This document shows, one piece after another, positions 1 through 64,000 of a stretch of DNA of 64,000 nt. The notes under the pieces were generated by a model, which was given only the letters and a program-made list of their open reading frames with translations, ran no database searches and was not told the origin of the DNA. This DNA comes from a virus (lineage: Duplodnaviria > Caudoviricetes): IMG/VR virus record IMGVR_UViG_3300046820_001270, positions 270,493 to 334,492 of that record, one strand, 5' to 3'. The translations under genes were made by a program, and so were the position numbers. Within the stretch, counting starts at the first letter, position 1; the number at the start of each line of letters is the position of its first letter.

Positions 1-10100: not shown

Positions 10101-13029
10101 TGAACCCGAAAATGGTACATACGTAAGTTACGAAGATCAAATTTTTGAACTTGACCCGATATTTGATCCTGGAATTACTTTTGTAGTTACGGGACATACC
10201 GACGTAGGAATACACCCTTATTATGATGATATATTTTATAATATCGTAAATGGAGAAAATTATTTTGATTTTGTAACTGGAAATACTACCGATTATTATA
10301 ATAAAATAACAGGAGGAACATTAAATTTAAAAAATGATGTTTTAGCATATAGTGGAGGTACATTATATTATTGGACACAATATGTTGATGATAGTAAAGT
10401 AAACAATAAAAAGAATACATTTACATTATTACCATCTACAGGAGATAATCTTTTTAAAGGTAAAAAACAATCATTAACAAATGTTAATGAAAATCCATTT
10501 TCAAACAATTCGTTTGAAATAGAAGAACAAAATAATTTTAGAATAGTTTGGGACGATGAATTAATCAGTAGTAATTTTAGTGGGCAAACATTTGCATCAC
10601 CTATAGAACACACAACTACAATTTCGGGAAAATACGGAATTCAAAATATAACCGATAATTATAAAAAAGTTATGGATTTAATTGCTACATTTAATCCAAC
10701 AATTTTAGATGAATTTGAAAAATATTTTTTATTGTTTGCATCTGAAAAACTTAACTTAAGTGTTTCTGATAAACCTTTTAATGGAGTAGTATTAGATAAA
10801 TTTCAAGATTTATTAAAAGAAATAGTTACAGTACAAAAAGATGTAAAAAATTCTACATCTAACCAAATTTCTATTTTAAAAGAAAAACAAAAAACTAAAT
10901 TAGAAGATATTAGTAAATTAATTTTATCAAATGATAATTTGATAAAAATTACAATAGGTAATCCTAAAGAATTTGATCCACATACGTTAATTGGTTTTAT
11001 AGGTGTAGATAAAAAAAATACATTTAAATACAACACATATAAAGGTGAATTTGATGGATCTCAGAGTGATGAAAATGTTGATTTAATAAATCTATATTTA
11101 GGACCTGAACCCGAATACGGGGATTATCAGGATTTCTTTATAGATAATAACATAGAATTTAACGAGGAAAACGTACAAATTTTCAGACCATTAATTTATA
11201 TATATGCCGGTTATAAAAATAGTAGTTTTTATAACACAACACCAAACTTTAAACAATATCTTAATGAGTCTATCTTTACCAAATCGGGAGGAGTTGATGA
11301 AAGATTAAATACATTTTTACTTACATTAATACCTAAGTTTCAAAAAGAATTTAAAATTCAAGAAGACCCAACTAAAATTACATTTTTTGATGGATATAAT
11401 AATAAACCATTAAAAGTTGAATTGTATAATTTCTTTAAATCCATGAACGATAAATGGATTGCCGGTAATTCAATTGGTCAAAGATCGTTGTTAGAAGAAT
11501 TTTTATTTTTAGATAGGGCCAATAAAGATATTGGAAATGATTATTATTTTGATTTAACAAGGTTAACCAATATGGGAGACCCTAAAAATTCAAAACAAAG
11601 TTTATATGGTGCTTTATCAATTTTACTACAAGGAACGGGATTTGATATGAGGGCATTACCGGCTTATATTAATTTTTATGGAAATACTTTTTCTAAAAAT
11701 CCTAAATTAGTACCATCAAAAAGAATTGCACAAAATCTATTTGGAACATTTTTAGATGTCGATTATCAAGAGTCTCTACCAAAAATTGTAATTCAATATG
11801 TTGGTAAGAATTCGACAAGACCTGAGATGGAGAAAAAAGGTAAATTTAAATTTAGTGACGATAGTTTTAATGTTGGTAATGTTAATAATAATCCACTTAT
11901 GGTTACTTTACCTAAAGTATTTAAAACAGGCGATTTAACAAAGTCTAACAAAGTAGTTGCATTTGAAGTAAGTTTTGGTGACCAAAACCAAAGTATTTTT
12001 AAAGGAATACAATTAGATCAAGCTTCAATTAAAAATACAAGTGAATCTTTTTATGTATTAGAAAACTTAGCAAGATCCGAATCGGGTTCGTCATCACATA
12101 ATGTTGATATCGGTTTATATGATTATTATAGACAGGCCTCTTATACTTGTGATGTCACATGTATGGGAAATGTTATGATACAACCAACAATGTATTTTTA
12201 CCTTAAAAACGTACCAATGTTTAAGGGAACGTATTGGATTAGTGAGGTAGCACATTCAATTAAAAGTGGATCGATAACGACTACATTCAAAGGATCAAGA
12301 ATACCGTATACGGCTCTTCCTGATTTAAAAGATTCATTTATGTCAAGTTATCGTACATTATTTGATAAATTACAACAAAAGGCAGTTAATAGAGTTAATG
12401 GTGCGGATAAGGTTACAGAAACAAGTAAGACCATAACAAATCAAAACGGTGAAAAATTCACATTTGATATGGGAGATTTAAAAAAATCACCTTCTGGTGA
12501 AAAACTTGTCGAGGGAGATGCTTCATTTACACCTCAAGCGGGTATTCCATTTAACGGATATGCAGATTTTAGATATATTACTAAAGTCAAATATCCTAAT
12601 GAAAATAGTCTTTGGTTAAGAGCAATTGTGGCTAGAATGGGTGAGAAGAAATATCCAATAAAAGATGAAGTTGTCATGTCAGTAGTTTCATCAAATAGTA
12701 AAATCATAACAAGTCCTAAATTTACGTGGAAACAAGCGTCTGAATTTACAAACGATTATTATTTTTATGCAACAAAATTCTTATTTGATAAAGTACCCGC
12801 ATCAAAAGTTACAACGTTAACCTCAACGTTTTTTAATCCAGCAAATAATGTAACAATTATAGTTCCACCAAAATATGAATTAAATGATAAAACCACAACT
12901 CCTATTGAATTCTCAGGTCCAATTGATATAATAAGAGATGAGGAACCATATGGTATGGTATTATCTTCTAAGTTAATGTTAGACTTAGGTTTACAAGATG
13001 GTGATATTGTTTACTTCAATGTTGGATAA
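7114..13029 (+). CDS. Baseplate hub protein (gp27/VgrG-like) with large insertions
   Basis: N-terminal FGIDNITINIKG...INITFLDVRG and C-terminal CDVTCMGNVMIQPTMYFYLKNVPMFKGTYWISEVAHSI...TTTFKGSR are the typical hub-protein ends. Follows the LysM-like gene. Confidence 0.7.
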   Translation: MENNKITNTEDIHVKVDQNNLIYIDPNSTIDSQGNISPRNIKAENLVMYVNLEADIIPRSILAADNTTNTLTSIAKGTLNFLKNNDGGDYDTSWTNSFLNSEEKKNGSGTLTGEFFQSDKSGQTFGIDNITINIKGFNSIPTINITFLDVRGKTLFESPENSPYKAFFHIPWPIFYLTVKGFYGKAIRYRLHMVKFTSKFNESNGNFEVNTSFVGSTYAYLSDIPLQGILNAPYLFPYESSKVTETNTGTNREKETVKKSTKGYEILKTVYNEYKLKGLIKEDFPVKTLKEVMTISKTLDTLLEKQIFDQVVDMRIFAGLKQFQEDIDKFEEAVIGWGKLNLESEPEPSLTQSTTDPNNPKLFFLVKSNPRTDRSKGIDGPDEDGTFEHLLKFYGDKIRESQLLSDVIQNQKIKQNPLLNKTGSNFSTKSLGISKVGNMELYIDDKNHPNKFIGIAIQKLLDDVREIRTKFEQQREKLQRQVEIKMNEIVRDKTKGFGFEPTIRNIFAVILANAEVLIRLMKDVHKKAFDQAETRKMVVSRFSKESMGDSIYPWPELKATVKGKENTIIYPGDPDWQAYLGSENAQRWPEVAFLETYIGVTTNKVDPLAEKEASINKLSNTIQNDSDIKKIKKISTANEVVNILPYVNKSPDSFIYELYERSFHYSVIESFNKTATWEKLADLEFGNIQESVEDENGLRKLLIQNIKDKTTLISQLEKLSPFEKYSYYKDSLPTTDYLKSFYEQSFIIEQYVSSNSVDDKKLYQFLDEELQNFTPETYRKNIYPYSSNVYLNYISTGVTSITDSLLNCRNFLSVDTTQGLVSGEVNPLFWLKNGVTSNLFSKKFTLTNTKVNILNTPFFHRQLFSDFNTIGSSSGKYAGSAYLLLNSLAFTDLDEIKIGTTKTDSKPYTFLTSSLFKEIGSSQYVPYHLILKWGSIYHRHKKFIKEGVDIIGDVYDGNSLVKEGAVKTGSTETLIGFQTNKLDGRTFFDNGNDLVFEPENGTYVSYEDQIFELDPIFDPGITFVVTGHTDVGIHPYYDDIFYNIVNGENYFDFVTGNTTDYYNKITGGTLNLKNDVLAYSGGTLYYWTQYVDDSKVNNKKNTFTLLPSTGDNLFKGKKQSLTNVNENPFSNNSFEIEEQNNFRIVWDDELISSNFSGQTFASPIEHTTTISGKYGIQNITDNYKKVMDLIATFNPTILDEFEKYFLLFASEKLNLSVSDKPFNGVVLDKFQDLLKEIVTVQKDVKNSTSNQISILKEKQKTKLEDISKLILSNDNLIKITIGNPKEFDPHTLIGFIGVDKKNTFKYNTYKGEFDGSQSDENVDLINLYLGPEPEYGDYQDFFIDNNIEFNEENVQIFRPLIYIYAGYKNSSFYNTTPNFKQYLNESIFTKSGGVDERLNTFLLTLIPKFQKEFKIQEDPTKITFFDGYNNKPLKVELYNFFKSMNDKWIAGNSIGQRSLLEEFLFLDRANKDIGNDYYFDLTRLTNMGDPKNSKQSLYGALSILLQGTGFDMRALPAYINFYGNTFSKNPKLVPSKRIAQNLFGTFLDVDYQESLPKIVIQYVGKNSTRPEMEKKGKFKFSDDSFNVGNVNNNPLMVTLPKVFKTGDLTKSNKVVAFEVSFGDQNQSIFKGIQLDQASIKNTSESFYVLENLARSESGSSSHNVDIGLYDYYRQASYTCDVTCMGNVMIQPTMYFYLKNVPMFKGTYWISEVAHSIKSGSITTTFKGSRIPYTALPDLKDSFMSSYRTLFDKLQQKAVNRVNGADKVTETSKTITNQNGEKFTFDMGDLKKSPSGEKLVEGDASFTPQAGIPFNGYADFRYITKVKYPNENSLWLRAIVARMGEKKYPIKDEVVMSVVSSNSKIITSPKFTWKQASEFTNDYYFYATKFLFDKVPASKVTTLTSTFFNPANNVTIIVPPKYELNDKTTTPIEFSGPIDIIRDEEPYGMVLSSKLMLDLGLQDGDIVYFNVG

Positions 13030-13069
13030 TAACTAAACTTGGGATATTTATATTAATAAAACAAATATT

Positions 13070-13273
13070 ATGGAAAATAATAGATTAAATAATACCATGG
13101 ATCAGTTTTTAAACCCTAAAAAAGTTAAAAACGTATCTAATGATGGTATGGAAAGAGAAGAATGTGATTTGGTAACGGGAGAATGTTACACAATCAGAGA
13201 AAAAGACGGAATCGTTGAAAGAATAAATAAAAAATACGTTACAAACGACGGAAGACAATTATTACAAGATTAA
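13070..13273 (+). CDS. Small hypothetical late protein
   Basis: 67 aa ORF preceded by TATTTATA at 13045 and an A-rich leader. Confidence 0.65.
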   Translation: MENNRLNNTMDQFLNPKKVKNVSNDGMEREECDLVTGECYTIREKDGIVERINKKYVTNDGRQLLQD

Positions 13274-13277
13274 TACT

Positions 13278-13979
13278 ATGTTAGAGAAAAAATTATTAGA
13301 AGAAGTAAAACGTTTTAATTCCATCAATAAGTATGGTAAGAAAATGATTATGGAGCAAGACGCTCCTCCTGAAGCGCCAGCTGAAGATCCATTAGGAGAC
13401 GTTCCTCCTCCACCTCCAGCAGGTGGTGACGCACCAACAGACGTTCCTCCTCCACCTCCAGCAGGTGGTGATGCACCAATGGGTGACGTTCCTCCCCCAC
13501 CTTCAGCAGGTGGTGATATGGACACACCTCCAATGGGAGATGCAATGGGTGGTGATACTGAAGAAATTGATATTACAGATTTAGTTAATATGACTAAGAA
13601 TATCAAAAACGATCTTGAAAGTAATAAACAAGACAATTCTGCAGTTATAAATAAAATGGACGATGTATTCACTAAATTGAATGACTTAGAAGGTAAATTG
13701 GCTCAAATGGACCAAGTTATGGCTAAGATCGATCAATTGGGTGCGACGGTTGAGGCTAATAGACCTAAAACTGAAGTTGAGAAATTAGAAATGAGATCTT
13801 TAGATTCATATCCATTTAACGAAAAACCACAAGAGTTTTTTTCACACAAACAAAGTGAAATGAGAGCGAGTGGTAAGAATGAGTATGTCTTAACAAAGGA
13901 CGATGTTGAAAATTATCCGGTTGACCAAATAAGATCATCATTTAACCAAGAAGACCAAAAAGATGAATATAGCTTCTAA
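13278..13979 (+). CDS. Acidic Pro-rich protein with a coiled coil (possible internal head or scaffold-like protein)
   Basis: 233 aa with three DVPPPPPAGGD(AP) repeats and a heptad segment MDDVFTKLNDLEGKLAQMDQVMAKIDQL. Function is inferred. Confidence 0.55.
   Translation: MLEKKLLEEVKRFNSINKYGKKMIMEQDAPPEAPAEDPLGDVPPPPPAGGDAPTDVPPPPPAGGDAPMGDVPPPPSAGGDMDTPPMGDAMGGDTEEIDITDLVNMTKNIKNDLESNKQDNSAVINKMDDVFTKLNDLEGKLAQMDQVMAKIDQLGATVEANRPKTEVEKLEMRSLDSYPFNEKPQEFFSHKQSEMRASGKNEYVLTKDDVENYPVDQIRSSFNQEDQKDEYSF
13398..13517 (+). repeat. Three imperfect 42-45 bp coding tandem repeats (DVPPPPPAGGDAP)
   Basis: gacgttcctcctccacctccagcaggtggtga occurs at 13398 and 13440, with a variant at 13485. Confidence 0.9.
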
Positions 13980-14334
13980 AATAAAGTTCCTTATGGAACT
14001 TCAGGCTCAAGTTAAGATTAACCATTGGCAAACCAAGGGTTATGCAAGACATAAAGCTTTCGATGAACTTTACGGAGGTTTAGTTGACTTAACTGATACA
14101 TTTGCAGAGGCTGCGATGGGTAAGTACGGTAGATTTACATTGGAGAATGACGATAAAACATTAAACATTGTGAATTTAACCGAATTAGATTTAAAAGAGA
14201 TGTTACAAACATCTAAAGAGGCTTTAATTCAATGGTCAAGTGAGTTCGATTCGACAGATACGGATATAATGAATATACGTGATGAGATTTTGGGATTATT
14301 AAATAAAATAACATATCTATTAACATTAGATTAA
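13963..14334 (+). CDS. Dps/ferritin-like four-helix protein (DUF5856-like)
   Basis: NHWQTKGYARHKAFDELY...TDTFAE parallels the Dps ferroxidase signature HW...H...(D/E)...D-x-x-AE. Confidence 0.7.
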   Translation: MNIASKIKFLMELQAQVKINHWQTKGYARHKAFDELYGGLVDLTDTFAEAAMGKYGRFTLENDDKTLNIVNLTELDLKEMLQTSKEALIQWSSEFDSTDTDIMNIRDEILGLLNKITYLLTLD

Positions 14335-14350
14335 AATAAAAAAATAAGAA

Positions 14351-14584
14351 ATGGCAATAACAAACGCATCGACAAGACGTACAACTTCGGTTAATGCATT
14401 TACAGGATTAACATATGTTGATACAATAATAGGTACTGCAGCAAGTAACGGACTTTTTTCTGTTGTAGTGGAAGGTAATTATATTGATGATACAATCACA
14501 GGATCAATAGTAAGTGCTGGATATGTAGTAAAAAAGAAATTTGACGATATGGGAACTTACCCAAGATATACCATAAATTGGTAA
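14351..14584 (+). CDS. Hypothetical protein
   Basis: 77 aa ORF with an A-rich leader, followed by a terminator. Confidence 0.65.
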   Translation: MAITNASTRRTTSVNAFTGLTYVDTIIGTAASNGLFSVVVEGNYIDDTITGSIVSAGYVVKKKFDDMGTYPRYTINW

Positions 14585-14609
14585 TCTAAAAATACTTTAA
14601 AAATAATTG

Positions 14610-14638
14610 AACCCAGATTTTATAGTCTGGGTTTTTTT
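14610..14638 (+). terminator. Rho-independent terminator closing the first late block
   Basis: aacccaga-ttttatag-tctgggtt followed by a T-run. Confidence 0.8.
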
Positions 14639-14684
14639 ATGTATATTTTAGTATAAATGATTTTATAATTTAAATTTTAATTCT

Positions 14685-15527
14685 ATGAGTACATTTGATG
14701 CAGTACTTGCACAGTACGAGAAAAACAAAAACGCCACAGGTGGCAACAACAACAAGATATCCTCTGAGGATAGATTAAAACGTTATTTCACAACCGTATT
14801 ACAAAAAGGTTCTAAGGGTGAAGAAAGACGTATCCGTATTTTACCTACAAAAGATGGTTCTTCACCATTCGTAGAGGTAAAGTTTCACGAAGTTCAAGTG
14901 GACGGAAAATGGGTAAAATTATATGACCCAGCACAAGAAGGAAAACGTTCTCCATTAAATGAGGTTTACGAAGGATTGATGATGAGTGGTGTGGATTCTG
15001 ACAAAGAATTGGCACGTAACTATCGTTCTCGTAAGTTTTATATCGTTAAAGTGATCGATCGTGATCATGAAGCGGATGGAGTTAAATTTTGGAGATTTAA
15101 ACATAATCACAAAGGTGATGGTGTTATTGATAAAATCTTCCCAATCTTCCGTAACAAAGGAGATGTTACCAATCCTGAAAATGGTCGTGATTTAATCTTG
15201 TCTTTAGCCTTAACAAAGGCGGGTACAGGTAAAGAGTACACAGTTATCAATTCAGTATTAAACGATGATCCAAGTCCACTACATACTGACGCAGACGTCG
15301 CAAAAACGTGGTTAGATGATGAGTTAACTTGGTCTGATGTTTACTCTAAGAAAGGTGAAGATTATTTAGAAATGGTTGCAAGAGGTGAAGTTCCACGTTG
15401 GGACACAGCAAGTAGCAAATGGGTTTCTAATTTGACAACAGAAGAAACTATCGGAGCGGTGAAGACTTCTACTCCTGTTGTTGATCCACAAGACGATGCA
15501 GATGTAGATGGTGATTTACCATTCTAA
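14685..15527 (+). CDS. ssb: Single-stranded DNA-binding protein (T4 gp32-like)
   Basis: RIRILPTKDGSSPFVEVKFH, YIVKVIDRD and an acidic C-terminus DDADVDGDLPF. Adjacent to the recombinase. Confidence 0.8.
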   Translation: MSTFDAVLAQYEKNKNATGGNNNKISSEDRLKRYFTTVLQKGSKGEERRIRILPTKDGSSPFVEVKFHEVQVDGKWVKLYDPAQEGKRSPLNEVYEGLMMSGVDSDKELARNYRSRKFYIVKVIDRDHEADGVKFWRFKHNHKGDGVIDKIFPIFRNKGDVTNPENGRDLILSLALTKAGTGKEYTVINSVLNDDPSPLHTDADVAKTWLDDELTWSDVYSKKGEDYLEMVARGEVPRWDTASSKWVSNLTTEETIGAVKTSTPVVDPQDDADVDGDLPF

Positions 15528-15538
15528 TTATTAACGGA

Positions 15539-15570
15539 GGGGTGGAGATAACGTCAGAAACCCCATTTTT
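15539..15570 (+). terminator. Possible weak terminator or attenuator between ssb and recA
   Basis: ggggt...acccc 5-bp stem with a 16-nt loop followed by attttt. Weak. Confidence 0.35.
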
Positions 15571-15581
15571 AAAAACAAATT

Positions 15582-16562
15582 ATGGCAGGTATTAAAAAAA
15601 CAGACTTTTCGGCAATTAAGAAGAAATTCTCTAAAGAAGCCGAGTACAAACCAGATCGTTTCTTCGATTTGGGTAATGCCTTCTTGGATGCATGTGGTAT
15701 TCCGGGTCCTGCAATGGGTCACATCAATATGTTATTAGGACATAGCGATACGGGTAAAACAACCGCACTTGTAAAGTCGGCGGTAGATGCTCAAAAGAAA
15801 GGTGTTGTTCCTGTGTTTATTATTACTGAACAAAAATGGAGTTGGGATCATGCTGAATTAATGGGTTTTGATAGAAACGGAGATTATCTTTTCAATAGTG
15901 ATTTTGAATATATCGAACAAATTACAGAATATATCAATGAACTATTAGACGCACAAGAGAAAGGAGATTTACCTCACGATTTATTAATCTTATGGGATTC
16001 AGTAGGTTCAGTTCCATGTAAAATGACTTACGATGGTAAAGGTGGTAAACAACACAATGCGTCGGTTTTAGCTGACAAAATTGGAATGGGTATCAACCAA
16101 CGTATTTCAGGTTCAAGAAGAACAGATAAACCTTATACGAACTCTTTAATCATTGTTAACCAACCTTGGGTAGAATTACCTGACAATCCTTTCGGACAAC
16201 CGAAAATTAAAGCAAAAGGTGGAGAAGCAATTTGGTTAAACTCAAGTATCGTATTCTTATTTGGTAATCAAAAAGGAGCGGGAACAACGAAAATCTCTAT
16301 CACAAAAGATAAGAGAAAAGTAAAAATTGCAACAAGAACAAAAATCTCTATCATGAAAAACCACATCAATGGTTTGGGATATGAAGACGGACGTATCTTG
16401 GTTACATCACACGGATTTATGCCAGGTAGAGAAGATTCTGAAGAGAAGAAATCTATCGAGGATTATAAAAAAGAAAGTGGTGATTACATCAGTAAGATGT
16501 TAGGTGTTAATGTTACAGACATCACAGACGTAGAAGTTGTAACAGAAGAAAGTGATCTTTAA
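15582..16562 (+). CDS. recA: RecA/UvsX-like recombinase
   Basis: Walker A GHSDTGKT, Walker B ILWDSVGS, and IIVNQ...KAKGGEAIWLNSS. Confidence 0.9.
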   Translation: MAGIKKTDFSAIKKKFSKEAEYKPDRFFDLGNAFLDACGIPGPAMGHINMLLGHSDTGKTTALVKSAVDAQKKGVVPVFIITEQKWSWDHAELMGFDRNGDYLFNSDFEYIEQITEYINELLDAQEKGDLPHDLLILWDSVGSVPCKMTYDGKGGKQHNASVLADKIGMGINQRISGSRRTDKPYTNSLIIVNQPWVELPDNPFGQPKIKAKGGEAIWLNSSIVFLFGNQKGAGTTKISITKDKRKVKIATRTKISIMKNHINGLGYEDGRILVTSHGFMPGREDSEEKKSIEDYKKESGDYISKMLGVNVTDITDVEVVTEESDL

Positions 16563-16571
16563 ATTTAACAA

Positions 16572-17606
16572 ATGTCGGTTTTACTTGTTGATGGGGATAA
16601 TCTATTAACTATTGGTTATTACGGAGCGAAGAATGTGTTTTACAAGGGAACTCACATCGGTGGTATCTACCACTTTCTAAACACCCTAAGAAGATCTTTT
16701 GAGGAATACCAATTAGACAAGATTGTTGTTTTTTGGGACGGACTTGAGGGTTCACAAACCAGAAGAAAGATATATTCTCACTACAAGGAAAATAGAAGAC
16801 AAAGAGTTAGAACAGAAGAAGATTTACAATCTTACTTATATCAGAGAGATAGAATTAAACAATATCTTGAAGAACTATATGTAAGACAAGGGGAATTTGA
16901 GTATTGTGAGACTGATGACAACATCGCTTACTATACTCAAAACTCACCCGAAGAAAGAAAAATTATTTATTCATCAGACGGGGATTTAACTCAACTCGTT
17001 TCAGAAAACACACAAGTTTACAATCCTTCACACAGGAAATTATATTCACAGAACGATATAATCATTTACGATCACGAAGAAATCCTCATAGAGAATGTTC
17101 GTTTGGTTAAAATGATATGTGGAGACTCATCAGATAACATTGCGGGAATAAGAGGAATGGGACTTAAAAGATTATTGTCTTTGATCCCTGAACTAAGAAA
17201 TCAACCAATTACAGTTGATCAGGTTAAAGATAGATGTAACATATTATTTGAACAAGACAAACACAATAAGTTAATTGCTAATTTATTGACAGGTGTTACA
17301 AAACACGGAGTACTTGGTGAGGAATTCTTCGACGTAAACCAAAGGATAGTAAGTTTGGACGAACCGTTTTTAACAACTGAAGCAAAAGAGACAATAGACC
17401 TACTGATTAGTGAACCATTAGACCAAGAGGGTAGATCATATAAAAACGCGATGAAGATGATGCAAGAAGACGGACTCTTCAACGTACTACCAAAATCGGA
17501 AGATGCTTGGATAAATTTTTTAAATCCTTTTCTAAGATTAACAAGAAAAGAAAAAAATATAAACAACAATATAAAAAAAACAATTAAAGTAAGACCTTAT
17601 GAGTAG
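16572..17606 (+). CDS. 5'-3' exonuclease / flap endonuclease (T4 RNase H or Pol I N-terminal-like)
   Basis: LLVDGDNL, VVFWDG, YKENR, ETDDNIA, SSDGDLTQL, and the helix-3-turn-helix GDSSDNIAGIRGMG. Confidence 0.9.
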   Translation: MSVLLVDGDNLLTIGYYGAKNVFYKGTHIGGIYHFLNTLRRSFEEYQLDKIVVFWDGLEGSQTRRKIYSHYKENRRQRVRTEEDLQSYLYQRDRIKQYLEELYVRQGEFEYCETDDNIAYYTQNSPEERKIIYSSDGDLTQLVSENTQVYNPSHRKLYSQNDIIIYDHEEILIENVRLVKMICGDSSDNIAGIRGMGLKRLLSLIPELRNQPITVDQVKDRCNILFEQDKHNKLIANLLTGVTKHGVLGEEFFDVNQRIVSLDEPFLTTEAKETIDLLISEPLDQEGRSYKNAMKMMQEDGLFNVLPKSEDAWINFLNPFLRLTRKEKNINNNIKKTIKVRPYE

Positions 17607-18057
17607 AGATTACCAAAACCAAGACAACATAACAAAATTTGAATTTTTGTTGTCATTAGAAGGACATATCGTATGTCAAAGATTTTTTAACGTTAGAGAT
17701 CATGTTGATCAGGCTAGACGTTCTATGGATCTTCACTATTATGTAAAAAATATTTGTGAGGATTTTATGGAAGATTTGAAAATAAAAAGTTCCAACTACC
17801 TATGTGAGAATCAAAACTATATTCTTCATTCGGAGGTTGTGGACGAGTCGGCAATTTCAGAAAAAGAGTATTTTTTGTTGGAAATTAAGTTAGGTGAGGA
17901 TGTATTTATTCAAAGACAATTCCCCGCATATCTTTACCATCCAAAGGCAAGATACACGGTGGATATCCGTCCAAGATTGAAGATAATTTTGTCAGATTTA
18001 ACAGACATTTTGTCTTCGGAAGAATTGGAAACAAGTTATTTAGGATACGAATTATAA
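17599..18057 (+). CDS. Hypothetical protein in the replication operon
   Basis: 152 aa, overlapping the exonuclease stop. No motif recognised. Confidence 0.65.
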   Translation: MSRDYQNQDNITKFEFLLSLEGHIVCQRFFNVRDHVDQARRSMDLHYYVKNICEDFMEDLKIKSSNYLCENQNYILHSEVVDESAISEKEYFLLEIKLGEDVFIQRQFPAYLYHPKARYTVDIRPRLKIILSDLTDILSSEELETSYLGYEL

Positions 18058-18082
18058 GAAAAAACAATATATAATAAACACT

Positions 18083-19459
18083 ATGGAAGAAAGGAATTTT
18101 GGGTATTTGGGATTTTCGTTTCAACAGTCCCTTATCAAAGCAATTATTGAAGATAAGAAGTACGGAGAAACAATTATTGATGTATTAGAGAGTAAGTTTT
18201 TTGATAATAACTCATTTAGATTTATTATGGAAAACACAAAGGAGTTGTATAAGAATTACAACAAAATCCCTGATTACAATACATTGGCACAGAAAATCAT
18301 GGCAGAAGGTGGGAACAAAGATTCATCTAAAATTCACGTAGATACATTAGAAGCAATTAAAAATAATGAGTCTCAAATTGAATATGTAAAAGACACAGCA
18401 CTTAATTTCTGTAAACAACAAAACTTGAAAAGAGAGTTGAAAAGTGTACAGAGCATTATTGAAAGTGGTGAGTTTGAGGCTTACAATAAGATTGAGGAAA
18501 TCATTCAAAAAGCATTACAAGTTGGTATTTCCAATGATGAAGCAACGGATGTGTTCCATGATATCGACGGAGCATTAGAAAAGGACTTTAGACACCCATT
18601 ACCGACAGGTATTGTGGGAATCGACAACTTACTTAAGGGTGGGTTAGGAATCGGAGAATTGGGGGTTGTATTAGCTCCTACTGGTACTGGTAAGACTACC
18701 TTACTTACTAAGTTTGCTAACACCGCATATAACTTAGGTTATAACGTTGTACAAATTTTCTTTGAGGACAATCCAGGTAATATTAAAAGAAAACACTATA
18801 CGATTTGGACTGAAATTGCTCCTGACTCTCAACCTGAATTTAAGGATGAAGTTAAAGCTAAAGTAGAAGAGGCTCAAGCTAAATCTAAAGGTAGTTTGAA
18901 GTTATTAAAATTGGCAAGTGATAATGTTACTGTTTCTGAAATTAAAAATAAAATCAGAAAGATGAACTCAGAGGGTGGAAAAAAAGTAGACCTATTGGTA
19001 TTAGATTATGTTGATTGTGTATCAACTGATAAATCAACTAATGGTGAAGAATGGAAAGGTGAAGGTTCTGTAATGAGAAGTTTAGAGTCTATGACATCTG
19101 AATTTCAAATGGCAATATGGACCGCAACACAAGGTAATCGTGAATCAATTTCATCAGAAGTTGTAACAGGAGACCAAATGGGAGGTTCAATTAAGAAAGC
19201 ACAAATTGCTCACGTTATATTATCTATTGGTAAAACATTAGAACAAAAAGAACATAATTTGGCAACACTTACGTTATTAAAATCACGTATAGGTAGAGAT
19301 GGTGTTGTTTTCCAAAACTGTAAATTCAATAACGAGTTCCTCCTTATTGATACAGAGTCTCAAAATACTTTATTGGGACATGAAGAGCAAAAGGTTCAAA
19401 TAAACGCTAACAGAGCCGCCGAGGCGTTTAAGAGGAGACAACAAGTGGCGAGTAAGTAA
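18083..19459 (+). CDS. dnaB: Replicative DNA helicase (DnaB/gp41-like)
   Basis: Walker A APTGTGKT, Walker B LVLDYVD, WTATQGNR, and LLKSRIG. Confidence 0.9.
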   Translation: MEERNFGYLGFSFQQSLIKAIIEDKKYGETIIDVLESKFFDNNSFRFIMENTKELYKNYNKIPDYNTLAQKIMAEGGNKDSSKIHVDTLEAIKNNESQIEYVKDTALNFCKQQNLKRELKSVQSIIESGEFEAYNKIEEIIQKALQVGISNDEATDVFHDIDGALEKDFRHPLPTGIVGIDNLLKGGLGIGELGVVLAPTGTGKTTLLTKFANTAYNLGYNVVQIFFEDNPGNIKRKHYTIWTEIAPDSQPEFKDEVKAKVEEAQAKSKGSLKLLKLASDNVTVSEIKNKIRKMNSEGGKKVDLLVLDYVDCVSTDKSTNGEEWKGEGSVMRSLESMTSEFQMAIWTATQGNRESISSEVVTGDQMGGSIKKAQIAHVILSIGKTLEQKEHNLATLTLLKSRIGRDGVVFQNCKFNNEFLLIDTESQNTLLGHEEQKVQINANRAAEAFKRRQQVASK

Positions 19460-19490
19460 TTAATAAACACAAAAAATAAAGAGAACACAA

Positions 19491-21752
19491 ATGCAGAAAG
19501 GTAAAAAATTTCTGAGTGACTTGAAGTTACACTCAGATTATTTTAAATGGAAAGAAGATGAACAAAGGTACGAAACATGGGAAGACGCATGTGAGAACAT
19601 AATTGACGGACACAGAAAAAAATATGTGGATTATGATGAGGCAATTGAACCATATTTACAATCTGCCGTTGAAAGTATGAAAGATCAAGCTGTATTAGCT
19701 TCACAAAGAAACTTACAATACAGACATGAACAAATCATGAAACATAACACGAGAATGTTTAACTGTACATCAGGACACATTGCTCGTAATAGAGTATTCC
19801 AAGAGATTTTCTATTTGGCATTATCTGGTTGTGGATTCGGAGGTGGATTATTAATCCCTTTCGTAAACAATTTAAGTAGAATCCAAAAGAGAACTTTAGG
19901 AACTAAAACTTTTTATATTGAAGATTCAATTGAAGGTTGGGCAAATGCGTTAGGTGTATTATTATCATCTTATTTTGTTGATGAGCAACCATTTCCTGAA
20001 TATGCTGGATATGAAGTTAAATTAGATTATTCTTTAATTCGTGAGAAAGGTGCGTTCATTAGTGGTGGTTTTAAAGCACCTGGTCCTGAAGGTTTAAAAC
20101 AATCTTTAGAAAAAATTGAAACGTTAATTGAAAAGTGGATTACAACAGAAGGAGATAAAATTCGTCCTATCTTGGCGTTTGACATTATTTGTCATTCGGC
20201 AGATGCTGTATTATCAGGTGGAGTTAGACGTTCAGCGTTAAACATGATTGTAGATCCTAATGATGATGAGATGATCCACGCTAAGACTGGTAATTGGAGA
20301 ATGGAAAACCCACAAAGAGGTAGAAGTAATAACTCAGTTTTATTATTAAGAAGTGAAGTTAAAAAAGAACAATTTAATTACTTAGTACAATTAAACGATG
20401 GAGCAAATGATATTGGTTTTGTATTTGCCAATAGCTGGTTTGATATGTTTAACCCATGTTTTGAGATTTTAAAAATCCCTGTATTAGATACAATTGATTT
20501 TGGTAAAATCAAATATGATGAAGTTGATCAATATGTTAAAGACAACAAATCTAAGTTTGGTATTCAAGGTTGTAACTTAACTGAAATCAACGCAGAGAAG
20601 GCAACAACAAAAGAAAAGTTTTTAAAGGCTTGTAAAGACGCATCTTTCTTAGGTACATTACAAGCAGGTTATACTAACTTCCCTTATTTAGGTGAAACAA
20701 GTAAGGCAATCTTCGAAAGAGAGGCTTTATTAGGTGTTAGTATTACCGGTTGGATGAATAACCCTAAATTATTTAATGCCGAATTATTAGAAGAAGGTGC
20801 ACAAGTTGTAAAAGATGCTAATAAAGAATTAGCCGCAGTAATTGGTATTAATCAAGCAGCAAGAACTACATGTGTAAAACCATCAGGTAATGCCTCAGTT
20901 GTATTAGGAACTGCGTCAGGTATTCATCCTGAACACTCTGAAAAGTATTTCCGTATTATGCAATTGAACAAAGAAAGTAATACAGCAAAATGGTTAGAAG
21001 AAAATATGGCATTCTTATTAGAGGAAAGTGTATGGTCTTCAACTAAGTCAGATTACGTTGTATTTGTTCCTGTTGAAAATCCAAAAGTTGGTTTATTCAA
21101 AAAAGATATGAAAGGTATTAAACACCTTGAATTAATTAAATTGGTTCAACAACATTGGGTAAATGCGGGTACCAATCCTGAATTATGTGCTTACATGCCT
21201 GTTAATCATAATACGTCTTGTACGGTTATTATTGATGACAAAGATGCAATTGTTGACTACATTTGGGAACAAAGAGATTTCTTCACCGCAGTTAGTTTCA
21301 TGTCAGACTACGGAGACAAAGACTTCAATCAAGCACCGTTTACATCTGTATTAAATTTGGATGAAATTGTGGAAACATATGGTAAAGGTTCAATTTTAGC
21401 TTCAGGGTTAATTATTGATGGATTACATTATTTCCAAAATAACCTATGGTTAGCAACAGATACTTTATTAGACGATTCAATCCAAGTTACCGGAACAAGA
21501 GAACAAGTATTATTAAAGAAATATTGGTTGTCAAGAGCGAAGAAATTTGCAAAGAATTATTTCAAGGGTGATTTGAAGAGGATGGTTTATTGTTTAAAAG
21601 ACGTACACTTATTCTATAAGTGGGAAACCATCACTCGTCAATTTAAAGAAGTTGATTTTGGTACCATTTTAGATAAACCACAATACAAGAACATTTCCGA
21701 TTATGCGGCACAGGCTTGTAGTGGAGCACAATGTGATGTAACAAGTATCTAA
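19491..21752 (+). CDS. nrdJ: Class II (adenosylcobalamin-dependent) monomeric ribonucleotide reductase
   Basis: FNCTSG, GGVRRSAL, NPCFEI (thiyl radical Cys), GCNLTEIN, TTCVKPSGNAS and a C-terminal redox pair CSGAQC. No R2 or activase gene nearby. Confidence 0.85.
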   Translation: MQKGKKFLSDLKLHSDYFKWKEDEQRYETWEDACENIIDGHRKKYVDYDEAIEPYLQSAVESMKDQAVLASQRNLQYRHEQIMKHNTRMFNCTSGHIARNRVFQEIFYLALSGCGFGGGLLIPFVNNLSRIQKRTLGTKTFYIEDSIEGWANALGVLLSSYFVDEQPFPEYAGYEVKLDYSLIREKGAFISGGFKAPGPEGLKQSLEKIETLIEKWITTEGDKIRPILAFDIICHSADAVLSGGVRRSALNMIVDPNDDEMIHAKTGNWRMENPQRGRSNNSVLLLRSEVKKEQFNYLVQLNDGANDIGFVFANSWFDMFNPCFEILKIPVLDTIDFGKIKYDEVDQYVKDNKSKFGIQGCNLTEINAEKATTKEKFLKACKDASFLGTLQAGYTNFPYLGETSKAIFEREALLGVSITGWMNNPKLFNAELLEEGAQVVKDANKELAAVIGINQAARTTCVKPSGNASVVLGTASGIHPEHSEKYFRIMQLNKESNTAKWLEENMAFLLEESVWSSTKSDYVVFVPVENPKVGLFKKDMKGIKHLELIKLVQQHWVNAGTNPELCAYMPVNHNTSCTVIIDDKDAIVDYIWEQRDFFTAVSFMSDYGDKDFNQAPFTSVLNLDEIVETYGKGSILASGLIIDGLHYFQNNLWLATDTLLDDSIQVTGTREQVLLKKYWLSRAKKFAKNYFKGDLKRMVYCLKDVHLFYKWETITRQFKEVDFGTILDKPQYKNISDYAAQACSGAQCDVTSI

Positions 21753-21925
21753 TGAAATTGGAGGAAGGAGTGGATTATTATATAGATGAGAAGTCGGGAC
21801 TTATGGTCCTGACTTCTTTCTTTTTACAGAAGAGAGGGTATTGTTGTTCCAACGGGTGTGCAAATTGTCCGTATGACCCACCTCACATTATTAAAGGAAA
21901 TTCAAAATTAAAAGAGGATACATAA
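21752..21925 (+). CDS. 57-aa Cys-rich protein (DUF5522-like), missed by the ORF track
   Basis: Hand translation gives MKLEEGVDYYIDEKSGLMVLTSFFLQKRGYCCSNGCANCPYDPPHIIKGNSKLKEDT*. Its ATG overlaps the RNR stop (TAATG). RGYCCxNGCxxCPY is the DUF5522 signature as recalled. Confidence 0.8.
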   Translation: MKLEEGVDYYIDEKSGLMVLTSFFLQKRGYCCSNGCANCPYDPPHIIKGNSKLKEDT

Positions 21926-21955
21926 CCATTTTGTGTTTGTTTATATTTATTGAAT

Positions 21956-22408
21956 ATGGCAGTAACATACGGTATCGATTATCCATTTAGAGACAGTCCT
22001 AAGGGAGATTATTTGAATATGACAGAAATCCCCGAAAAAGAGATTAGAGCTAATCTAATACACCTTATTTTAACAAAGAAAGGTAGTAGGTATTATTTAC
22101 CTGATTTCGGGACCAGAATATATGAGTATATTTTTGATCAAAATGATTTTGTGACATATAATTTAATTGAAGAAGAAATAAGAGAAGGTGTAAAGAAATT
22201 TATACCAAATTTAGAAATAAACAATATATCTATTATGTCAGCGGAAGATGACCCAAATGAAAATAGAAGTATTTCACAAGATGAAGATCAAAGACTTTTT
22301 AGAGTTTCTGAATCGTCCAACAAACCTTACACTGCAGTTGTAAAAATAGAGTACAGTGTAAATAACGGATCATTCTCAACGTCCGATTTTATAATTTTAA
22401 ACATATAA
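21956..22408 (+). CDS. Baseplate wedge subunit, gp25/GPW-like
   Basis: IRANLIHLILTKKGSRYYLPDFGTRIYEYIFD matches gp25-like proteins. ATG at 21956 is preferred over the TTG at 21950. Confidence 0.85.
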   Translation: MAVTYGIDYPFRDSPKGDYLNMTEIPEKEIRANLIHLILTKKGSRYYLPDFGTRIYEYIFDQNDFVTYNLIEEEIREGVKKFIPNLEINNISIMSAEDDPNENRSISQDEDQRLFRVSESSNKPYTAVVKIEYSVNNGSFSTSDFIILNI

Positions 22409-22409
22409 G

Positions 22410-24242
22410 ATGAGTAAACAAATATCATACGCAACAAGGGATTTTCAAGGATTAAGAAACGAATTAGTTAATTTAACTAAAGATTATTATCCTGACTTAG
22501 TTAAAAACTTTAACGACGCATCAATTTATTCTGTATTATTGGATATTAACGCTGCGGTTGCCGATAATCTACACTTTCACATTGATAGGGTTTGGCAAGA
22601 AACAATGTTGGATTTTGCACAACAAAAACAATCATTGTTTCATATTGCTAAAACATATGGTTTAAGATTACCAGGAGTAAGACCTTCAGTTGCTTTATGT
22701 GATTTTTCAATTACGGTACCAACACAAGGAGATAAAGAAGATGTAAGATATTTGGGATTATTAAAAGGTGGTGCACAAGTTTCAGGTGGAGGACAAATAT
22801 TTGAAACTATCGACGATATCGATTTTTCAATTCCTTTTAATAAAAAAGGAGAACCGAACAGATTAAAAATACCAAATTTTGATGCAAATAATAAAGTTGC
22901 ATCTTACACTATTACAAAAAGAGAACCTGTTGTTAATGGTATAACTAAAATTTATAGAAGAGTTATTAATCAAATTGATCAAAAACCATTTTTAAAATTA
23001 TATTTACCTGAACAGAATGTTTTAGGTGTTACATCTGTTATTCATAAGGACGGTACTAATTTTGGTAGTAATCCAACATCAAGTGAATTTAATAACGTTA
23101 CTAATAAATGGTATGAAGTTAAGTCATTAATGCAGGATAAAGTCTTCATTCCAGACCCAACTGCGGTTTCAGATAAAGATAATTTTACCGCGGGAACTTT
23201 TATTGATGTTAGTAATAAATTTGTTACGGAATATACACCAGAGGGTTATTTTTCATTAACTTTTGGATCAGGTACAGTTAATCCATTGGATAATTTGGAT
23301 AACTATATGACGGGACAATTAAAAGTTAATTTAGCTAGTTACCTTAATAATCTATCGTTAGGAACAACACCAAAACTTAACACTACTTTATTTGTAAAAT
23401 ATCGTGTTGGTGGAGGTAAAGATAGTAATTTAGGGGTAAATGTTATCACTAACGTTGATGATGTTGAATTTATAGTATCAGGACCGGTTTCAGCATTTAA
23501 TACACAAACAATAAATTCATTAAGAGTAAATAATGTTACACCTGCGGTTGGTGGTGCTGACGCTCCAACTATAGAAGAAATACGTAATATGGTTTCTTAT
23601 AACTTTGCAGCACAAAATAGAGCGGTTACTCTAAACGATTATAAATCGTTGATTGAGACAATGCCGTCAACATACGGTGCTCCGGCAAAAGTTAATGTAA
23701 TGGAAGAAGATAATAAGATTAGAGTTAAATTATTATCATATGACGATAAAGGTAATTTAACTGATACAGTTTCTAATACATTGAAAAACAATATATTATC
23801 TTATCTTTCAGAATATAAAATGATTAATGATTATATTGATATTGTAAGTGGAGAAGTGATTGACATGGGTTTACAAATTGATTTAAACATTGATAAAAAT
23901 ACCAATCAAACAGACATTATACAAACAGTAATCGAAGACGTTATTACATATTTTGATTATACTAAACGTAAAATGGGGGATCCATTATTTGTTGGAGCAT
24001 TAAATAAAATTATAGGTGGTGTTTCTGGAGTTGTAAATGTAATCGAAACTAGAGTTTATAATAAAATAGGAGGTGAATATTCATCTGCTCAAGTATCACA
24101 AGCGTATAAAGATAATACAACTAAAGAAATAGGTCAGTCCGATAATATCATCTTTATGAAGTCAAATCAAATTTTCCAAATTAGATTCCCAAATAAGGAT
24201 ATTCAGGTAAGGGTTAAAACATTAGGAACGGCTACATTTTAA
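22410..24242 (+). CDS. Baseplate wedge protein, gp6/baseplate J-like
   Basis: YATRDFQGLRNEL, YRVGGG, GGADAPTIEEIR and QNRAVTLNDY. Confidence 0.85.
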   Translation: MSKQISYATRDFQGLRNELVNLTKDYYPDLVKNFNDASIYSVLLDINAAVADNLHFHIDRVWQETMLDFAQQKQSLFHIAKTYGLRLPGVRPSVALCDFSITVPTQGDKEDVRYLGLLKGGAQVSGGGQIFETIDDIDFSIPFNKKGEPNRLKIPNFDANNKVASYTITKREPVVNGITKIYRRVINQIDQKPFLKLYLPEQNVLGVTSVIHKDGTNFGSNPTSSEFNNVTNKWYEVKSLMQDKVFIPDPTAVSDKDNFTAGTFIDVSNKFVTEYTPEGYFSLTFGSGTVNPLDNLDNYMTGQLKVNLASYLNNLSLGTTPKLNTTLFVKYRVGGGKDSNLGVNVITNVDDVEFIVSGPVSAFNTQTINSLRVNNVTPAVGGADAPTIEEIRNMVSYNFAAQNRAVTLNDYKSLIETMPSTYGAPAKVNVMEEDNKIRVKLLSYDDKGNLTDTVSNTLKNNILSYLSEYKMINDYIDIVSGEVIDMGLQIDLNIDKNTNQTDIIQTVIEDVITYFDYTKRKMGDPLFVGALNKIIGGVSGVVNVIETRVYNKIGGEYSSAQVSQAYKDNTTKEIGQSDNIIFMKSNQIFQIRFPNKDIQVRVKTLGTATF

Positions 24243-24296
24243 ATGTTTTTTTAGTTATAATAATAGAAAATCACATAGTTTCTATTTATTATAAGA

Positions 24297-27200
24297 ATGA
24301 TGCAAAAACATAGAATTTCAACCAATTTAGGAGTCGATCAAAAAATTACAGTCGAATTAAAACAAGATTTCGATGTATTGGAGATTTTATCTCTTAAATT
24401 CTCTCAATCAGATATATATACATCTATATGTTCAGACTATGGTGTTGTTTGTGGTAGAGTTACCGCCAATAATGGTTTTGGTCTTGGTAATGCTCGTGTT
24501 TCTATTTTCATACCTTTATCTGCAGAAGATGAAGAAGATCCTGTAATATCAAAATTATATCCATACAAAGAGGTTACAGATAAAGATGATAACAATTACA
24601 GATACAATTTATTACCAAAAAGACAACAACATGGTGGCCACGCTCCCACAGGTACATTCCCTGATCAAAGCGAAATTTTAGGGAGAGAAGAGGTTTTAGA
24701 GGTTTATGAGAAATATTATAAATTTACGGTAAAAACAAATGGTGCGGGTGATTTTATGATATGGGGAGTTCCGATCGGAAACCAAACCGTACACGTTGAT
24801 GTAGATTTATCAGATATCGGATGTTTTTCATTAAGACCAAATGATTTCCAAAGAATGGGAATTGGTTTGGATCAATTTAAAAATAAATATAGTTTTAAAT
24901 CTTCAGAGGATATTGATTCATTACCTCAAATAGCAACATTTGATAGAGTTATAGAAGTTTATCCTTTTTGGGGAAACGAAGATTTATGTGAAATTGGTAT
25001 CTCAAGAACTGATTTTGATTTATCAGATAAAGGAATTAATATATTACCGAGAGCATATCTAATAGGAGGAACTTACACCGATAGTGCTAAAAATGCAATT
25101 AATAAAAATTGTACCCCAAGAAAGAAAATGGGTAGAAAATGTGATTTAGTTGTAAAATCAGCAAAGGTTGAGGCTATAAGATTTAGTCAAATTAAAGATG
25201 AATATAATAGACCATATTTACAATATCTTAATTTTGATGAAGATGTTCCAGATGATGGAGGGTTTGTAATACCAATTGTAATGAACATGGATTTTGTTAT
25301 TACAAATGAGTTTGGGGAAAATGAAATCACAAATGATCCAAATAAAGGTATCGCAACGTCAGGTTGTTATAGATTTAGATTTAACATAAATGATCAAGGA
25401 TTAGAAAGGGCTAGACAAAACGCCGATTACTTAATACCAAACGTAAGAGAATATGGGCATTTTAAAACTCCATCGGACCAAACTAGTGAATGGTTAATTA
25501 AAGATGAATCATATGCGTTTTCAACAAATTATAACGATTATTGGCCAGATGCTTTACCATTAATTTTAAATAACGAAGACGGACAGTTTTATCCAAAAGA
25601 TTATTTTTATAGATTTAGTTATAATAAAGTTTACACGGTGTCGTCTTTTCAAGGATCAACACAAGCACAAACGGGATCATTTGGTTTCGGAAATAATAGA
25701 TATTTGGGGTTAAAAGATTTAGCACCTGGAGAAGAAGAAGATTGTACTGATAACCTAACCCCACCTGTAAATTTTGGTACTAAAAATTATACTTTTCCAC
25801 TTTTAATTGCTGACATATTGTTATTGTTAGAATATCTTTTTAATTTTATCACTTTATTATTTTTTAATTCAGCATCAAGATTATTACACGAAACTGCAGA
25901 TTGGGCTTTAGATCGAGGTTGGCCAATGGCACGTCTTGGTAAGTATCTAAAAAAATTGGCATATAATTTACAAGATAGTGGACAAAAAGGGTTAGGTCTT
26001 ATAACTTATCCTGAATGTGATGAATGTTCGGCTGGAGAATTTGGAGCAACTAGCAATTTTACCGAAAAAAGAATTAAATTTTGTAGAGTAGGTACTGTAA
26101 AATTAATTAAATCACAAGTAGGTCAGGGAGGTAGTTTAGAAGCACATGATATTAGTTTCTCCACTTCTTTTTTAAAGGGAGCATGTATTGCATATAACCA
26201 ACAAAATAATATTATTCCAAGTGGAGGGTTCGGTGGATTTAGACCGGTACAACAAAATTATTATTTAAATGACACCTACATTGAATTAACAAAAACAAAC
26301 ACGGAGGGGGGTTCATATTTTTGGGAAGAAACACTTATCGATATTAGTTGGGATTTAGGTTATTTAGGATCTGGAGGAGTTAACTCAACGATACAACATT
26401 TCAGAGATGGTACAGGCGAATATTCCGCAGAAACAGGTTGGTTTTATCCTGGCATTTATTATAAATATTATGATGAGGATGGTGTTGATTGGTCAAGTGG
26501 AGGACCGTCACAAGGTATAGTGAATGTTGCATTAGAAAGTGGTTGTGATATATATGATTCACCTTATAATGAAGCTTTAGTAAACAGATATTATACATCT
26601 GAAACAGGAGATAGATCACCAATTTTACCTTCAGCTTACAATCCAAATACAATGGATTTAGTTGGTGCAAATTTAACAGATGATGGAAAATTTAAATTAA
26701 TAAAACAATATAGTGATAAATCTTATTCACCATTCACACCATCAGGTCAATCAGAATTTAAAGATGGTATGTTTTACGTTGTCCCCGGATCTCAAACAAA
26801 CGCAAGATTATTAGGTATTTTAAAAGAACACCGTATTAGAAAAAGAGTTGGTAAATTATTTTGTGGAGGAATTGTTAGTTATTCATATATAGATAACTGG
26901 TTATCAGGTTCTTTATATTTTTATCAGTTTAAAGCTAAGAGAGTGTTTAAAATGGTAGAAAGTGCAATTAGATATTGTAGAGAAACTGTAAGATTTGTAA
27001 CGGCAAATAAAGTAAATAGATTTTATTATAGATCAACACCAATATTAACGGGAACAACCGTAGGATTTGTCGGTAAAGTTGAAAATAACGGACTTACTCG
27101 AAGATTAGGTCACCCAACCACATTTGTAGATTTAGGACCTAGAGATGAGTTTATTAAAGAAATATGTATAGATAAATCATTAGATCCTAACTGTTCAATA

Positions 27201-28277
27201 TCAAGAAATATTGGCCCTACATCATATAAAAATTTTGGTGAATTAATGGGTCTCGCAATTAACTATAGACTCGACACTTCAAATAACGACTATAGTATTA
27301 ATAATTTTTTTGATAACACAGGGTTTAAAAATAATGGATTTCAACAAGTATTAGGTGGTGATATGTTACAATTAATTTCTATCAATAGTGAAGTGGGAAT
27401 TGAAGAATTTGATTTACAAAGTCCAAAGTATTTGGGTTATTCATATCAGTATTTAGATCCTGATTTATATCCTGATGTGTTTAAGAAAACAGGTATCGAT
27501 GGAAACCAATATTGGGGACCCGTACCTATTACTTTTGAATTAGATGATTCAGGGGAAAGAGTTAGACTTTGTTTAAACGAACCTGGTAGATTGGGTTGGG
27601 ATTCCAATACATATGGTTCATCACAAACAGTTCCATTTTATTTATGGGATAAGAAAGGTTATGGATTTGGTGGAACATCAGAAGCAACCGCAGATAACCA
27701 ATCTTGGGATTATATGAATGTGGAATTACAACCATTACAAGGTATGACTAAGGCCTACGATTACTATGGTCAAAATGATGATGACTCAGATAAGTATATG
27801 TTATTACCTATGACAAATAATTTTAGTGGATTAACAATAACTAATATGAATGTCACAGGTGTTGAAATTGAATTTGATGATATAATAACGGGAATAACCT
27901 CTGGAACCACAATTGAAATAGGACCAACAACAGGTAATACATTATATAACGGAGAATATCCTGGTTATACAATTTTAATGGTAGATACGGGAACATTAGA
28001 AGAACCTCTTACAGGTAGATTATATGTTAGAATTGGACCGGCAATGGGCAATAGTATTCATTTAGGTAGAACAATAACAAATGGATTTTATAAAATGAGC
28101 TGGACTCCAAATATGGATTTCATGATATTACCTAAAAAAGATTATTACTCAACCACGACAAAACAAATTTTGTCAACACCGTTCCAATTTTATTTCGGAT
28201 TGAAAGCCGGTAAAACCGGACTTGATAAATTTATAGACCAATTTGGTCCAAAGGGAGCGTTCCCATCAGCTGAATAA
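24297..28277 (+). CDS. Large baseplate-associated structural protein with an N-terminal prealbumin-like (CarboxypepD_reg-like) domain
   Basis: VVCGRVTANNGFGLGNARVSIF and TVKTNGAGDFMIWGVPIGNQTVHVD. Follows the gp6-like gene and is preceded by TATTTATT. Confidence 0.6.
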   Translation: MMQKHRISTNLGVDQKITVELKQDFDVLEILSLKFSQSDIYTSICSDYGVVCGRVTANNGFGLGNARVSIFIPLSAEDEEDPVISKLYPYKEVTDKDDNNYRYNLLPKRQQHGGHAPTGTFPDQSEILGREEVLEVYEKYYKFTVKTNGAGDFMIWGVPIGNQTVHVDVDLSDIGCFSLRPNDFQRMGIGLDQFKNKYSFKSSEDIDSLPQIATFDRVIEVYPFWGNEDLCEIGISRTDFDLSDKGINILPRAYLIGGTYTDSAKNAINKNCTPRKKMGRKCDLVVKSAKVEAIRFSQIKDEYNRPYLQYLNFDEDVPDDGGFVIPIVMNMDFVITNEFGENEITNDPNKGIATSGCYRFRFNINDQGLERARQNADYLIPNVREYGHFKTPSDQTSEWLIKDESYAFSTNYNDYWPDALPLILNNEDGQFYPKDYFYRFSYNKVYTVSSFQGSTQAQTGSFGFGNNRYLGLKDLAPGEEEDCTDNLTPPVNFGTKNYTFPLLIADILLLLEYLFNFITLLFFNSASRLLHETADWALDRGWPMARLGKYLKKLAYNLQDSGQKGLGLITYPECDECSAGEFGATSNFTEKRIKFCRVGTVKLIKSQVGQGGSLEAHDISFSTSFLKGACIAYNQQNNIIPSGGFGGFRPVQQNYYLNDTYIELTKTNTEGGSYFWEETLIDISWDLGYLGSGGVNSTIQHFRDGTGEYSAETGWFYPGIYYKYYDEDGVDWSSGGPSQGIVNVALESGCDIYDSPYNEALVNRYYTSETGDRSPILPSAYNPNTMDLVGANLTDDGKFKLIKQYSDKSYSPFTPSGQSEFKDGMFYVVPGSQTNARLLGILKEHRIRKRVGKLFCGGIVSYSYIDNWLSGSLYFYQFKAKRVFKMVESAIRYCRETVRFVTANKVNRFYYRSTPILTGTTVGFVGKVENNGLTRRLGHPTTFVDLGPRDEFIKEICIDKSLDPNCSISRNIGPTSYKNFGELMGLAINYRLDTSNNDYSINNFFDNTGFKNNGFQQVLGGDMLQLISINSEVGIEEFDLQSPKYLGYSYQYLDPDLYPDVFKKTGIDGNQYWGPVPITFELDDSGERVRLCLNEPGRLGWDSNTYGSSQTVPFYLWDKKGYGFGGTSEATADNQSWDYMNVELQPLQGMTKAYDYYGQNDDDSDKYMLLPMTNNFSGLTITNMNVTGVEIEFDDIITGITSGTTIEIGPTTGNTLYNGEYPGYTILMVDTGTLEEPLTGRLYVRIGPAMGNSIHLGRTITNGFYKMSWTPNMDFMILPKKDYYSTTTKQILSTPFQFYFGLKAGKTGLDKFIDQFGPKGAFPSAE

Positions 28278-30169
28278 TGAAAAAGAAAGAAATATTATTA
28301 CCTACTGAAAGGTATTTTAAGGCGGAAGAACAGGATCTTAATTTAAATATAAAATTAGAGAATGATGAAACTTTATTAAGAGAAGGTGATAAAGATATTG
28401 TTTTAAATTTAGCTGAATTATATAACGAAGAAAGAAACAAAAGTGCTAATTATAAAATATTTGGTAAAATAAAAATGGTATTTAGAAATATGTATTCCGG
28501 ATATACCGATTATACGCCACTATTAAAGAATTTTTATTTAGTAAATGACGGGACATCAGAAAATACCGCCGATAGTACTATTGGATTTGTTCCATATAAC
28601 GAATTTGCATTTCATAGGAATGATGTTAAAAGAGAAGTTTCCACACCTAAATCAGGATCAATAATAGGTATCCCTAATAACGTACCTAGTGTTACAATAC
28701 CATCTGGTAATAGATTTACAGGACATACGTCAACAACAGTAATGGAAGCCCCGTATAAAAATTGGAATCTTTATTTAAGTTATGTTTATACAGGACAAAC
28801 GGATTTCCCAATGAAATATACATTATCAGGGGACACTAATGGTAATAAAACATATTCATTTAACTCTGGAGACGGAATACCATTTAGAGTTACCGATGAC
28901 GGTGGAAATTATTACACTTTAACATCACCAGTGGAACATGGATTTAGTCAAGGTGAGTATATTATATTATCAGGAGGAACTTATACAACATATTCAGGAA
29001 TTACAACAGGTAAGACATTTTATACAATTCCAATAACAAAAGATACTGAAATATATAGAATTTTTTATATTGATAATGTCGGTAACGAAATATATGATTC
29101 AGAAAAATACGTAATTAATATTTTAAAAAGTGAATTTACATCGGGAACAACATTAAGTTCTGTAGTGTTAGGTAGGAGGTGTAAAAACATTAATGATATA
29201 ACAGGAACAACATCCCAATATTATGTACACAAACATAAAACATTATCAACAATCAATGATTATATTTTAGATAAAGTTGGTTTTGAAAATACAATATGGG
29301 AAGATGAAAGAAAAATTTTATTTGAAAATACTTTACAAGAAAATGACATTCTAGTAGAAAGAAATAGACAAGAAACTTTATTGTTTGATTTTAAAAATAA
29401 TTTTACATTATCAGGAATAACAAATAATTTGGGATACACACCAACTGAGGTATATGCTAGTATTATTTTTAAAAATGAAAATGGATTTTTTACTTACCCA
29501 CCAAAAGTAGGTTATAAATTTAATTTTCATAATGATTGGATGGATAATCAATTTAGTGGTTCAACATCAAACGAAACAACAATATCAACAAGAACATTTA
29601 CAGGAAATACTTCAGGATTTACATTTATAGGTGGACAAGTGACTGGTTTAACAAAGGGAACAGTTTTAACCGGTGCATTTGTGGAATATAATAGAGGTGA
29701 AATTAAAGAAAGAATTATTAGTGAAACATATCATAAATTTTCACATAGAAAAACAACAGGAGACGGAAAAAGGTTTTTTGACCATTCCCAAGATCAATCA
29801 AGTTTTTATTCTGGTGCAACAGCATCTAATCCGGTAGGATATTATTATCAACCACATCATAGAATTAAACTAAGAGAATTATCACCTTACATTGAAAGTT
29901 CAAAATTAGATTCAACACAACCACAAACTTTAATTGATTTACCTGAAAATACCATTTTTGACAATGCGGAAAAACTTTGGAAATGGAGAGATCTTTATGA
30001 TCACGGATTTATTGATCAAGAAGGAAATGGAACAAATTTTCCATTTATGAATAATTCACATTATGTTATGAAAAATATTAATTTTTATTTAAGAAATGAA
30101 AATTCATATATAAATAAAAACGATGAGTTAATTGGATTTAATAATTATAGAAATAAAACTAACTGTTAA
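28277..30169 (+). CDS. Structural protein (baseplate or tail), rich in [S/T]GxT
   Basis: 630 aa, coupled by TAATG overlaps at both ends within the baseplate operon. Confidence 0.6.
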   Translation: MKKKEILLPTERYFKAEEQDLNLNIKLENDETLLREGDKDIVLNLAELYNEERNKSANYKIFGKIKMVFRNMYSGYTDYTPLLKNFYLVNDGTSENTADSTIGFVPYNEFAFHRNDVKREVSTPKSGSIIGIPNNVPSVTIPSGNRFTGHTSTTVMEAPYKNWNLYLSYVYTGQTDFPMKYTLSGDTNGNKTYSFNSGDGIPFRVTDDGGNYYTLTSPVEHGFSQGEYIILSGGTYTTYSGITTGKTFYTIPITKDTEIYRIFYIDNVGNEIYDSEKYVINILKSEFTSGTTLSSVVLGRRCKNINDITGTTSQYYVHKHKTLSTINDYILDKVGFENTIWEDERKILFENTLQENDILVERNRQETLLFDFKNNFTLSGITNNLGYTPTEVYASIIFKNENGFFTYPPKVGYKFNFHNDWMDNQFSGSTSNETTISTRTFTGNTSGFTFIGGQVTGLTKGTVLTGAFVEYNRGEIKERIISETYHKFSHRKTTGDGKRFFDHSQDQSSFYSGATASNPVGYYYQPHHRIKLRELSPYIESSKLDSTQPQTLIDLPENTIFDNAEKLWKWRDLYDHGFIDQEGNGTNFPFMNNSHYVMKNINFYLRNENSYINKNDELIGFNNYRNKTNC

Positions 30170-32760
30170 TGGAGATATTAAAAAATAACACTAATTTAAA
30201 TGTTGTTATTAATACTGAACAAAATTTTAGGACTGATTTAGGTTGGCAGGAAAACTTTGCAGATTTTGAAAAGGAAGTTTTAGAAGACATTGTTAATCCG
30301 GCAAAGAATTATGAAACAGTTAGATACATTCACAGACCTTATACAAGTACAACTGAATTATTACAATGTGATATTTGGTTTAGTTTTTATTTTATTAGCG
30401 GATCAACATACGTACAAGATTATTATTCGGACAATGTACAAATAACAACAAGAGAGAATGAACTAATGTTGAGACAATCAACAGAAAGTTTCTTTAGATT
30501 AGAATTTTATAAAACACCCGGTACTGTAACTAATGGAGTACTAACATGCGATCCCCCAACAAGACAAAATAGAAGATTTGTTAATAGTAAAAATCTTTCT
30601 TTACCATTAGGTGAAAAGTTTTTTTATGAACCAGAAAATTCAGGTTATTATATTCATTTACCAATTTTTACAGGATCAAATTATAGGAATAAAGAAAATA
30701 TGTATTTGTTTTGGTTTGATGATGAAAGTGTATTAGAAGATAGTAATTTAAGTGGAACAACAACTTTGGATAGATATATTTTTACAAAAAACGTTACAGG
30801 AAACACTTCATTTTTATTTGTTAACGAATTCAATCAAATAATTCAAGTTTTATTAACGGGAAATACACCAACGATATTATCGGGAACAACAGGTCAAACA
30901 TTTGATATTTCAGGTGTTAATTATTATGTGGAAAAAAGAAGTGACGGATCACCGTACTATCACGGAATGAATACATTCTTTATGACCGCAAAATTCTTTA
31001 ATGGTAAAGATGGTAGTATTTTAGATTTTACTAATTCAGGATTTACTACAGGTCATACTGTAAATGAATCTTCGGATATGTACTATCAAGTTGATTTTGA
31101 TAATTATGAAAGAACATATCAAATATACAAATATAGTGGAGGTACAAAAGGAAGTAGAGTTGGAACTAGTAATACAAGTTTAACAAATACAATTGAATTT
31201 TACGAAAAGGGAGGTGCAATTAAAATGACACCATTACCAACCGCAACAACACCTATAGGAACAACACCCACCCCAACACCTACCCCAACACCTACACCGG
31301 CGGCCGTTCAATATTGGTATCATTTAAAAAGATGTGACGCAAATGTGGTTGAATATTCTATTAGATATAATCTTAATACTTTTACAATTGGACAAATAGT
31401 ATATGGTCACGACACACATTATTACTATACTGTAACAGGCAGTACTGCAACAACAAGCACAAATCCAGGTTCGTCAAATATATTAATTGACACTACAACA
31501 TTTACTAGATGTGAAGATACACCATATTATGTACAGACAAGATCTAAAATAACATTGGCGGATATACCATTTTATTCTGGTTTAACATCAACAGATCTTA
31601 TAAATAAAGTTTGTAACAAAACAATTGGCCAAATTACTGAAGGTACTGCAACTTCTTTAGATGTATGGGTAGATGATGATCCATATGTATTTGGTACAAC
31701 ATATACGGCATATTTATCAAGTACAGGAAATACAATATATGTGGGAGGCAACAGACATTATGGAGTAATTGAAAATAATATTATAACTTCAATTTTATTT
31801 ATTTCTAGTAATAATTCAGAAAATAATTTATATGCGTGGAAAGCGTGTGGAGAACCATTTAATGAAGATGACTGTTTTGTTTATGTAAATAACACTGCGT
31901 ATACTTCTTTAGTAGATTATAAAGATTGTTTTACACAAACATGGAATTATTCATTTCCTGTTCCACCATATACTGGAGTTTGTGCGGCGTACGGAACAGT
32001 CACGGTTATAAGTGGTGCGGATTTAATGAAGACAGAAAATAGTTGTGGACCAACACCTACACCAACACCATCTAGTACTCCAACACCAACACCTACACCA
32101 ACACCATCTAGTACTTCCACACCGACACCAACACCTACACCAACAAGTGACGGATCTACATCAACTCCAACACCTACCGCAACACCCACACCAACACCTA
32201 GCCCAACATCTAATTGTGTAACATCTGTACAATTTGAGGTTGATTTGGGAGGTCAAGTTAGATATGTGGATTGTTGTGGTAATACACTATATCCCAATTT
32301 CGGTATTGGACCACAAGTAATAAACGATTGTATTCAAATTGATTCATTATTTAGTACAAGTGCGAGTATTACGGACGTATCTTATGGATCAACGCCTTGT
32401 AGTTGTGTGTCAACCCCAACCTCAACACCAACTAGTACACCAACAGTAACATCATTACCATATACGGTAACAGGAACGTATAATACCCAAGGAACTGTAA
32501 ATGGGGTTGCAAATGGAACTTTAACCGTAAATAGTGGAACTGTTACGGTTACATTTGAAGTGTTTTCAGGAGTATGTTCAGGATGTTCAAATACTGGTTA
32601 TTTAACAGAAGGTGCGAGTTTAACAATAACTTCGACAAATACACAATTTCCAAAAATAGAATCACAATCATTTAGTAAAGGAGTTGGGGTTCATGATTTT
32701 ACAATAACAAGTAGTCCTGATAGCGACAGTCAAAAATATGCTAGATTAACTTTCTCATAA
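30169..32760 (+). CDS. Structural protein with C-terminal Pro-Thr linkers and Cys-rich modules (fibre-like)
   Basis: 863 aa. The N-terminal region is non-repetitive, followed by (TP)n tracts and Cys modules, one of which is duplicated at 46505-46745. Confidence 0.65.
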   Translation: MEILKNNTNLNVVINTEQNFRTDLGWQENFADFEKEVLEDIVNPAKNYETVRYIHRPYTSTTELLQCDIWFSFYFISGSTYVQDYYSDNVQITTRENELMLRQSTESFFRLEFYKTPGTVTNGVLTCDPPTRQNRRFVNSKNLSLPLGEKFFYEPENSGYYIHLPIFTGSNYRNKENMYLFWFDDESVLEDSNLSGTTTLDRYIFTKNVTGNTSFLFVNEFNQIIQVLLTGNTPTILSGTTGQTFDISGVNYYVEKRSDGSPYYHGMNTFFMTAKFFNGKDGSILDFTNSGFTTGHTVNESSDMYYQVDFDNYERTYQIYKYSGGTKGSRVGTSNTSLTNTIEFYEKGGAIKMTPLPTATTPIGTTPTPTPTPTPTPAAVQYWYHLKRCDANVVEYSIRYNLNTFTIGQIVYGHDTHYYYTVTGSTATTSTNPGSSNILIDTTTFTRCEDTPYYVQTRSKITLADIPFYSGLTSTDLINKVCNKTIGQITEGTATSLDVWVDDDPYVFGTTYTAYLSSTGNTIYVGGNRHYGVIENNIITSILFISSNNSENNLYAWKACGEPFNEDDCFVYVNNTAYTSLVDYKDCFTQTWNYSFPVPPYTGVCAAYGTVTVISGADLMKTENSCGPTPTPTPSSTPTPTPTPTPSSTSTPTPTPTPTSDGSTSTPTPTATPTPTPSPTSNCVTSVQFEVDLGGQVRYVDCCGNTLYPNFGIGPQVINDCIQIDSLFSTSASITDVSYGSTPCSCVSTPTSTPTSTPTVTSLPYTVTGTYNTQGTVNGVANGTLTVNSGTVTVTFEVFSGVCSGCSNTGYLTEGASLTITSTNTQFPKIESQSFSKGVGVHDFTITSSPDSDSQKYARLTFS
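32206..32443 (+). repeat. Dispersed direct repeat, copy 1 (about 240 bp); copy 2 is at 46505-46745
   Basis: Long identical blocks, e.g. aatttcggtattggaccacaagtaataaacgattgtattcaaa and tatcttatggatcaacgccttgtagttgtgtgtcaaccccaacctcaacaccaactagtacaccaa. Confidence 0.95.
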
Positions 32761-32763
32761 TAT

Positions 32764-34146
32764 ATGAAAAGAAACGAATATAAAATATTAAAAAGAGAAA
32801 TACCTGATGTGAATTTACATTCACTTACAGGACAATATTGGTTTGAATATAGTAATCAATGGTTATCTTGGGTTACAGGATCACTTCGTATTCCTGGTAT
32901 GACACCTGAAACAGGTAGTTTAGTACACGATATTAGATGGTATTCAGGTATAACATATAATTTAGATGATACGTTATTTTATAGTGGTAAAACATATATT
33001 TCATTAAAAGATAGTAATTTAAATCATATTCCATCTGACGTAAGTAGTTCATATTGGAATGAAATTGAACAAAGAGCAATAAACAATACACAAGGAAAAT
33101 ATTATAAATGGAATGGTAATTCGTGGGTTCTATATACAGGTCCTTTAGGATATGATTACGTTATACCAATTGCTCTTGAGGCAGACGCCGATGAAATGGG
33201 AGTGTTTTCTTCTTTTGATGGTTTTATTGAACAGGTGGAACAAATTGTAAATTTTTCTTATAAACAAAGTGAATCTACAATTACAGTATATGGTACAATG
33301 AATCCTGATAAATTAAGAAAAATAGTAGATCAGAGTTTTACAATTAATTGGGGAGACGGAACTACAGGTTCTTTAGGTGTTAATAGTGGAGTTCTTTATA
33401 GTAATTTTCCATCTACAACACATACATATACCACAAGTGGACAACATTTAATAACAATAACGTTAGACTCCCCTTGGTCAAAACAAAAAACACAAAAAAT
33501 AGTTACCACACCCCAGAATATTACGGTATCAAATCCAATGGGAACATTTACAGGATTTACAATCCCAAGTGACGGATCTAATTTAAATTATTTAAATGAT
33601 TATGAATACGCCACAGGTTATACTGCAACACCGTCAAAACCATTTAAATTCATGGCCATCGGTCAAAGTAAAATTGGTGATTTTAAAAGATATGGTGAAA
33701 CTGTACCCCGCGGAGTTGATTCAGGTTCATTAACTGACGGAACAAAGTATACAGGTTATACCGTAAATGGGTTATATTATATGGACAGAGAAGACGGTTT
33801 CACACAAATAACGGGAAGTGTATCGAATTATAGATTCGGACCAACAAGTGGTTATACATATGAAATTAGTGGAGATACTATTAATACCATACCGTATTTA
33901 ACTACAAGTGGAAATACAACTGAATTTGAAACCGAATATGATGTGATAAACTACATCACTCAACATAGATTAACAAGAAACGAACATTTCATTGGGTTTA
34001 TCGATGATCCAACCGTTTATTCTGACGTTTTTGTGGAGAGAGGCCGACAGGGAGTGATGGAAGTTAACTTAAGATTGGGGGAAATTGACAATATGAGTGA
34101 ATTAGATATCTACGGAAATGGATATTTTAAGGTAAGAAAACAATAA
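32764..34146 (+). CDS. Structural protein with CBM5/12-like and PKD-like domains
   Basis: YNLDDTLFYSGKTYISLKDSNLNHIPSDVSSSYW is CBM5/12-like. FTINWGDG...THTYTTSGQHLITITL is PKD-like. Confidence 0.6.
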   Translation: MKRNEYKILKREIPDVNLHSLTGQYWFEYSNQWLSWVTGSLRIPGMTPETGSLVHDIRWYSGITYNLDDTLFYSGKTYISLKDSNLNHIPSDVSSSYWNEIEQRAINNTQGKYYKWNGNSWVLYTGPLGYDYVIPIALEADADEMGVFSSFDGFIEQVEQIVNFSYKQSESTITVYGTMNPDKLRKIVDQSFTINWGDGTTGSLGVNSGVLYSNFPSTTHTYTTSGQHLITITLDSPWSKQKTQKIVTTPQNITVSNPMGTFTGFTIPSDGSNLNYLNDYEYATGYTATPSKPFKFMAIGQSKIGDFKRYGETVPRGVDSGSLTDGTKYTGYTVNGLYYMDREDGFTQITGSVSNYRFGPTSGYTYEISGDTINTIPYLTTSGNTTEFETEYDVINYITQHRLTRNEHFIGFIDDPTVYSDVFVERGRQGVMEVNLRLGEIDNMSELDIYGNGYFKVRKQ

Positions 34147-34170
34147 AAATTATATTTATAATAAAAGTTT

Positions 34171-35091
34171 ATGGCAGTAGGATCATACGGAATAGTTAGA
34201 CCAGCAGATGTATCACCAGATGACGTAGAAATTCTATATCATTATGCGGCCGATAGAGTCGCAACAACGGGAGTTACACTAAAAAAATTAACATCAAATC
34301 AGGTTTTAACACCAATTTTACATACGGGAACAACAACTACAGATACGGCAGCAGTTGGAACTGAGATATTGGGAGGTTTATATAATTTACAATTAAACGC
34401 TACTGATTTTAGTGAATTAGGTATATATACACTTTATATAAGACCAAAACAATTAAGAACAACCGTTATGGATTGTGGTGTTTTAGCATCGTTACCATCA
34501 GTTAGAGGAGTTGTTGTGGATTTATCAAACGTTCCATCTGCCGATAGAAATAAGTTTACACCACAAGGTTTAGTTGGTTATAGAATTGAATATATTAATC
34601 CAAATGATAATAAGAAATTACCTAACTTTTATAAGATAGTAACGTCTTCTTTCTTTTGTACTCCTGTAACGGCAAACTTAAATACAACAACACAAAAATC
34701 TGTAAGATACCAATATAGTGAAGGAGCTACAAACTTTATGTTTTTAACGGTAACACCGTCTTCAGCACCTTCAAACAAACCAAATACGGTTCCATTTATT
34801 GGTAGTCCAGGTCAAAAGATCATTTTATCAAACACATATGTTAATCCAACAACAATTGAGATTGATATGGTTGAACATGATGCATCGACACTTGCAAATG
34901 CTCTTTACGGTAATCAAACTAAGGCGGTTGCACCGGGTATATACACAATCTACGATAAAGAAAATAACATATACAGACAATATAATTTATTCGAGATCAA
35001 AGACGACTTTAATGAAACTCTTTATGAGGTTAGAGAAAAGCGTACTGATATTGATGAAACTTTAAACTTTGACACAATTACTAATATCTAA
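34171..35091 (+). CDS. Structural protein (baseplate region)
   Basis: 306 aa, preceded by TATTTATA and coupled (TAATG) to the 2274-aa wedge-like gene. Confidence 0.6.
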
Positions 35092-38000
35092 TGGCAAAAT
35101 ATAAAGTTCCGAGTCAAGCTGCGAGTGGTGCTGATACATTCAGTGATAATCTAGTTGGTAATCAGATTACCAATGGTACCAGTCAATTGACTAATACTAA
35201 CTTTGCATTAGATAGTGAAGTAACATATAGGGACACCAAAAATTTTAAAACAAATCCATTTTCAGATTTTTTAACTTTAGATGATTTAAAAAAAGAAACT
35301 GACACATTATCTACAGATGAGATTGCAAAAAGAAAAAAAGAAATTAAGTTTAAAGGTTCTAAAAGCGATGCAGGTAAATCTTTATTTGGTTCATTAAAAA
35401 ATAGATTAGGAATCTCTACAAAAAATATTATTACAAATTTCCCCGCGGGAGTTTTAATCGATTCAAAAAGTTATACTAGTGTAAGTGGATTTACGGCAAC
35501 AAACATAGAATATAATAAGTTAAACAACACAACACAATTTGATGTTGAATATGGTATGTTATATAATCCATTTGGTGTTATAATGATAAAACCAAATAGT
35601 AAAGATGTAATTAAGTCCACCAACCCAATAAGAGATTATTATAGTTCATTTAAAAAATATGTAATATCACTAAGTAATGTATCATATGATATTATATCAT
35701 ATACACAACCAAATAGTGATAATATAATTAAATTAAGAGTAAGTGGTAAACCGTTTACCGAATCTACATATTCATTAGATATTTTAATTAAACCAAACGA
35801 TGGAGTTGTTGAAGAATTCTATAATGGATTAGATGATTTAGAAGAATCATTATTAAATAGAGAAACCTCACCAATCTATACTGCGAGTTTTAAAGTACCG
35901 AGAGATAGTTTTGATAAAAGTAAAACAGAATTAATATCGGTTAATTATACTTGGCCAACTTCGGATAAAGATAATTGGAATATTAAAATTGCGGGATTGG
36001 AATACGATACGTATTTAACTAATTTAAGTAATATTGCAGATGAGATTGATGATTATAAGTCTAATTTATTTGTAAGATTTTTAACATCACCCCAATTATT
36101 TGAATTCGATAGCCCTGATCAAAAGGCGGAAGCCATATTTCAATTATATGGTCAATCATTTGATAAGGTAAAAAAATATATTGATAACATCGCTCACATG
36201 AGAAATGTAAGTTACGATGGAATTAATAACATACCCGATGTATTGTTAAAGAATTTAGCCAACACATTGGGTCTTGACACGGTTAATTTAATTGATGAAA
36301 AAGGATTAGACGAATTATTATATACAAAAACATCACAACAATATTCTGGTTTAACTTCAGGTAAGTCATTAATTGATGCTGAATTTGAATTCTATAGAAG
36401 ATTATTAGTAAACTTAGCTCACATCTATAAATCAAAAGGTACTAGACAATCATTAGAATTTTTCTTAAGATTCTTAGGTGCACCTGACCCAATGATTAAA
36501 ATAAATCAGTATGTTTATAAGGTTACCTCATTACCAAAAACAACTAATTTATATAATTCTATTTATAATGCCGTTGCCGGTATAATAACAATGAAAACTG
36601 GTGTGTTCTTACCAACAGGAGGAACTATAGATGGAGTTGTTTATCCATATTACTCATATTATACGGGATCAACAACAGGTAGTACGTTATTAACTATGGA
36701 TAATTATCCAGTTGATTTAACAACTTTATTACCAAAAGGAATTACAGGATCAACAGATTATTTTTTTCAAAAAGGTTCAGGTTGGTATGATAATACCACT
36801 AATCACAAATCACCAATGGTGATTGATACTGATTTATCTAGTGGTACTACAATAGACGGTAATTTTGTATTAACAGGTAGAACAAAAACTGCGGTAACTA
36901 AAAATAGTGTTCGCACATACGGAGAAGATTATTTTGATGTATATAGAACATTACCTGGTTTAGATTTAGGATTTGGTTTAGAAAGTGTAATAGATAATAA
37001 TCAAACAGAATTAGTAAGTGATACATCGGGTTTAATATTAAACCGTAAAAATATTCAAGTTTACTTATCATCAGCTCAGGCTATTGATTATGACATATAT
37101 CGTAAATCAAGAGATTTAGAATTAACATTTGGTACTAATAGTTTATTACCACAAACAGGTGTAACATTTGCGGAATATGTAAACAAAGTTTTACATGATC
37201 AAGTTAAGAATTCACACACGATAAAATATAAGAAAAATTATATTACCTTAGAAGACATTTATCGTGACTACATTACACATACCGATTTTACACCATACAC
37301 ATTTCCTGATGTGAATACATTCATTGAAAAAATGAGTCCGTATTGGACTAGCGTCGTAGATCAAATTATCCCATCGACAACATTATGGACAGGTGGTAAT
37401 CTTATTGAAAATAATATTTTTGCTAGACCAAAGTATCAATATAAATTTGGGTGTCAACCAAAAGAATTTACTGAAGAACTATATCCAAATTTTGAATTGG
37501 CAATTGAAGAGGATTTAGAAACACTATTAGGTGAAGAAAATAATTTAAGAGGATTAATTGATTTAACGGGTATGACTTACTATCCCGTTATTGAAATTGA
37601 TGGAACAACATACGGAGGTAATACTTACCAAGGAGGTATTCATAAAATTGTTATTAGTGGAAATACAAACACATCTAATACTGCAAAATTATATAACACA
37701 TGGACTTTAACAGGATGTACTTCAAACGTTAGTTTCCCATTAATATGTGACTATAAAGATTATGTAAAACCTGACATTGTTAAAATTAAAGAGTTATGGA
37801 AAAGTTCATTAACAAACTTAATTAATTCAATTAATACAGGAACAACAATATACTCTGCGGGTTATGAAAATTATACACCATATTTAAACGCAACGAGTGG
37901 TACCACTCGATCAACACAAACAAGACCAAAATTAAATTATACATATTTTACGGATATTGACGGAATTGAAAAAATTAAATTTACCTCATTAAAATACGGA

Positions 38001-41000
38001 GCACACGATTGTTCAGTTAATGAATATTTTTCATATAGATTCTATTCAATACCAAACGTTAAATCAACCTCATATTTAGATATTGATTTTTCAGTTAAGT
38101 GTGATGTATTCGACGAGAACACAGAATTATGTGAATTAGTGGGAGATGTTATTGTAAAAATAACAGGGGCAACAAACATAGGAGTACAAAAAAATGGAAT
38201 AACAGGATATCCTGTATTTGTTCATTATAATTGTGAAACATTACAACAAAATTTAAATAACCCAAGTATTGTTATTAAACCGACAAACGAAGATGTTTGT
38301 ACTTTAATTATTACAGGTGTCACTGAAGTTGATGATATTGATTTAATTTTTACGGATGCGGCAAATAGTGAAATGAAAGTTAAGGTACAAGGATTACAAG
38401 TCAAAGCAATACATGATCCTTTAGTAAGAAGTCATTTCCAAGAGTTTAGTGTGTCATCATATAAAGATGTTGAAACAACATCAGTCTTAATAGACACTCA
38501 ATATGGTGTAACCTTTTGTGATAACTACACAGGATGGACAATCACACCAAAAATACAAACAAGAAGTTCATTTAACTATGGATTAAAAGATAATACAACA
38601 GTATTAGTGTATAGTGGTGCAACAAAAATTAAAAAATTAGTAAGTAATTTATCTGTTGGAGATGAATTAGTTTGTTTAACATACAACTCACCCGAATCAT
38701 TCTCATATCAAACATATTTGGACGGTAAGAATAATAATGATTACTCATTTACATATACTGAAGTTTCAAAAAAGATTACAGATATCGACTGTTTAGGTTC
38801 TGTTAAAAAAAGTGTCATTGTTGCAAGACCATCTAATGGAAATTCAAATGGAACTAATGACGAAACTTTTGAAGTATTACCAACTACAAGATTAAGAATA
38901 TTCACAAATAAAGATGTGAATGAAAATACTTTAGAAGTTTCCGAACTTAAAAGTCATCAATTTGTTAATAGATTACCTGAACATATTCAAGTAAAATCAA
39001 ATGAATATATTGAACCATGTTGTGATCATAAACCAGATCCATATTTAACAGGTGATTATATAATTAATCAAGACGGTGAGTTATTGGAAGTTATTAGTGT
39101 TGATTTAAATTATTGTGATTTAAGTTTATATAGAAATATTAATGTAAGCGGAACAACACCATCAGATTTAATTTTATTTAACGGTACAAATAGTACACAA
39201 ATTTTATTACAACATAAGTATCAACAATTTATTGAAGTTGATTTTGAACAACAACAATATTATACGGATTCTGAAAACTGTCCAACAACACCGACAATTG
39301 CAAGTTTAGAAAGAAATTATGGTGTAGTTTGTGATAGTACACCAATAGTCCCTTGTGGAACAGTTTATACAATACCAACTCCATTACCATCACCAACACC
39401 TACTTCAACAGTTACACCAACCGCAACACCTACTCCTACAACGAGCCCAACACCTACACCTACACCAACTAGTACACCAACTCCAACTGGAACACCAACT
39501 CCTACACCGACACCTACACCGACAGGTTCTAGTACACCAACTCCTACACCAACAGGAACCCCAACTCCAACACCTAGTTCAACTCCAATTTGTGGATTTG
39601 GTGTGGACGTGAATATTATTACAGCAACACCTACACCAACACCTAGTTCAACTCCAATTTGTGGATTTGATGTAGATATTAATGTAATTACCGCAACACC
39701 AACACCTACACCATCAGGAACACCTAGTTGTTTATTTGATGTTGATGTGAACATATTAACAGCAACCCCTACCCCTACACCTAGCCCAACAACTGATTGT
39801 AGTTTTGGTGTTGATGTGAACATATTAACAGCAACCCCTACCCCTACACCTAGCCCAACTCCAACACCAACTAGTACACTTAATTGTGTATTTGATGTTG
39901 ATACAATTATAATAACAGCAACCCCAACACCAACACCTAGTCCAACTAGTACACCTATAGTGCCAACGGCAACACCTAATTGTGCGTTCGATGTTGATGT
40001 GAACATAATAACCGCCACACCAACTCCTACACCAACACCAACTAGTACACCTATAATACCAACACCAACTAGTACACTTATAGTACCAACAGCAACACCT
40101 AATTGTGCGTTCGATGTCGAAGTAGATATTATTTCTGCAACACCGATACCTACTAGCACCTCAATAGTACCAACCGCAACCCCAACTAGTACACCAATAG
40201 TACCAACTGCAACACCAACATCAACTAGTACTTCAACACCTACCCCGACACCAACTCCTACACCAACTAGTACATCTATACCACCAACCGCAACACCTAA
40301 CTGTGTGTTCGATGTTGATGTGAACATTGTTACCGCAACTCCAACTCCAACTAGTACACCTATACCACCTACCCCAACATCAACACCGACACCAACACCG
40401 ACACCAACACCAACACCAACACCAACTAGTACGCCAACCCCAACACCGACTAGTACACCTGTACCACCAACACCAACATCAACACCTGTACCACCAACAC
40501 CAACATCAACACCAACATTCCCTGATTGTGTAACGAGAGTTACCTTTGATGTCGATAGTCCTGGTGATGTTAGTTACGTAGATTGTTGTGGAGTTGGAAA
40601 AGTTGTTACTTTTGGTGGAACAGGTTTGGAAGTAATAATTGATTGTATACAATACGGAACATTAATAGGAGCGGGAGCACTTATATCATTTGTTGTTTAT
40701 AGTAATACATCTTGTAGTTGCCCACCAACTCCAACACCAACCCCAACTCCTACACCAACACCAACTAGTACACCTATACCACCAACTAGTACACCAACTA
40801 GTACGCCGGTATTATATTCACATAGTTTAGGTTTTGTACAAGGAGCATTTGAAGATCGTTATGGTCCGGCGGCATGTTCAGATTACGTATTTAGTCCAAC
40901 AACATATTATTCTAATTGTTCGACGTTGTCAAATGGTTGTTATTTATATTCAAATAATTCAGGATCACCAGTAAGTCAATCAGGTTGGTTCTCCAACGGT

Positions 41001-41915
41001 AGTTCCTATTGGGTATTAGATGGACCGGGTTTACCAATAAGAGCACAAGCACCTTGTCCAACAACGACCCCAACTAGTACACCTATACCACCTACCCCAA
41101 CATCAACACCGGTACCACCAACATCAACACCAACACCTATACCACCGACTAGTACTCCAATACCACCAACGCCTGTACCAGCAACTTCATTTACGGCATA
41201 TATTAGTGTAGATGATGGATCAGGATCAGGAGCCAACGCATGTAATGGGGGAAATTTCAGTTCATATTTTGCATATCAATTTAATGGATTTTATGGAACA
41301 ATGTGTGATGCTAATAGTTATATTGAAGGTGCTATTATTCAAGCAGAAATTGATCCAAACGGGTATTTTTGGTTAAGTGAAGGATCAGGACAATCAAGAT
41401 ACTTTAGAAAATACGGTTCAACAAATAGAGCATATCCACAAGAGGGTTGTGTAAACTGTCCAACACCGGTACCACCAACATCAACACCAGTACCACCAAC
41501 ATCGACACCTGTACCACCAACATCAACACCGGTACCTGATCCAACATCAACACCGGTACCTGATCCAACATCAACACCGGTACCTGATCCAACATCAACA
41601 CCGGTACCAGCACCAACACCAACACCTGGAACATCATATACATATCGATTAGGACCATCATACACATTGGCAAGCCAAGCATGTACAAATTTCGGTATGG
41701 ATTTGTATACTGAAGTCTTCGCAGCAACGAATGAAATAACTGAGGTACAACAATTCTTCACAGATTCTGGTCTAACAGCATTATATTTAGGAGAGAATGA
41801 AACTCACGCATTTCAATTAATGGATGGAGCTTTTCCAATTGGTATCTCATATTCAGGAAGAATTTCATACACAGGACAGGTATCGGATAGAACATTCTGT
41901 GCGGAACAACCTTAA
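35091..41915 (+). CDS. Baseplate wedge-like protein (gp7/P2 gpI-like N-terminus) fused to a degenerate Hint domain and a long PT-rich Cys-module fibre
   Basis: [22 protein letters not shown] is the KGT motif of gpI/gp7-like wedges. Hint-like region at 38577-39185. The last ~850 aa are PT repeats with Cys modules. Confidence 0.65.
39591..40337 (+). repeat. Eight copies of C-x-F-[DG]-V-[DE]-x-x-I-x-[TS]-A-T-P separated by PT tracts
   Basis: [112 protein letters not shown]. Confidence 0.9.
41517..41588 (+). repeat. Three exact 24-bp tandem repeats (PTSTPVPD)
   Basis: ccaacatcaacaccggtacctgat x3, flanked by further degenerate copies. Confidence 0.9.
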
Positions 41916-41964
41916 TAAAAAATAAAACAAAATAAACAGATATTTATAAAAAGAAACAAATAAT

Positions 41965-42528
41965 ATGACAATAACATTTACATTAACATCTGGATCATCA
42001 ACAACATCTGCAGGTCCATTTAACATTTCAGGAACAACAAACGGAGGTGCATTAAATGGTGTATCAATAGCGACAGGAGTAACCAAAGCACAATTATTAG
42101 CGGGACATATAGTAACAAATGTTACACCTGAAAACATAACAGGTGGAACAATTGCAAGTACAGGAATTGCTTGTCCTTCATCAACAACAAATTGGTACGT
42201 TACACCACCACCAACACCAACAGCAACTGCTGGTGTAGTAACATCATATTCATATCAATTAGGACCATCACACACAAATGCAACTTTAGCTTGTAGTGGT
42301 ATTAATGGTGGTCAGGGAGAGATTGCAGATTTCTTAACCGAAGTATATGCTGCGACAGATCAACCAGGTGATGTGACACAATTCTTTACCGATGCTGGTT
42401 TAACAAGTGGTTACGGTGGAGAGAGTGAAATTCACGGATATTTCAGAACTGGAGGTCTTCAAGATTATACAGGACGAGTTTCACCAAGTGGTTTTGTAAC
42501 AGAAAGAAATCCTTGTATTGCTCCATAA
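41965..42528 (+). CDS. Small fibre or decoration-like protein: an Ig-like N-terminus plus a Cys module paralogous to the C-terminus of 35091..41915
   Basis: SYSYQLGPSHT...AC...TEVYAATD...QFFTDAGLT vs [11 protein letters not shown]...AC...TEVFAATN...QFFTDSGLT. Preceded by TATTTATA and followed by a terminator. Confidence 0.65.
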   Translation: MTITFTLTSGSSTTSAGPFNISGTTNGGALNGVSIATGVTKAQLLAGHIVTNVTPENITGGTIASTGIACPSSTTNWYVTPPPTPTATAGVVTSYSYQLGPSHTNATLACSGINGGQGEIADFLTEVYAATDQPGDVTQFFTDAGLTSGYGGESEIHGYFRTGGLQDYTGRVSPSGFVTERNPCIAP

Positions 42529-42552
42529 AATTAAAAAATACATAACAATATT

Positions 42553-42580
42553 AAAACCCCTTTATTATGAGGGGTTTTTT
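42553..42580 (+). terminator. Rho-independent terminator
   Basis: aaaacccct-ttattatg-aggggtttt followed by further Ts. Confidence 0.85.
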
Positions 42581-42613
42581 ATTTAAATTCCATATAATAC
42601 TATTTATAGAGAT

Positions 42614-44812
42614 ATGGGTTTAAATATTAGATTACATAACATAAATTTAAAGAATAACTTTAAATTATCATATAGAATTGGTAATACCTCAGGGGATGTT
42701 AATACAATAAACTCAGGTTATACCAATTACACTATTGGTGCAACCTTGAGTGGAAATACAGTCTACCCCTCAAGTGATGTGAGAGATTACGAAACAAACC
42801 CAATTATTTTTACTGGTGCAACATTCAATACACAATATTGGTTTAAATTTTTAGATCAAACAACAGGTTTATATACAATTGAAAATATTAACACACACGA
42901 AAGTAAGTATTATGAGTGTTATGATAAGATAGATTTTTATGTTACCGTAACAGGAGATATTTGTGATACACCTTTAAATGGTGATGTATTTAACCCAACA
43001 ATTACATTATATGATTATTTAAATGATACCGGTTATTACGGTAACCATTCATCGATGACGGGATCGACAGGTTCAGTTTATAACGTATATACAGGAAATA
43101 CATCAGATATTAATGGAACTTCAACAGGATTAATTAAATCGGGAGCAACAACAAATCAAAGTAATGGAATTATACATTCATTTAATTATACGGTAAATTA
43201 CCCACCAACATTACCAATGCAACCATTATATGTTTTTGTTGAACATATGGACGGAAGTGTATGGAATGGTAATAACACAAACCCAAAAAAACAAGGAGGT
43301 TTTGAAGTGAAAAGAGTAAGAATGGAAAATATATTTGATTATGTTAGTACTAATGAAACTCAAACACCATTACCAACTAGTACTCTAATGGCAACACCAA
43401 CTAGCACACCAATATCACCAACCGCAACACCAACTAGTACTCCTATTATATCAACTAGTACACCAACACCTACACCAACTAGTACCCCTATAACACCAAC
43501 TAGTACACCAATTATACCAACTAGCACACCTATAACACCAACTAGTACTCCTATAATACCTACTAGTACACCTATAACACCAACTAGTACACCTGTTTCA
43601 ACAACTAAATTTATTGTTAAAAAATGTGCAGGTAGCGGTGGAGATGGTGTAACAAGTTATAAAGTCCAAATTGCACCAAATGCAACACTAAATAAATCTT
43701 ATACATTATATGGTGGAGTGGGAGTACCTGCAGATATGGATGGTTATAATTGTTGGTATGTTGAAAGTACTGTAACTGATACCACATCACCTGATTATAC
43801 TTTAAATTATCATGCGGAATATAACGATTGTGGAAGTTGTAGTTCAGTTTCATTACTAGTTTATTCGGGTAATTCATTACCAAACGTATGTGCATCAACA
43901 ACCGAAATAACAGTTTATTATAGAGGCACATTAGGTGTCGATACGATTTTATATACTACATCAAATCTTTCAGATGAAGTGGAAACTCCAGGTTATTATA
44001 AATCGGTAAATAATGGAGATATTTACCACGTAGGTGTTGCTGGTCAATATCCATATATACCATCACCAGGAGATGGTTGGATTACTGACATTCAACTTTG
44101 TCCAACACCAACTCCAACACCTATTCCATCTTATACATTTAATTTATATGTAAGTGAAACAAGTGGCGCAGTTGCTTGTGCTGGAGGTGACACACCCGCA
44201 GGTTCTTATCATCAATTTGTAATAACAGGTAATACAACTAATTTCTGTACATCAACATCATTTACTTGTGATTTTATAACATCATATGATCTTTATCAAT
44301 TTTGGGTTAGTGATGGAACTAATTCAAGAAGTTTAACAAGAAATGGTGGTCAAGGTATTGAAACAGCATCACCTGATGGTGCTTGTTCTGTATGTGGATC
44401 AACTCCAACTCCTACACCGACTAGTACACCTACTCCAACCCCAACAGCAACACCTTCATTACCGGCCGGAGTTTTAGGTTTTGGATCTTCAGATAGTAAT
44501 TACCAACAATGTGACGGACTTAATAACTATGAGTATAATAGAACATACTATGTTGATTTTACAAGTGCAAGAAGTATGGGTGGATATGTTGTTGTTTATT
44601 TAAATGATAATTCAAACATACAATTACCATTTAATCAAAGTGCCACCTCTGCATCTTTAACCGTTTCATGTGGATGTGGGTCAGACTGTGCAAGTATAGA
44701 ATATGTAATGAATGTAATATATATCACACCAACCCAAACACCAGAACCATTATTACCTACATCTACACCAACTGAAGGAGGTGGAGGAGAGGTTCCACTT
44801 GAACCAACATAA
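42614..44812 (+). CDS. Fibre-like protein with PT linkers and several Cys modules
   Basis: 732 aa containing PTSTPI(I/T) repeats at ~43430-43590 and four Cys-containing modules. Confidence 0.65.
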   Translation: MGLNIRLHNINLKNNFKLSYRIGNTSGDVNTINSGYTNYTIGATLSGNTVYPSSDVRDYETNPIIFTGATFNTQYWFKFLDQTTGLYTIENINTHESKYYECYDKIDFYVTVTGDICDTPLNGDVFNPTITLYDYLNDTGYYGNHSSMTGSTGSVYNVYTGNTSDINGTSTGLIKSGATTNQSNGIIHSFNYTVNYPPTLPMQPLYVFVEHMDGSVWNGNNTNPKKQGGFEVKRVRMENIFDYVSTNETQTPLPTSTLMATPTSTPISPTATPTSTPIISTSTPTPTPTSTPITPTSTPIIPTSTPITPTSTPIIPTSTPITPTSTPVSTTKFIVKKCAGSGGDGVTSYKVQIAPNATLNKSYTLYGGVGVPADMDGYNCWYVESTVTDTTSPDYTLNYHAEYNDCGSCSSVSLLVYSGNSLPNVCASTTEITVYYRGTLGVDTILYTTSNLSDEVETPGYYKSVNNGDIYHVGVAGQYPYIPSPGDGWITDIQLCPTPTPTPIPSYTFNLYVSETSGAVACAGGDTPAGSYHQFVITGNTTNFCTSTSFTCDFITSYDLYQFWVSDGTNSRSLTRNGGQGIETASPDGACSVCGSTPTPTPTSTPTPTPTATPSLPAGVLGFGSSDSNYQQCDGLNNYEYNRTYYVDFTSARSMGGYVVVYLNDNSNIQLPFNQSATSASLTVSCGCGSDCASIEYVMNVIYITPTQTPEPLLPTSTPTEGGGGEVPLEPT

Positions 44813-44828
44813 AAATATTAAATAAAAA

Positions 44829-46100
44829 ATGAGTAAAGGAATAAAAATAGATTTTGGTAATGGAGGTTTCACTTATGATGTTTACACATCATTAAGTAGA
44901 ACGTCTTGGAGTGATATACCATATATTTCTGGATTTACGGGTCAAACTTTAACAATTAATACTGATTTATTAGGTTATACGGGTATTACGGATACTGTTT
45001 TATATGTAAAAACAACTTGTCCTCATTGTAAACCACAAATAGTAAAAGTAAAATTAGAACCGGAACCAATATCATTAACAGGATCTACTGTAAATGGTAC
45101 GTGTGAAAATTGTGGTGATATCGATGAACCAGAATGTAACGGTGCAATTACTTTATATGTTTGTGGTGGAGTTAGACCATTTACATATCAATGGTCAGGA
45201 GCGACTAAAAGTGGTAAAGTTATCACATCAACAACAAAAGATTTAGGATATTTGGAGGAAGGTAATTATAATGTAATAGTTTCCGATAGTTATGGAATAA
45301 CAGGAACAACAGGTTTTACTATTGATGTAGCACCTTGTAATCCACCGATAAATTTAACAGCGGTAGCACCTATCATTTCAACCCCAACACCAACACCTAC
45401 ACCTAGTCCAACACCTACACCTACCAATACATCAACCCCTACCCCAACACCTAGTCCAACACCAACACCTACACCTACCGCCACAGATAATGACGGAAGT
45501 ATTTTATTAGTCTCTAGTTCATCTAGATCTTCGGCTTGTAATGAATATGAAACAGGTACAAAAGTTAAATATTGGGTTATGGATGGTGGAGGATTACAAA
45601 CGGGTAATGTCTTGTGTCAAAATAATAACTGTTCAACTAAAGCACTAAATGGTTTTTATTCTGACGGTACAAATTATTATGAAGTAGGATATGGAGGAAC
45701 AGGTGAAATAATTAGTCAGGGACTATGTAGTGCTCTTGGTAATACAACAATCGGTTTAAGTAGTTCCGCAACATGTAGAACCGTTGGTTCTTGTAACGAT
45801 AACGCTACTTGTGGTGTTAGAATACCAATATTATTTAATAATGGAAGACCAAGTGCAACACAAATATTTGTCACAGTAACATCATCACAAAGTGGTGCAA
45901 GTGTTTCTATATATAACGATTTCGGAGATAATGCTACTGGTTGTTTTCTTATTTATACTGAAAATAGTGGTTCTGGAACTATAGCGTTCACTTTAACACT
46001 TAAAACTTCCCCTGGAAATGAATATATATGTGATAGTGGTCTAATAAATTTATCACATAATAATGGGGGACAACCTTGGAGTATGTTAAATGACTGTTAA
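44829..46100 (+). CDS. Fibre-like protein with a SprB-like repeat, a PT linker and Cys modules
   Basis: CNGAITLYVCGGVRPFTYQWSG...TTKDLGYLEEGNYNVIVSDSYG matches the Bacteroidota SprB repeat consensus. Confidence 0.7.
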   Translation: MSKGIKIDFGNGGFTYDVYTSLSRTSWSDIPYISGFTGQTLTINTDLLGYTGITDTVLYVKTTCPHCKPQIVKVKLEPEPISLTGSTVNGTCENCGDIDEPECNGAITLYVCGGVRPFTYQWSGATKSGKVITSTTKDLGYLEEGNYNVIVSDSYGITGTTGFTIDVAPCNPPINLTAVAPIISTPTPTPTPSPTPTPTNTSTPTPTPSPTPTPTPTATDNDGSILLVSSSSRSSACNEYETGTKVKYWVMDGGGLQTGNVLCQNNNCSTKALNGFYSDGTNYYEVGYGGTGEIISQGLCSALGNTTIGLSSSATCRTVGSCNDNATCGVRIPILFNNGRPSATQIFVTVTSSQSGASVSIYNDFGDNATGCFLIYTENSGSGTIAFTLTLKTSPGNEYICDSGLINLSHNNGGQPWSMLNDC

Positions 46101-46123
46101 AAATAGTAAAATAAAAATATAAA

Positions 46124-47626
46124 ATGGCACAAACATTAACAATATCGTGGGGAGCACCTAATAATGATAATTCACCACAACAAGTGACGGGTTATACTTT
46201 AAGTTATAAAAAGACAAGTGAAAATGTTTACACAAAAATAACGGGAATTTTAAGTGGAACCACAAGTTATGTTTTAGGTGGATTAGATGGAGGAACAAAC
46301 TATGATATTTGTGTACAATCAAATTGTACCCCAAGTTGTGTTAGTGAAAAAGTGTGCACTACAAAAACAACAAACGCAGACCCAACCCCAACACCAACTA
46401 GTACTTCCACACCGACACCAACACCTACACCAACCCCTACAGCCACTAGTACACCAACTCCAACTCCAACCCCAACCGCAACACAAACACCAACTCCAAC
46501 TCCAACATCTAATTGTGTAACATCTGTACAATTTGAGGTAGTTAGTGGAGGTGATGTTAGGTATATAGATTGTTGTGGTAATACACTATATCCTCCCAAT
46601 TTCGGTATTGGACCACAAGTAATAAACGATTGTATTCAAAATGGTTCATTATTCGCAGTTGGTGCAAGTATTACGGATATATCTTATGGATCAACGCCTT
46701 GTAGTTGTGTGTCAACCCCAACCTCAACACCAACTAGTACACCAATACCACCAACCGCAACACCATTTGCGACAATATTAAATAACGTTTATGTTAGTGA
46801 TCCATTAACTAGTACTCCAACCGAACAAGATTTAACTTTAGCAATAGAAGACGCTTGTGAGGGTAATAGTAATATTAATACATTCTTAGGTGGTCCTGCA
46901 ACGATGACAGTATACGGTTCCAGTATTTGTGATGCGTCCGCTATGTTTGATCCAAGTACAATTATTCAGCAAGATGTGACATCAGGAGGAATTATTATTT
47001 TAAGACAATTAATTAATAATTTTGGTGGAAGTGGAGGAAATAAATTATGGTACAGAAAATTCCAAAGATCTGTAGGTGTAAATGTTAATATGTATACACC
47101 TATTGGTGGTTGTTTAGAGTGTGGAGTACCAACCCCAACAGCAACCGTACCGCCACAAATTACAGTTAATATTTACGGAAGACAAAATATTCCATATAAT
47201 GCCGTATCAAATAATTTACAATTAGTTTACCAAACATATAGTTCAACTTTAGGCCCACTTAATCATACATCATCAGGTGTACAAAAATCATTAATAGAAG
47301 GAGAAACCTTCTTAGTAAGTCCAAATGTAGATGCTGGCGGTTATTTGAATTTAGGTTTGTATTTAAGGGAGACAAATGGTGCATGTGATTATCTTGAGGT
47401 TAATGTAAATGTATTTGTCGCCGGTGCTTATTTAACAAGTAGATTTACTGACTCTACAGGTTCATTATTAAGCGATTCTGGATGTGGTTTAGAAGGATCA
47501 TTGAATGGAGTAGGTATACCGGTAAGTCAAGCAATAGATGTATATATTAGCCCAACAGCGACAGGTGTGTGTTTTGGATCTGCTCTTACTCCACCAGGGT
47601 TAGAGTGTTTAACAACCAATGAATAA
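46124..47626 (+). CDS. Fibre-like protein with an N-terminal fibronectin type III domain, PT linkers and Cys modules
   Basis: LTISWGAP...VTGYTLSYKK...YVLGGLDGGTNYDICVQSNC is a clear FN3 pattern. Confidence 0.7.
   Translation: MAQTLTISWGAPNNDNSPQQVTGYTLSYKKTSENVYTKITGILSGTTSYVLGGLDGGTNYDICVQSNCTPSCVSEKVCTTKTTNADPTPTPTSTSTPTPTPTPTPTATSTPTPTPTPTATQTPTPTPTSNCVTSVQFEVVSGGDVRYIDCCGNTLYPPNFGIGPQVINDCIQNGSLFAVGASITDISYGSTPCSCVSTPTSTPTSTPIPPTATPFATILNNVYVSDPLTSTPTEQDLTLAIEDACEGNSNINTFLGGPATMTVYGSSICDASAMFDPSTIIQQDVTSGGIIILRQLINNFGGSGGNKLWYRKFQRSVGVNVNMYTPIGGCLECGVPTPTATVPPQITVNIYGRQNIPYNAVSNNLQLVYQTYSSTLGPLNHTSSGVQKSLIEGETFLVSPNVDAGGYLNLGLYLRETNGACDYLEVNVNVFVAGAYLTSRFTDSTGSLLSDSGCGLEGSLNGVGIPVSQAIDVYISPTATGVCFGSALTPPGLECLTTNE
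46505..46745 (+). repeat. Dispersed direct repeat, copy 2
   Basis: Near-identical to 32206-32443, with a 3-bp insertion (YPPNF vs YPNF) and short divergent patches. Confidence 0.95.
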
Positions 47627-47651
47627 AATAAAATAAAGATATTTATAACAT

Positions 47652-49841
47652 ATGAGTTTTTTAAATAGTAGTAATTCAGAATTTTTATCGGCAAGAATAA
47701 CCTCAAGAGGTAGAAATGCCATTGCAAAGGGTAATTTCAATATTGAATATTTCCAAGTTGGAGATTCTGAATTTGACTATAATTTACCTTTTACAGCATT
47801 AACAGGAACCACTAATCACCAAAAAGTGTTTACACCTTTTGAAAATGAAAGTGGAGTAAAATACCCTTTTTCATTAGATAGTTCCTTATCAACAACATAC
47901 GGTAATCCAATTTTAAACAATTCAATTACACCAATACGTAATGTTATGGGACCTGCGGGGTTTGTTTCTGATTATAAAACATTAGATGATGTAACAATTG
48001 CTTGTCCTGTTGAAAAAGTATATTATTCGGCAATAACAGGAACAAATACTTTTATTTTCACACATACAAGTAATGAGGTTGATTATTTAAATAAAGTTAA
48101 TCAATTCCAAAACGCGGAATATGTTACATTGGTTACCGATCAATTTGGAGGAACTAATTTACCTATAATAACTGGTAACAGTAATAGTTTTATCTATAAA
48201 AAAGTAGATTTTAATATTGTAACGGGAATAACAACAGGATCGACAACCGGTTATACAATAACATTAACATTGGATAGAAGTACCCCTATATTAACAGGAT
48301 TAACAGGATACGCACAAGTAGTCCGAAATAAATGTGAAATTGAGTATCCATTATCAAATGAAGTATCTCCTGTTTGTTCACCTGAACCATATGATCCAAT
48401 GGGACAATTAAATCCATGGACATTGAATGTTGTTTGGGGACAAAAACCAATTGGTGGTGATTACAATGGAACAGACGAAAGTCTATCTGGTTATACAAGT
48501 AATCAATTTATTTCTACTAAAAATTATTTAGGTTATACAACAACAGGACAAACGTTTTCTAATTTTACAGGTGGAACAATAACAGGTACCACATTTAAAA
48601 ATTCATTCAATGAGTTAATTGAAGTTTTACCAACAGAACAAAGAGTTATTGCAATTATTCATTATTCTGAATTAGGTGATTTAAGAAATGACCCTGAAAG
48701 ATTTTTTAAATATGATGATTACATTAGTAGTAAAACAGGTATAACAGGAGATGATTTATCTGTTATAACAAATGAAGATGGTGATGATATTAGTGATACT
48801 GATTATTTTGAAATTTATATTCCTTTCATTTACTATCATAGAAATACAACAGATACATTTGGTGCGAAATTTACAATGGATACAATTGACTATTATGTTA
48901 AACCAGTTTCAGGAACAACAGGTTCTAGATTTGAATTAAAGTTTAGATATTTGTTAGATGAACAAAATAATAAAGTAGGTAAAGTATTTGTCAACAATAA
49001 GATTGTAGTATTTGATGATCAAGAATTGGTTGCAATTTTAGATTACAGATCAAATAGAAGATATACATTACCTTCACCAAAATTAGGATTAACACCAAGT
49101 GATGGTGTTGCGGAACATTCAATGTTACCGACAACAGGTATGACAGCTTGGGTTACATATATGTTTGCCAATACAAGTGGAGATACTTTAAATTCATTAC
49201 CTTGTAATTATTTTAACAAAATATCAAGTAACACTATCCCATCACAAATTACAATGAAGTTTAGTGGAAATTCATTTTCTAATATGTCAACATCATTGTC
49301 GGGAGTAAAAGACGGTTTTGTTGCAAATAAGTTCTATGCGTTAATTCAAACAGGAACAACACCATCTCCAAATCAATGGAAGAAAATTGATATAACATCT
49401 CAAATACCTGGTTACACAACAGGTTATATTAATCCAACAGGATTAACAGGTGTTTCATTTACGATTAATTATTCAGGATATACAGGTGGAACTTATTTTG
49501 ATTTTGAAGATCATATGTCGGGAGTTACTTCAGATTATTTATGGAACACAACAGGTTCTACAACACAACCACAATTTGGTGACGAACAACCATTCCCTGG
49601 TAGTATTAGATTTGTAAGGTCAACAGACATTCAACAAATGAATTTCTTAGTTAACTTACCGTCAACACAATTTACCACAACACAAAATCCAACGTGGGTA
49701 AATGAAAATACATCGGGTAAACCATTTATCACTGAAGTTGCGTTATTAGATTCTAATAAAGAACCATTGGTTGTTGCAAAAACATCTACACCGGTAAAAA
49801 GAACGGGAACACAAGTTTTTGCGGTAAAATTAGACTTCTAA
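47652..49841 (+). CDS. Tail-collar or fibre-anchor-like structural protein (split DUF3751-like motifs)
   Basis: N-terminal ARITSRGRNAIAKG...FQVGDSE and C-terminal FITEVALLDSNKEPLVVAK, with a long [S/T]GxT-rich middle. Confidence 0.55.
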   Translation: MSFLNSSNSEFLSARITSRGRNAIAKGNFNIEYFQVGDSEFDYNLPFTALTGTTNHQKVFTPFENESGVKYPFSLDSSLSTTYGNPILNNSITPIRNVMGPAGFVSDYKTLDDVTIACPVEKVYYSAITGTNTFIFTHTSNEVDYLNKVNQFQNAEYVTLVTDQFGGTNLPIITGNSNSFIYKKVDFNIVTGITTGSTTGYTITLTLDRSTPILTGLTGYAQVVRNKCEIEYPLSNEVSPVCSPEPYDPMGQLNPWTLNVVWGQKPIGGDYNGTDESLSGYTSNQFISTKNYLGYTTTGQTFSNFTGGTITGTTFKNSFNELIEVLPTEQRVIAIIHYSELGDLRNDPERFFKYDDYISSKTGITGDDLSVITNEDGDDISDTDYFEIYIPFIYYHRNTTDTFGAKFTMDTIDYYVKPVSGTTGSRFELKFRYLLDEQNNKVGKVFVNNKIVVFDDQELVAILDYRSNRRYTLPSPKLGLTPSDGVAEHSMLPTTGMTAWVTYMFANTSGDTLNSLPCNYFNKISSNTIPSQITMKFSGNSFSNMSTSLSGVKDGFVANKFYALIQTGTTPSPNQWKKIDITSQIPGYTTGYINPTGLTGVSFTINYSGYTGGTYFDFEDHMSGVTSDYLWNTTGSTTQPQFGDEQPFPGSIRFVRSTDIQQMNFLVNLPSTQFTTTQNPTWVNENTSGKPFITEVALLDSNKEPLVVAKTSTPVKRTGTQVFAVKLDF

Positions 49842-49880
49842 AGCTTTACTATTCAATTAATTTGATTTAATTTTTACTCT

Positions 49881-50489
49881 ATGAGTATAGATATTAATTT
49901 CAAAAACAAACCAAAGATTTTAGGGTTGGATATTTCCACTAAAACTATTGGATTTGCATTGTTTGATATGTCAGGTTCTAAACTATTGGAACTAACACAT
50001 TTTTCACCAAAAATTAAACCACAACCCGAAGATAAGATCGAAGAACTTATTAAAAAGGCGGACGCGTTTAAGAAACATTTAGAAGGTTATAAAGATATGG
50101 GGATAGTTCGTGTAATTATCGAAGAACCATTGTTACAGTCAAATAATATCTACACAATTGGAACATTATTACGTTATAACACATTGATACTCAAGAACTG
50201 TTATGATGTGTTAGGTGTGTTACCAACATTTATATCAACATATAATTCAAGAAAATTTGCGTTCCCTGATTTGGTTGGACCAAACGATAAGGGACGTAAC
50301 GTTTTGTTTGGTGGTTATCCAAAAGACATTGATAAGAAACATGTTATTTGGGAACACGTTAACAATGTATGTCCCGATATCAATTGGTTATATGGTAAAA
50401 CGGGTAATCTTAAAAAAGAAAATTATGATATGGCGGATGCCGCTTGTTGTGTAATAGGATATGTTAATATGAACAAACAAACATCTTAA
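49881..50489 (+). CDS. ruvC: RuvC-like Holliday junction resolvase
   Basis: ILGLDISTKTIGFALF, VIIEEP and DMADAACC form the RNase H-fold acidic set. Confidence 0.85.
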   Translation: MSIDINFKNKPKILGLDISTKTIGFALFDMSGSKLLELTHFSPKIKPQPEDKIEELIKKADAFKKHLEGYKDMGIVRVIIEEPLLQSNNIYTIGTLLRYNTLILKNCYDVLGVLPTFISTYNSRKFAFPDLVGPNDKGRNVLFGGYPKDIDKKHVIWEHVNNVCPDINWLYGKTGNLKKENYDMADAACCVIGYVNMNKQTS

Positions 50490-50493
50490 AATA

Positions 50494-50503
50494 TCCGGCA
50501 ACT
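50494..50503 (+). promoter_or_regulatory. TCCGGCAACT motif, copy 1 (copy 2 at 54539-54548)
   Basis: An identical 10-mer just after a stop codon in two intergenic regions, 36-38 nt upstream of a TATATT element. Confidence 0.4.
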
Positions 50504-50544
50504 AAAGTTTTACTTTACGAGTTGTAAAAGATATATTTATATTA

Positions 50545-50614
50545 GGACGGGACTTGTAGAAATACAAGTTTGGTTGGAGGGAGTCGAGGTGGTGTTCGGC
50601 TCCCATTTTTTTTT
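50545..50614 (+). ncRNA. Candidate small two-hairpin non-coding RNA
   Basis: GC-rich island in AT-rich DNA, 3 nt after TATTTATA (50534-50541). Hairpin acttgta-GAAA-tacaagt (50552-50569), hairpin gggagtcga-N8-tcggctccc (50579-50604), then T9. Confidence 0.55.
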
Positions 50615-50641
50615 ATCATACTTTTTTATTATATTATAATC

Positions 50642-51586
50642 ATGAACACCGAAAAAGAAGTAGATTACTCCGCGGTATTTGATATTTTAGAAGATATATT
50701 TGGTGACTATAAGAATCATAATGATTATAGGTATCAAGTATCCTTTGACTGCCCTGTGTGTTCACATGAAATTAAAGGTTTAGATCAAGGAGATGGGAAG
50801 GGTAATCTTGAAGTCAATTACAAATACGGTGTTTATAAATGTTGGGTATGTGCTGAGACACATAATACTCATGGATCAATCTATAGGTTGATTAAAAAAT
50901 TTGGTAATCCAAGGCAACTAAAGAAATATCTTTTATTGAAACCTGAAGATGACGAAGAGATTGCTAATAGAACTTACAAACCTGTAAAATTACCAAAAGA
51001 ATTTATACCATTTAAAGATGCTAGTATGGGTTTAAAGATGACCCCACAATACAAGCAGGCATACAATTACATTAAAAAAAGAAACATCACTGATTTGATG
51101 TTGCAGATTTATAATATTGGATTTTGTTATAGTGGACCATATGAGAGTAGAATTATAATTCCATCATATGATGAAAATAAAAGATTAACGTATTTCATTG
51201 CTCGTTCTTATTTACAGAAGACAAAAAGAAAATATATGAACCCCGAAGCACAAAAGGAGATCATTATTTTCAATGAGCATTTGATTAATTGGGATGAACC
51301 AATATACATTGTGGAAGGCGCGTTCGATAGTATTTTCATTCCAAATGCAATTCCAATGTTGGGAAAGTTTATGAGTGAACATTTATTTATGAAACTCTAC
51401 AATAATGCAAAAAAAATAGTTATAGTATTAGATCCTGACGCATGGGAAGACCAACAACGATTATATCATAGATTAAATTGTGGAAAACTAATGGGGAAAG
51501 TGTGGAGTATTAAATTAGAAGGGGATAAAGATATTGCCGATTTACAAGGGAACTTAAGTGAATATAAAATGAAACAAATAGATTAG
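50642..51586 (+). CDS. dnaG: DNA primase (zinc finger plus TOPRIM)
   Basis: DCPVC...YKCWVC zinc-binding domain, IVEGAFD, VLDPDA and KDIAD. The real start is most likely ATG 50642, not TTG 50570. Confidence 0.9.
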   Translation: MNTEKEVDYSAVFDILEDIFGDYKNHNDYRYQVSFDCPVCSHEIKGLDQGDGKGNLEVNYKYGVYKCWVCAETHNTHGSIYRLIKKFGNPRQLKKYLLLKPEDDEEIANRTYKPVKLPKEFIPFKDASMGLKMTPQYKQAYNYIKKRNITDLMLQIYNIGFCYSGPYESRIIIPSYDENKRLTYFIARSYLQKTKRKYMNPEAQKEIIIFNEHLINWDEPIYIVEGAFDSIFIPNAIPMLGKFMSEHLFMKLYNNAKKIVIVLDPDAWEDQQRLYHRLNCGKLMGKVWSIKLEGDKDIADLQGNLSEYKMKQID

Positions 51587-51589
51587 ATT

Positions 51590-52360
51590 ATGGGTAATAA
51601 AGTTAATAGAGTTGATATGGATGGGTACAAACCTTCAAATACGTATAGTTGGATACCAATGGACACTAAAGAATTATTTGAAAAAAATTTAAAAGATAAT
51701 CCATTAGATGAATCTTTAAATTATTATTTACAAAACCCAATAAAATATGAATTAAATAATTATGGATTTAGAACTCCAGATGACTTTAATTCTGAAGATG
51801 AGGGGAATGTTTTTTTAGGATGTTCACATACATTTGGAATTGGTCATCACTTGGAAAATACATGGTCATACAAAGTAAACAAATATGTTGGTGGAAAATT
51901 TTGGAATTTAGGTATTGGAGGAACTGGTGTTATGACACATTATAGGTTATTAAAAGAATTATATGAAAAATTAAAAATAAAAAACATATTTCACTACGCA
52001 CCAATGTATTGTAGATACGAATTTTTATTTAATGATAAACCAGAATCGATTTATGTTGGGGACTTTTTACCTGAAGGAAATGTAGTTATAAAAAATAATA
52101 TACAAATGAAAATGGGTGATTTTATAATGGATTCTTTAATCAACAAAAGTCAAATGGAAATTACTTACAATACACATATTGATGCAATTAAATGGTTATC
52201 ACATGAAATAGGATGTGATTATTATGTAATTGACGAAATTGAATTAATAAATAATGACGGTTCATTAAGGGCGAGAGATTTGAGTCATCTTGATACTGCT
52301 TATCAAACAGTTTTAAGTGAAAAGTTCATAAAAATGTACAATGAAAAAAATAATTTATAA
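51590..52360 (+). CDS. SGNH/GDSL-hydrolase-like protein
   Basis: Block I FLGCSHTFG, block II WNLGIGGTG and block V RDLSH. Confidence 0.65.
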   Translation: MGNKVNRVDMDGYKPSNTYSWIPMDTKELFEKNLKDNPLDESLNYYLQNPIKYELNNYGFRTPDDFNSEDEGNVFLGCSHTFGIGHHLENTWSYKVNKYVGGKFWNLGIGGTGVMTHYRLLKELYEKLKIKNIFHYAPMYCRYEFLFNDKPESIYVGDFLPEGNVVIKNNIQMKMGDFIMDSLINKSQMEITYNTHIDAIKWLSHEIGCDYYVIDEIELINNDGSLRARDLSHLDTAYQTVLSEKFIKMYNEKNNL

Positions 52361-53230
52361 ATGAATTTAAAAGACATATCATTAGAAATTAATGATTTAT
52401 TAGAAAAAAGAAGAAAAGAATTAGAATTAACATTCATAGAAGAAGAACATATTTACTATATGAAAGATGTTGACGGAGAGATTAAAAAGAACTTTCCATC
52501 GGTATCTAAAATTGTAAAGAAATTTCATAAACCATTTGACGCTGATGGTATGGCACTTAAGATGTCAAAAGGAGATCCTGAAGGTCAAGCACAATTACTT
52601 GCTGAATGGAAACAAGCCGGTGATTTATCTACTAATATGGGTAGTCGTGTTCACTTTGAATTGGAATCTGAATTGATTGGTCGTTTTGATAACTACAAAG
52701 AAGTAAGACAACCAATATTCACAATTAACGAAGAACAACAACGTAAGAGTGATAACATGATTAAAGCGGGAAAAGAATTTCTCGATTTAATGTTAGAACG
52801 TGGTGGTGTATTGTTGGATACTGAAATCGTATTAGGTGACCCTACCGAACAATACACAGGACAACCAGATAAAGTATGGTTGATGCAAAACAAAGAGAAG
52901 GATGGATTTGGTTTTGTTATTACAGATTGGAAAACAAACCAACCTAAGAACTTTGAAGTTCATCATTACACAGGTAGATTATATCCACCATTCAACAACT
53001 ACCACGATAATGCATTAGGTCATTATTATTTACAATTACCATTGTATGGTCGATTGTTGCGTAAGATGTTGGAAGGAACAAAATACAATGACACTAAATT
53101 ATTGGGTAATGTTGTTGTCCTATTAAAAGATGATGCAACATTCGTTGAATACAGAGTCCCACATCAAATTAATAACGCAATCCTAAACATGGATTTATCA
53201 AAATACATTTCAAGATGGTCAAAAAAATAA
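52361..53230 (+). CDS. PD-(D/E)XK exonuclease (lambda-exo/Cas4-like superfamily)
   Basis: PSVSKIV, GSRVHFELE, GQPDKV, ITDWKT and YYLQLPLY. Confidence 0.85.
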   Translation: MNLKDISLEINDLLEKRRKELELTFIEEEHIYYMKDVDGEIKKNFPSVSKIVKKFHKPFDADGMALKMSKGDPEGQAQLLAEWKQAGDLSTNMGSRVHFELESELIGRFDNYKEVRQPIFTINEEQQRKSDNMIKAGKEFLDLMLERGGVLLDTEIVLGDPTEQYTGQPDKVWLMQNKEKDGFGFVITDWKTNQPKNFEVHHYTGRLYPPFNNYHDNALGHYYLQLPLYGRLLRKMLEGTKYNDTKLLGNVVVLLKDDATFVEYRVPHQINNAILNMDLSKYISRWSKK

Positions 53231-54033
53231 TTCATATTGCCGACTTACATATTCGCACAATTCAAATGCATGATTTGTATAAAGCACAATTTGAAAAATT
53301 ATTGAGTGAATTACGAGTCCATCATTGGAATTGGGTTGAAGAAGGATTAACTTGGGATAATGTAAGAATTGTTGTTGCCGGTGATATCGCACATCAAAAG
53401 ATTAATATATCAAATGAACAATTGATGTTAACGAGTTGGTTTATTAAAGAATTATCTCATTTAGGTAATGTGGTGATCATACCCGGCAATCATGATTTTT
53501 TAGAAAACAATACTCAAAGGTTAGATAGTATCAGTCCTGTCGTAGAATTATTGGACAACGATCAAATCCATTATTATAAAGATAGTGGTGATTATATTGA
53601 TGATAATATCCAATGGGTCGTTTATTCGTTGTATCAACACAATGCTCGTCCTGAATTTACGAAAGACGAATCAAAATTAACAGTTGGATTATTCCACGGA
53701 CCAATTATGGGGTTATCAACTGACTTAGGTTATGAGTTTGAAGATGCATATGACCAATTAAACTTTGTTGATTTGGATTTATTGTTATGTGGTGATATTC
53801 ACAAGAGACAACAATTCACATTACCAAATGGAGGTCATGCAATTATGGTTGGAAGTTTAATACAACAAAACTTTGGAGAGACAGTTAAACATCATGGGTA
53901 TGGAGTATACGATGTAGAATCTAATGAATATGAATTTCACGATTTAGAAAATGCACAACCGTTTCTACACTTTAGAATAAACGATATCAAAGACATAGAA
54001 AATGAAACCGAAGAGCACGTTAATCTTGGATAA
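53215..54033 (+). CDS. sbcD: SbcD/Mre11-like (gp47-like) nuclease, phosphoesterase domain only
   Basis: IIHIADLH, VAGDIAH, IPGNHD, FHG, GDIHKRQ and GSLIQQNFGE. Confidence 0.9.
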   Translation: MVKKIIHIADLHIRTIQMHDLYKAQFEKLLSELRVHHWNWVEEGLTWDNVRIVVAGDIAHQKINISNEQLMLTSWFIKELSHLGNVVIIPGNHDFLENNTQRLDSISPVVELLDNDQIHYYKDSGDYIDDNIQWVVYSLYQHNARPEFTKDESKLTVGLFHGPIMGLSTDLGYEFEDAYDQLNFVDLDLLLCGDIHKRQQFTLPNGGHAIMVGSLIQQNFGETVKHHGYGVYDVESNEYEFHDLENAQPFLHFRINDIKDIENETEEHVNLG

Positions 54034-54535
54034 TGAGTTTATTCAATATTGTGAATTAAACAAAATAATTAATGTAGATAAGTTAGCACAAGAAACCTTC
54101 AATAGAGGGTTTTCTTTGTTAAAGTATGGTGAGACACCAAATGGTAATAGAACTAAAGAAATAGTTGAAGTCACAAAAGAGGTAATAAAGGAAGTGATTG
54201 TTGAAGTTGAAAAGATAGTTGAAGTACCTATTGAAGTTATTAAAGAGGTTATTAAAGAAGTAAGAATAGAGGTACCAATAGAGGTCATTAGAGAGGTTGT
54301 AGTTGAAAAGAAGGGTAAGACTAAGACCGTTACAAAAGAAGTTATTAAAGAGGTTCCCGTTGAGAAAATTGTGGAAGTTATTAAAGAGATAACCAACAAC
54401 GAAGAGATTGAAAAGTTGATGAAGGAAAATGAGAAACTAAAAACAGATTTAGATAAGATAACATCGTCATTAGGTAATTTGGGTAAAGGTAGATACTTGA
54501 AAAACAGTGACTTAGGATCATTGTATGACGAATAA
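54002..54535 (+). CDS. Protein with Val/Glu/Lys/Pro (EKIVEVP-type) repeats and a C-terminal coiled coil
   Basis: KEVIKEVIVEVEKIVEVPIEVIKEVIKEVRIEVPIEVIREVVVEK...KEVPVEKIVEVIKE. Confidence 0.7.
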   Translation: MKPKSTLILDNEFIQYCELNKIINVDKLAQETFNRGFSLLKYGETPNGNRTKEIVEVTKEVIKEVIVEVEKIVEVPIEVIKEVIKEVRIEVPIEVIREVVVEKKGKTKTVTKEVIKEVPVEKIVEVIKEITNNEEIEKLMKENEKLKTDLDKITSSLGNLGKGRYLKNSDLGSLYDE

Positions 54536-54604
54536 ATTTCCGGCAACTTACTTTTTTTTACAAAATATTTTATCTATATTTTAATAATATAAATGATAAT
54601 ATAA

Positions 54605-55129
54605 ATGGCAAAAGTTTACAACGCCGGTGGATTCGATGATACACCATCGAGACTGGCAACAATCAAATTCCTAAAAGAAGTATTCAATTTAAATTTTGAA
54701 TTAGGTACTCGATACGGTATTGATACGGTATGTATTGATGATCCGACTTGGGGCGCTGAAGTTGAACAATCTAAATCATGGTCAGGTGATTTTTTCTCAT
54801 CACAAAATAAAGGACTCAATAATAAATCTGGTTTAGGATTTATGACAGTTAATATTCCTTGGTGGAGAAAGGCAAAGTATTGGGCACAAGATAATCCAGG
54901 TAAAGATAAGAACATGTATGTGAGAATGAATAAAGACGCCTCACAAGTGATCGTTATTGAAGCGCAGGCATTTCATAATCCTGAAATGTGTTTAGAATCA
55001 CATTTTAAAACAGGTTGGATTACAACTGGTGAAGTTGAGGAGTGGAGAAGTTTTAGAAGAGAACATGTTAGAGTTTTTAATTTAATAAACGGAGTTTACG
55101 TAGAAGATAAAATTGAAGTATTATGTTAG
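54605..55129 (+). CDS. Hypothetical protein, possibly PD-(D/E)XK fold
   Basis: 174 aa. YGIDTVCID...AEVEQ loosely resembles a D...E-x-E nuclease motif. It has its own promoter-like region. Confidence 0.55.
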   Translation: MAKVYNAGGFDDTPSRLATIKFLKEVFNLNFELGTRYGIDTVCIDDPTWGAEVEQSKSWSGDFFSSQNKGLNNKSGLGFMTVNIPWWRKAKYWAQDNPGKDKNMYVRMNKDASQVIVIEAQAFHNPEMCLESHFKTGWITTGEVEEWRSFRREHVRVFNLINGVYVEDKIEVLC

Positions 55130-55437
55130 GATTATTGTTTTTCGCGTTCGCAAGTTACGGAATGACTTGTATACTTGTATGGGGTTCATTGTTCAATTCC
55201 ACAAGAGAGTGGATAAAAAAACATTCTAAGTTTTTTGGGGATCTTTTTTCGTGCACCCTTTGCACCTCGACGTGGGTTGGCTTTTTTATGTCACTTGTTT
55301 TAGGTGGTTTAGCTAATCATTATTTTAATAATCTACCATGGTTTATATGTATGTTCATAGATGGTATGTTTTCCGCTGGTAGCGTTTGGCTAATTAATAG
55401 TCTGTCCGAATTTTTAGAAGAAAATCGTATTAAATAA
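55123..55437 (+). CDS. Small membrane protein with a CxxC motif (DUF1360-like)
   Basis: Three hydrophobic segments and DLFSCTLCTSTWVG. Confidence 0.65.
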   Translation: MLGLLFFAFASYGMTCILVWGSLFNSTREWIKKHSKFFGDLFSCTLCTSTWVGFFMSLVLGGLANHYFNNLPWFICMFIDGMFSAGSVWLINSLSEFLEENRIK

Positions 55438-55442
55438 AAATA

Positions 55443-56633
55443 ATGAAAATAAAAAAAACAATAATATATAGTGAAGAAAATCCAAAATCGGAAGATTTAG
55501 AAAAAATATTTAATCATTTAGGACTAACATATGATGAAAATATGATTATTAGAAAAACAGTTAAATCTAAAAATAATAGTTCTTTTGTTGACATTTTAAT
55601 TGATAAAAATGATGAAATATTTCTTTGTGAAATAACACAAACAAATGAAAAATCAAGTAGAAATGGAAATTACCAACGACCACAAAAGTTTGTTCAATCA
55701 AGTCATTATTATCCTAATTCAAAAAAAATGATTTATGTTAAAGGAGGATACATTGTTAAAACTGATTCATCAAAAATTGCGGCATCATTATATTATTTAA
55801 ATAATATAATATGTAATTATACTGAAGATAGTGAGAAATTTCCAACAACATTAAAAGATTTAATTGAATTACAAAATTCAGTAAGTGGACCAAGTCACAA
55901 CACACCAATAAAATTAAAATTAATTGATGGTATATTAAATATACAAATAAAGTTAGAAAAAGATCATAAATTATCATATGATCCAAACATTGGTTATTTA
56001 AGTAGTATTGCAACAATACCAAATAGCGGAATAAAAGAAGTAATAGTAACAAAACATGGATTAGATAAAAATATTGTTAAAAAACACAAAGGAAAATTAT
56101 ATAAAAACTTACAGTTAATGGGTATTAAGGCAACTTTTGTTTTTGATGATGAAAGTATTACTTGGGAAGTTGATCCAAATTTTAAAATGAAAGATAAATA
56201 TTATGTCGAAATTATTGACGGAGAGAAAGTAGCTATGATTAATTTTGAAAACGATTTTTTAAAAAATAAAAAACATATTGATATATTATTTAAAAATTAT
56301 GCGGGATGTGAAAGAGAAAAGTTTATTGATTTTAATGGAAATGAATATACAGTTCCCAAAAAAATTCAAATACCTGATCAAGTTTTATATAATAAAAATA
56401 AAAATATTTTACTATTTATTGAAGCGGAAAATATCGGAAACACACAAAACGGACTAAAACAATTAAACACATTTGATGAGTTTGAAAATTGGGTTAGAAA
56501 TGTATTAAAATTTGATAATGAAATTATAAGAGGAGTTATTACGGATTATTATAATACGCATTGTAATAATCAAAATTATTTAGGTAACTATCTCAATAAA
56601 AACGAATTTAAATTAAATGAAATCTTATATTAA
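55443..56633 (+). CDS. Putative restriction endonuclease
   Basis: FVDILID...LCEITQT...SSRNGNYQR and a second IPDQVL...FIEAEN PD-(D/E)XK-like motif. Overlaps the start of two tandem MTase genes. Confidence 0.5.
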   Translation: MKIKKTIIYSEENPKSEDLEKIFNHLGLTYDENMIIRKTVKSKNNSSFVDILIDKNDEIFLCEITQTNEKSSRNGNYQRPQKFVQSSHYYPNSKKMIYVKGGYIVKTDSSKIAASLYYLNNIICNYTEDSEKFPTTLKDLIELQNSVSGPSHNTPIKLKLIDGILNIQIKLEKDHKLSYDPNIGYLSSIATIPNSGIKEVIVTKHGLDKNIVKKHKGKLYKNLQLMGIKATFVFDDESITWEVDPNFKMKDKYYVEIIDGEKVAMINFENDFLKNKKHIDILFKNYAGCEREKFIDFNGNEYTVPKKIQIPDQVLYNKNKNILLFIEAENIGNTQNGLKQLNTFDEFENWVRNVLKFDNEIIRGVITDYYNTHCNNQNYLGNYLNKNEFKLNEILY

Positions 56634-57360
56634 AAATATAGACATGAGAGAAGGTATTAAAGAAATACCTGATAAATCAATTCAATTAATATTAGCCGAT
56701 TTACCATATGGACAAACAGAAATAGAGTGGGATATAAAAATTGACATGAATGACTTATGGAATGAATGGTGGAGAATATTAAAAGATAATGGAGTAATTG
56801 TATTATACGGAGTACAGCCATTCACATCTTATTTAGTTCAGTCACAAATTAATTTTTTTAAATATAGTTTGGTTTGGAAAAAAAGTAGGGTTGGTGGATT
56901 TGCACAAGCACCGTATAGAGTTTTAAATCAACACGAAGATTTATTAGTGTTCTCAAAGGCTGGAATGACAAAAAATTCAAGGAATAGAATTCTTTATAAT
57001 CCACAAGGAGTTGTTGAAGTTAATAAAACAATGAAAGGTAAGACTGAAAATGGGCTTAGAAAAGGGAGAAAGGCTCAAAGTGATTATGTACAAAAATATA
57101 CAAATTATCCTACATCGATACTTGAATATCCTAGTGACGGAAAACCCATTCACCCAACTCAAAAACCAATAGATTTAAATGAATTTTTAATAAAATCATA
57201 CACGAATGAAGAGGATTTTATTTTTGATCCTTGTTATGGTTCAGGGTCCGCAATAATTGCTGCTAAAAATATTAATAGGAAGTATATTGGATTTGAGTTA
57301 AATAACGAATATTATGAAAAAACAAAAAATATTATAAATGGAGAACATAACGTTATATAA
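56617..57360 (+). CDS. DNA methyltransferase, beta-class N6-adenine/N4-cytosine
   Basis: Motif IV ILADLPYG, HPTQKP and motif I FIFDPCYGSGS, in beta order. Confidence 0.9.
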   Translation: MKSYIKNIDMREGIKEIPDKSIQLILADLPYGQTEIEWDIKIDMNDLWNEWWRILKDNGVIVLYGVQPFTSYLVQSQINFFKYSLVWKKSRVGGFAQAPYRVLNQHEDLLVFSKAGMTKNSRNRILYNPQGVVEVNKTMKGKTENGLRKGRKAQSDYVQKYTNYPTSILEYPSDGKPIHPTQKPIDLNEFLIKSYTNEEDFIFDPCYGSGSAIIAAKNINRKYIGFELNNEYYEKTKNIINGEHNVI

Positions 57361-58036
57361 CGGTGATTTTTTAAATGAAATCAATAAAATAGAAGATGAA
57401 TCTGTTGATTTAATATTAACTGATATTCCCTATAATATAAGTCAGAAAAATAATTTAGGTGGATTCGATAAAAAAAATAATAGAAATCGTGTTGGGTTAG
57501 ATTTTGGGGAATGGGATTACAATTTTAAAGTTGAAAATTTAAGTATTTTACAACAAAAATTAAAAAAGGGAGGATCTATTGTTATTTTTAGTGCGTTTGA
57601 ACAATTAAGTGAAATTATAAATACATTTAGTGAATTAGATTTAAAAGATAAATTAATATGGGAAAAAACAAACCCATTTGTTAGAAATAGAGATAGAAGG
57701 TACATATCTAATATTGAATTTTGTTCTTGGTTTATTAAAAAAGGAAAATGGATTTATAATAGACAACATCAAACATATGAATCATCGGTATTAAAATATC
57801 CATCGGAAAGTGGAGGGGGATTTGTAAGGTATCACCCAACACAAAAAAATCTTAAAATGGTTGAATATCTTTTAAAAATTCATAGTAATGAAAAATCGTT
57901 AATTCTCGATCCATTTATGGGAGGAGGAACTGTAGGTGTTGCTTGTAAAAAATTAAAAAGAAATTTTGTAGGTATTGAAATTAGTGAAGAATATTATAAT
58001 AAAGCGAAGATTAGAATTGAAAATATTAATGAGTAA
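57338..58036 (+). CDS. Second DNA methyltransferase, beta-class N6-adenine/N4-cytosine
   Basis: Motif IV ILTDIPYN, HPTQKN and motif I ILDPFMGGGT. Confidence 0.9.
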   Translation: MENITLYNGDFLNEINKIEDESVDLILTDIPYNISQKNNLGGFDKKNNRNRVGLDFGEWDYNFKVENLSILQQKLKKGGSIVIFSAFEQLSEIINTFSELDLKDKLIWEKTNPFVRNRDRRYISNIEFCSWFIKKGKWIYNRQHQTYESSVLKYPSESGGGFVRYHPTQKNLKMVEYLLKIHSNEKSLILDPFMGGGTVGVACKKLKRNFVGIEISEEYYNKAKIRIENINE

Positions 58037-60365
58037 TCCATTTATAAAGGTAACATGGGAAGATGTCCCCGAGAATTTCACCCCTGAGAAAATCAGAAGA
58101 GTGAAATCTTATTTTGAGAAGAAATATAATGCAAAGACCGTTCAAGTAATTACTAAGACTTTAACTAATGTAAACCAAACACGTTTAGAATCATTAGAGG
58201 CATCTGATAACATCTTAGATCATCAATACCAAAAGAAATTGATGAAGGATTTTCTTTCCGATAATGAAATAATCATTAAGGAGGAGTTAATGGAAAGATT
58301 AGATAATAAAGTAAATTCCCAAATAGATAAATTAAATGAAAACAAAGTTAGATATAATAAATGGTATATTAGGAAAGTGGAGTTTTCTAATTTTCTATCA
58401 TTCGGAGATAATAACGTTATTGATTTTACTGGGTTGGACGGTATTACGGTAATTGAATCCACACCTAAGAACTTTGGTGGTAAGTCTACATCATCAGTAG
58501 ATCTTTTAATGTTCTTATTCTTCAACACAACAACTAAAACAAAAACTAACGGAGAAATCTTTAATAGATTTACCGATAAGAATGATGTAAGTGTTCGAGG
58601 TGAGATTACAATTGATGGAGATGATTATGTAATTGAGAGAAAAACATCTCGTAAGATGAGTAAGTCAGGTGAATATACTGTTAAGAATGATTTAGAATTT
58701 TTTAAGAAAGCCGAAGATGGATCTATTGTAAACTTATCAGGTGAACAAAGAAGAGAGACGGAAGCATTTATATCTTCAGCAATTGGAACACAAGAAGACT
58801 TCTTATCAACCATCTTAACAACTGGATATAACTTAGAAGAACTTATTGAATCTAAACCAACGGCTCGTGGACAGATTTTAACAAAGTTCATGGGTTTAGA
58901 AAGTCTTAAAGCAAAAGAAGAAATTGCTAAAGAGATGTATAATGATTGGTCTAAGAAATTAGTATCTAACACATATAACAAAGTTAGTTTAGAATCTGAT
59001 AATGAAACACATAAAGAAAGTATTACTAATTCTGAAAGTGAGATTGTTAAATTAACAAAAGAGTTAGGTAAATTTGAAAAAGAATTAACAAAGTTAGAAA
59101 AGAAAAGAGACGAAGTATTTTTAAAAAGAAACAACGACGTAGATAAGGAACTTATCAATACCAATCCAGTTTTATTACAAAGAGAAGTTACTTTTTTATT
59201 AACTCAAAAAAATGTAAGTCAAACAAACGCCAATGGAGTTAATGTAATCGAACCATCACAATTCTACGATGAAGACCAACACAAAGAGTTAAGAGGTGAA
59301 ATGGCAAACCTACAAGGAATTGATGTTGTATCCAAACATGAAAAGACCCAAAGAGAAAAACTAATTAAACAATTTGAAGAAGGAACAGTTTGTCCTACTT
59401 GTAATCGTGCGTTAGATGAAGTAGATCATACGGATGAAATTGAAAAGATTAAAAAAGAAATTGAAGACATCATTAAAGAAATGGAATTAAATCAAATACA
59501 GTTTGATTTATTAAAGGAACAATCTGAAGGGTTTGATAAATTAAAAACTGAATTTGAAAATTACGAAAGAAATAAACTTCGTAAAGAAAGATATGAATTA
59601 GAAGTAGAACAAAAACAATTGGAAATTGATAGTAAACAAAAAAGATTAGACAATTACGAAAGTAATAAAAAGAAACTTGAAGAGAACCAAAAGATTGATG
59701 CGGAAGTAATTGCACTTAAAACTAAAATAGAAACCGCTAACGGAGACATTAGACAAACAAATACGAACATTGAAAGACATACCAACAACATTACAAACAT
59801 GAATGAGAAGATTGGTATTAATGAAGAGTTAATTAAAAAGATTACAGCGGAAGAAGAATTATCCGCCGTGTTTAAAATATACTTAACTGTATATGGTAAA
59901 AACGGTATATCCAAGATTATTCTTAAAAATATGATTCCATTAATCAATCAGGAGTTGTATCGTTTGTTAGTTGATAGTTGTCATTTCATCTTAGAGATGA
60001 ATATAAACGATAAGAACGAGGTCGAATTTATTATGATAGATACTGAGACACGAATAGTTAAACCTCTTAATGCTGGTTCCGGTTACGAAAGAACAATATC
60101 CTCATTAGCACTTCGTAGTGTATTAACCAAGATATCATCATTACCTAAACCTAACATTGTAGTTATGGACGAGGTATTCGGTAAGATTGCAGACGAGAAC
60201 TTGGAAATGGTGGGTGAGTTCTTTAAAAAGATTAAAAACTATTTTGACCATATTCTTGTCATATCACATAATTCTTTAATACGTAATTGGTCGGATAACA
60301 TCATTATGATTAAAAAAGAGGAGAATGTATCGTCTGTGGATTTTATTACAACAAAAATTTCTTAG
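58029..60365 (+). CDS. sbcC: SbcC/Rad50-like (gp46-like) ATPase with an N-terminal extension
   Basis: FSNFLSFG, Walker A NFGGKST, zinc hook CPTC, signature GSGYE, Walker B VMDEVFG and H-loop ISH. The start is most likely ATG 58029 (MSNP). Confidence 0.9.
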   Translation: MSNPFIKVTWEDVPENFTPEKIRRVKSYFEKKYNAKTVQVITKTLTNVNQTRLESLEASDNILDHQYQKKLMKDFLSDNEIIIKEELMERLDNKVNSQIDKLNENKVRYNKWYIRKVEFSNFLSFGDNNVIDFTGLDGITVIESTPKNFGGKSTSSVDLLMFLFFNTTTKTKTNGEIFNRFTDKNDVSVRGEITIDGDDYVIERKTSRKMSKSGEYTVKNDLEFFKKAEDGSIVNLSGEQRRETEAFISSAIGTQEDFLSTILTTGYNLEELIESKPTARGQILTKFMGLESLKAKEEIAKEMYNDWSKKLVSNTYNKVSLESDNETHKESITNSESEIVKLTKELGKFEKELTKLEKKRDEVFLKRNNDVDKELINTNPVLLQREVTFLLTQKNVSQTNANGVNVIEPSQFYDEDQHKELRGEMANLQGIDVVSKHEKTQREKLIKQFEEGTVCPTCNRALDEVDHTDEIEKIKKEIEDIIKEMELNQIQFDLLKEQSEGFDKLKTEFENYERNKLRKERYELEVEQKQLEIDSKQKRLDNYESNKKKLEENQKIDAEVIALKTKIETANGDIRQTNTNIERHTNNITNMNEKIGINEELIKKITAEEELSAVFKIYLTVYGKNGISKIILKNMIPLINQELYRLLVDSCHFILEMNINDKNEVEFIMIDTETRIVKPLNAGSGYERTISSLALRSVLTKISSLPKPNIVVMDEVFGKIADENLEMVGEFFKKIKNYFDHILVISHNSLIRNWSDNIIMIKKEENVSSVDFITTKIS

Positions 60366-60381
60366 TTTCGAATATCTTAAT

Positions 60382-60389
60382 TATATTTG
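60382..60389 (+). promoter_or_regulatory. Bacteroidota-type -7 promoter element (TAnnTTTG) upstream of clpP
   Basis: TATATTTG lies 17 nt before the clpP ATG. Related TATATTT(T/A) sequences occur at 14642, 50532 and 54575. Confidence 0.55.
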
Positions 60390-60406
60390 TCCTATAAACT
60401 AAATTT

Positions 60407-61084
60407 ATGACACCAAAAGATTACCAACAGTTTGGTCTTTACGCAAAAGACAAGGGTATTAGTTCGTTGAAATTGGACTATTACAATCAAAAAGTAGAAA
60501 ACAGTTTAACTCCTTACATCTTAGAGGAACGAAGCTTAAATGTAACCGTTATGGACGTGTTCTCACGTTTGATGATGGAACGTATCATTTGGGTTGCGGG
60601 TGGAGTTGATGATCATATGTCCACAATCGTTCAAGCTCAATTGATGTTTTTGGATAGTATTGACAGTAATGACATTACAATGCACATCGACAGTCCAGGT
60701 GGATCCGTTAAGTCGGGTCTTTCTATGGTAGACGTTATGGATTACATTAAATCCGATATTAGAACCATCAATACAGGTATGGCTGCGTCAATGGGTTCGG
60801 TCCTATTAGGTGCGGGTACCAAAGGTAAAAGAGGTTCATTGAGATTCTCTCAAACCATGTTACACCAATCATCAGGTGGTGCGGTTGGAAACATCCAAGA
60901 CGCTGAAATCAGTATGATTGAATGGAGAAAAGTTAACAATATCCTATTTGAATTATTAGGCGGATATTGTGGTAAACCAGCGGAACAAGTTAAAAACGAT
61001 GCGACTCGTGACCTATGGTTAGATGCAGAACAAGCACTTTCCTATGGAATTATCGACGAAATCGTAGGTAAAAAGAAGAAATAA
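60407..61084 (+). CDS. clpP: ATP-dependent Clp protease proteolytic subunit
   Basis: RIIWVAGGVDD, IDSPGGSV, catalytic Ser in AASMGS, His in MLHQ, and RDLWLDAEQALSYGIIDEI. Confidence 0.95.
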   Translation: MTPKDYQQFGLYAKDKGISSLKLDYYNQKVENSLTPYILEERSLNVTVMDVFSRLMMERIIWVAGGVDDHMSTIVQAQLMFLDSIDSNDITMHIDSPGGSVKSGLSMVDVMDYIKSDIRTINTGMAASMGSVLLGAGTKGKRGSLRFSQTMLHQSSGGAVGNIQDAEISMIEWRKVNNILFELLGGYCGKPAEQVKNDATRDLWLDAEQALSYGIIDEIVGKKKK

Positions 61085-61088
61085 GGTC

Positions 61089-61110
61089 AAAGGGAGATAA
61101 AACTCCCTTT
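61089..61110 (+). terminator. Probable terminator after clpP
   Basis: aaagggag-ataaaa-ctcccttt. Confidence 0.65.
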
Positions 61111-61137
61111 CTTCATATTTATAATAAAACATATAAT

Positions 61138-61473
61138 ATGAAGATTGATAAAACAAACATCTTATTAGTTTTGATTGCTTGTTTGGCGGCTTATACCATA
61201 TTCCAAAATCAAGGTATAAAAACTGACGTTGCTGGTTATAATGCTAAAATTAACTCTTTACAAAAAGAGATAGATTCAGTTTATACCGCAAATAAAGAAA
61301 TCGACAATCAAATCGAAAAAGTTGATAATCACATTGTTAATGTTGATAGAGATATCGACAACGTGACAAAAAACATAACTATTATTAAAAACAACACAGA
61401 TGAAAAAGTTAACGCTATTACTACTATTGGTAATCTTGAGCTTGAGCAGTTATTCACAAACAGATACAACTAA
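61138..61473 (+). CDS. N-terminally anchored membrane protein with a coiled coil (i-spanin-like topology)
   Basis: ILLVLIACLAAYTIF followed by a long heptad region. Preceded by TATTTATA at 61116. Confidence 0.65.
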   Translation: MKIDKTNILLVLIACLAAYTIFQNQGIKTDVAGYNAKINSLQKEIDSVYTANKEIDNQIEKVDNHIVNVDRDIDNVTKNITIIKNNTDEKVNAITTIGNLELEQLFTNRYN

Positions 61474-61825
61474 AGTTATTGTATTAGATACGACTAAAGT
61501 TACCATACCAACAAAAGTTGCTAGATTAGTCTACCAAGATTTACTTCGTTATGACGGAGCAAAATTAGAGATTGTTGAACTAAATAAAGTTATTAGTTTT
61601 AAAGATCAACAAATTGATTTATTTAAACAAAAAGATACATTAAAAAATGAAAAGATTTCTAATTTGGAAGTAATCATCAATAAAAAAGATGAACAATTTG
61701 GATTAGAAAGACAAAAATCTGAAAGTCTATTAAAAGAATTGAAAGGACAAAGAAGAAAAACTTTCTTTTATAAGGTCGGATCTTTTGCTGGAATAATTAT
61801 GACATCTTTATATCTTCTTAAATAA
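61400..61825 (+). CDS. Exported protein with a signal peptide, a coiled coil and a C-terminal TM segment
   Basis: MKKLTLLLLLVILSLSSYS|Q is a Sec signal with +1 Gln. C-terminal VGSFAGIIMTSLYLL. Overlaps the upstream gene by 74 nt. Confidence 0.65.
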   Translation: MKKLTLLLLLVILSLSSYSQTDTTKVIVLDTTKVTIPTKVARLVYQDLLRYDGAKLEIVELNKVISFKDQQIDLFKQKDTLKNEKISNLEVIINKKDEQFGLERQKSESLLKELKGQRRKTFFYKVGSFAGIIMTSLYLLK

Positions 61826-61828
61826 ATA

Positions 61829-62476
61829 ATGAAACATATCTTAGACATTAGAAATATAATAATTGTATTATTGATTGGTGTTGCAGTTGTGGAATTTATA
61901 AACCCAAAAGGTATTATGCCACATAGAACATTAACTATTCATGATACGGTAGGATATGAGATACCTGTACACGATACAGTGGGAATTGAAGTACCTGTTG
62001 AAGTAGAGATACCAGTAGAAGTACAAGTTCCTTACGCAGTTCATGATACGTTTACAGTATCTAATCCAATTGACACTAATGCAATATTAAATTCAATTGG
62101 TATGAAAATGTTTAAGAAGGATGTTCTCAAATTACCAAATAATGTTGGAACAGTTACCCTATTTGACACAATATCAAATGGTAGAGTTTTGGGACGTTCA
62201 TTTAAAAGTGATATTAAACAAAAAGTAGTTAGAGATACAATGTTCTTAGGTGATGCAAGAAAGAACTTATATTATATTGGAATTGACGCTAAGTTAGATA
62301 AACCGAATGTTATCAATCTTATCGGTGTTGGATTTATTATAAAAGATAAAGACGCTAAACACCTATATAAAATTGGAATTGGGGTATCTAATAAAGTTGG
62401 GCCAGATGGAACTAATGGAGAATTAGTACCATTTATAGGGGGAGGAGTTTATTGGAACGTAAATCGTAAGAAATAA
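61829..62476 (+). CDS. Membrane-anchored protein with a periplasmic stalk and a beta-rich C-terminus
   Basis: N-terminal TM IIIVLLIGVAVVEFI, HDT/VEVP repeats, and alternating beta-strands ending PFIGGGVYWN. Confidence 0.65.
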   Translation: MKHILDIRNIIIVLLIGVAVVEFINPKGIMPHRTLTIHDTVGYEIPVHDTVGIEVPVEVEIPVEVQVPYAVHDTFTVSNPIDTNAILNSIGMKMFKKDVLKLPNNVGTVTLFDTISNGRVLGRSFKSDIKQKVVRDTMFLGDARKNLYYIGIDAKLDKPNVINLIGVGFIIKDKDAKHLYKIGIGVSNKVGPDGTNGELVPFIGGGVYWNVNRKK

Positions 62477-62487
62477 ATCACAATCTT

Positions 62488-62943
62488 ATGATGTCATATT
62501 TGTTATTCATTTATGGAGTTTTTGAAGACGAGCAAGATATTGAATTTTTTTGTTTAGATATCTTGGGTAAATCACCTTTTATATTATCTGTTAGATATGT
62601 TATCGAAAATAACCAAAACGTTATTGTCTTGTTTGAATCTTATGATGATCACGCAACATTATCCGAAGAGATTAATAGTTTATCTAAGAATGATAGTGTT
62701 AAATTCTATTTTTTAATTGAAAAAAATTCATTAGTATCAGTTTTTTTACCGGAAGTAATAAGCGATTTTTTATTTAAACCGTCGTCTTCGGATCCACTTA
62801 TGATTAAAGTTGAATATGAAAAATACACTGAAGTACAAAAGATTGATTTAGAATTAGATAACGTATTAGATAAAATTGACTTATATGGAATTGAAAGTCT
62901 AACTCCCGAGGAAAAAAAGTTCTTAGATAATTTTGAAAAGTAA
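62488..62943 (+). CDS. Hypothetical protein with a C-terminal DUF6576-like motif
   Basis: LDNVLDKIDLYGIESLTPEEKKFLD matches the ILDKI...G..SLT.EE motif recalled from Bacteroidota proteins. Confidence 0.65.
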   Translation: MMSYLLFIYGVFEDEQDIEFFCLDILGKSPFILSVRYVIENNQNVIVLFESYDDHATLSEEINSLSKNDSVKFYFLIEKNSLVSVFLPEVISDFLFKPSSSDPLMIKVEYEKYTEVQKIDLELDNVLDKIDLYGIESLTPEEKKFLDNFEK

Positions 62944-62987
62944 TATTTTTTACTTATTTTTATACATACAACTTAAAACACCAAACA

Positions 62988-63797
62988 ATGAAAAAATCCA
63001 TCCTAAACAACACTGAGGAGATACAACAGTATATAAAAGATATTCGTAGAATACCTGTAATATCACACGAAAGACAAGAAGTAATTTTTGAAAGACTTAA
63101 CGATAAGACCATAACTAAACATGAAAAGAAATTTTTATATGATGAATTAGTTGTTGGTAATTTAAGATTTGTAATATCAGTTGCTAAAATGTTCCAAAAT
63201 CAAGGAATGGATATTATGGACATTATATCTGAAGGTAATATTGGTTTAATAAAGGCCGCAGAAAGATTTGATCCGACAAGTGGGTTAAAATTTATTTCTT
63301 ACGCAGTATGGTGGGTTAGACAATCAATCATGGCGTCTTTAAACGAAAATGCGAGAACCATACGTCTACCATCAAACTTAGTTCAAGAGTCACAGAAATC
63401 TAAAAAAGAGGAATTAAACGAAGAAGATAATTTTTTTATTAATAATAGTGAAGAACCAGTATCAAGTGGTTTACCATATTGTGTTGGTTTACATAGAGAA
63501 ATTAATGAAGATGGGGATCAATTAATTGACATCATTCCAAATAAAGAGGCCGAAAGACCTGACGCAATTGTTAATTCACCTGAAGAAATAAAGAAAAAAG
63601 TTGCGGCAATGTTAAGTGTGTTAGATGAAAGAGAAAGAATTATCATTGAGAGATATTATGGTCTTACAGGTATTGAATCGAACTTAGAAGACTTAGGTGA
63701 GGAATTTGGATGTACAAAGGAACGTATTAGACAATTACGTGATAAAGCAATTAAGAAGCTTAGAAATGAGAGTTTTGGTCTCTTAAACTATTTATAG
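62988..63797 (+). CDS. RNA polymerase sigma-70 factor, Bacteroidota RpoD-like, with region 3 truncated
   Basis: NLRFVISVAK, EGNIGLIKAAERFD, KFISYAVWWVRQSI and the region 4 helix-turn-helix LEDLGEEFGCTKERIRQLRDKAIKKLR. Confidence 0.9.
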   Translation: MKKSILNNTEEIQQYIKDIRRIPVISHERQEVIFERLNDKTITKHEKKFLYDELVVGNLRFVISVAKMFQNQGMDIMDIISEGNIGLIKAAERFDPTSGLKFISYAVWWVRQSIMASLNENARTIRLPSNLVQESQKSKKEELNEEDNFFINNSEEPVSSGLPYCVGLHREINEDGDQLIDIIPNKEAERPDAIVNSPEEIKKKVAAMLSVLDERERIIIERYYGLTGIESNLEDLGEEFGCTKERIRQLRDKAIKKLRNESFGLLNYL

Positions 63798-63800
63798 AAC

Positions 63801-64000
63801 ATGGATAAATCGTTAAAATATTTGGTTGGTATATCTGCAATAGTTATTGCGGGATGTGCTGCTTATTTTTCAATCACAGGGTTAGGTATTTTATTTGCGG
63901 GTGCATCTGTATCAGTAATGGTTATGGCAGGATCTTTGGAGTATGCTAAATTAGTTACTGCCACATATCTTAAACAAAAATGGAACGTAATAAAAGGTTT
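63801..64000 (+). CDS. 5' part of a membrane protein (runs off the window)
   Basis: Hand translation gives MDKSLKYLVGISAIVIAGCAAYFSITGLGILFAGASVSVMVMAGSLEYAKLVTATYLKQKWNVIKG..., with no stop before 64000. Confidence 0.75.
   Translation, partial: MDKSLKYLVGISAIVIAGCAAYFSITGLGILFAGASVSVMVMAGSLEYAKLVTATYLKQKWNVIKG

Follow-up and report, generated by a model that had tools for sequence, protein, structure and literature searches.

The window analysed here, the whole 64,000-nucleotide stretch of viral DNA, carries a baseplate and fibre block that starts with a baseplate-J/gp6-like wedge protein. This protein belongs to the inner baseplate and aligns across 99% of its length, at 28% identity, with a protein of Flavobacterium phage immuto annotated as 'baseplate wedge protein'. 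A 1326-aa protein (24297) comes directly after it. The features are given below with their counts of the motif [S/T]-G-x-T.

2011..6804 (+), 1597-aa protein; weak enrichment, 5 motifs vs 1.3 (p 0.009)
9499..10591 (+), motif cluster in the 1971-aa hub-like protein (7114-13029); 7 of its 8 motifs
22410..24242 (+), baseplate-J/gp6-like wedge protein, weak Pfam Baseplate_J match; 0 motifs
27048..27942 (+), residues 918-1215 of the 1326-aa protein (24297), a variable C-terminal stretch; all 5 motifs of that protein
28277..30169 (+), 630-aa baseplate-periphery protein; 15 motifs vs a shuffle mean of 0.88 (z 15.5)
30169..32760 (+), 863-aa protein; 12 motifs vs 2.6 expected
32764..34146 (+), 460-aa protein; 8 motifs vs 0.9 expected
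35091..41915 (+), 2274-aa fibre protein; 20 motifs
42614..44812 (+), 732-aa protein; 7 motifs vs 2.6 expected (p 0.01)
44829..46100 (+), 423-aa protein; 7 motifs vs 1.7 expected
46124..47626 (+), 500-aa fn3-containing protein in the block; not enriched, 2 motifs vs 1.8
47652..49841 (+), 729-aa fibre or baseplate protein; 19 motifs vs 1.63 (z 13.9)

The eight motifs of the hub-like protein lie at residues 121-1156, seven of them at 796-1156, and 19 of the 20 in the 2274-aa fibre protein fall within residues 132-1353, upstream of its Pro-Thr/Cys-module region. The 729-aa protein contains three TGxT units in tandem at residues 191-202. The genes at 34171 and 41965 showed no significant motif enrichment. 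Comparison of the motif-rich proteins with Pfam and PHROGs returned nothing but fn3 and one PHROG of unknown function; the 630-aa protein had no Pfam or PHROG family match and no tblastn match in cultured phages.

In the 11 proteins at 24297-49841, [S/T]-G-x-T occurred 100 times, compared with 13.6 expected from per-protein shuffles (z 25). This excess of about seven times chance was observed in outward-facing tail, baseplate and fibre proteins, both of this 334-kb lake phage and of its many relatives. The hand counts of the first-pass annotation (15 at 28277 and 19 at 47652) were reproduced exactly, and the excess that it had described persisted against the composition-matched shuffles. The annotation had also stated that the motif was missing from enzymes, and the computed counts agreed: RNR (19491) and SbcC (57975) contained none, and the 30 non-virion ORFs of the window together contained 4 compared with 3.3 expected.

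Biased composition, low complexity or an effect at the DNA level could be suspected of producing the excess artificially, given that the virion proteins of the window are rich in Thr, Ser and Gly and that permuted motifs ran about 1.6 times above simple expectation, because these residues cluster locally. Against this, composition-matched permutations of the motif gave 7-35 matches compared with 100, and all 100 motifs remained after the Pro-Thr stalks were masked (13.5-13.6 expected, z 25). When every gapped pattern of three residues was scanned without bias, TG.T and SG.T came out as the top enrichments outside low-complexity patterns. The signal lies at the protein level, because the opposite strand of the region held 8 motifs compared with 6.5 expected and the position-1 codons were mixed (ACN, TCN and AGY); a DNA-level motif is thereby ruled out. 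Together with the near-neighbour motifs, these controls refute an artefact, to which we leave practically no chance.

The enriched residues were only Ser or Thr at position 1, only Gly at position 2 and only Thr at position 4, each about sevenfold. Among the near neighbours, neither Ser at position 4 ([ST]G.S, 10 vs 10.8 expected), nor Val or Ile at that position ([ST]G.V, 11 vs 7.9; [ST]G.I, 10 vs 8.1; about 1.3-fold), nor Asn or Asp at position 2 ([ST]N.T, 11 vs 11.7; [ST]D.T, 9 vs 9.1) was enriched. The residue before the motif was hydrophobic or Thr (Y/L/I/T/F/V), with D, E and G nearly excluded; the flanks at −1 and +4 were both hydrophobic. The spacing between motifs was irregular, and pairs at a spacing of 3-5 were found 12 times compared with 4.5 expected. 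An all-vs-all BLASTP detected no homology among the motif-rich regions, the only matches being the Cys-module and C-terminal duplications, both outside these regions. A hidden repeat or common domain is thus ruled out, and duplication does not explain the motif, which is scattered as the annotation had described, with the addition that short tandem pairs do occur.

A syntenic 335-kb relative (G001) and a related complete genome (G002) were used as proxies for the genome of the window; the majority of window proteins have a homologue in G001, usually at 46-97% identity. Across the whole G001 genome, 8 genes held 93 motifs compared with about 13 expected, and the other ~338 genes held 106 compared with about 102. 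In G002, enrichment was found in genes orthologous to the enriched ones of G001. The hub-like orthologue carried 10 motifs compared with 1.5 in G001 and 0-1 in the G009 and G013 lineages. The G001 orthologue of the 1597-aa protein was not enriched (2 vs 1.8), and that of the 1326-aa protein, 1130 aa in length and aligning over 584 residues only, carried one motif. The G001 major head protein showed only slight enrichment (3 vs 0.6). To say that the motif saturates virion proteins is therefore too broad: it holds for the outer sheath, the periphery of the baseplate and the fibres, and hardly for the head.

The motif is not a general feature of fibres, because T4 virion proteins (17 vs 12.4), Flavobacterium phage immuto (22 vs 12.3) and Microcystis phage Mel-JY01 (5 vs 4.7) were at or near expectation; LR756508 gave 2 compared with 1.7. 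The tail sheaths of four lineages carried 7, 7, 11 and 9 motifs, mostly at non-homologous positions, and all of these fell outside the last 310 residues, which form the conserved C-terminal core. The Mel-JY01 and T4 sheaths had none. Enrichment in the G009-G015 lineages was seen in the sheath and in the distal fibres, and not in the inner baseplate. Lineages L125-L136 and L197 were considered as motif-poor lineages and rejected, as whole contigs showed an enriched sheath and enriched distal fibres.

Searches with the 630-aa and 729-aa proteins gave roughly a thousand homologues for each family, and the 120 listed for each were 57-100% identical to the query. Among these listed homologues, proteins of the 630-aa family carried 9-19 motifs distributed over 54 motif columns, and those of the 729-aa family 14-26 motifs over 70 columns. 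At position 1, Ser and Thr interchanged (58%/30%), and x was free. Nine of the 15 sites of the 630-aa protein were kept as a full motif, with x variable, in at least 74% of the listed homologues. About half of the query sites fell in clade-specific insertions. In 78 distant full-length homologues (21-51% identity), there were 0-9 motifs, and of the 15 query sites no more than 4 were retained; at 42% identity or below, these values dropped to 0-6 motifs and at most 2 sites. Since distant full-length homologues carry only 0-6 motifs, sequence comparison indicates that the motif is not needed for the fold of the 630-aa protein. The alignments likewise indicate that motif sites turn over while copy number is maintained. 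The convergent build-up of a recognition motif, as proposed at first reading, is well supported by this turnover, by lineage specificity, by independent gains in the sheath and by the missing motifs of distant homologues.

Candidate readers of the motif were sought among the glycosyltransferases (GTs). A 259-aa GT2 enzyme (GT2-259) was present in 9 of 24 related contigs, including every contig longer than 200 kb except G007. In G007 it is missing along with its flanking block (PhoH and the neighbour of the GT2), which lies off the contig, and G007 was thus dismissed as a GT-less counterexample. No contrast between motif-poor and GT-less lineages is available, because L125-L136 and L197 are enriched and the G009 contig ends just before the expected GT position. 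GT-B-like genes adjoin GT2-259. It had no meaningful PDB sequence match and no NCBIfam match, and no homologue was found in cultured phages, the motif-poor outgroups included. GT2 matches numbered 6 in G001, 3 in G002 and 1 in G003, and GT1 matches were also found.

Only core GTs can be universal readers, because the variable sugar island (epimerases, GT1, GT2 and GT9) and GT9 itself are absent from the complete, motif-rich G002. This excludes the island as a requirement and a GT9/TibC-like enzyme as the universal reader; GT9 (PF01075) matches occurred only in G001 and G004. The conserved 306-aa gene at 34171 was also rejected as a reader, having no family and no PDB match and only unnamed viral clusters among its Atlas matches. 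Neither complete genome yielded a ThyA-type hydroxymethylase, the enzyme through which glycosylated DNA usually arises. Four core GT orthogroups have been reported in the moraphage lineage, a look-alike (PMC12619734). A literature search found no paper on an SGxT/TGxT sequon or on any phage sequon.

The main rival to a sequon is a structural loop motif, in which [S/T]-G-x-T would be a self-contained, unmodified tight turn or capping element, e.g. an ST-turn or a nest with a beta-branched Thr. The motif would stabilise exposed loops and hairpins of beta-rich tail proteins and would simply be favoured by this lineage. We consider this less likely than a sequon. The medium-confidence model of the 630-aa protein was beta-rich, with 12 of the 15 motif glycines in coil and the position-4 Thr opening the next strand at 6 of 15 sites; DSSP of this one model placed position 1 in coil at 8 sites, at a strand end at 4, in a strand at 2 and in a helix at 1. 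The 729-aa model (pLDDT 53) was unusable as a whole, and in its confident part T498 opens and T567 closes a strand. The hydrophobic flanks, the several sites found in more than 90% of the listed homologues and the G, N or D already at the turn position of some sites in distant homologues also fit a structural role. What weighs against it is that the secondary-structure context in the 630-aa model was not significantly different from that of other Ser/Thr residues, that homologous folds occur without the motif in outgroups and distant relatives, and that the usual turn-formers (N/D at position 2) and beta-branched V/I at position 4 were not enriched. Furthermore, TGxT-TGxT-TGxT arrays cannot all take one hairpin geometry, and site turnover between close relatives is high. 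Foldseek returned nothing in the PDB at E ≤ 0.001 for the 630-aa model, and a wide VIA-align search gave only a small beta-barrel (residues 198-308, Z 6.6), below trust level.

Two further readings are less probable. A tag might be read by something other than a GT: an assembly chaperone, a decoration or cement protein, or an acyl-, phospho- or nucleotidyl-transferase. Lineage specificity, turnover and sheath motifs outside the conserved core would fit any trans-acting reader, and among the genes common to G001 and G002 there are many to which no function has been assigned. The strict S/T-G-x-T counts against a chaperone, since the motifs that chaperones bind tend to be degenerate and hydrophobic. 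A search for Pkinase-family genes in five genomes returned none, and no candidate reader of these kinds was identified, so that we consider this option unlikely, even though DnaK/DnaJ chaperones have been reported in the moraphage lineage (PMC12619734). Less credible still, by analogy with the flavodoxin FMN-phosphate loop of the form (T/S)-x-T-G-x-T (PMC7084853), the motif might be a weak ligand-binding site, an anion or phosphate 'nest' or a sugar contact, giving multicopy low-affinity adhesion to host envelope polymers or particles. The many copies on outer tail parts would suit such a role. The likeness is pure analogy, however: a four-residue loop alone is rarely a binding site, and the motif sites have no common fold or pocket.

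We therefore return to the reading that we prefer, to which we assign a probability of roughly 0.45: the motif would be an O-glycosylation sequon read by a phage glycosyltransferase, with GT2-259 as the best candidate. Under this sequon reading, h-[S/T]-G-x-T (h = Y/L/I/T/F/V) would be a short linear tag whose high copy number is kept by selection and which is placed on the outward-facing tail, namely on the outer sheath, the peripheral baseplate and the fibres. The most likely reader would be a soluble, phage-encoded glycosyltransferase in the cytoplasm, for which the core-conserved GT2-259 and its GT-B-like neighbours are the best candidates; by O-glycosylation of one of the two hydroxyl residues, it would cover the tail with sugar. 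We infer, as the most likely case, that the tag has an enzyme as its reader, that this enzyme is GT2-259 and that the modification is a sugar. The bearers of the motif form a large group of uncultured aquatic jumbo myoviruses, whose host is probably a member of the Flavobacteriia. We tentatively suggest that this abundant group has a new cytoplasmic system of protein O-glycosylation, in which h-[S/T]-G-x-T would be the four-residue sequon and a small core GT2, helped by GT-B partners, its reader; the outer tail surface would bear a glycan coat, and sequon positions would evolve like animal-virus glycan shields.

Several points stand against this glycosylation reading. The first-pass annotation had suggested phage-encoded O-glycosylation of baseplate and fibres; the related genomes are indeed GT-rich, with the GT2 in the large contigs, but no result connects the motif with GT2-259 or another GT, whose acceptor could be DNA, lipid or polysaccharide. 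The GT-motif association rests on few outgroups and is confounded by phylogeny, and every group genome with the syntenic block has the GT, which leaves no informative contrast. Many sites are strongly conserved, with 5 columns in at least 90% of the listed homologues, as would be expected of a structural role too, and the strict Thr, rather than Ser, at position 4 is unusual if only the hydroxyl mattered. The lack of a significant difference in secondary-structure context between motif sites and other Ser/Thr residues of the 630-aa model, the one usable model, weighs on this reading as well.

Should the motif prove to be a sequon, phage virion glycosylation would have its first defined acceptor motif, and one of the rare short O-glycosylation sequons that are strict and are read in the cytoplasm of bacteria. 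It would also explain the several core glycosyltransferases in these very abundant lake and marine phages. In that case a tail and fibre glycan coat may affect adsorption, stability or escape from host defences, and the tag and enzyme could make a compact pair for glycoengineering. Even without a sugar, a new explanation would be needed for a strict four-residue motif that has arisen anew at dozens of sites in outer proteins without mutual homology, across the roughly thousand homologues of each of the two families.

Among known glycosylation systems, the general O-glycosylation of Bacteroidota is periplasmic and uses the sequon D-[S/T]-[A/I/L/V/M/T]. It resembles the present case in its short, three-residue sequon and in the likely host phylum, and differs in location and motif; D-[ST]-[AILVMT] was, if anything, depleted in the 11 window proteins (19 vs 30 expected, z −2.2). 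Neither N-x-[ST], the N-glycosylation pattern that includes cytoplasmic NGT (108 vs 103, z 0.5), nor D/E-x-N-x-S/T (9 vs 11.4 expected) was enriched. The autotransporter heptosyltransferases TibC and Aah are soluble, cytoplasmic enzymes for O-glycosylation of beta-rich surface proteins, in which the modified Ser lies where a strand meets a turn; hydrophobic-x-S-G-G occurs in the AIDA-I repeat. These enzymes act on beta-helix repeats of 19 residues in tandem, whereas the motif regions here show no repeat or homology and are irregularly spaced, and a GT9-type gene is not present wherever the motif is.

Chlorovirus PBCV-1 carries N-linked glycans on Asn of its major capsid and penton proteins (PMC7019647). 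The likeness lies in virus-encoded cytoplasmic machinery and in acceptor sites that are not a canonical cellular sequon; PBCV-1 is, however, a eukaryotic virus with another motif and another chemistry (PMC7019647). In mycobacteriophages, phage-encoded GTs glycosylate virions (Freeman et al. 2023, cited in PMC12619734), and GTs are likewise encoded by the relatives of the phage studied here. In that system, phage GTs are reported to act in the cytoplasm on the phage's own structural proteins to give a sugar-coated particle (PMC12619734), as is predicted here. The mycobacteriophage glycans are described there on the C-termini of capsid and tail-tube subunits (PMC12619734), whereas the candidate acceptor in the present phages is a strict four-residue motif dispersed through baseplate, fibre and outer sheath, and the capsid hardly takes part (3 vs 0.6 in the G001 major head protein).

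The [S/T]-G-x-T motif (positions 1–4, with −1 the preceding residue) was counted in the predicted proteins of the window and compared with its expected frequency; counts are given below as observed vs expected. The first-pass annotation had reported by hand 15 motifs in the 630-aa protein, about 19 in the 729-aa protein, and none in RNR or SbcC. The obtained counts were exactly 15 (vs 0.9, z 15.5) and 19 (vs 1.6, z 13.9), with 0 in both RNR and SbcC. The other proteins it had named as motif-bearing, including the hub-like protein, also carried the motif, as listed here by position in the window.

7114-13029: hub-like protein of 1971 aa, 8 motifs
22410: start of a baseplate-J/gp6-like gene, with the large motif-bearing genes downstream
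24297: gene start, 5 motifs
28277-30169 (+): 630-aa protein
30169: gene start, 12 motifs
32764: gene start, 8 motifs
35091: gene start, 20 motifs
42614: gene start, 7 motifs
44829: gene start, 7 motifs
47652-49841 (+): 729-aa protein

After masking of the Pro-Thr stalks, 100 motifs vs 13.6 (z 25) were counted in the 11 proteins between 24297 and 49841, and the 30 non-virion ORFs of the window contained 4 vs 3.3. When all gapped three-residue patterns were scanned without prior selection and those of the Pro/Thr/Ser stalks were set aside, TG.T and SG.T ranked first.

The enrichment was confined to particular residues at each position: only S/T at position 1 (7-fold), only G at position 2 (7.4-fold) and only T at position 4 (7.4-fold). 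Position −1 was occupied by Y, L, I, T, F or V and almost never by D, E or G, and E and P never occurred at x. Near variants were flat, namely [ST]G.S (10 vs 10.8), [ST]N.T (11 vs 11.7), [ST]D.T (9 vs 9.1) and [ST]G.V (11 vs 7.9), while permutations of the same residues gave 7–35 matches and the reverse motif 23. Given the fact that the reverse strand held 8 motifs vs 6.5, and that three codon families were used at position 1, selection acts at the protein level. The earlier argument that duplication does not explain the pattern also held, as BLAST detected no homology among the motif-rich regions. Adjacent motif pairs and one triple, with a period of 3–5, were over-represented (12 vs 4.5). 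The known sequons D[ST][AILVMT] (19 vs 30), N-x-[ST] (108 vs 103) and SGxG (5 vs 5.1) were not enriched, and a literature search found no paper describing an S/T-G-x-T sequon.

The same distribution was observed genome-wide in relatives. In the complete syntenic genome G001, eight genes held 93 motifs vs ~13, and the remaining ~338 genes held 106 vs ~102. The enriched genes encode the tail sheath, a 519-aa protein of no assigned function, the hub and the orthologues of the window block; enrichment of the major head protein was only weak (3 vs 0.6). In G002, a complete genome of 310 kb that is more divergent, 9 genes, mostly orthologous to those of G001, held 89 motifs vs 10. At 80 loci surrounding 630-aa gene homologues, same-strand ORFs held 3026 vs 611. 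Counts were 17 vs 12.4 in 20 virion proteins of T4, and 5 vs 4.7, 2 vs 1.7 and 22 vs 12.3 in the baseplate/fibre modules of Mel-JY01, LR756508 and immuto, respectively. The motif is not a general property of tails and fibres.

Among 1.8 billion representatives, a profile search recovered 78 homologues that cover the full length of the 630-aa protein (21–51% identity). Each had 0–9 motifs (0–6 at identities of 42% or lower) and retained no more than 4 of the 15 query sites (no more than 2 at 42% or lower). The motif is dispensable for the fold. About half of the query sites lie in clade-specific insertions, and the others replace generic G/N/D turns flanked by different, often acidic, residues. 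Turnover was analysed in 120 closer homologues (57–99% identical), which held 9–19 motifs each (mean 14.6) over 54 motif-bearing columns. Five columns were near-universal, 13 were present in at least 50% of homologues, and 21 were present in at least 5% but missing from the query. The 729-aa family held 14–26 motifs per protein over 70 columns; in both families, therefore, motif sites turn over while their number is maintained. At kept sites x varied freely: x identity was 0.18 at site 184 of the 630-aa protein, where 0.91 of homologues kept the motif, and 0.02 at site 495 of the 729-aa protein, where 0.93 did. S and T interchanged at position 1 (58% and 30%), and position 4 was mostly T (82%), with S at 3% and V or I together at 3%.

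The clearest case is that of the tail sheath, in which the ~310 residues at the C-terminus form the conserved core (PHROG tail-sheath matches at 653-963). Sheaths of four lineages held 7, 7, 11 and 9 motifs, every one outside this core and most at non-homologous positions, and their homologues in Mel-JY01 and T4 held 0. The possibility that some lineages are motif-poor was ruled out by whole contigs, in which enrichment was strong in the sheath, distal fibres and 143370-like proteins (22 vs 5, 13 vs 2.8 and 11 vs 1.9, among others). It follows that the trait is old and group-wide. The inner baseplate of those lineages was not enriched (0–3 motifs in the 630-family homologue, 0–1 in the gp7-like protein and 0–1 in the hub). 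Non-core sheath and distal fibres were motif-marked in every lineage examined, and in the window's clade the motif extended to the baseplate periphery. As a separate observation, the sheaths of 1210 and 1372 aa in two related contigs (G009 85801-89433 and G013 63107-67225; loci L211 and L216) are about twice as long as T4 gp18, with all the extra length outside the conserved C-terminal core.

The lineage specificity, strictness and turnover of the motif, together with its independent gains outside the sheath core and its tandem arrays, argue that some trans-acting factor reads it. The most economical candidate for this reader is a phage glycosyltransferase, and O-glycosylation of the motif by such an enzyme is therefore the favoured, if tentative, reading of these sequence patterns (probability about 0.45). 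The main rival, judged less likely, is a self-contained loop-stabilising element, for which the strong conservation of some sites and the strict Thr at position 4 speak. In a medium-confidence, beta-rich AlphaFold model of the 630-aa family (pLDDT 70, pTM 0.75), the motif Gly was in coil at 12 of 15 sites, position 1 was in coil at 8 and at a strand end at 4, and the position-4 Thr opened a strand at 6 of 15. In this model, the secondary-structure context of the motif did not differ significantly from that of other Ser/Thr. A reader of another kind is improbable, and a ligand-binding nest more so. The 729-aa model was poor, and no convincing fold match was found for the 630-aa model. Residues 198-308 of the latter (window 28277-30169) form a small six-stranded beta-barrel with four motifs inside, which resembles FAD-binding/riboflavin-synthase barrels and the P22 coat I-domain at Z 6.6, below the trust threshold.

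Regarding candidate enzymes for O-glycosylation, G001 contained six GT2 matches, five GT1 matches (two above the family cut-off), six epimerase/dehydratase domains and two GT9 genes. Many of its GT/epimerase genes lie in a variable sugar-metabolism island at 263–305 kb (loci L102-L104, L227, L228). This island comprises the six epimerase/dehydratase domains, among them an 872-aa double fusion that carries 2OG-oxygenase sequence as a further domain, along with both GT9 genes (heptosyltransferase-like), several GT2 genes and a GT1 protein of 921 aa. No epimerase or GT9 match was found in complete G002, which rules out a TibC/Aah-type (GT9) enzyme as the universal reader among relatives. Two GT2 genes were common to G001 and G002. 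One of these two is conserved among related contigs:

G001 134170-134949: 259-aa GT2 glycosyltransferase, within a conserved block that separates head from tail genes

It adjoins weakly scoring GT-B-like genes of 351 and 407 aa and occurred in 9 of 24 related contigs, with distant lineages at 44–47% identity. The related contig G007 was without its whole flanking block, G009 stops just before its expected position, and no homologue was found in cultured phages. Neither a Pkinase gene nor a ThyA-type hydroxymethylase was found in the complete genomes.

Several fibre-block genes showed further features. The 306-aa gene at window 34171-35091 (+) is 93% identical to its G001 orthologue, neighbouring fibre genes being 46–71% identical, and its identity to the counterpart in the distant G009 lineage is 54%. 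The gene had no Pfam/PHROG family and no PDB sequence match, and Atlas returned unnamed viral clusters only; a conserved role in assembly or as an adaptor is possible for its product. Two different fibre genes, 30169-32760 (aa 682-740) and 46124-47626 (aa 130-189), share a 60-residue module at 82% identity, with a third copy, 49% identical, in the 35091 protein (aa 1812-1870), which points to recent module exchange among fibre genes. At its C-terminus, the 2274-aa fibre protein (35091-41915) is 45% identical over ~90 residues (aa 2183-2270) to aa 95-184 of the downstream 187-aa protein (41965-42528), indicating a common C-terminal domain.

The window (GC ~31%) belongs to a T4-like jumbo phage and encodes gp32, a UvsX/RecA-like protein, a DnaB-type helicase, RNR, primase, SbcCD, ClpP, a sigma factor and a DNA methylase. 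G001 (335,630 bp) has homologues for most window proteins, typically 46–97% identical. The 753-aa RNR-like gene at 19491-21752 (+) had no BLASTP homologue in G001, where two unrelated ORFs (178828-181638) occupy the syntenic position, which looks like gene replacement inside a conserved replication block. At 56617-58036 (+), a DNA methylase (N6_N4_Mtase) and an adjoining 232-aa ORF match one 294-aa G001 gene at 25–28% identity, and this appears to be a variable methylase locus. Among cultured phages, the closest are Flavobacterium phage immuto and Microcystis phage Mel-JY01, with wedge proteins ~26–28% identical. The gene content of the window matches the 'moraphage' lineage, for which Flavobacteriia are the predicted hosts and whose core genome includes four putative glycosyltransferase orthogroups (PMC12619734).

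Follow-up and report, generated by a model that had tools for sequence, protein, structure and literature searches.

Do the Pro/Thr tracts that connect small cysteine-rich modules in six genes of a caudoviricete mark the places where these modules are shuffled, and if so, does the DNA of the tracts itself promote the exchange? The genes lie in a stretch of 64,000 nt (the window) of the IMG/VR record IMGVR_UViG_3300046820_001270 (positions 270,493 to 334,492 of that record). A preliminary description of the window had proposed that microhomology between the tracts lets the phage recombinase move receptor-binding cassettes from gene to gene. We compared the genes with 29 related viral loci and ~100 metagenomic proteins, all of them from metagenome assemblies, in which short-read contigs break within Pro/Thr tracts. 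In our judgment, the six genes probably form the peripheral-fibre block of a T4-like freshwater jumbo phage, a hypervariable region for host recognition, and the block probably evolves by exchange of cassettes at linkers.

Layout of the six-gene block

The six open reading frames, all on the + strand, contain 28 Pro/Thr/Ser tracts that sum to 2001 nt. They share a common plan, in which a conserved N-terminal part is followed by a Pro/Thr linker and then by one to four small modules. Directly upstream of the block are a gp25-like and a gp6-like gene, the latter matching by tblastn a protein annotated as baseplate wedge in Flavobacterium phages, and a conserved 729-aa gene terminates the variable block both in the window and in relatives. 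The features are as follows:

21950-22408, + strand: gp25-like baseplate wedge gene (PF04965, 37.9 bits, cut-off 27.2)
22410-24242, + strand: gp6/Baseplate_J-like baseplate wedge gene (Baseplate_J 18.3 bits, below the cut-off of 21.1; tblastn 3e-51)
30169-32760, + strand: g30169, 863 aa; conserved N-terminal part 30169-31257, Pro/Thr 31258-31302, module G 31303-32046, Pro/Thr 32047-32214, module A 32215-32406, Pro/Thr 32407-32451, tip Z 32452-32757
35091-41915, + strand: g35091, 2274 aa
35091-38018, + strand: N-terminal part of g35091, kept in 29 of 29 relatives
38028-39374, + strand: segment of g35091 without Pro/Thr, absent in the closest relatives
39375-40523, + strand: Pro/Thr stalk of g35091, with eight 12-aa units of one Cys each at 39591-40338
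40524-41912, + strand: modules of g35091, namely A 40524-40721, C 40812-41060, D 41175-41459 and B 41637-41912
41965-42528, + strand: g41965, 187 aa; N-terminal part 41965-42198, Pro/Thr 42199-42228, module B 42229-42525
42614-44812, + strand: g42614, 732 aa; N-terminal part 42614-43393, Pro/Thr 43394-43603, X 43604-43849, C 43850-44104, D 44132-44395, Y 44459-44728, Pro/Thr and acidic Gly-rich tail 44729-44809
44829-46100, + strand: g44829, 423 aa; N-terminal part 44829-45374 with an Ig-like stretch at ~aa 110-157, Pro/Thr 45375-45485, divergent C-type module 45498-45728, tip H 45729-46097
46124-47626, + strand: g46124, 500 aa; FN3 N-terminal part 46124-46378, Pro/Thr 46379-46513, module A 46514-46708, Pro/Thr 46709-46756, divergent D 46757-47128, tip E 47156-47623
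47652-49841, + strand: conserved 729-aa gene

From gene position only, we infer that the six proteins are located on the virion and bind receptors. Pfam and PHROG searches with the six genes returned nothing beyond the FN3 domain of g46124 (PF00041, residues 3-66, 31 bits, cut-off 25), a weak Hoc-like match of g44829 (PHROG 2973, E 0.002) and PHROG 15511, a family of unknown function. Pfam, PHROG and PDB sequence searches matched none of the six to gp7-gp12 or gp34-gp38, and the conserved neighbour genes had no match in Pfam, PHROGs or PDB. When the region at 30-48 kb was searched by megablast, none of 50,697 phage records matched. Elsewhere in the window, Pfam identifies genes for a UvsX-like RecA and gp32, and the ORF at 49881, which has no Pfam match, may be RuvC-like according to a reading of its translation by eye.

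Module families and their reuse in related phages

Modules of types A, B and D recur as significant paralogues, as the preliminary description had held. The three copies of A match one another with BLASTP E-values of 1e-25 to 3e-09 and Smith-Waterman z-scores of 16-51 against shuffles, and the two copies of B match with an E-value of 1e-16 and a z-score of 31. The D copies of g35091 and g42614 (z 5.8) are linked through a homologue in L009 (E 1e-17 and 2e-07), and the looser third copy that had been suspected in g46124 matches the D profile (hhalign probability 91%, E 9e-07). The three proposed copies of C fared unevenly: the g42614 copy is a member of a real family and the g44829 copy matches a 12-seed C profile (E 6e-05), whereas the g35091 copy is only tentatively assigned, from a pairwise match (E 0.017) with C in the L009 orthologue and from its identical place before D~B. 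Types B, C and D are distinct, because hhalign detects no relation between them (probability <2%); a MAFFT alignment of D onto B was discarded, since hhalign found no relation between that pair.

Each module carries cysteines close to its two ends, and their number (six in A, two in B, two or four in C, four or five in D) is even save in one five-Cys copy of D. Across very different proteins, A has a mean column identity of 77%, and it is a strongly conserved internal module rather than a variable tip. It was found in only 58 clusters among 1.84 billion representative proteins. Structure prediction suggests that A is a small all-beta domain (pLDDT 78-91 in the g46124 model), and the C~D model of g42614 has a mean pLDDT of 86; the models of the divergent D of g46124 (D3) and of tip E, with pLDDT <50, were too poor for a fold search. 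Module A retrieved only generic small beta-sandwiches (Z 4), and CBM20/41 appeared at Z 4.0-4.5 only, against a poorly modelled part. The C~D model found no match in PDB (best Z 5.2), and outside PDB only uncharacterised phage proteins matched it. An ESM Atlas feature search returned only unnamed viral clusters. Overall, searches of Pfam, PHROGs and PDB found no known family or fold for A, C and D, and CBM families had no Pfam match to modules A-D.

Domains of the relatives were annotated with Pro/Thr linkers masked, and the profile aMPDI, which still absorbed A-like sequence, was ignored. Across the 29 related loci, N-terminal parts are conserved and C-terminal modules are exchanged, so that modules are combined differently between genes, as had been proposed, and also between related phages. 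The same modules are carried by no fewer than six to nine different N-terminal parts and are followed by many different C-terminal tips. Module A follows at least six N-terminal parts and precedes at least eight tips, and its tree requires 18 changes of N-terminal part across 35 tips. The A-bearing genes are found in the same slot, ahead of the 729-aa gene. Relatives do not keep the order of modules, and one complete relative of 335.6 kb lacks A. The N-terminal part of g30169 is kept in L009, L013, L015, L029, P0026 and P0111, with different C-terminal modules behind each; in L029, the D3~E unit of g46124 follows a g30169-type N-terminal part. Module Y of g42614 forms the C-terminal end of the g35091 homologue in L015, and module C of g42614 is found within the g35091 homologues of L009 and L015. 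Among proteins related to g41965, which has 18 homologues, one (P0046) carries module D in place of the g41965-type N-terminal part. The X~C~D unit of g42614 is attached to various N-terminal parts, and C and D are also found apart.

Junctions and the DNA of the linkers

Junctions are resolvable only where DNA identity is high enough, and every junction that the DNA resolves lies within Pro/Thr-coding DNA. Behind unrelated N-terminal parts, the genes of P0002 and P0005 share 812 nt at 91% identity, with the cross-over ~32 nt upstream of the first Cys codon of A, within Pro/Thr DNA. The genes of P0014 and P0015 have only A and parts of both linkers in common. A comparison of the window with L031 shows 82% identity in A and E and an exchanged D, with the edges within linkers. 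The window also contains a recent duplicate:

32108-32443, + strand: recent copy of module A and parts of both flanking linkers, ~90% DNA identity to 46407-46745

Both similarity edges of this pair are inside Pro/Thr-coding DNA. The pair includes a 37-nt exact linker match, its pN/pS is 0.64 and its amino-acid changes fall in three patches. Among 673 break-point clusters, 52% lie within 5 aa of a linker versus 23% expected, counts in which HSP ends are imprecise and related proteins register the same events repeatedly. About 30% of break points are >20 aa from any linker, and g35091 is mosaic at ~aa 976, where there is no Pro/Thr tract. The idea of Pro/Thr tracts as shuffle sites is upheld in part, by the resolved junctions and by the enrichment, but it does not account for the break points far from linkers.

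Exchange of cassettes at linkers, the reading that we prefer, would involve the following steps. The conserved N-terminal part presumably docks the protein to the baseplate or to another fibre, and the cysteines at module ends probably form closing disulfides after the virion has left the cell. A module with part of its flanking linkers would be copied between paralogous genes of one genome, and modules would likewise be exchanged between co-infecting relatives by the general recombination machinery of the phage; the surviving recombinants would be those joined in linker DNA. Pro/Thr tracts could ease exchange through exact matches of 11-21 nt between any two of them, and their 6-nt period would keep homologous cross-overs in frame (tandem periods in the tracts are all multiples of 3, mostly multiples of 6). 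An altered linker length would presumably do little harm. We further infer that Pro/Thr DNA raises the rate of recombination, beyond tolerating junctions.

Alternatively, the tracts may act only as a filter for selection, an explanation that we take to be possible but not probable. Pro/Thr linkers would then exist for protein reasons (as an extended spacer, for protease resistance, possibly for O-glycosylation), and recombination would occur anywhere, with only the products joined between folded domains surviving. Because linker-joined recombinants alone would pass selection, the same junction pattern would result. The composition of the tracts agrees with this explanation: their codons (Thr, 59% ACA and 24% ACT; Pro, 63% CCA and 30% CCT) follow genome-wide usage, and the exact matches that tracts share are no longer than synonymous resampling predicts, with the recent duplicate of A as the only tract pair to exceed the expectation. 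Nothing, therefore, shows that the DNA has been shaped for recombination, and selection for homology has left no sign in the tracts. Moreover, a linker lies beside A in 31 of 41 cases upstream and 31 of 41 downstream, and in other lineages the linkers that bracket A are poly-Thr or Thr-Ser and have a different coding DNA, which points to a bond between module and linker at the protein level. Junctions without Pro/Thr, such as that of g35091, also favour a filter. An effect on rate is nevertheless still compatible with the data, with in-frame matches of 11-21 nt on offer between all gene pairs. Linker lengths vary between close orthologues, which shows the DNA of the tracts to be unstable. In addition, X and C, which have no Pro/Thr linker between them, stay together in five of five cases, whereas the Pro/Thr-joined C and D do separate, although X~C may be one single fold.

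A bolder extension of linker exchange would make Pro/Thr tracts in-frame recombination adaptors common to the peripheral-fibre genes of the whole freshwater jumbo phage clade, through which co-infecting phages, and paralogous genes inside a single genome, would continually reassort a shared stock of undescribed disulfide-closed binding domains. We consider this extension doubtful; if true, it would amount to a population-level combinatorial host-range library that needs no dedicated enzyme.

Host recognition, decoration and known systems

The modules could instead be an adhesive decoration, in which beads that bind carbohydrates or particles, comparable to Hoc/Ig-like domains or to CBMs on linkers, keep the virion close to cells or polymers, or they could be structural spacers, rather than parts of receptor-binding fibres. 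Consistent with such a role are the FN3 domain of g46124, the Hoc-like/Ig-like stretch of g44829, the predicted all-beta structure of A and its conservation, which is unlike that of a fast-evolving receptor tip. Small binding modules linked by Pro/Thr are also typical of bacterial glycanases, which join carbohydrate-binding modules in this way (e.g. CenA and Cex of Cellulomonas fimi). Glycanases resemble the block in that (PT)n linkers connect small binding modules with disulfides and that domains are shuffled from gene to gene, but they are secreted, and are oxidised and glycosylated outside the cytoplasm, whereas the proteins of the block are made in the cytoplasm and have neither a CBM match nor a catalytic domain. 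No glycosyltransferase or prolyl hydroxylase, such as would be expected beside a mucin-like glycosylated phage fibre, was found among the window ORFs scanned; a search of the complete relative for an Erv1/ALR sulfhydryl oxidase gave no match, but was uninformative, as control genomes gave no signal either. Two observations make decoration or spacing unlikely: the genes are flanked by the gp25/gp6-like wedge genes on one side and by a conserved late gene on the other, a position at which relatives are hypervariable, as is usual for host-range genes, and the C-terminal tips are far more variable than the internal modules.

It is very improbable that the tracts belong to a dedicated high-frequency mechanism, as adaptors that make new fibre combinations on ecological time scales. 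Such a mechanism would fit the A pair in the window, which is 90% identical in nucleotides versus 82% to the same-slot A in L031 (~80% backbone identity), and contigs from other samples, which are mosaics of identical and ~5%-divergent segments. However, Pro/Thr DNA is not homogenised, and junctions within populations are not evidenced: public runs cover 30-48 kb with short-read contigs only, which end within Pro/Thr tracts, and the listed contig joints have 21-41 nt on the shorter side, with those of <30 nt flagged as unreliable. Depth in Pro/Thr bins is 10-18x baseline, because many other genomes share Pro/Thr DNA. Diversity-generating retroelements (such as that of Mtd in Bordetella phage BPP-1) and invertible segments (Mu Gin, P1 Cin) are programmed and have a dedicated enzyme and defined repeats; the block shares only their purpose, the variation of phage host-recognition proteins. 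In line with the original proposal of a mechanism that needs neither, no reverse transcriptase or invertase was found: the ORFs scanned contain no RT or recombinase domain, and neither a template/variable repeat pair nor an invertible segment was seen; the close pair of A copies does not differ specifically at adenines, all genes are on one strand, and inverted repeats are weak (72-82% complementary). Exchange takes place on an evolutionary time scale, and the word "system" in the proposed "diversification system" overstates it.

That assemblers faked the shuffling by joining unrelated genes across repetitive Pro/Thr tracts is barely credible: independent short-read contigs of the source sample end in these tracts and, among the pieces listed, none bridges either of the near-identical A copies, but tract matches between genes (11-37 nt) are shorter than the k141 contig k-mers, every reading frame stays open, architectures recur in independent assemblies and sources (P0002 on four contigs from different samples; g41965, g42614, g44829 and g46124 on two each), and one Logan contig bridges 41898-46427 across two Pro/Thr regions.

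Rather than a programmed system, the block looks like a variant form of known tail-fibre mosaicism, as represented by T4 gp37/gp38 and by proteins with an anchor and a swappable tip. In the long-tail-fibre locus of T-even phages, gp37 has 'His boxes', and the gp38 adhesin has glycine-rich motifs (GRMs) beside hypervariable segments (Tetart 1996/1998; Trojet 2011, PMC3157838). Both loci have interchangeable host-range segments between conserved short motifs, can do without a reverse transcriptase or invertase and are set in a T4-like background. The GRMs of gp38, however, are part of one folded core, from which the variable segments emerge as loops, whereas unstructured Pro/Thr linkers separate autonomous Cys-closed domains in the block. 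Its modules are spread over six genes that have no sequence similarity to gp37 or gp38, and the gp38-type alternation of glycine-rich motifs with hypervariable segments is absent from the translations. Anchor-plus-tip receptor-binding proteins, which include Klebsiella phage depolymerases, the branched tail-spike complex of Ackermannviridae (PMC11414711) and prophage side tail fibres with collagen-like regions (PMC3368898), similarly combine a conserved N-terminal attachment part with laterally exchanged C-terminal parts. They are trimeric fibres of beta-helix or coiled type whose tips are enzymes or lectins, in contrast to the 60-120-aa Cys-bracketed beads on Pro/Thr linkers, up to four per protein, of the block. 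The literature searched contained no report of Pro/Thr linkers in phage tail fibres, which is not proof of their absence.

For proteins synthesised in the cytoplasm, an architecture of mucin-like linkers and disulfide domains poses questions about the timing of disulfide formation and the modification of linkers, and modules C and D have confident models without a known fold. The block is also a test case for distinguishing low-complexity linker DNA that speeds productive domain shuffling from selection that gives the same appearance. For uncultured giant phages, it offers a readable grammar of host range (a fixed N-terminal part, a Pro/Thr string and interchangeable Cys-closed beads), and the catalogue of modules could help to follow how host range is exchanged among the freshwater phages of Bacteroidota-like hosts.

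Gene neighbourhood and recurrent modules

The window is AT-rich (GC of about 31 per cent), and nearly all of its genes lie on the plus strand. Pfam matches reveal a T4-type replication and recombination set (gp32, UvsX-like RecA, DnaB-like helicase, and 5'-3' exonuclease), and ORF 49881, which has no Pfam match, was read by eye as RuvC-like. Window DNA is contained in freshwater and lake metagenome runs, and the identical proteins are on record from a 334,492-bp JGI contig. The features framing the region of interest are as follows:

21950-24242: gp25-like and gp6/Baseplate_J-like baseplate wedge genes (Pfam)
Starts at 30169, 35091, 41965, 42614, 44829, and 46124, plus strand: six module-bearing genes, named by start position (g30169 to g46124)

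Matches of the gp6-like protein are to baseplate wedge proteins annotated in Flavobacterium phages (3e-51) and to an uncultured 484-kb phage. The six-gene block starts after the wedge genes and stops before a conserved 729-aa gene, and none of its conserved neighbours has a match in Pfam, PHROGs, or PDB sequences. By gene position, the six products would be virion proteins. In the related contig L035, the 202-aa counterpart of ORF 49881 closes the block and is directly followed by a UDP-glucose/GDP-mannose dehydrogenase gene (9119-9943), which the window lacks at that place. Long minus-strand ORFs opposite the Pro-Thr (PT) tracts (39365-40327 and 41339-41761) are low-complexity by-products, not genes.

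To delimit modules, the six proteins were cut at Pro/Thr/Ser tracts, of which there are 28 (2001 nt in total), with discrete modules in between. Type A has three copies (BLASTP E-values 1e-25 to 3e-09; Smith-Waterman z 16-51) and type B has two (E-value 1e-16, z 31). The two clear copies of type D have a pairwise z of 5.8, and locus L009 has a D module that each of them also matches; for the loose third copy, in g46124, hhalign gives a probability of 91 per cent against a D profile (E-value 9e-07). Type C is the weakest-supported: its g42614 copy falls in a family with many members and its g44829 copy matches a 12-seed profile (E-value 6e-05), while for the g35091 copy there is only a pairwise match (E-value 0.017), to the C module in the L009 orthologue, where C likewise stands ahead of adjoining D and B modules. 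The profiles of B, C, and D show no relation to one another. The recurrence of Cys-bracketed modules on PT stalks, reported in the preliminary description, is thereby confirmed, with significant similarity for A, B, and D. Cysteines lie near both module ends, in even numbers except for five in one D copy, a placement that would fit closure by disulfide.

AlphaFold2 models built from small alignments were confident both for A, which is small and all-beta (pLDDT 78-91), and for adjoining C and D, which form two domains (mean pLDDT 86). Neither convincingly matches a solved structure (best Z of 4.0 for A and 5.2 for D; Foldseek E-values >0.28), and searches of AFDB, BFVD, and the ESM Atlas returned uncharacterised phage proteins only. 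A C-like fold (query g42614 aa 410-500) is seen as an extension at the C-terminus of ClpP-like proteins from uncultured phages and Bacteroidota, and protein S0A289 of Cellulophaga phage phi17:1 has it too; the ClpP of the window (60407-61084) has no such extension.

Fixed backbone and changing modules in relatives

Using the N-terminal 1428 aa of g35091 as a query, we retrieved 29 related viral loci. All 29 keep the same backbone: genes for proteins of 1326, 630, 460, and 306 aa, a g35091 homologue with a conserved N-terminus, and the 729-aa gene. Behind the N-terminal parts, the loci differ in how long the region is, how many genes it has, and which modules it contains. In L029, a g30169-type N-terminal part is followed by the unit of divergent D copy (46757-47128) and tip module E that belongs to g46124 in the window. 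Module Y with an acidic Gly-rich tail is the last part of g42614 in the window but of the g35091 homologue in L015, and module C of g42614 recurs in L009 and L015 within their g35091 homologues. Several N-terminal parts carry X, C, and D as one unit, C and D are also found apart, and in L031 and L032 A-bearing genes fill the same last slot ahead of the 729-aa gene. The preliminary description had held that a fixed order and number of modules in relatives would speak against shuffling; neither is conserved.

Homologues of module A number 28, in proteins 275-875 aa long, and among 1.84 billion proteins just 58 representative clusters contain it; a complete 335.6-kb relative has no A module. It is carried by at least six mutually unrelated N-terminal parts and followed by at least eight different tips, and a tree of 35 A modules requires 18 changes of N-terminal part. 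Because A is highly conserved (mean column identity of 77 per cent) and mostly internal, it is unlikely to act as a variable specificity element.

Several smaller features accompany the block. The A copies at 32215-32406 and 46514-46708 (overall pN/pS of 0.64) differ mainly in three adjacent-codon patches (aa 10-14, 42-43, and 47-49), the first of which is identical in g30169 and the metagenomic homologue P0015; this pattern suggests patchwise conversion or loop selection within the module. The PT stalk of g35091 (aa 1501-1749; 39591-40338) holds eight 12-aa units, each with one Cys, acidic residues, and alternating hydrophobic residues. Units of this type recur in L009, L013, L015, and L024 with different sequences and copy numbers of 4 to about 10; too short for folding alone, they may pair between chains. 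The conserved tail after the last g42614 module (44729-44809) comprises a PT stretch, Glu, four Gly, and an acidic Pro-Leu-Glu-Pro-like end; it also terminates the g35091 homologues of L015 and L024, with a variant in P0103. Over 30000-48000, contigs of metagenome runs X3 and X5, from other lakes, are in part identical to the window (e.g. 32766-34110, 36313-37066, and 40484-41057) and in part about 5 per cent divergent (e.g. 42581-43111 and 46549-47459), the two kinds of segment alternating; this may point to recent recombination between co-occurring strains, or the contigs may stem from different strains.

Junctions and the possible role of PT-coding DNA

Junctions could be placed by DNA identity in four comparisons. 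The stretches holding two A copies of the window (32108-32443 and 46407-46745) are about 90 per cent identical, with both edges within PT-coding DNA. The genes of P0002 and P0005, with unrelated N-terminal parts, share 91 per cent identity over 812 nt (A, D, and tip), starting about 32 nt upstream of the first Cys codon of A, within the linker; those of P0014 and P0015 have in common only A and portions of both linkers. Between g46124 and L031, A and E are 82 per cent identical and D is replaced, with edges at linkers. In a census of 673 BLAST alignment-end clusters, 52 per cent lie no more than 5 aa from a linker (23 per cent expected) and 30 per cent lie more than 20 aa from any linker. The census is descriptive: the ends of alignments are placed imprecisely, and one event recurs in several related proteins. 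The g35091 protein is also mosaic near aa 976, where there is no PT tract. Its non-PT segment of about 450 aa (aa 980-1428; 38028-39374) is absent from the closest relatives L009, L013, and L015 (70-72 per cent identity) and present in more distant ones (48-54 per cent).

PT-coding DNA is not special in itself. Thr and Pro codon usage is the same in the linkers, the rest of the six genes, and other window genes. Tracts of different genes share exact matches of 11-21 nt at their longest, indistinguishable from those in 60 synonymous resamplings, the sole exception being a 37-nt match that is part of the recent A duplication. In other lineages, poly-Thr or Thr-Ser linkers bracket A (upstream in 31 of 41 cases, and downstream likewise in 31 of 41), so that the constant feature is a flexible Thr/Pro-rich spacer rather than a particular DNA sequence. 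Summed contig depth at PT-coding bins (31803-32403, 40217-40817, and 45025-45625) is 10-18 times baseline in four freshwater runs; PT-coding DNA is therefore common to many other genomes in these lakes.

Given the ordinary codon usage and exact matches, the other linkers, and the non-PT mosaic, the data fit either PT tracts that favour in-frame cross-overs or selection that retains only recombinants joined in linkers. We lean towards some rate effect of the tracts, since their 6-nt periodicity keeps homologous cross-overs in frame, close orthologues differ in linker length, and X and C, which have no PT between them, always occur together, whereas PT-joined C and D do come apart. The earlier interpretation is borne out in part: module shuffling and linker junctions are real, and the results do not demonstrate the dedicated system proposed, in which PT microhomology lets the phage recombinase shuffle receptor-binding cassettes with neither reverse transcriptase nor invertase, or a causal role of that microhomology.

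Relation to known tail fibres

T-even phages are a classical example of tail-fibre mosaicism in which segments are exchanged at conserved motifs (PMC3157838), and a conserved N-terminal attachment part with a swappable tip is well known from other phages (PMC3368898). The block in the window is likewise mosaic, with fixed N-terminal parts and exchanged modules. One further study reportedly describes the anchor-and-tip arrangement in other phages. The block is built of Pro/Thr linkers and undescribed cysteine-closed modules, and one module pool serves six genes and a whole clade; the literature searched yielded no description of Pro/Thr linkers in phage fibres. From position and architecture, the putative role of the modules is most likely the binding of host surface structures. 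Mosaic fibre exchange itself is already known; what is new is the building material and the scale.

What the first reader, a model, noticed from the sequence alone, without database searches (positions are those of the whole stretch)
50534..50614. Candidate late-transcribed small structured RNA between ruvC and primase
Seen: a GC-rich island of about 60 nt begins with GG 3 nt after a TATTTATA motif. It forms a 7-bp hairpin capped by a GAAA (GNRA) tetraloop, extendable with G-U pairs. A second 9-bp hairpin (one G-U) follows, then T9. There is no credible ORF. A plain terminator would not need an upstream promoter motif or a first GNRA hairpin. Inference: this is a self-contained ~65-nt phage RNA. 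Possible roles include a packaging RNA, a decoy for host defence, or an antitoxin mimic. A DNA hairpin/origin next to primase is an alternative. I do not recognise it as a tRNA or any known family.
Basis: partly seen in the sequence, partly recalled or inferred. Interest (0 to 1): 0.8.

Follow-up and report, generated by a model that had tools for sequence, protein, structure and literature searches.

The report
Conserved small RNA gene in giant phages
Between the RuvC-like and primase genes of an uncultured giant lake phage lies a 66-base two-hairpin RNA element, kept in about 90 related phage contigs with many compensating base changes; it is most likely a small RNA gene of a family not in Rfam 15, and its job is unknown.

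Summary

- **Conservation:** the element lies directly after the RuvC-like gene in every copy examined, across about 90 contigs and 44 distinct sequences. It is single-copy in each of four searched phage records (145-336 kb).
- **Structure:** 97% of cells are paired and 15 of 19 pairs show compensatory changes. Frequent G-U pairs mean the + strand is the one that folds.
- **More than a terminator:** hairpin 2's hexaloop GUGGUG is nearly invariant (AUGGUG in the most divergent copy), as is the irregular base of hairpin 1 (GAC/GUU, a purine mismatch, tandem G-U). None of 65 other terminator-like hairpins in a 335-kb relative has this loop.
- **Own promoter:** a TATATTTAT box is as conserved as the RNA core and sits 4-7 nt before the fold.
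- **Timing is not settled:** the promoter also keeps a -33-like ATTTTAC and a CCGGCAAC box at a fixed 29 nt. The phage's 53 late-type promoters have neither feature.
- **Excluded:** any Rfam family, tRNA, ORF, switchable attenuator or cellular copy.

Best reading (0.5): a stand-alone RNA of about 66 nt that works through its invariant loop, and whose terminator also ends the upstream operon. Function is unknown and no transcript data exist. Other first-stage readers flagged the same element in three related genomes.

The parts
49881..50489 (+). RuvC-like gene (202 aa). It has no promoter motif of its own, so it probably ends the operon that starts at the TATTTATA before 47652.
   Evidence: phrog_159, E 2e-6. 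Intergenic sequences. The element follows this gene in every copy examined.
50495..50502 (+). CCGGCAAC box, exactly 29 nt before the TATATTT box. Probably a distal promoter or activator site.
   Evidence: Conserved. The spacing is 29 nt in all 23 sequences that carry the exact motif. The same pairing occurs at only one other intergenic place in the 335-kb relative G001; one further match there is judged chance.
50508..50513 (+). -33/-35-like TTTTAC, 18 nt before the TATATT box.
   Evidence: High conservation in 44 sequences and absent from 53 late promoters. Also picked up by the sigma-70-type scan.
50532..50541 (+). Promoter box TATATTTATA. It contains a host-type -7 box (TATATTTA) overlapping the late-type octamer TATTTATA (50534-50541).
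   Evidence: Conserved as strongly as the RNA core. The octamer ends 4-7 nt before the fold in nearly all copies.
50546..50575 (+). Hairpin 1. Basal helix GAC/GUU, a G/G (or G/A) mismatch, tandem G-U pairs, a 7-bp covarying stem and a GAAA loop. The predicted RNA 5' end is at 50544-50547.
   Evidence: Fold; covariation. The apex varies in length and loop, while the base is nearly invariant.
50576..50578 (+). Single-stranded linker GGA (GG(U)A in relatives).
   Evidence: Alignment.
50579..50604 (+). Hairpin 2. A 10-bp GC-rich stem in which all 9 modelled pairs covary, with the hexaloop GUGGUG (50589-50594), invariant in 43 of 44 sequences.
   Evidence: It is the only GTGGTG-loop terminator among 66 candidates in G001.
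50605..50614 (+). A followed by T9: the U-tract of an intrinsic terminator and the 3' end of the RNA.
   Evidence: Terminator scan. The T-run is conserved.
50622..50637 (+). Conserved TTTTTT-N2-TATATTAT, 4 nt before the primase ATG. Probably the primase's own promoter, giving a near-leaderless mRNA.
   Evidence: Conservation profile. The same box-to-ATG spacing of 3-7 nt is common in G001.
50642..51586 (+). DnaG-type primase gene, the first gene of a replication and recombination block.
   Evidence: phrog_47, E 5e-40; PF08275. Downstream genes.

Best explanation
This is a dedicated small-RNA gene.

**Proposed mechanism**
- A promoter (-33-like TTTTAC, -7/-10 box TATATTTA overlapping a late-type TATTTATA, plus a distal CCGGCAAC box) starts transcription at about 50544-50547. 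That is the first base of the fold.
- Transcription ends in the U-tract at about 50608-50614, giving a compact RNA of about 66 nt made of two hairpins.
- Hairpin 2 with the U-tract is a strong intrinsic terminator. It also stops transcripts arriving from the upstream tail-fibre/RuvC-like operon, which insulates that operon from the primase operon. The primase operon has its own promoter.
- The released RNA acts in trans. Its recognition surface is the near-invariant GUGGUG hexaloop together with the irregular, G-U-rich base of hairpin 1. It most likely binds a protein or makes a loop contact.

**Shown versus inferred**
- Shown: the fold, its conservation and strandedness, the single syntenic copy, the conserved promoter-like boxes, and the terminator features.
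- Inferred: promoter activity, the RNA ends, trans action, and the partner.
For: **Conservation and covariation**
- The element is present between the RuvC-like and primase genes in 73 of 80 primase-anchored loci, with primase identity from 97% down to 62%. A pattern scan added 18 further contigs.
- On 44 distinct sequences, 97.4% of cells are paired and 15 of 19 pairs have changes on both sides. The covariation score is 0.733 against at most 0.234 for slid partners, and 0 of 500 shuffles reach it.
- A sequence-only MAFFT alignment already gave 13 of 18 pairs with compensatory changes.
- All 44 sequences fold on their own into the same two hairpins.
- G-U pairs are frequent, so only the + strand can fold this way.

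**Beyond a terminator**
- The loop GUGGUG and the motifs GAC, GGG, UUU and GUUGG are nearly invariant, while more than 20 different stem sequences occur.
- In G001, none of the 65 other terminator-like hairpins has this loop.

**Promoter**
- The TATATTTAT box is as conserved as the RNA core. Its octamer ends 4-7 nt before the fold.
- In G001, 48 of 78 TATTTATA sites lie within 40 nt before an ORF start, most often 4 nt before. The same geometry puts the RNA start at about 50546.
- A transcription start site plus an intrinsic terminator is the accepted signature of intergenic sRNAs in Bacteroidota (PMC7366714).

**Separate from primase**
- The primase keeps its own conserved box 4-7 nt before its ATG.
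- Where an extra gene of about 1.3 kb is inserted (L085), the element stays next to the RuvC-like gene.
Against: - No transcript evidence exists for a discrete 66-nt RNA.
- The only RNA-library contig that touches the element (run X23, 50336-50578, from a relative) runs from inside the RuvC-like gene into hairpin 1. So the element may also, or only, be the 3' end of that mRNA, or the contig may derive from DNA.
- No target was found. There is no conserved complementary site near phage gene starts. The two near-complete relatives encode no RRM or RegA-type RNA-binding protein, though the RegA search also failed in all control genomes and so shows little.
- The AU-rich box could instead be an RNA processing site.
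Confidence: 0.5

Rival explanations
1. It is only the 3'-end module of the upstream operon. Two tandem hairpins end and stabilise the tail-fibre/RuvC-like mRNA, and any short RNA arises by processing. The conserved AU-rich box would then be a cleavage site or incidental, not a promoter.
For: - The RuvC-like gene has no promoter or terminator of its own, and the element follows its stop codon by 56 nt.
- The element stays with that gene when the primase side is disrupted (L085).
- One RNA-library contig bridges the 3' end of the gene and hairpin 1 (weak).
- Hairpin 1's apex GUAGAAAUAC is the common cap of other terminators in this phage.
Against: - Another late/early block boundary in the window (about 14335-14684) makes do with a single plain hairpin.
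- A stability element does not explain a near-invariant hexaloop and an invariant helix base over stems that change freely.
- It also does not explain a box matching the phage's promoter motifs, conserved as strongly as the RNA and held 4-7 nt from the fold, with -33-like and distal boxes at fixed spacing.
Confidence: 0.2
2. It is a cis-acting leader or attenuator for the primase and recombination operon. Transcripts from the conserved promoter stop at hairpin 2 unless a phage or host factor binds the GU-rich linker and loop (HutP- or TRAP-like), or modifies RNA polymerase (nut- or put-like), to allow read-through.
For: - The order is promoter, then a 60-nt structured RNA, then a strong terminator, then the operon.
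- The conserved segments are two GU-rich sites (GGUUGG and GGUGGUG) that flank the 5' arm of the terminator.
- Hairpin 1 often carries a GNRA loop (GAAA, GCAA or GUAA), as lambda boxB does.
Against: - There is no alternative antiterminator fold. Blocking the 3' arm costs 14.6-21.3 kcal/mol, and in RNA truncated before that arm hairpin 1 persists in 43 of 44 sequences.
- The terminator arms swap G-rich and C-rich sides among relatives.
- The primase has its own conserved promoter-like box 4-7 nt before its ATG.
- The hairpin 1 loop is not conserved: UUAAAA and longer forms occur.
Confidence: 0.17
3. It is a DNA-level signal. Single-stranded + strand hairpins would serve as a primosome-assembly or origin site beside the primase gene, or the transcript would form an R-loop primer.
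For: - It lies next to the primase and at the head of the replication and recombination block.
- The non-template strand is G-rich and is followed by an AT-rich stretch.
- Covariation cannot tell RNA from + strand single-stranded DNA.
Against: - The conserved T8-9 run directly after a GC-rich stem is the classic terminator layout, and promoter-like boxes are conserved upstream.
- There are no iterons or repeats.
- GC skew follows gene direction and does not turn here.
Confidence: 0.06

Closest known systems
Lambda OOP RNA and P22 Sar RNA (short phage RNAs with a dedicated promoter and an intrinsic terminator; from my own knowledge)
   Same: An RNA of about 65-80 nt, with its own promoter and a built-in terminator. 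It sits at a boundary of regulatory and replication genes.
   Different: OOP and Sar are antisense to a neighbouring gene. Here every gene is on the same strand, and no complementary target was found. There is no sequence or Rfam relation.
HK022 put RNA (a cis-acting two-hairpin RNA of about 70 nt that makes RNA polymerase resist terminators; from my own knowledge)
   Same: Two adjacent hairpins directly downstream of a promoter, of similar size.
   Different: put is not followed by its own U-tract. Here the second hairpin is itself a strong terminator, and its loop is the conserved part. No action on polymerase was tested.
Canonical intergenic sRNAs of Bacteroidota such as GibS (PMC7366714)
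   Same: Defined by a transcription start with a -7 TAnnTTTG-type box and an intrinsic terminator. They lie in intergenic regions.
   Different: This one is phage-encoded and much more compact, with almost no single-stranded seed. No cellular copy was found.
Ordinary intrinsic terminators of the same phage
   Same: A GC-rich stem and a U-tract. Hairpin 1 shares the GUAGAAAUAC cap seen in several of them.
   Different: Only this one has a near-invariant GUGGUG loop, a conserved upstream irregular hairpin and a conserved promoter box.

Membership tests
Any Rfam 15 family | Covariance-model score at or above the family's gathering threshold | tested here: not met
   No match in the whole window at gathering thresholds. 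In 50440-50700 the best score is 15.7 bits against a threshold of 60, and all E-values are about 1 or higher.
tRNA / tmRNA | Cloverleaf or tmRNA fold detected by ARAGORN | tested here: not met
   0 genes in the window.
Intrinsic (Rho-independent) terminator | A GC-rich stem, a loop of 3-8 nt, then a U-tract within 2 nt | tested here: met
   10 pairs (6 G-C), a 6-nt loop, then A and T9. The T-run is conserved. Hairpin 2 meets this test; the whole element holds more than a terminator.
Stand-alone sRNA gene (promoter plus terminator) | A conserved promoter placed to start at the 5' edge of the structure | tested here: met
   The TATATTTAT box is conserved like the RNA core. The late-register octamer within it ends 4-7 nt before the fold. 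-33-like and distal boxes sit at fixed spacing.
Stand-alone sRNA gene (promoter plus terminator) | A discrete transcript with a primary 5' end | not testable with these tools
   Only assembled metatranscriptome contigs of relatives were available. They cannot show RNA ends.
Riboswitch / classical attenuator | Mutually exclusive terminator and antiterminator folds | tested here: not met
   No competing fold: blocking the 3' arm costs 14.6-21.3 kcal/mol, and hairpin 1 persists in 43 of 44 truncated RNAs. The two-hairpin fold is the minimum-energy structure in 44 of 44 sequences.
T4-type late transcription unit | A promoter consisting of the late octamer alone, with no upstream elements | tested here: inconclusive
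   A late-like octamer (TATTTATA, TATTTATT or TATTTAAT) is present in most copies. Unlike the 53 late-type promoters of G001, though, this promoter also conserves TA two bases upstream, ATTTTAC at about -33, and CCGGCAAC.
Antisense phage RNA (OOP, Sar, c4 type) | Complementarity to a nearby or conserved phage mRNA site | tested here: not met
   There is no gene on the opposite strand. No conserved complement of the loop lies near ORF starts in a 335-kb relative.

The most novel reading that the evidence does not exclude
The RNA is a dedicated ligand. Its near-invariant GUGGUG loop and G-U-rich helix base would capture one specific protein or RNA end during infection. Candidates are RNA polymerase or a sigma factor, a host defence nuclease, or the ...CACCA 3' end of tRNAs, to which UGGUG is complementary. 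That would be an RNA-based takeover or counter-defence device in giant phages that probably infect Bacteroidota (host per earlier notes), a group in which I know of no described phage sRNA function.
Probability: 0.12. Interest if true: 0.75.

Novelty: new member of a known kind. Interest (0 to 1): 0.5.

Why it matters
- I know of no phage-encoded small RNA described for Bacteroidota phages or for uncultured giant phages.
- This candidate has unusually clean comparative support. It also offers a very small, well-defined recognition surface (a six-base loop and an irregular helix base) that can be mutated and used as bait.
- It can be added to RNA family libraries now, so that the many lake metagenome contigs carrying it are annotated.
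- Its promoter is unusual. Host-type boxes, an overlapping late octamer and a rare CCGGCAAC box are shared with one other promoter, which drives variable cargo genes. That gives a handle on how these phages time transcription.

Tried and rejected
**Known families and coding**
- Rfam at gathering and at permissive thresholds: nothing. ARAGORN: nothing.
- Coding reading: rejected. Element lengths are not in multiples of three, and stems change by compensating substitutions.
- Switch or antiterminator fold: rejected.

**Relatives elsewhere**
- GenBank phages searched by DNA (1.9 kb) and by the RuvC-like protein: no match, so no cultured relative was found.
- A scan of 185,579 cellular genomes with the signature pattern gave 19 hits. 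All are chance, scoring under 20 bits against at least 47 bits for true copies.
- Extra copies in four phage records (two near-complete, two partial): none.

**Sequence-level ideas**
- Chi-like or strand-biased GTGGTG: the bias (31 against 6) matches the general G excess of the coding strand, so it is not informative.
- Base-pairing targets of the loop near gene starts, or in hairpin loops, of the 335-kb relative: only chance-level hits.
- GC skew as an origin marker: it follows gene direction only. Iterons: none.
- I considered resemblances of GGUUGGA to the 16S 3' end, and of AGUUGGUAG to a tRNA D-loop. Both were dropped as short and out of context.

**Possible partners and expression**
- Phage-encoded RRM proteins: none in two near-complete relatives. 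RegA-type proteins: none found, but that search also hit no control genome, so it is uninformative.
- Expression: no RNA run holds the stretch well. Three metatranscriptome runs hold 5-6% of its words, as contigs of relatives about 90% alike. These cannot show RNA ends or levels.
- Literature search for the promoter motif or for jumbo-phage sRNAs found nothing relevant.

Full report
**Setting**

The window is part of an AT-rich (about 30% GC) giant phage genome, with every gene on the + strand. Earlier notes of this scan describe it as a 334-kb uncultured freshwater phage with a T4-type capsid and a Bacteroidota host. I did not test the host. The lack of Shine-Dalgarno sequences and the TAnnTTT-type promoter boxes seen here do fit Bacteroidota (PMC7366714).

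Blocks of structural genes and replication genes alternate along the window:
- Fibre-like giants lie at 77-13029.
- SSB, a UvsX-like recombinase, a DnaB-like helicase and ribonucleotide reductase lie at 14685-21752.
- Baseplate and fibre genes lie at 21950-49841.
- The RuvC-like gene (49881-50489, phrog_159, E 2e-6) comes next.
- After the 152-nt gap under study come the primase (50642-51586, phrog_47, E 5e-40), an exonuclease, SbcD, two DNA methylases, SbcC, ClpP and a sigma factor.

- Hairpin 1 is longer than described. Below the 7-bp stem with its GAAA loop come two G-U pairs, a G/G mismatch and a basal GAC/GUU helix (50546-50575).
- Hairpin 2 (50579-50604) has ten pairs and the loop GUGGUG. 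A and T9 follow.
- The fold is far more stable than shuffled sequence (z = -6.0).

**It is conserved and it covaries**

- I anchored on the primase protein and fetched 80 related loci from IMG/VR. The element is present in L001-L073, where primase identity runs from 97% to 62%. It is absent from L074-L080 (51-54% identity), where the RuvC-like gene and the primase gene almost abut.
- A signature-pattern scan added 18 more contigs. In all 18, the element sits directly after the RuvC-like gene.
- In L085 an extra stretch of about 1.3 kb separates the element from the primase, and the element stays with the RuvC-like gene.
- It is single-copy in each of four phage records of 145-336 kb.
- It is absent from cellular genomes as far as a strict pattern plus the covariance model can tell.
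- On 44 distinct sequences aligned to model R1:
  - 97.4% of cells pair.
  - 15 of 19 pairs show changes on both sides.
  - All nine pairs of hairpin 2 covary.
  - The covariation score is 0.733, against at most 0.234 when partners are slid. No shuffle of 500 reaches it.
- That alignment was fitted to the model, so two independent checks matter. The plain MAFFT alignment gave 13 of 18 compensated pairs. Each of the 44 sequences folds on its own into the same two hairpins.
- G-U pairs are common, so the + strand is the folding strand.

**What is constrained**

- The stems change freely. Hairpin 2 has more than 20 different stems, and its G-rich and C-rich arms even swap sides.
- The apex of hairpin 1 varies in length and loop (GAAA, GCAA, GUAA, UUAAAA, and a longer stem in L085).
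- The nearly invariant parts are the hexaloop GUGGUG (AUGGUG in the most divergent copy, L067), the helix base GAC..GGG / UUU-R-GUU, the linker GG(U)A and the U-tract.
- I made a census of 66 terminator-like hairpins in the 335-kb relative G001. None of the others has this loop, although several share the GUAGAAAUAC cap of hairpin 1.
- A plain terminator therefore does not account for the element.

**Promoter**

- The most conserved block outside the RNA is TATATTTAT. Read in the late-promoter register, the octamer inside it ends 4-7 nt before the fold in nearly all sequences.
- TATTTATA is a real start-associated motif in this phage group. In G001, 48 of 78 + strand copies lie within 40 nt before an ORF ATG, most often 4 nt before. 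For its reverse complement the figure is 4 of 29.
- That spacing implies near-leaderless mRNAs that start about five bases after the motif. The same rule puts the RNA's first base at about 50546, the first base of the basal helix.
- The promoter is not a typical late one. Across the 44 sequences it also conserves:
  - the TA two bases before the octamer, which gives TATATTTA and matches the Bacteroidota -7 box TAnnTTTG except for the last base;
  - ATTTTAC at about -33;
  - a CCGGCAAC box exactly 29 nt upstream.
- The 53 late-type promoters of G001 show no conservation outside the octamer.
- I therefore read it as a host-sigma-type promoter with an overlapping late octamer. The time of expression remains open.

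**Rivals**

- *Attenuator for the primase operon.* This is weakened by three points. No competing fold exists. The terminator arms flip between G-rich and C-rich sides. The primase has its own conserved box 4-7 nt before its ATG. Factor-dependent antitermination through the GU-rich linker and loop is not excluded.
- *A pure 3'-end module of the RuvC-like gene's operon.* Synteny supports it, and so does one RNA-library contig of a relative spanning 50336-50578. That evidence is weak: contigs show no RNA ends, and DNA may be present in the library. This rival explains neither the invariant loop nor the promoter boxes.
- *A DNA-level origin.* This has only position in its favour. There are no iterons and no turn in GC skew.

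**Function**

I found no base-pairing target and no phage-encoded RRM protein. A RegA search also found nothing, but it failed in all control genomes too. The mature RNA would have almost no single-stranded sequence apart from the hexaloop and a 3-4-nt linker. I therefore favour recognition by a protein, or a loop contact, over seed pairing. This step is inference.

**Verdict**

- A real, conserved, structured RNA element: probability about 0.97.
- A stand-alone RNA of about 66 nt that also terminates the upstream operon: about 0.5.
- It belongs to no Rfam family, and my literature searches found no description of it.
- It is a new member of a known kind, the phage small RNA gene, and its role is unknown.
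- Other first-stage readers flagged the same element in three related genomes. None of those findings had been followed up.

Noticed in passing
window 54539-54582, and 50495-50541: A bipartite signal, TCCGGCAAC then 27-29 nt then TATATTT, occurs at only two intergenic places in the 335-kb relative: before the RNA, and before ORF 54605-55129. At the second site the promoter is conserved among relatives, but the gene behind it differs between them. L167 has two such promoters in tandem. It looks like a conserved promoter driving a variable cargo slot.
   Followed up: partly
window-wide; G001 (L199-L215): TATTTATA sits most often just 4 nt before the ATG of structural genes (48 of 78 + strand copies lie within 40 nt before an ORF start). 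TATATTT-type boxes likewise sit 3-7 nt before several non-structural genes. Most mRNAs of this phage would then be leaderless or nearly so, which is rare in Bacteroides itself (about 3.7% of 5' UTRs are under 10 nt, PMC7366714).
   Followed up: partly
G001 (L199-L215), e.g. 31240, 33934, 37299 on the - strand: Many intrinsic terminators of the relative share an almost identical hairpin, CCCTCGTAGAAATACGGGGG, with a GAAA tetraloop. The same GUAGAAAUAC cap tops hairpin 1 of the RNA. This suggests a reused terminator cassette.
   Followed up: no
L085:12188-13490: In one divergent relative, about 1.3 kb holding an extra gene is inserted between the RNA element and the primase gene. The insert sits behind the same conserved post-terminator promoter-like sequence.
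   Followed up: no
L074-L080, upstream of position 3001: The most distant primase relatives (51-54% identity) lack the RNA, the terminator and the CCGGCAAC box. Their RuvC-like and primase genes are about 40 nt apart, with a conserved ATACATTTATC just before the primase ATG. The element of about 110 nt is therefore a gain (or loss) specific to one clade.
   Followed up: partly
window 49881-50489: The RuvC-like protein is much better conserved than the primase next to it (about 90% against about 75% identity in the same contigs). It has only a weak family match (phrog_159, E 2e-6), no Pfam hit, and no PDB sequence hit below E 0.1. Its assignment as a Holliday junction resolvase deserves a structural check.
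   Followed up: partly
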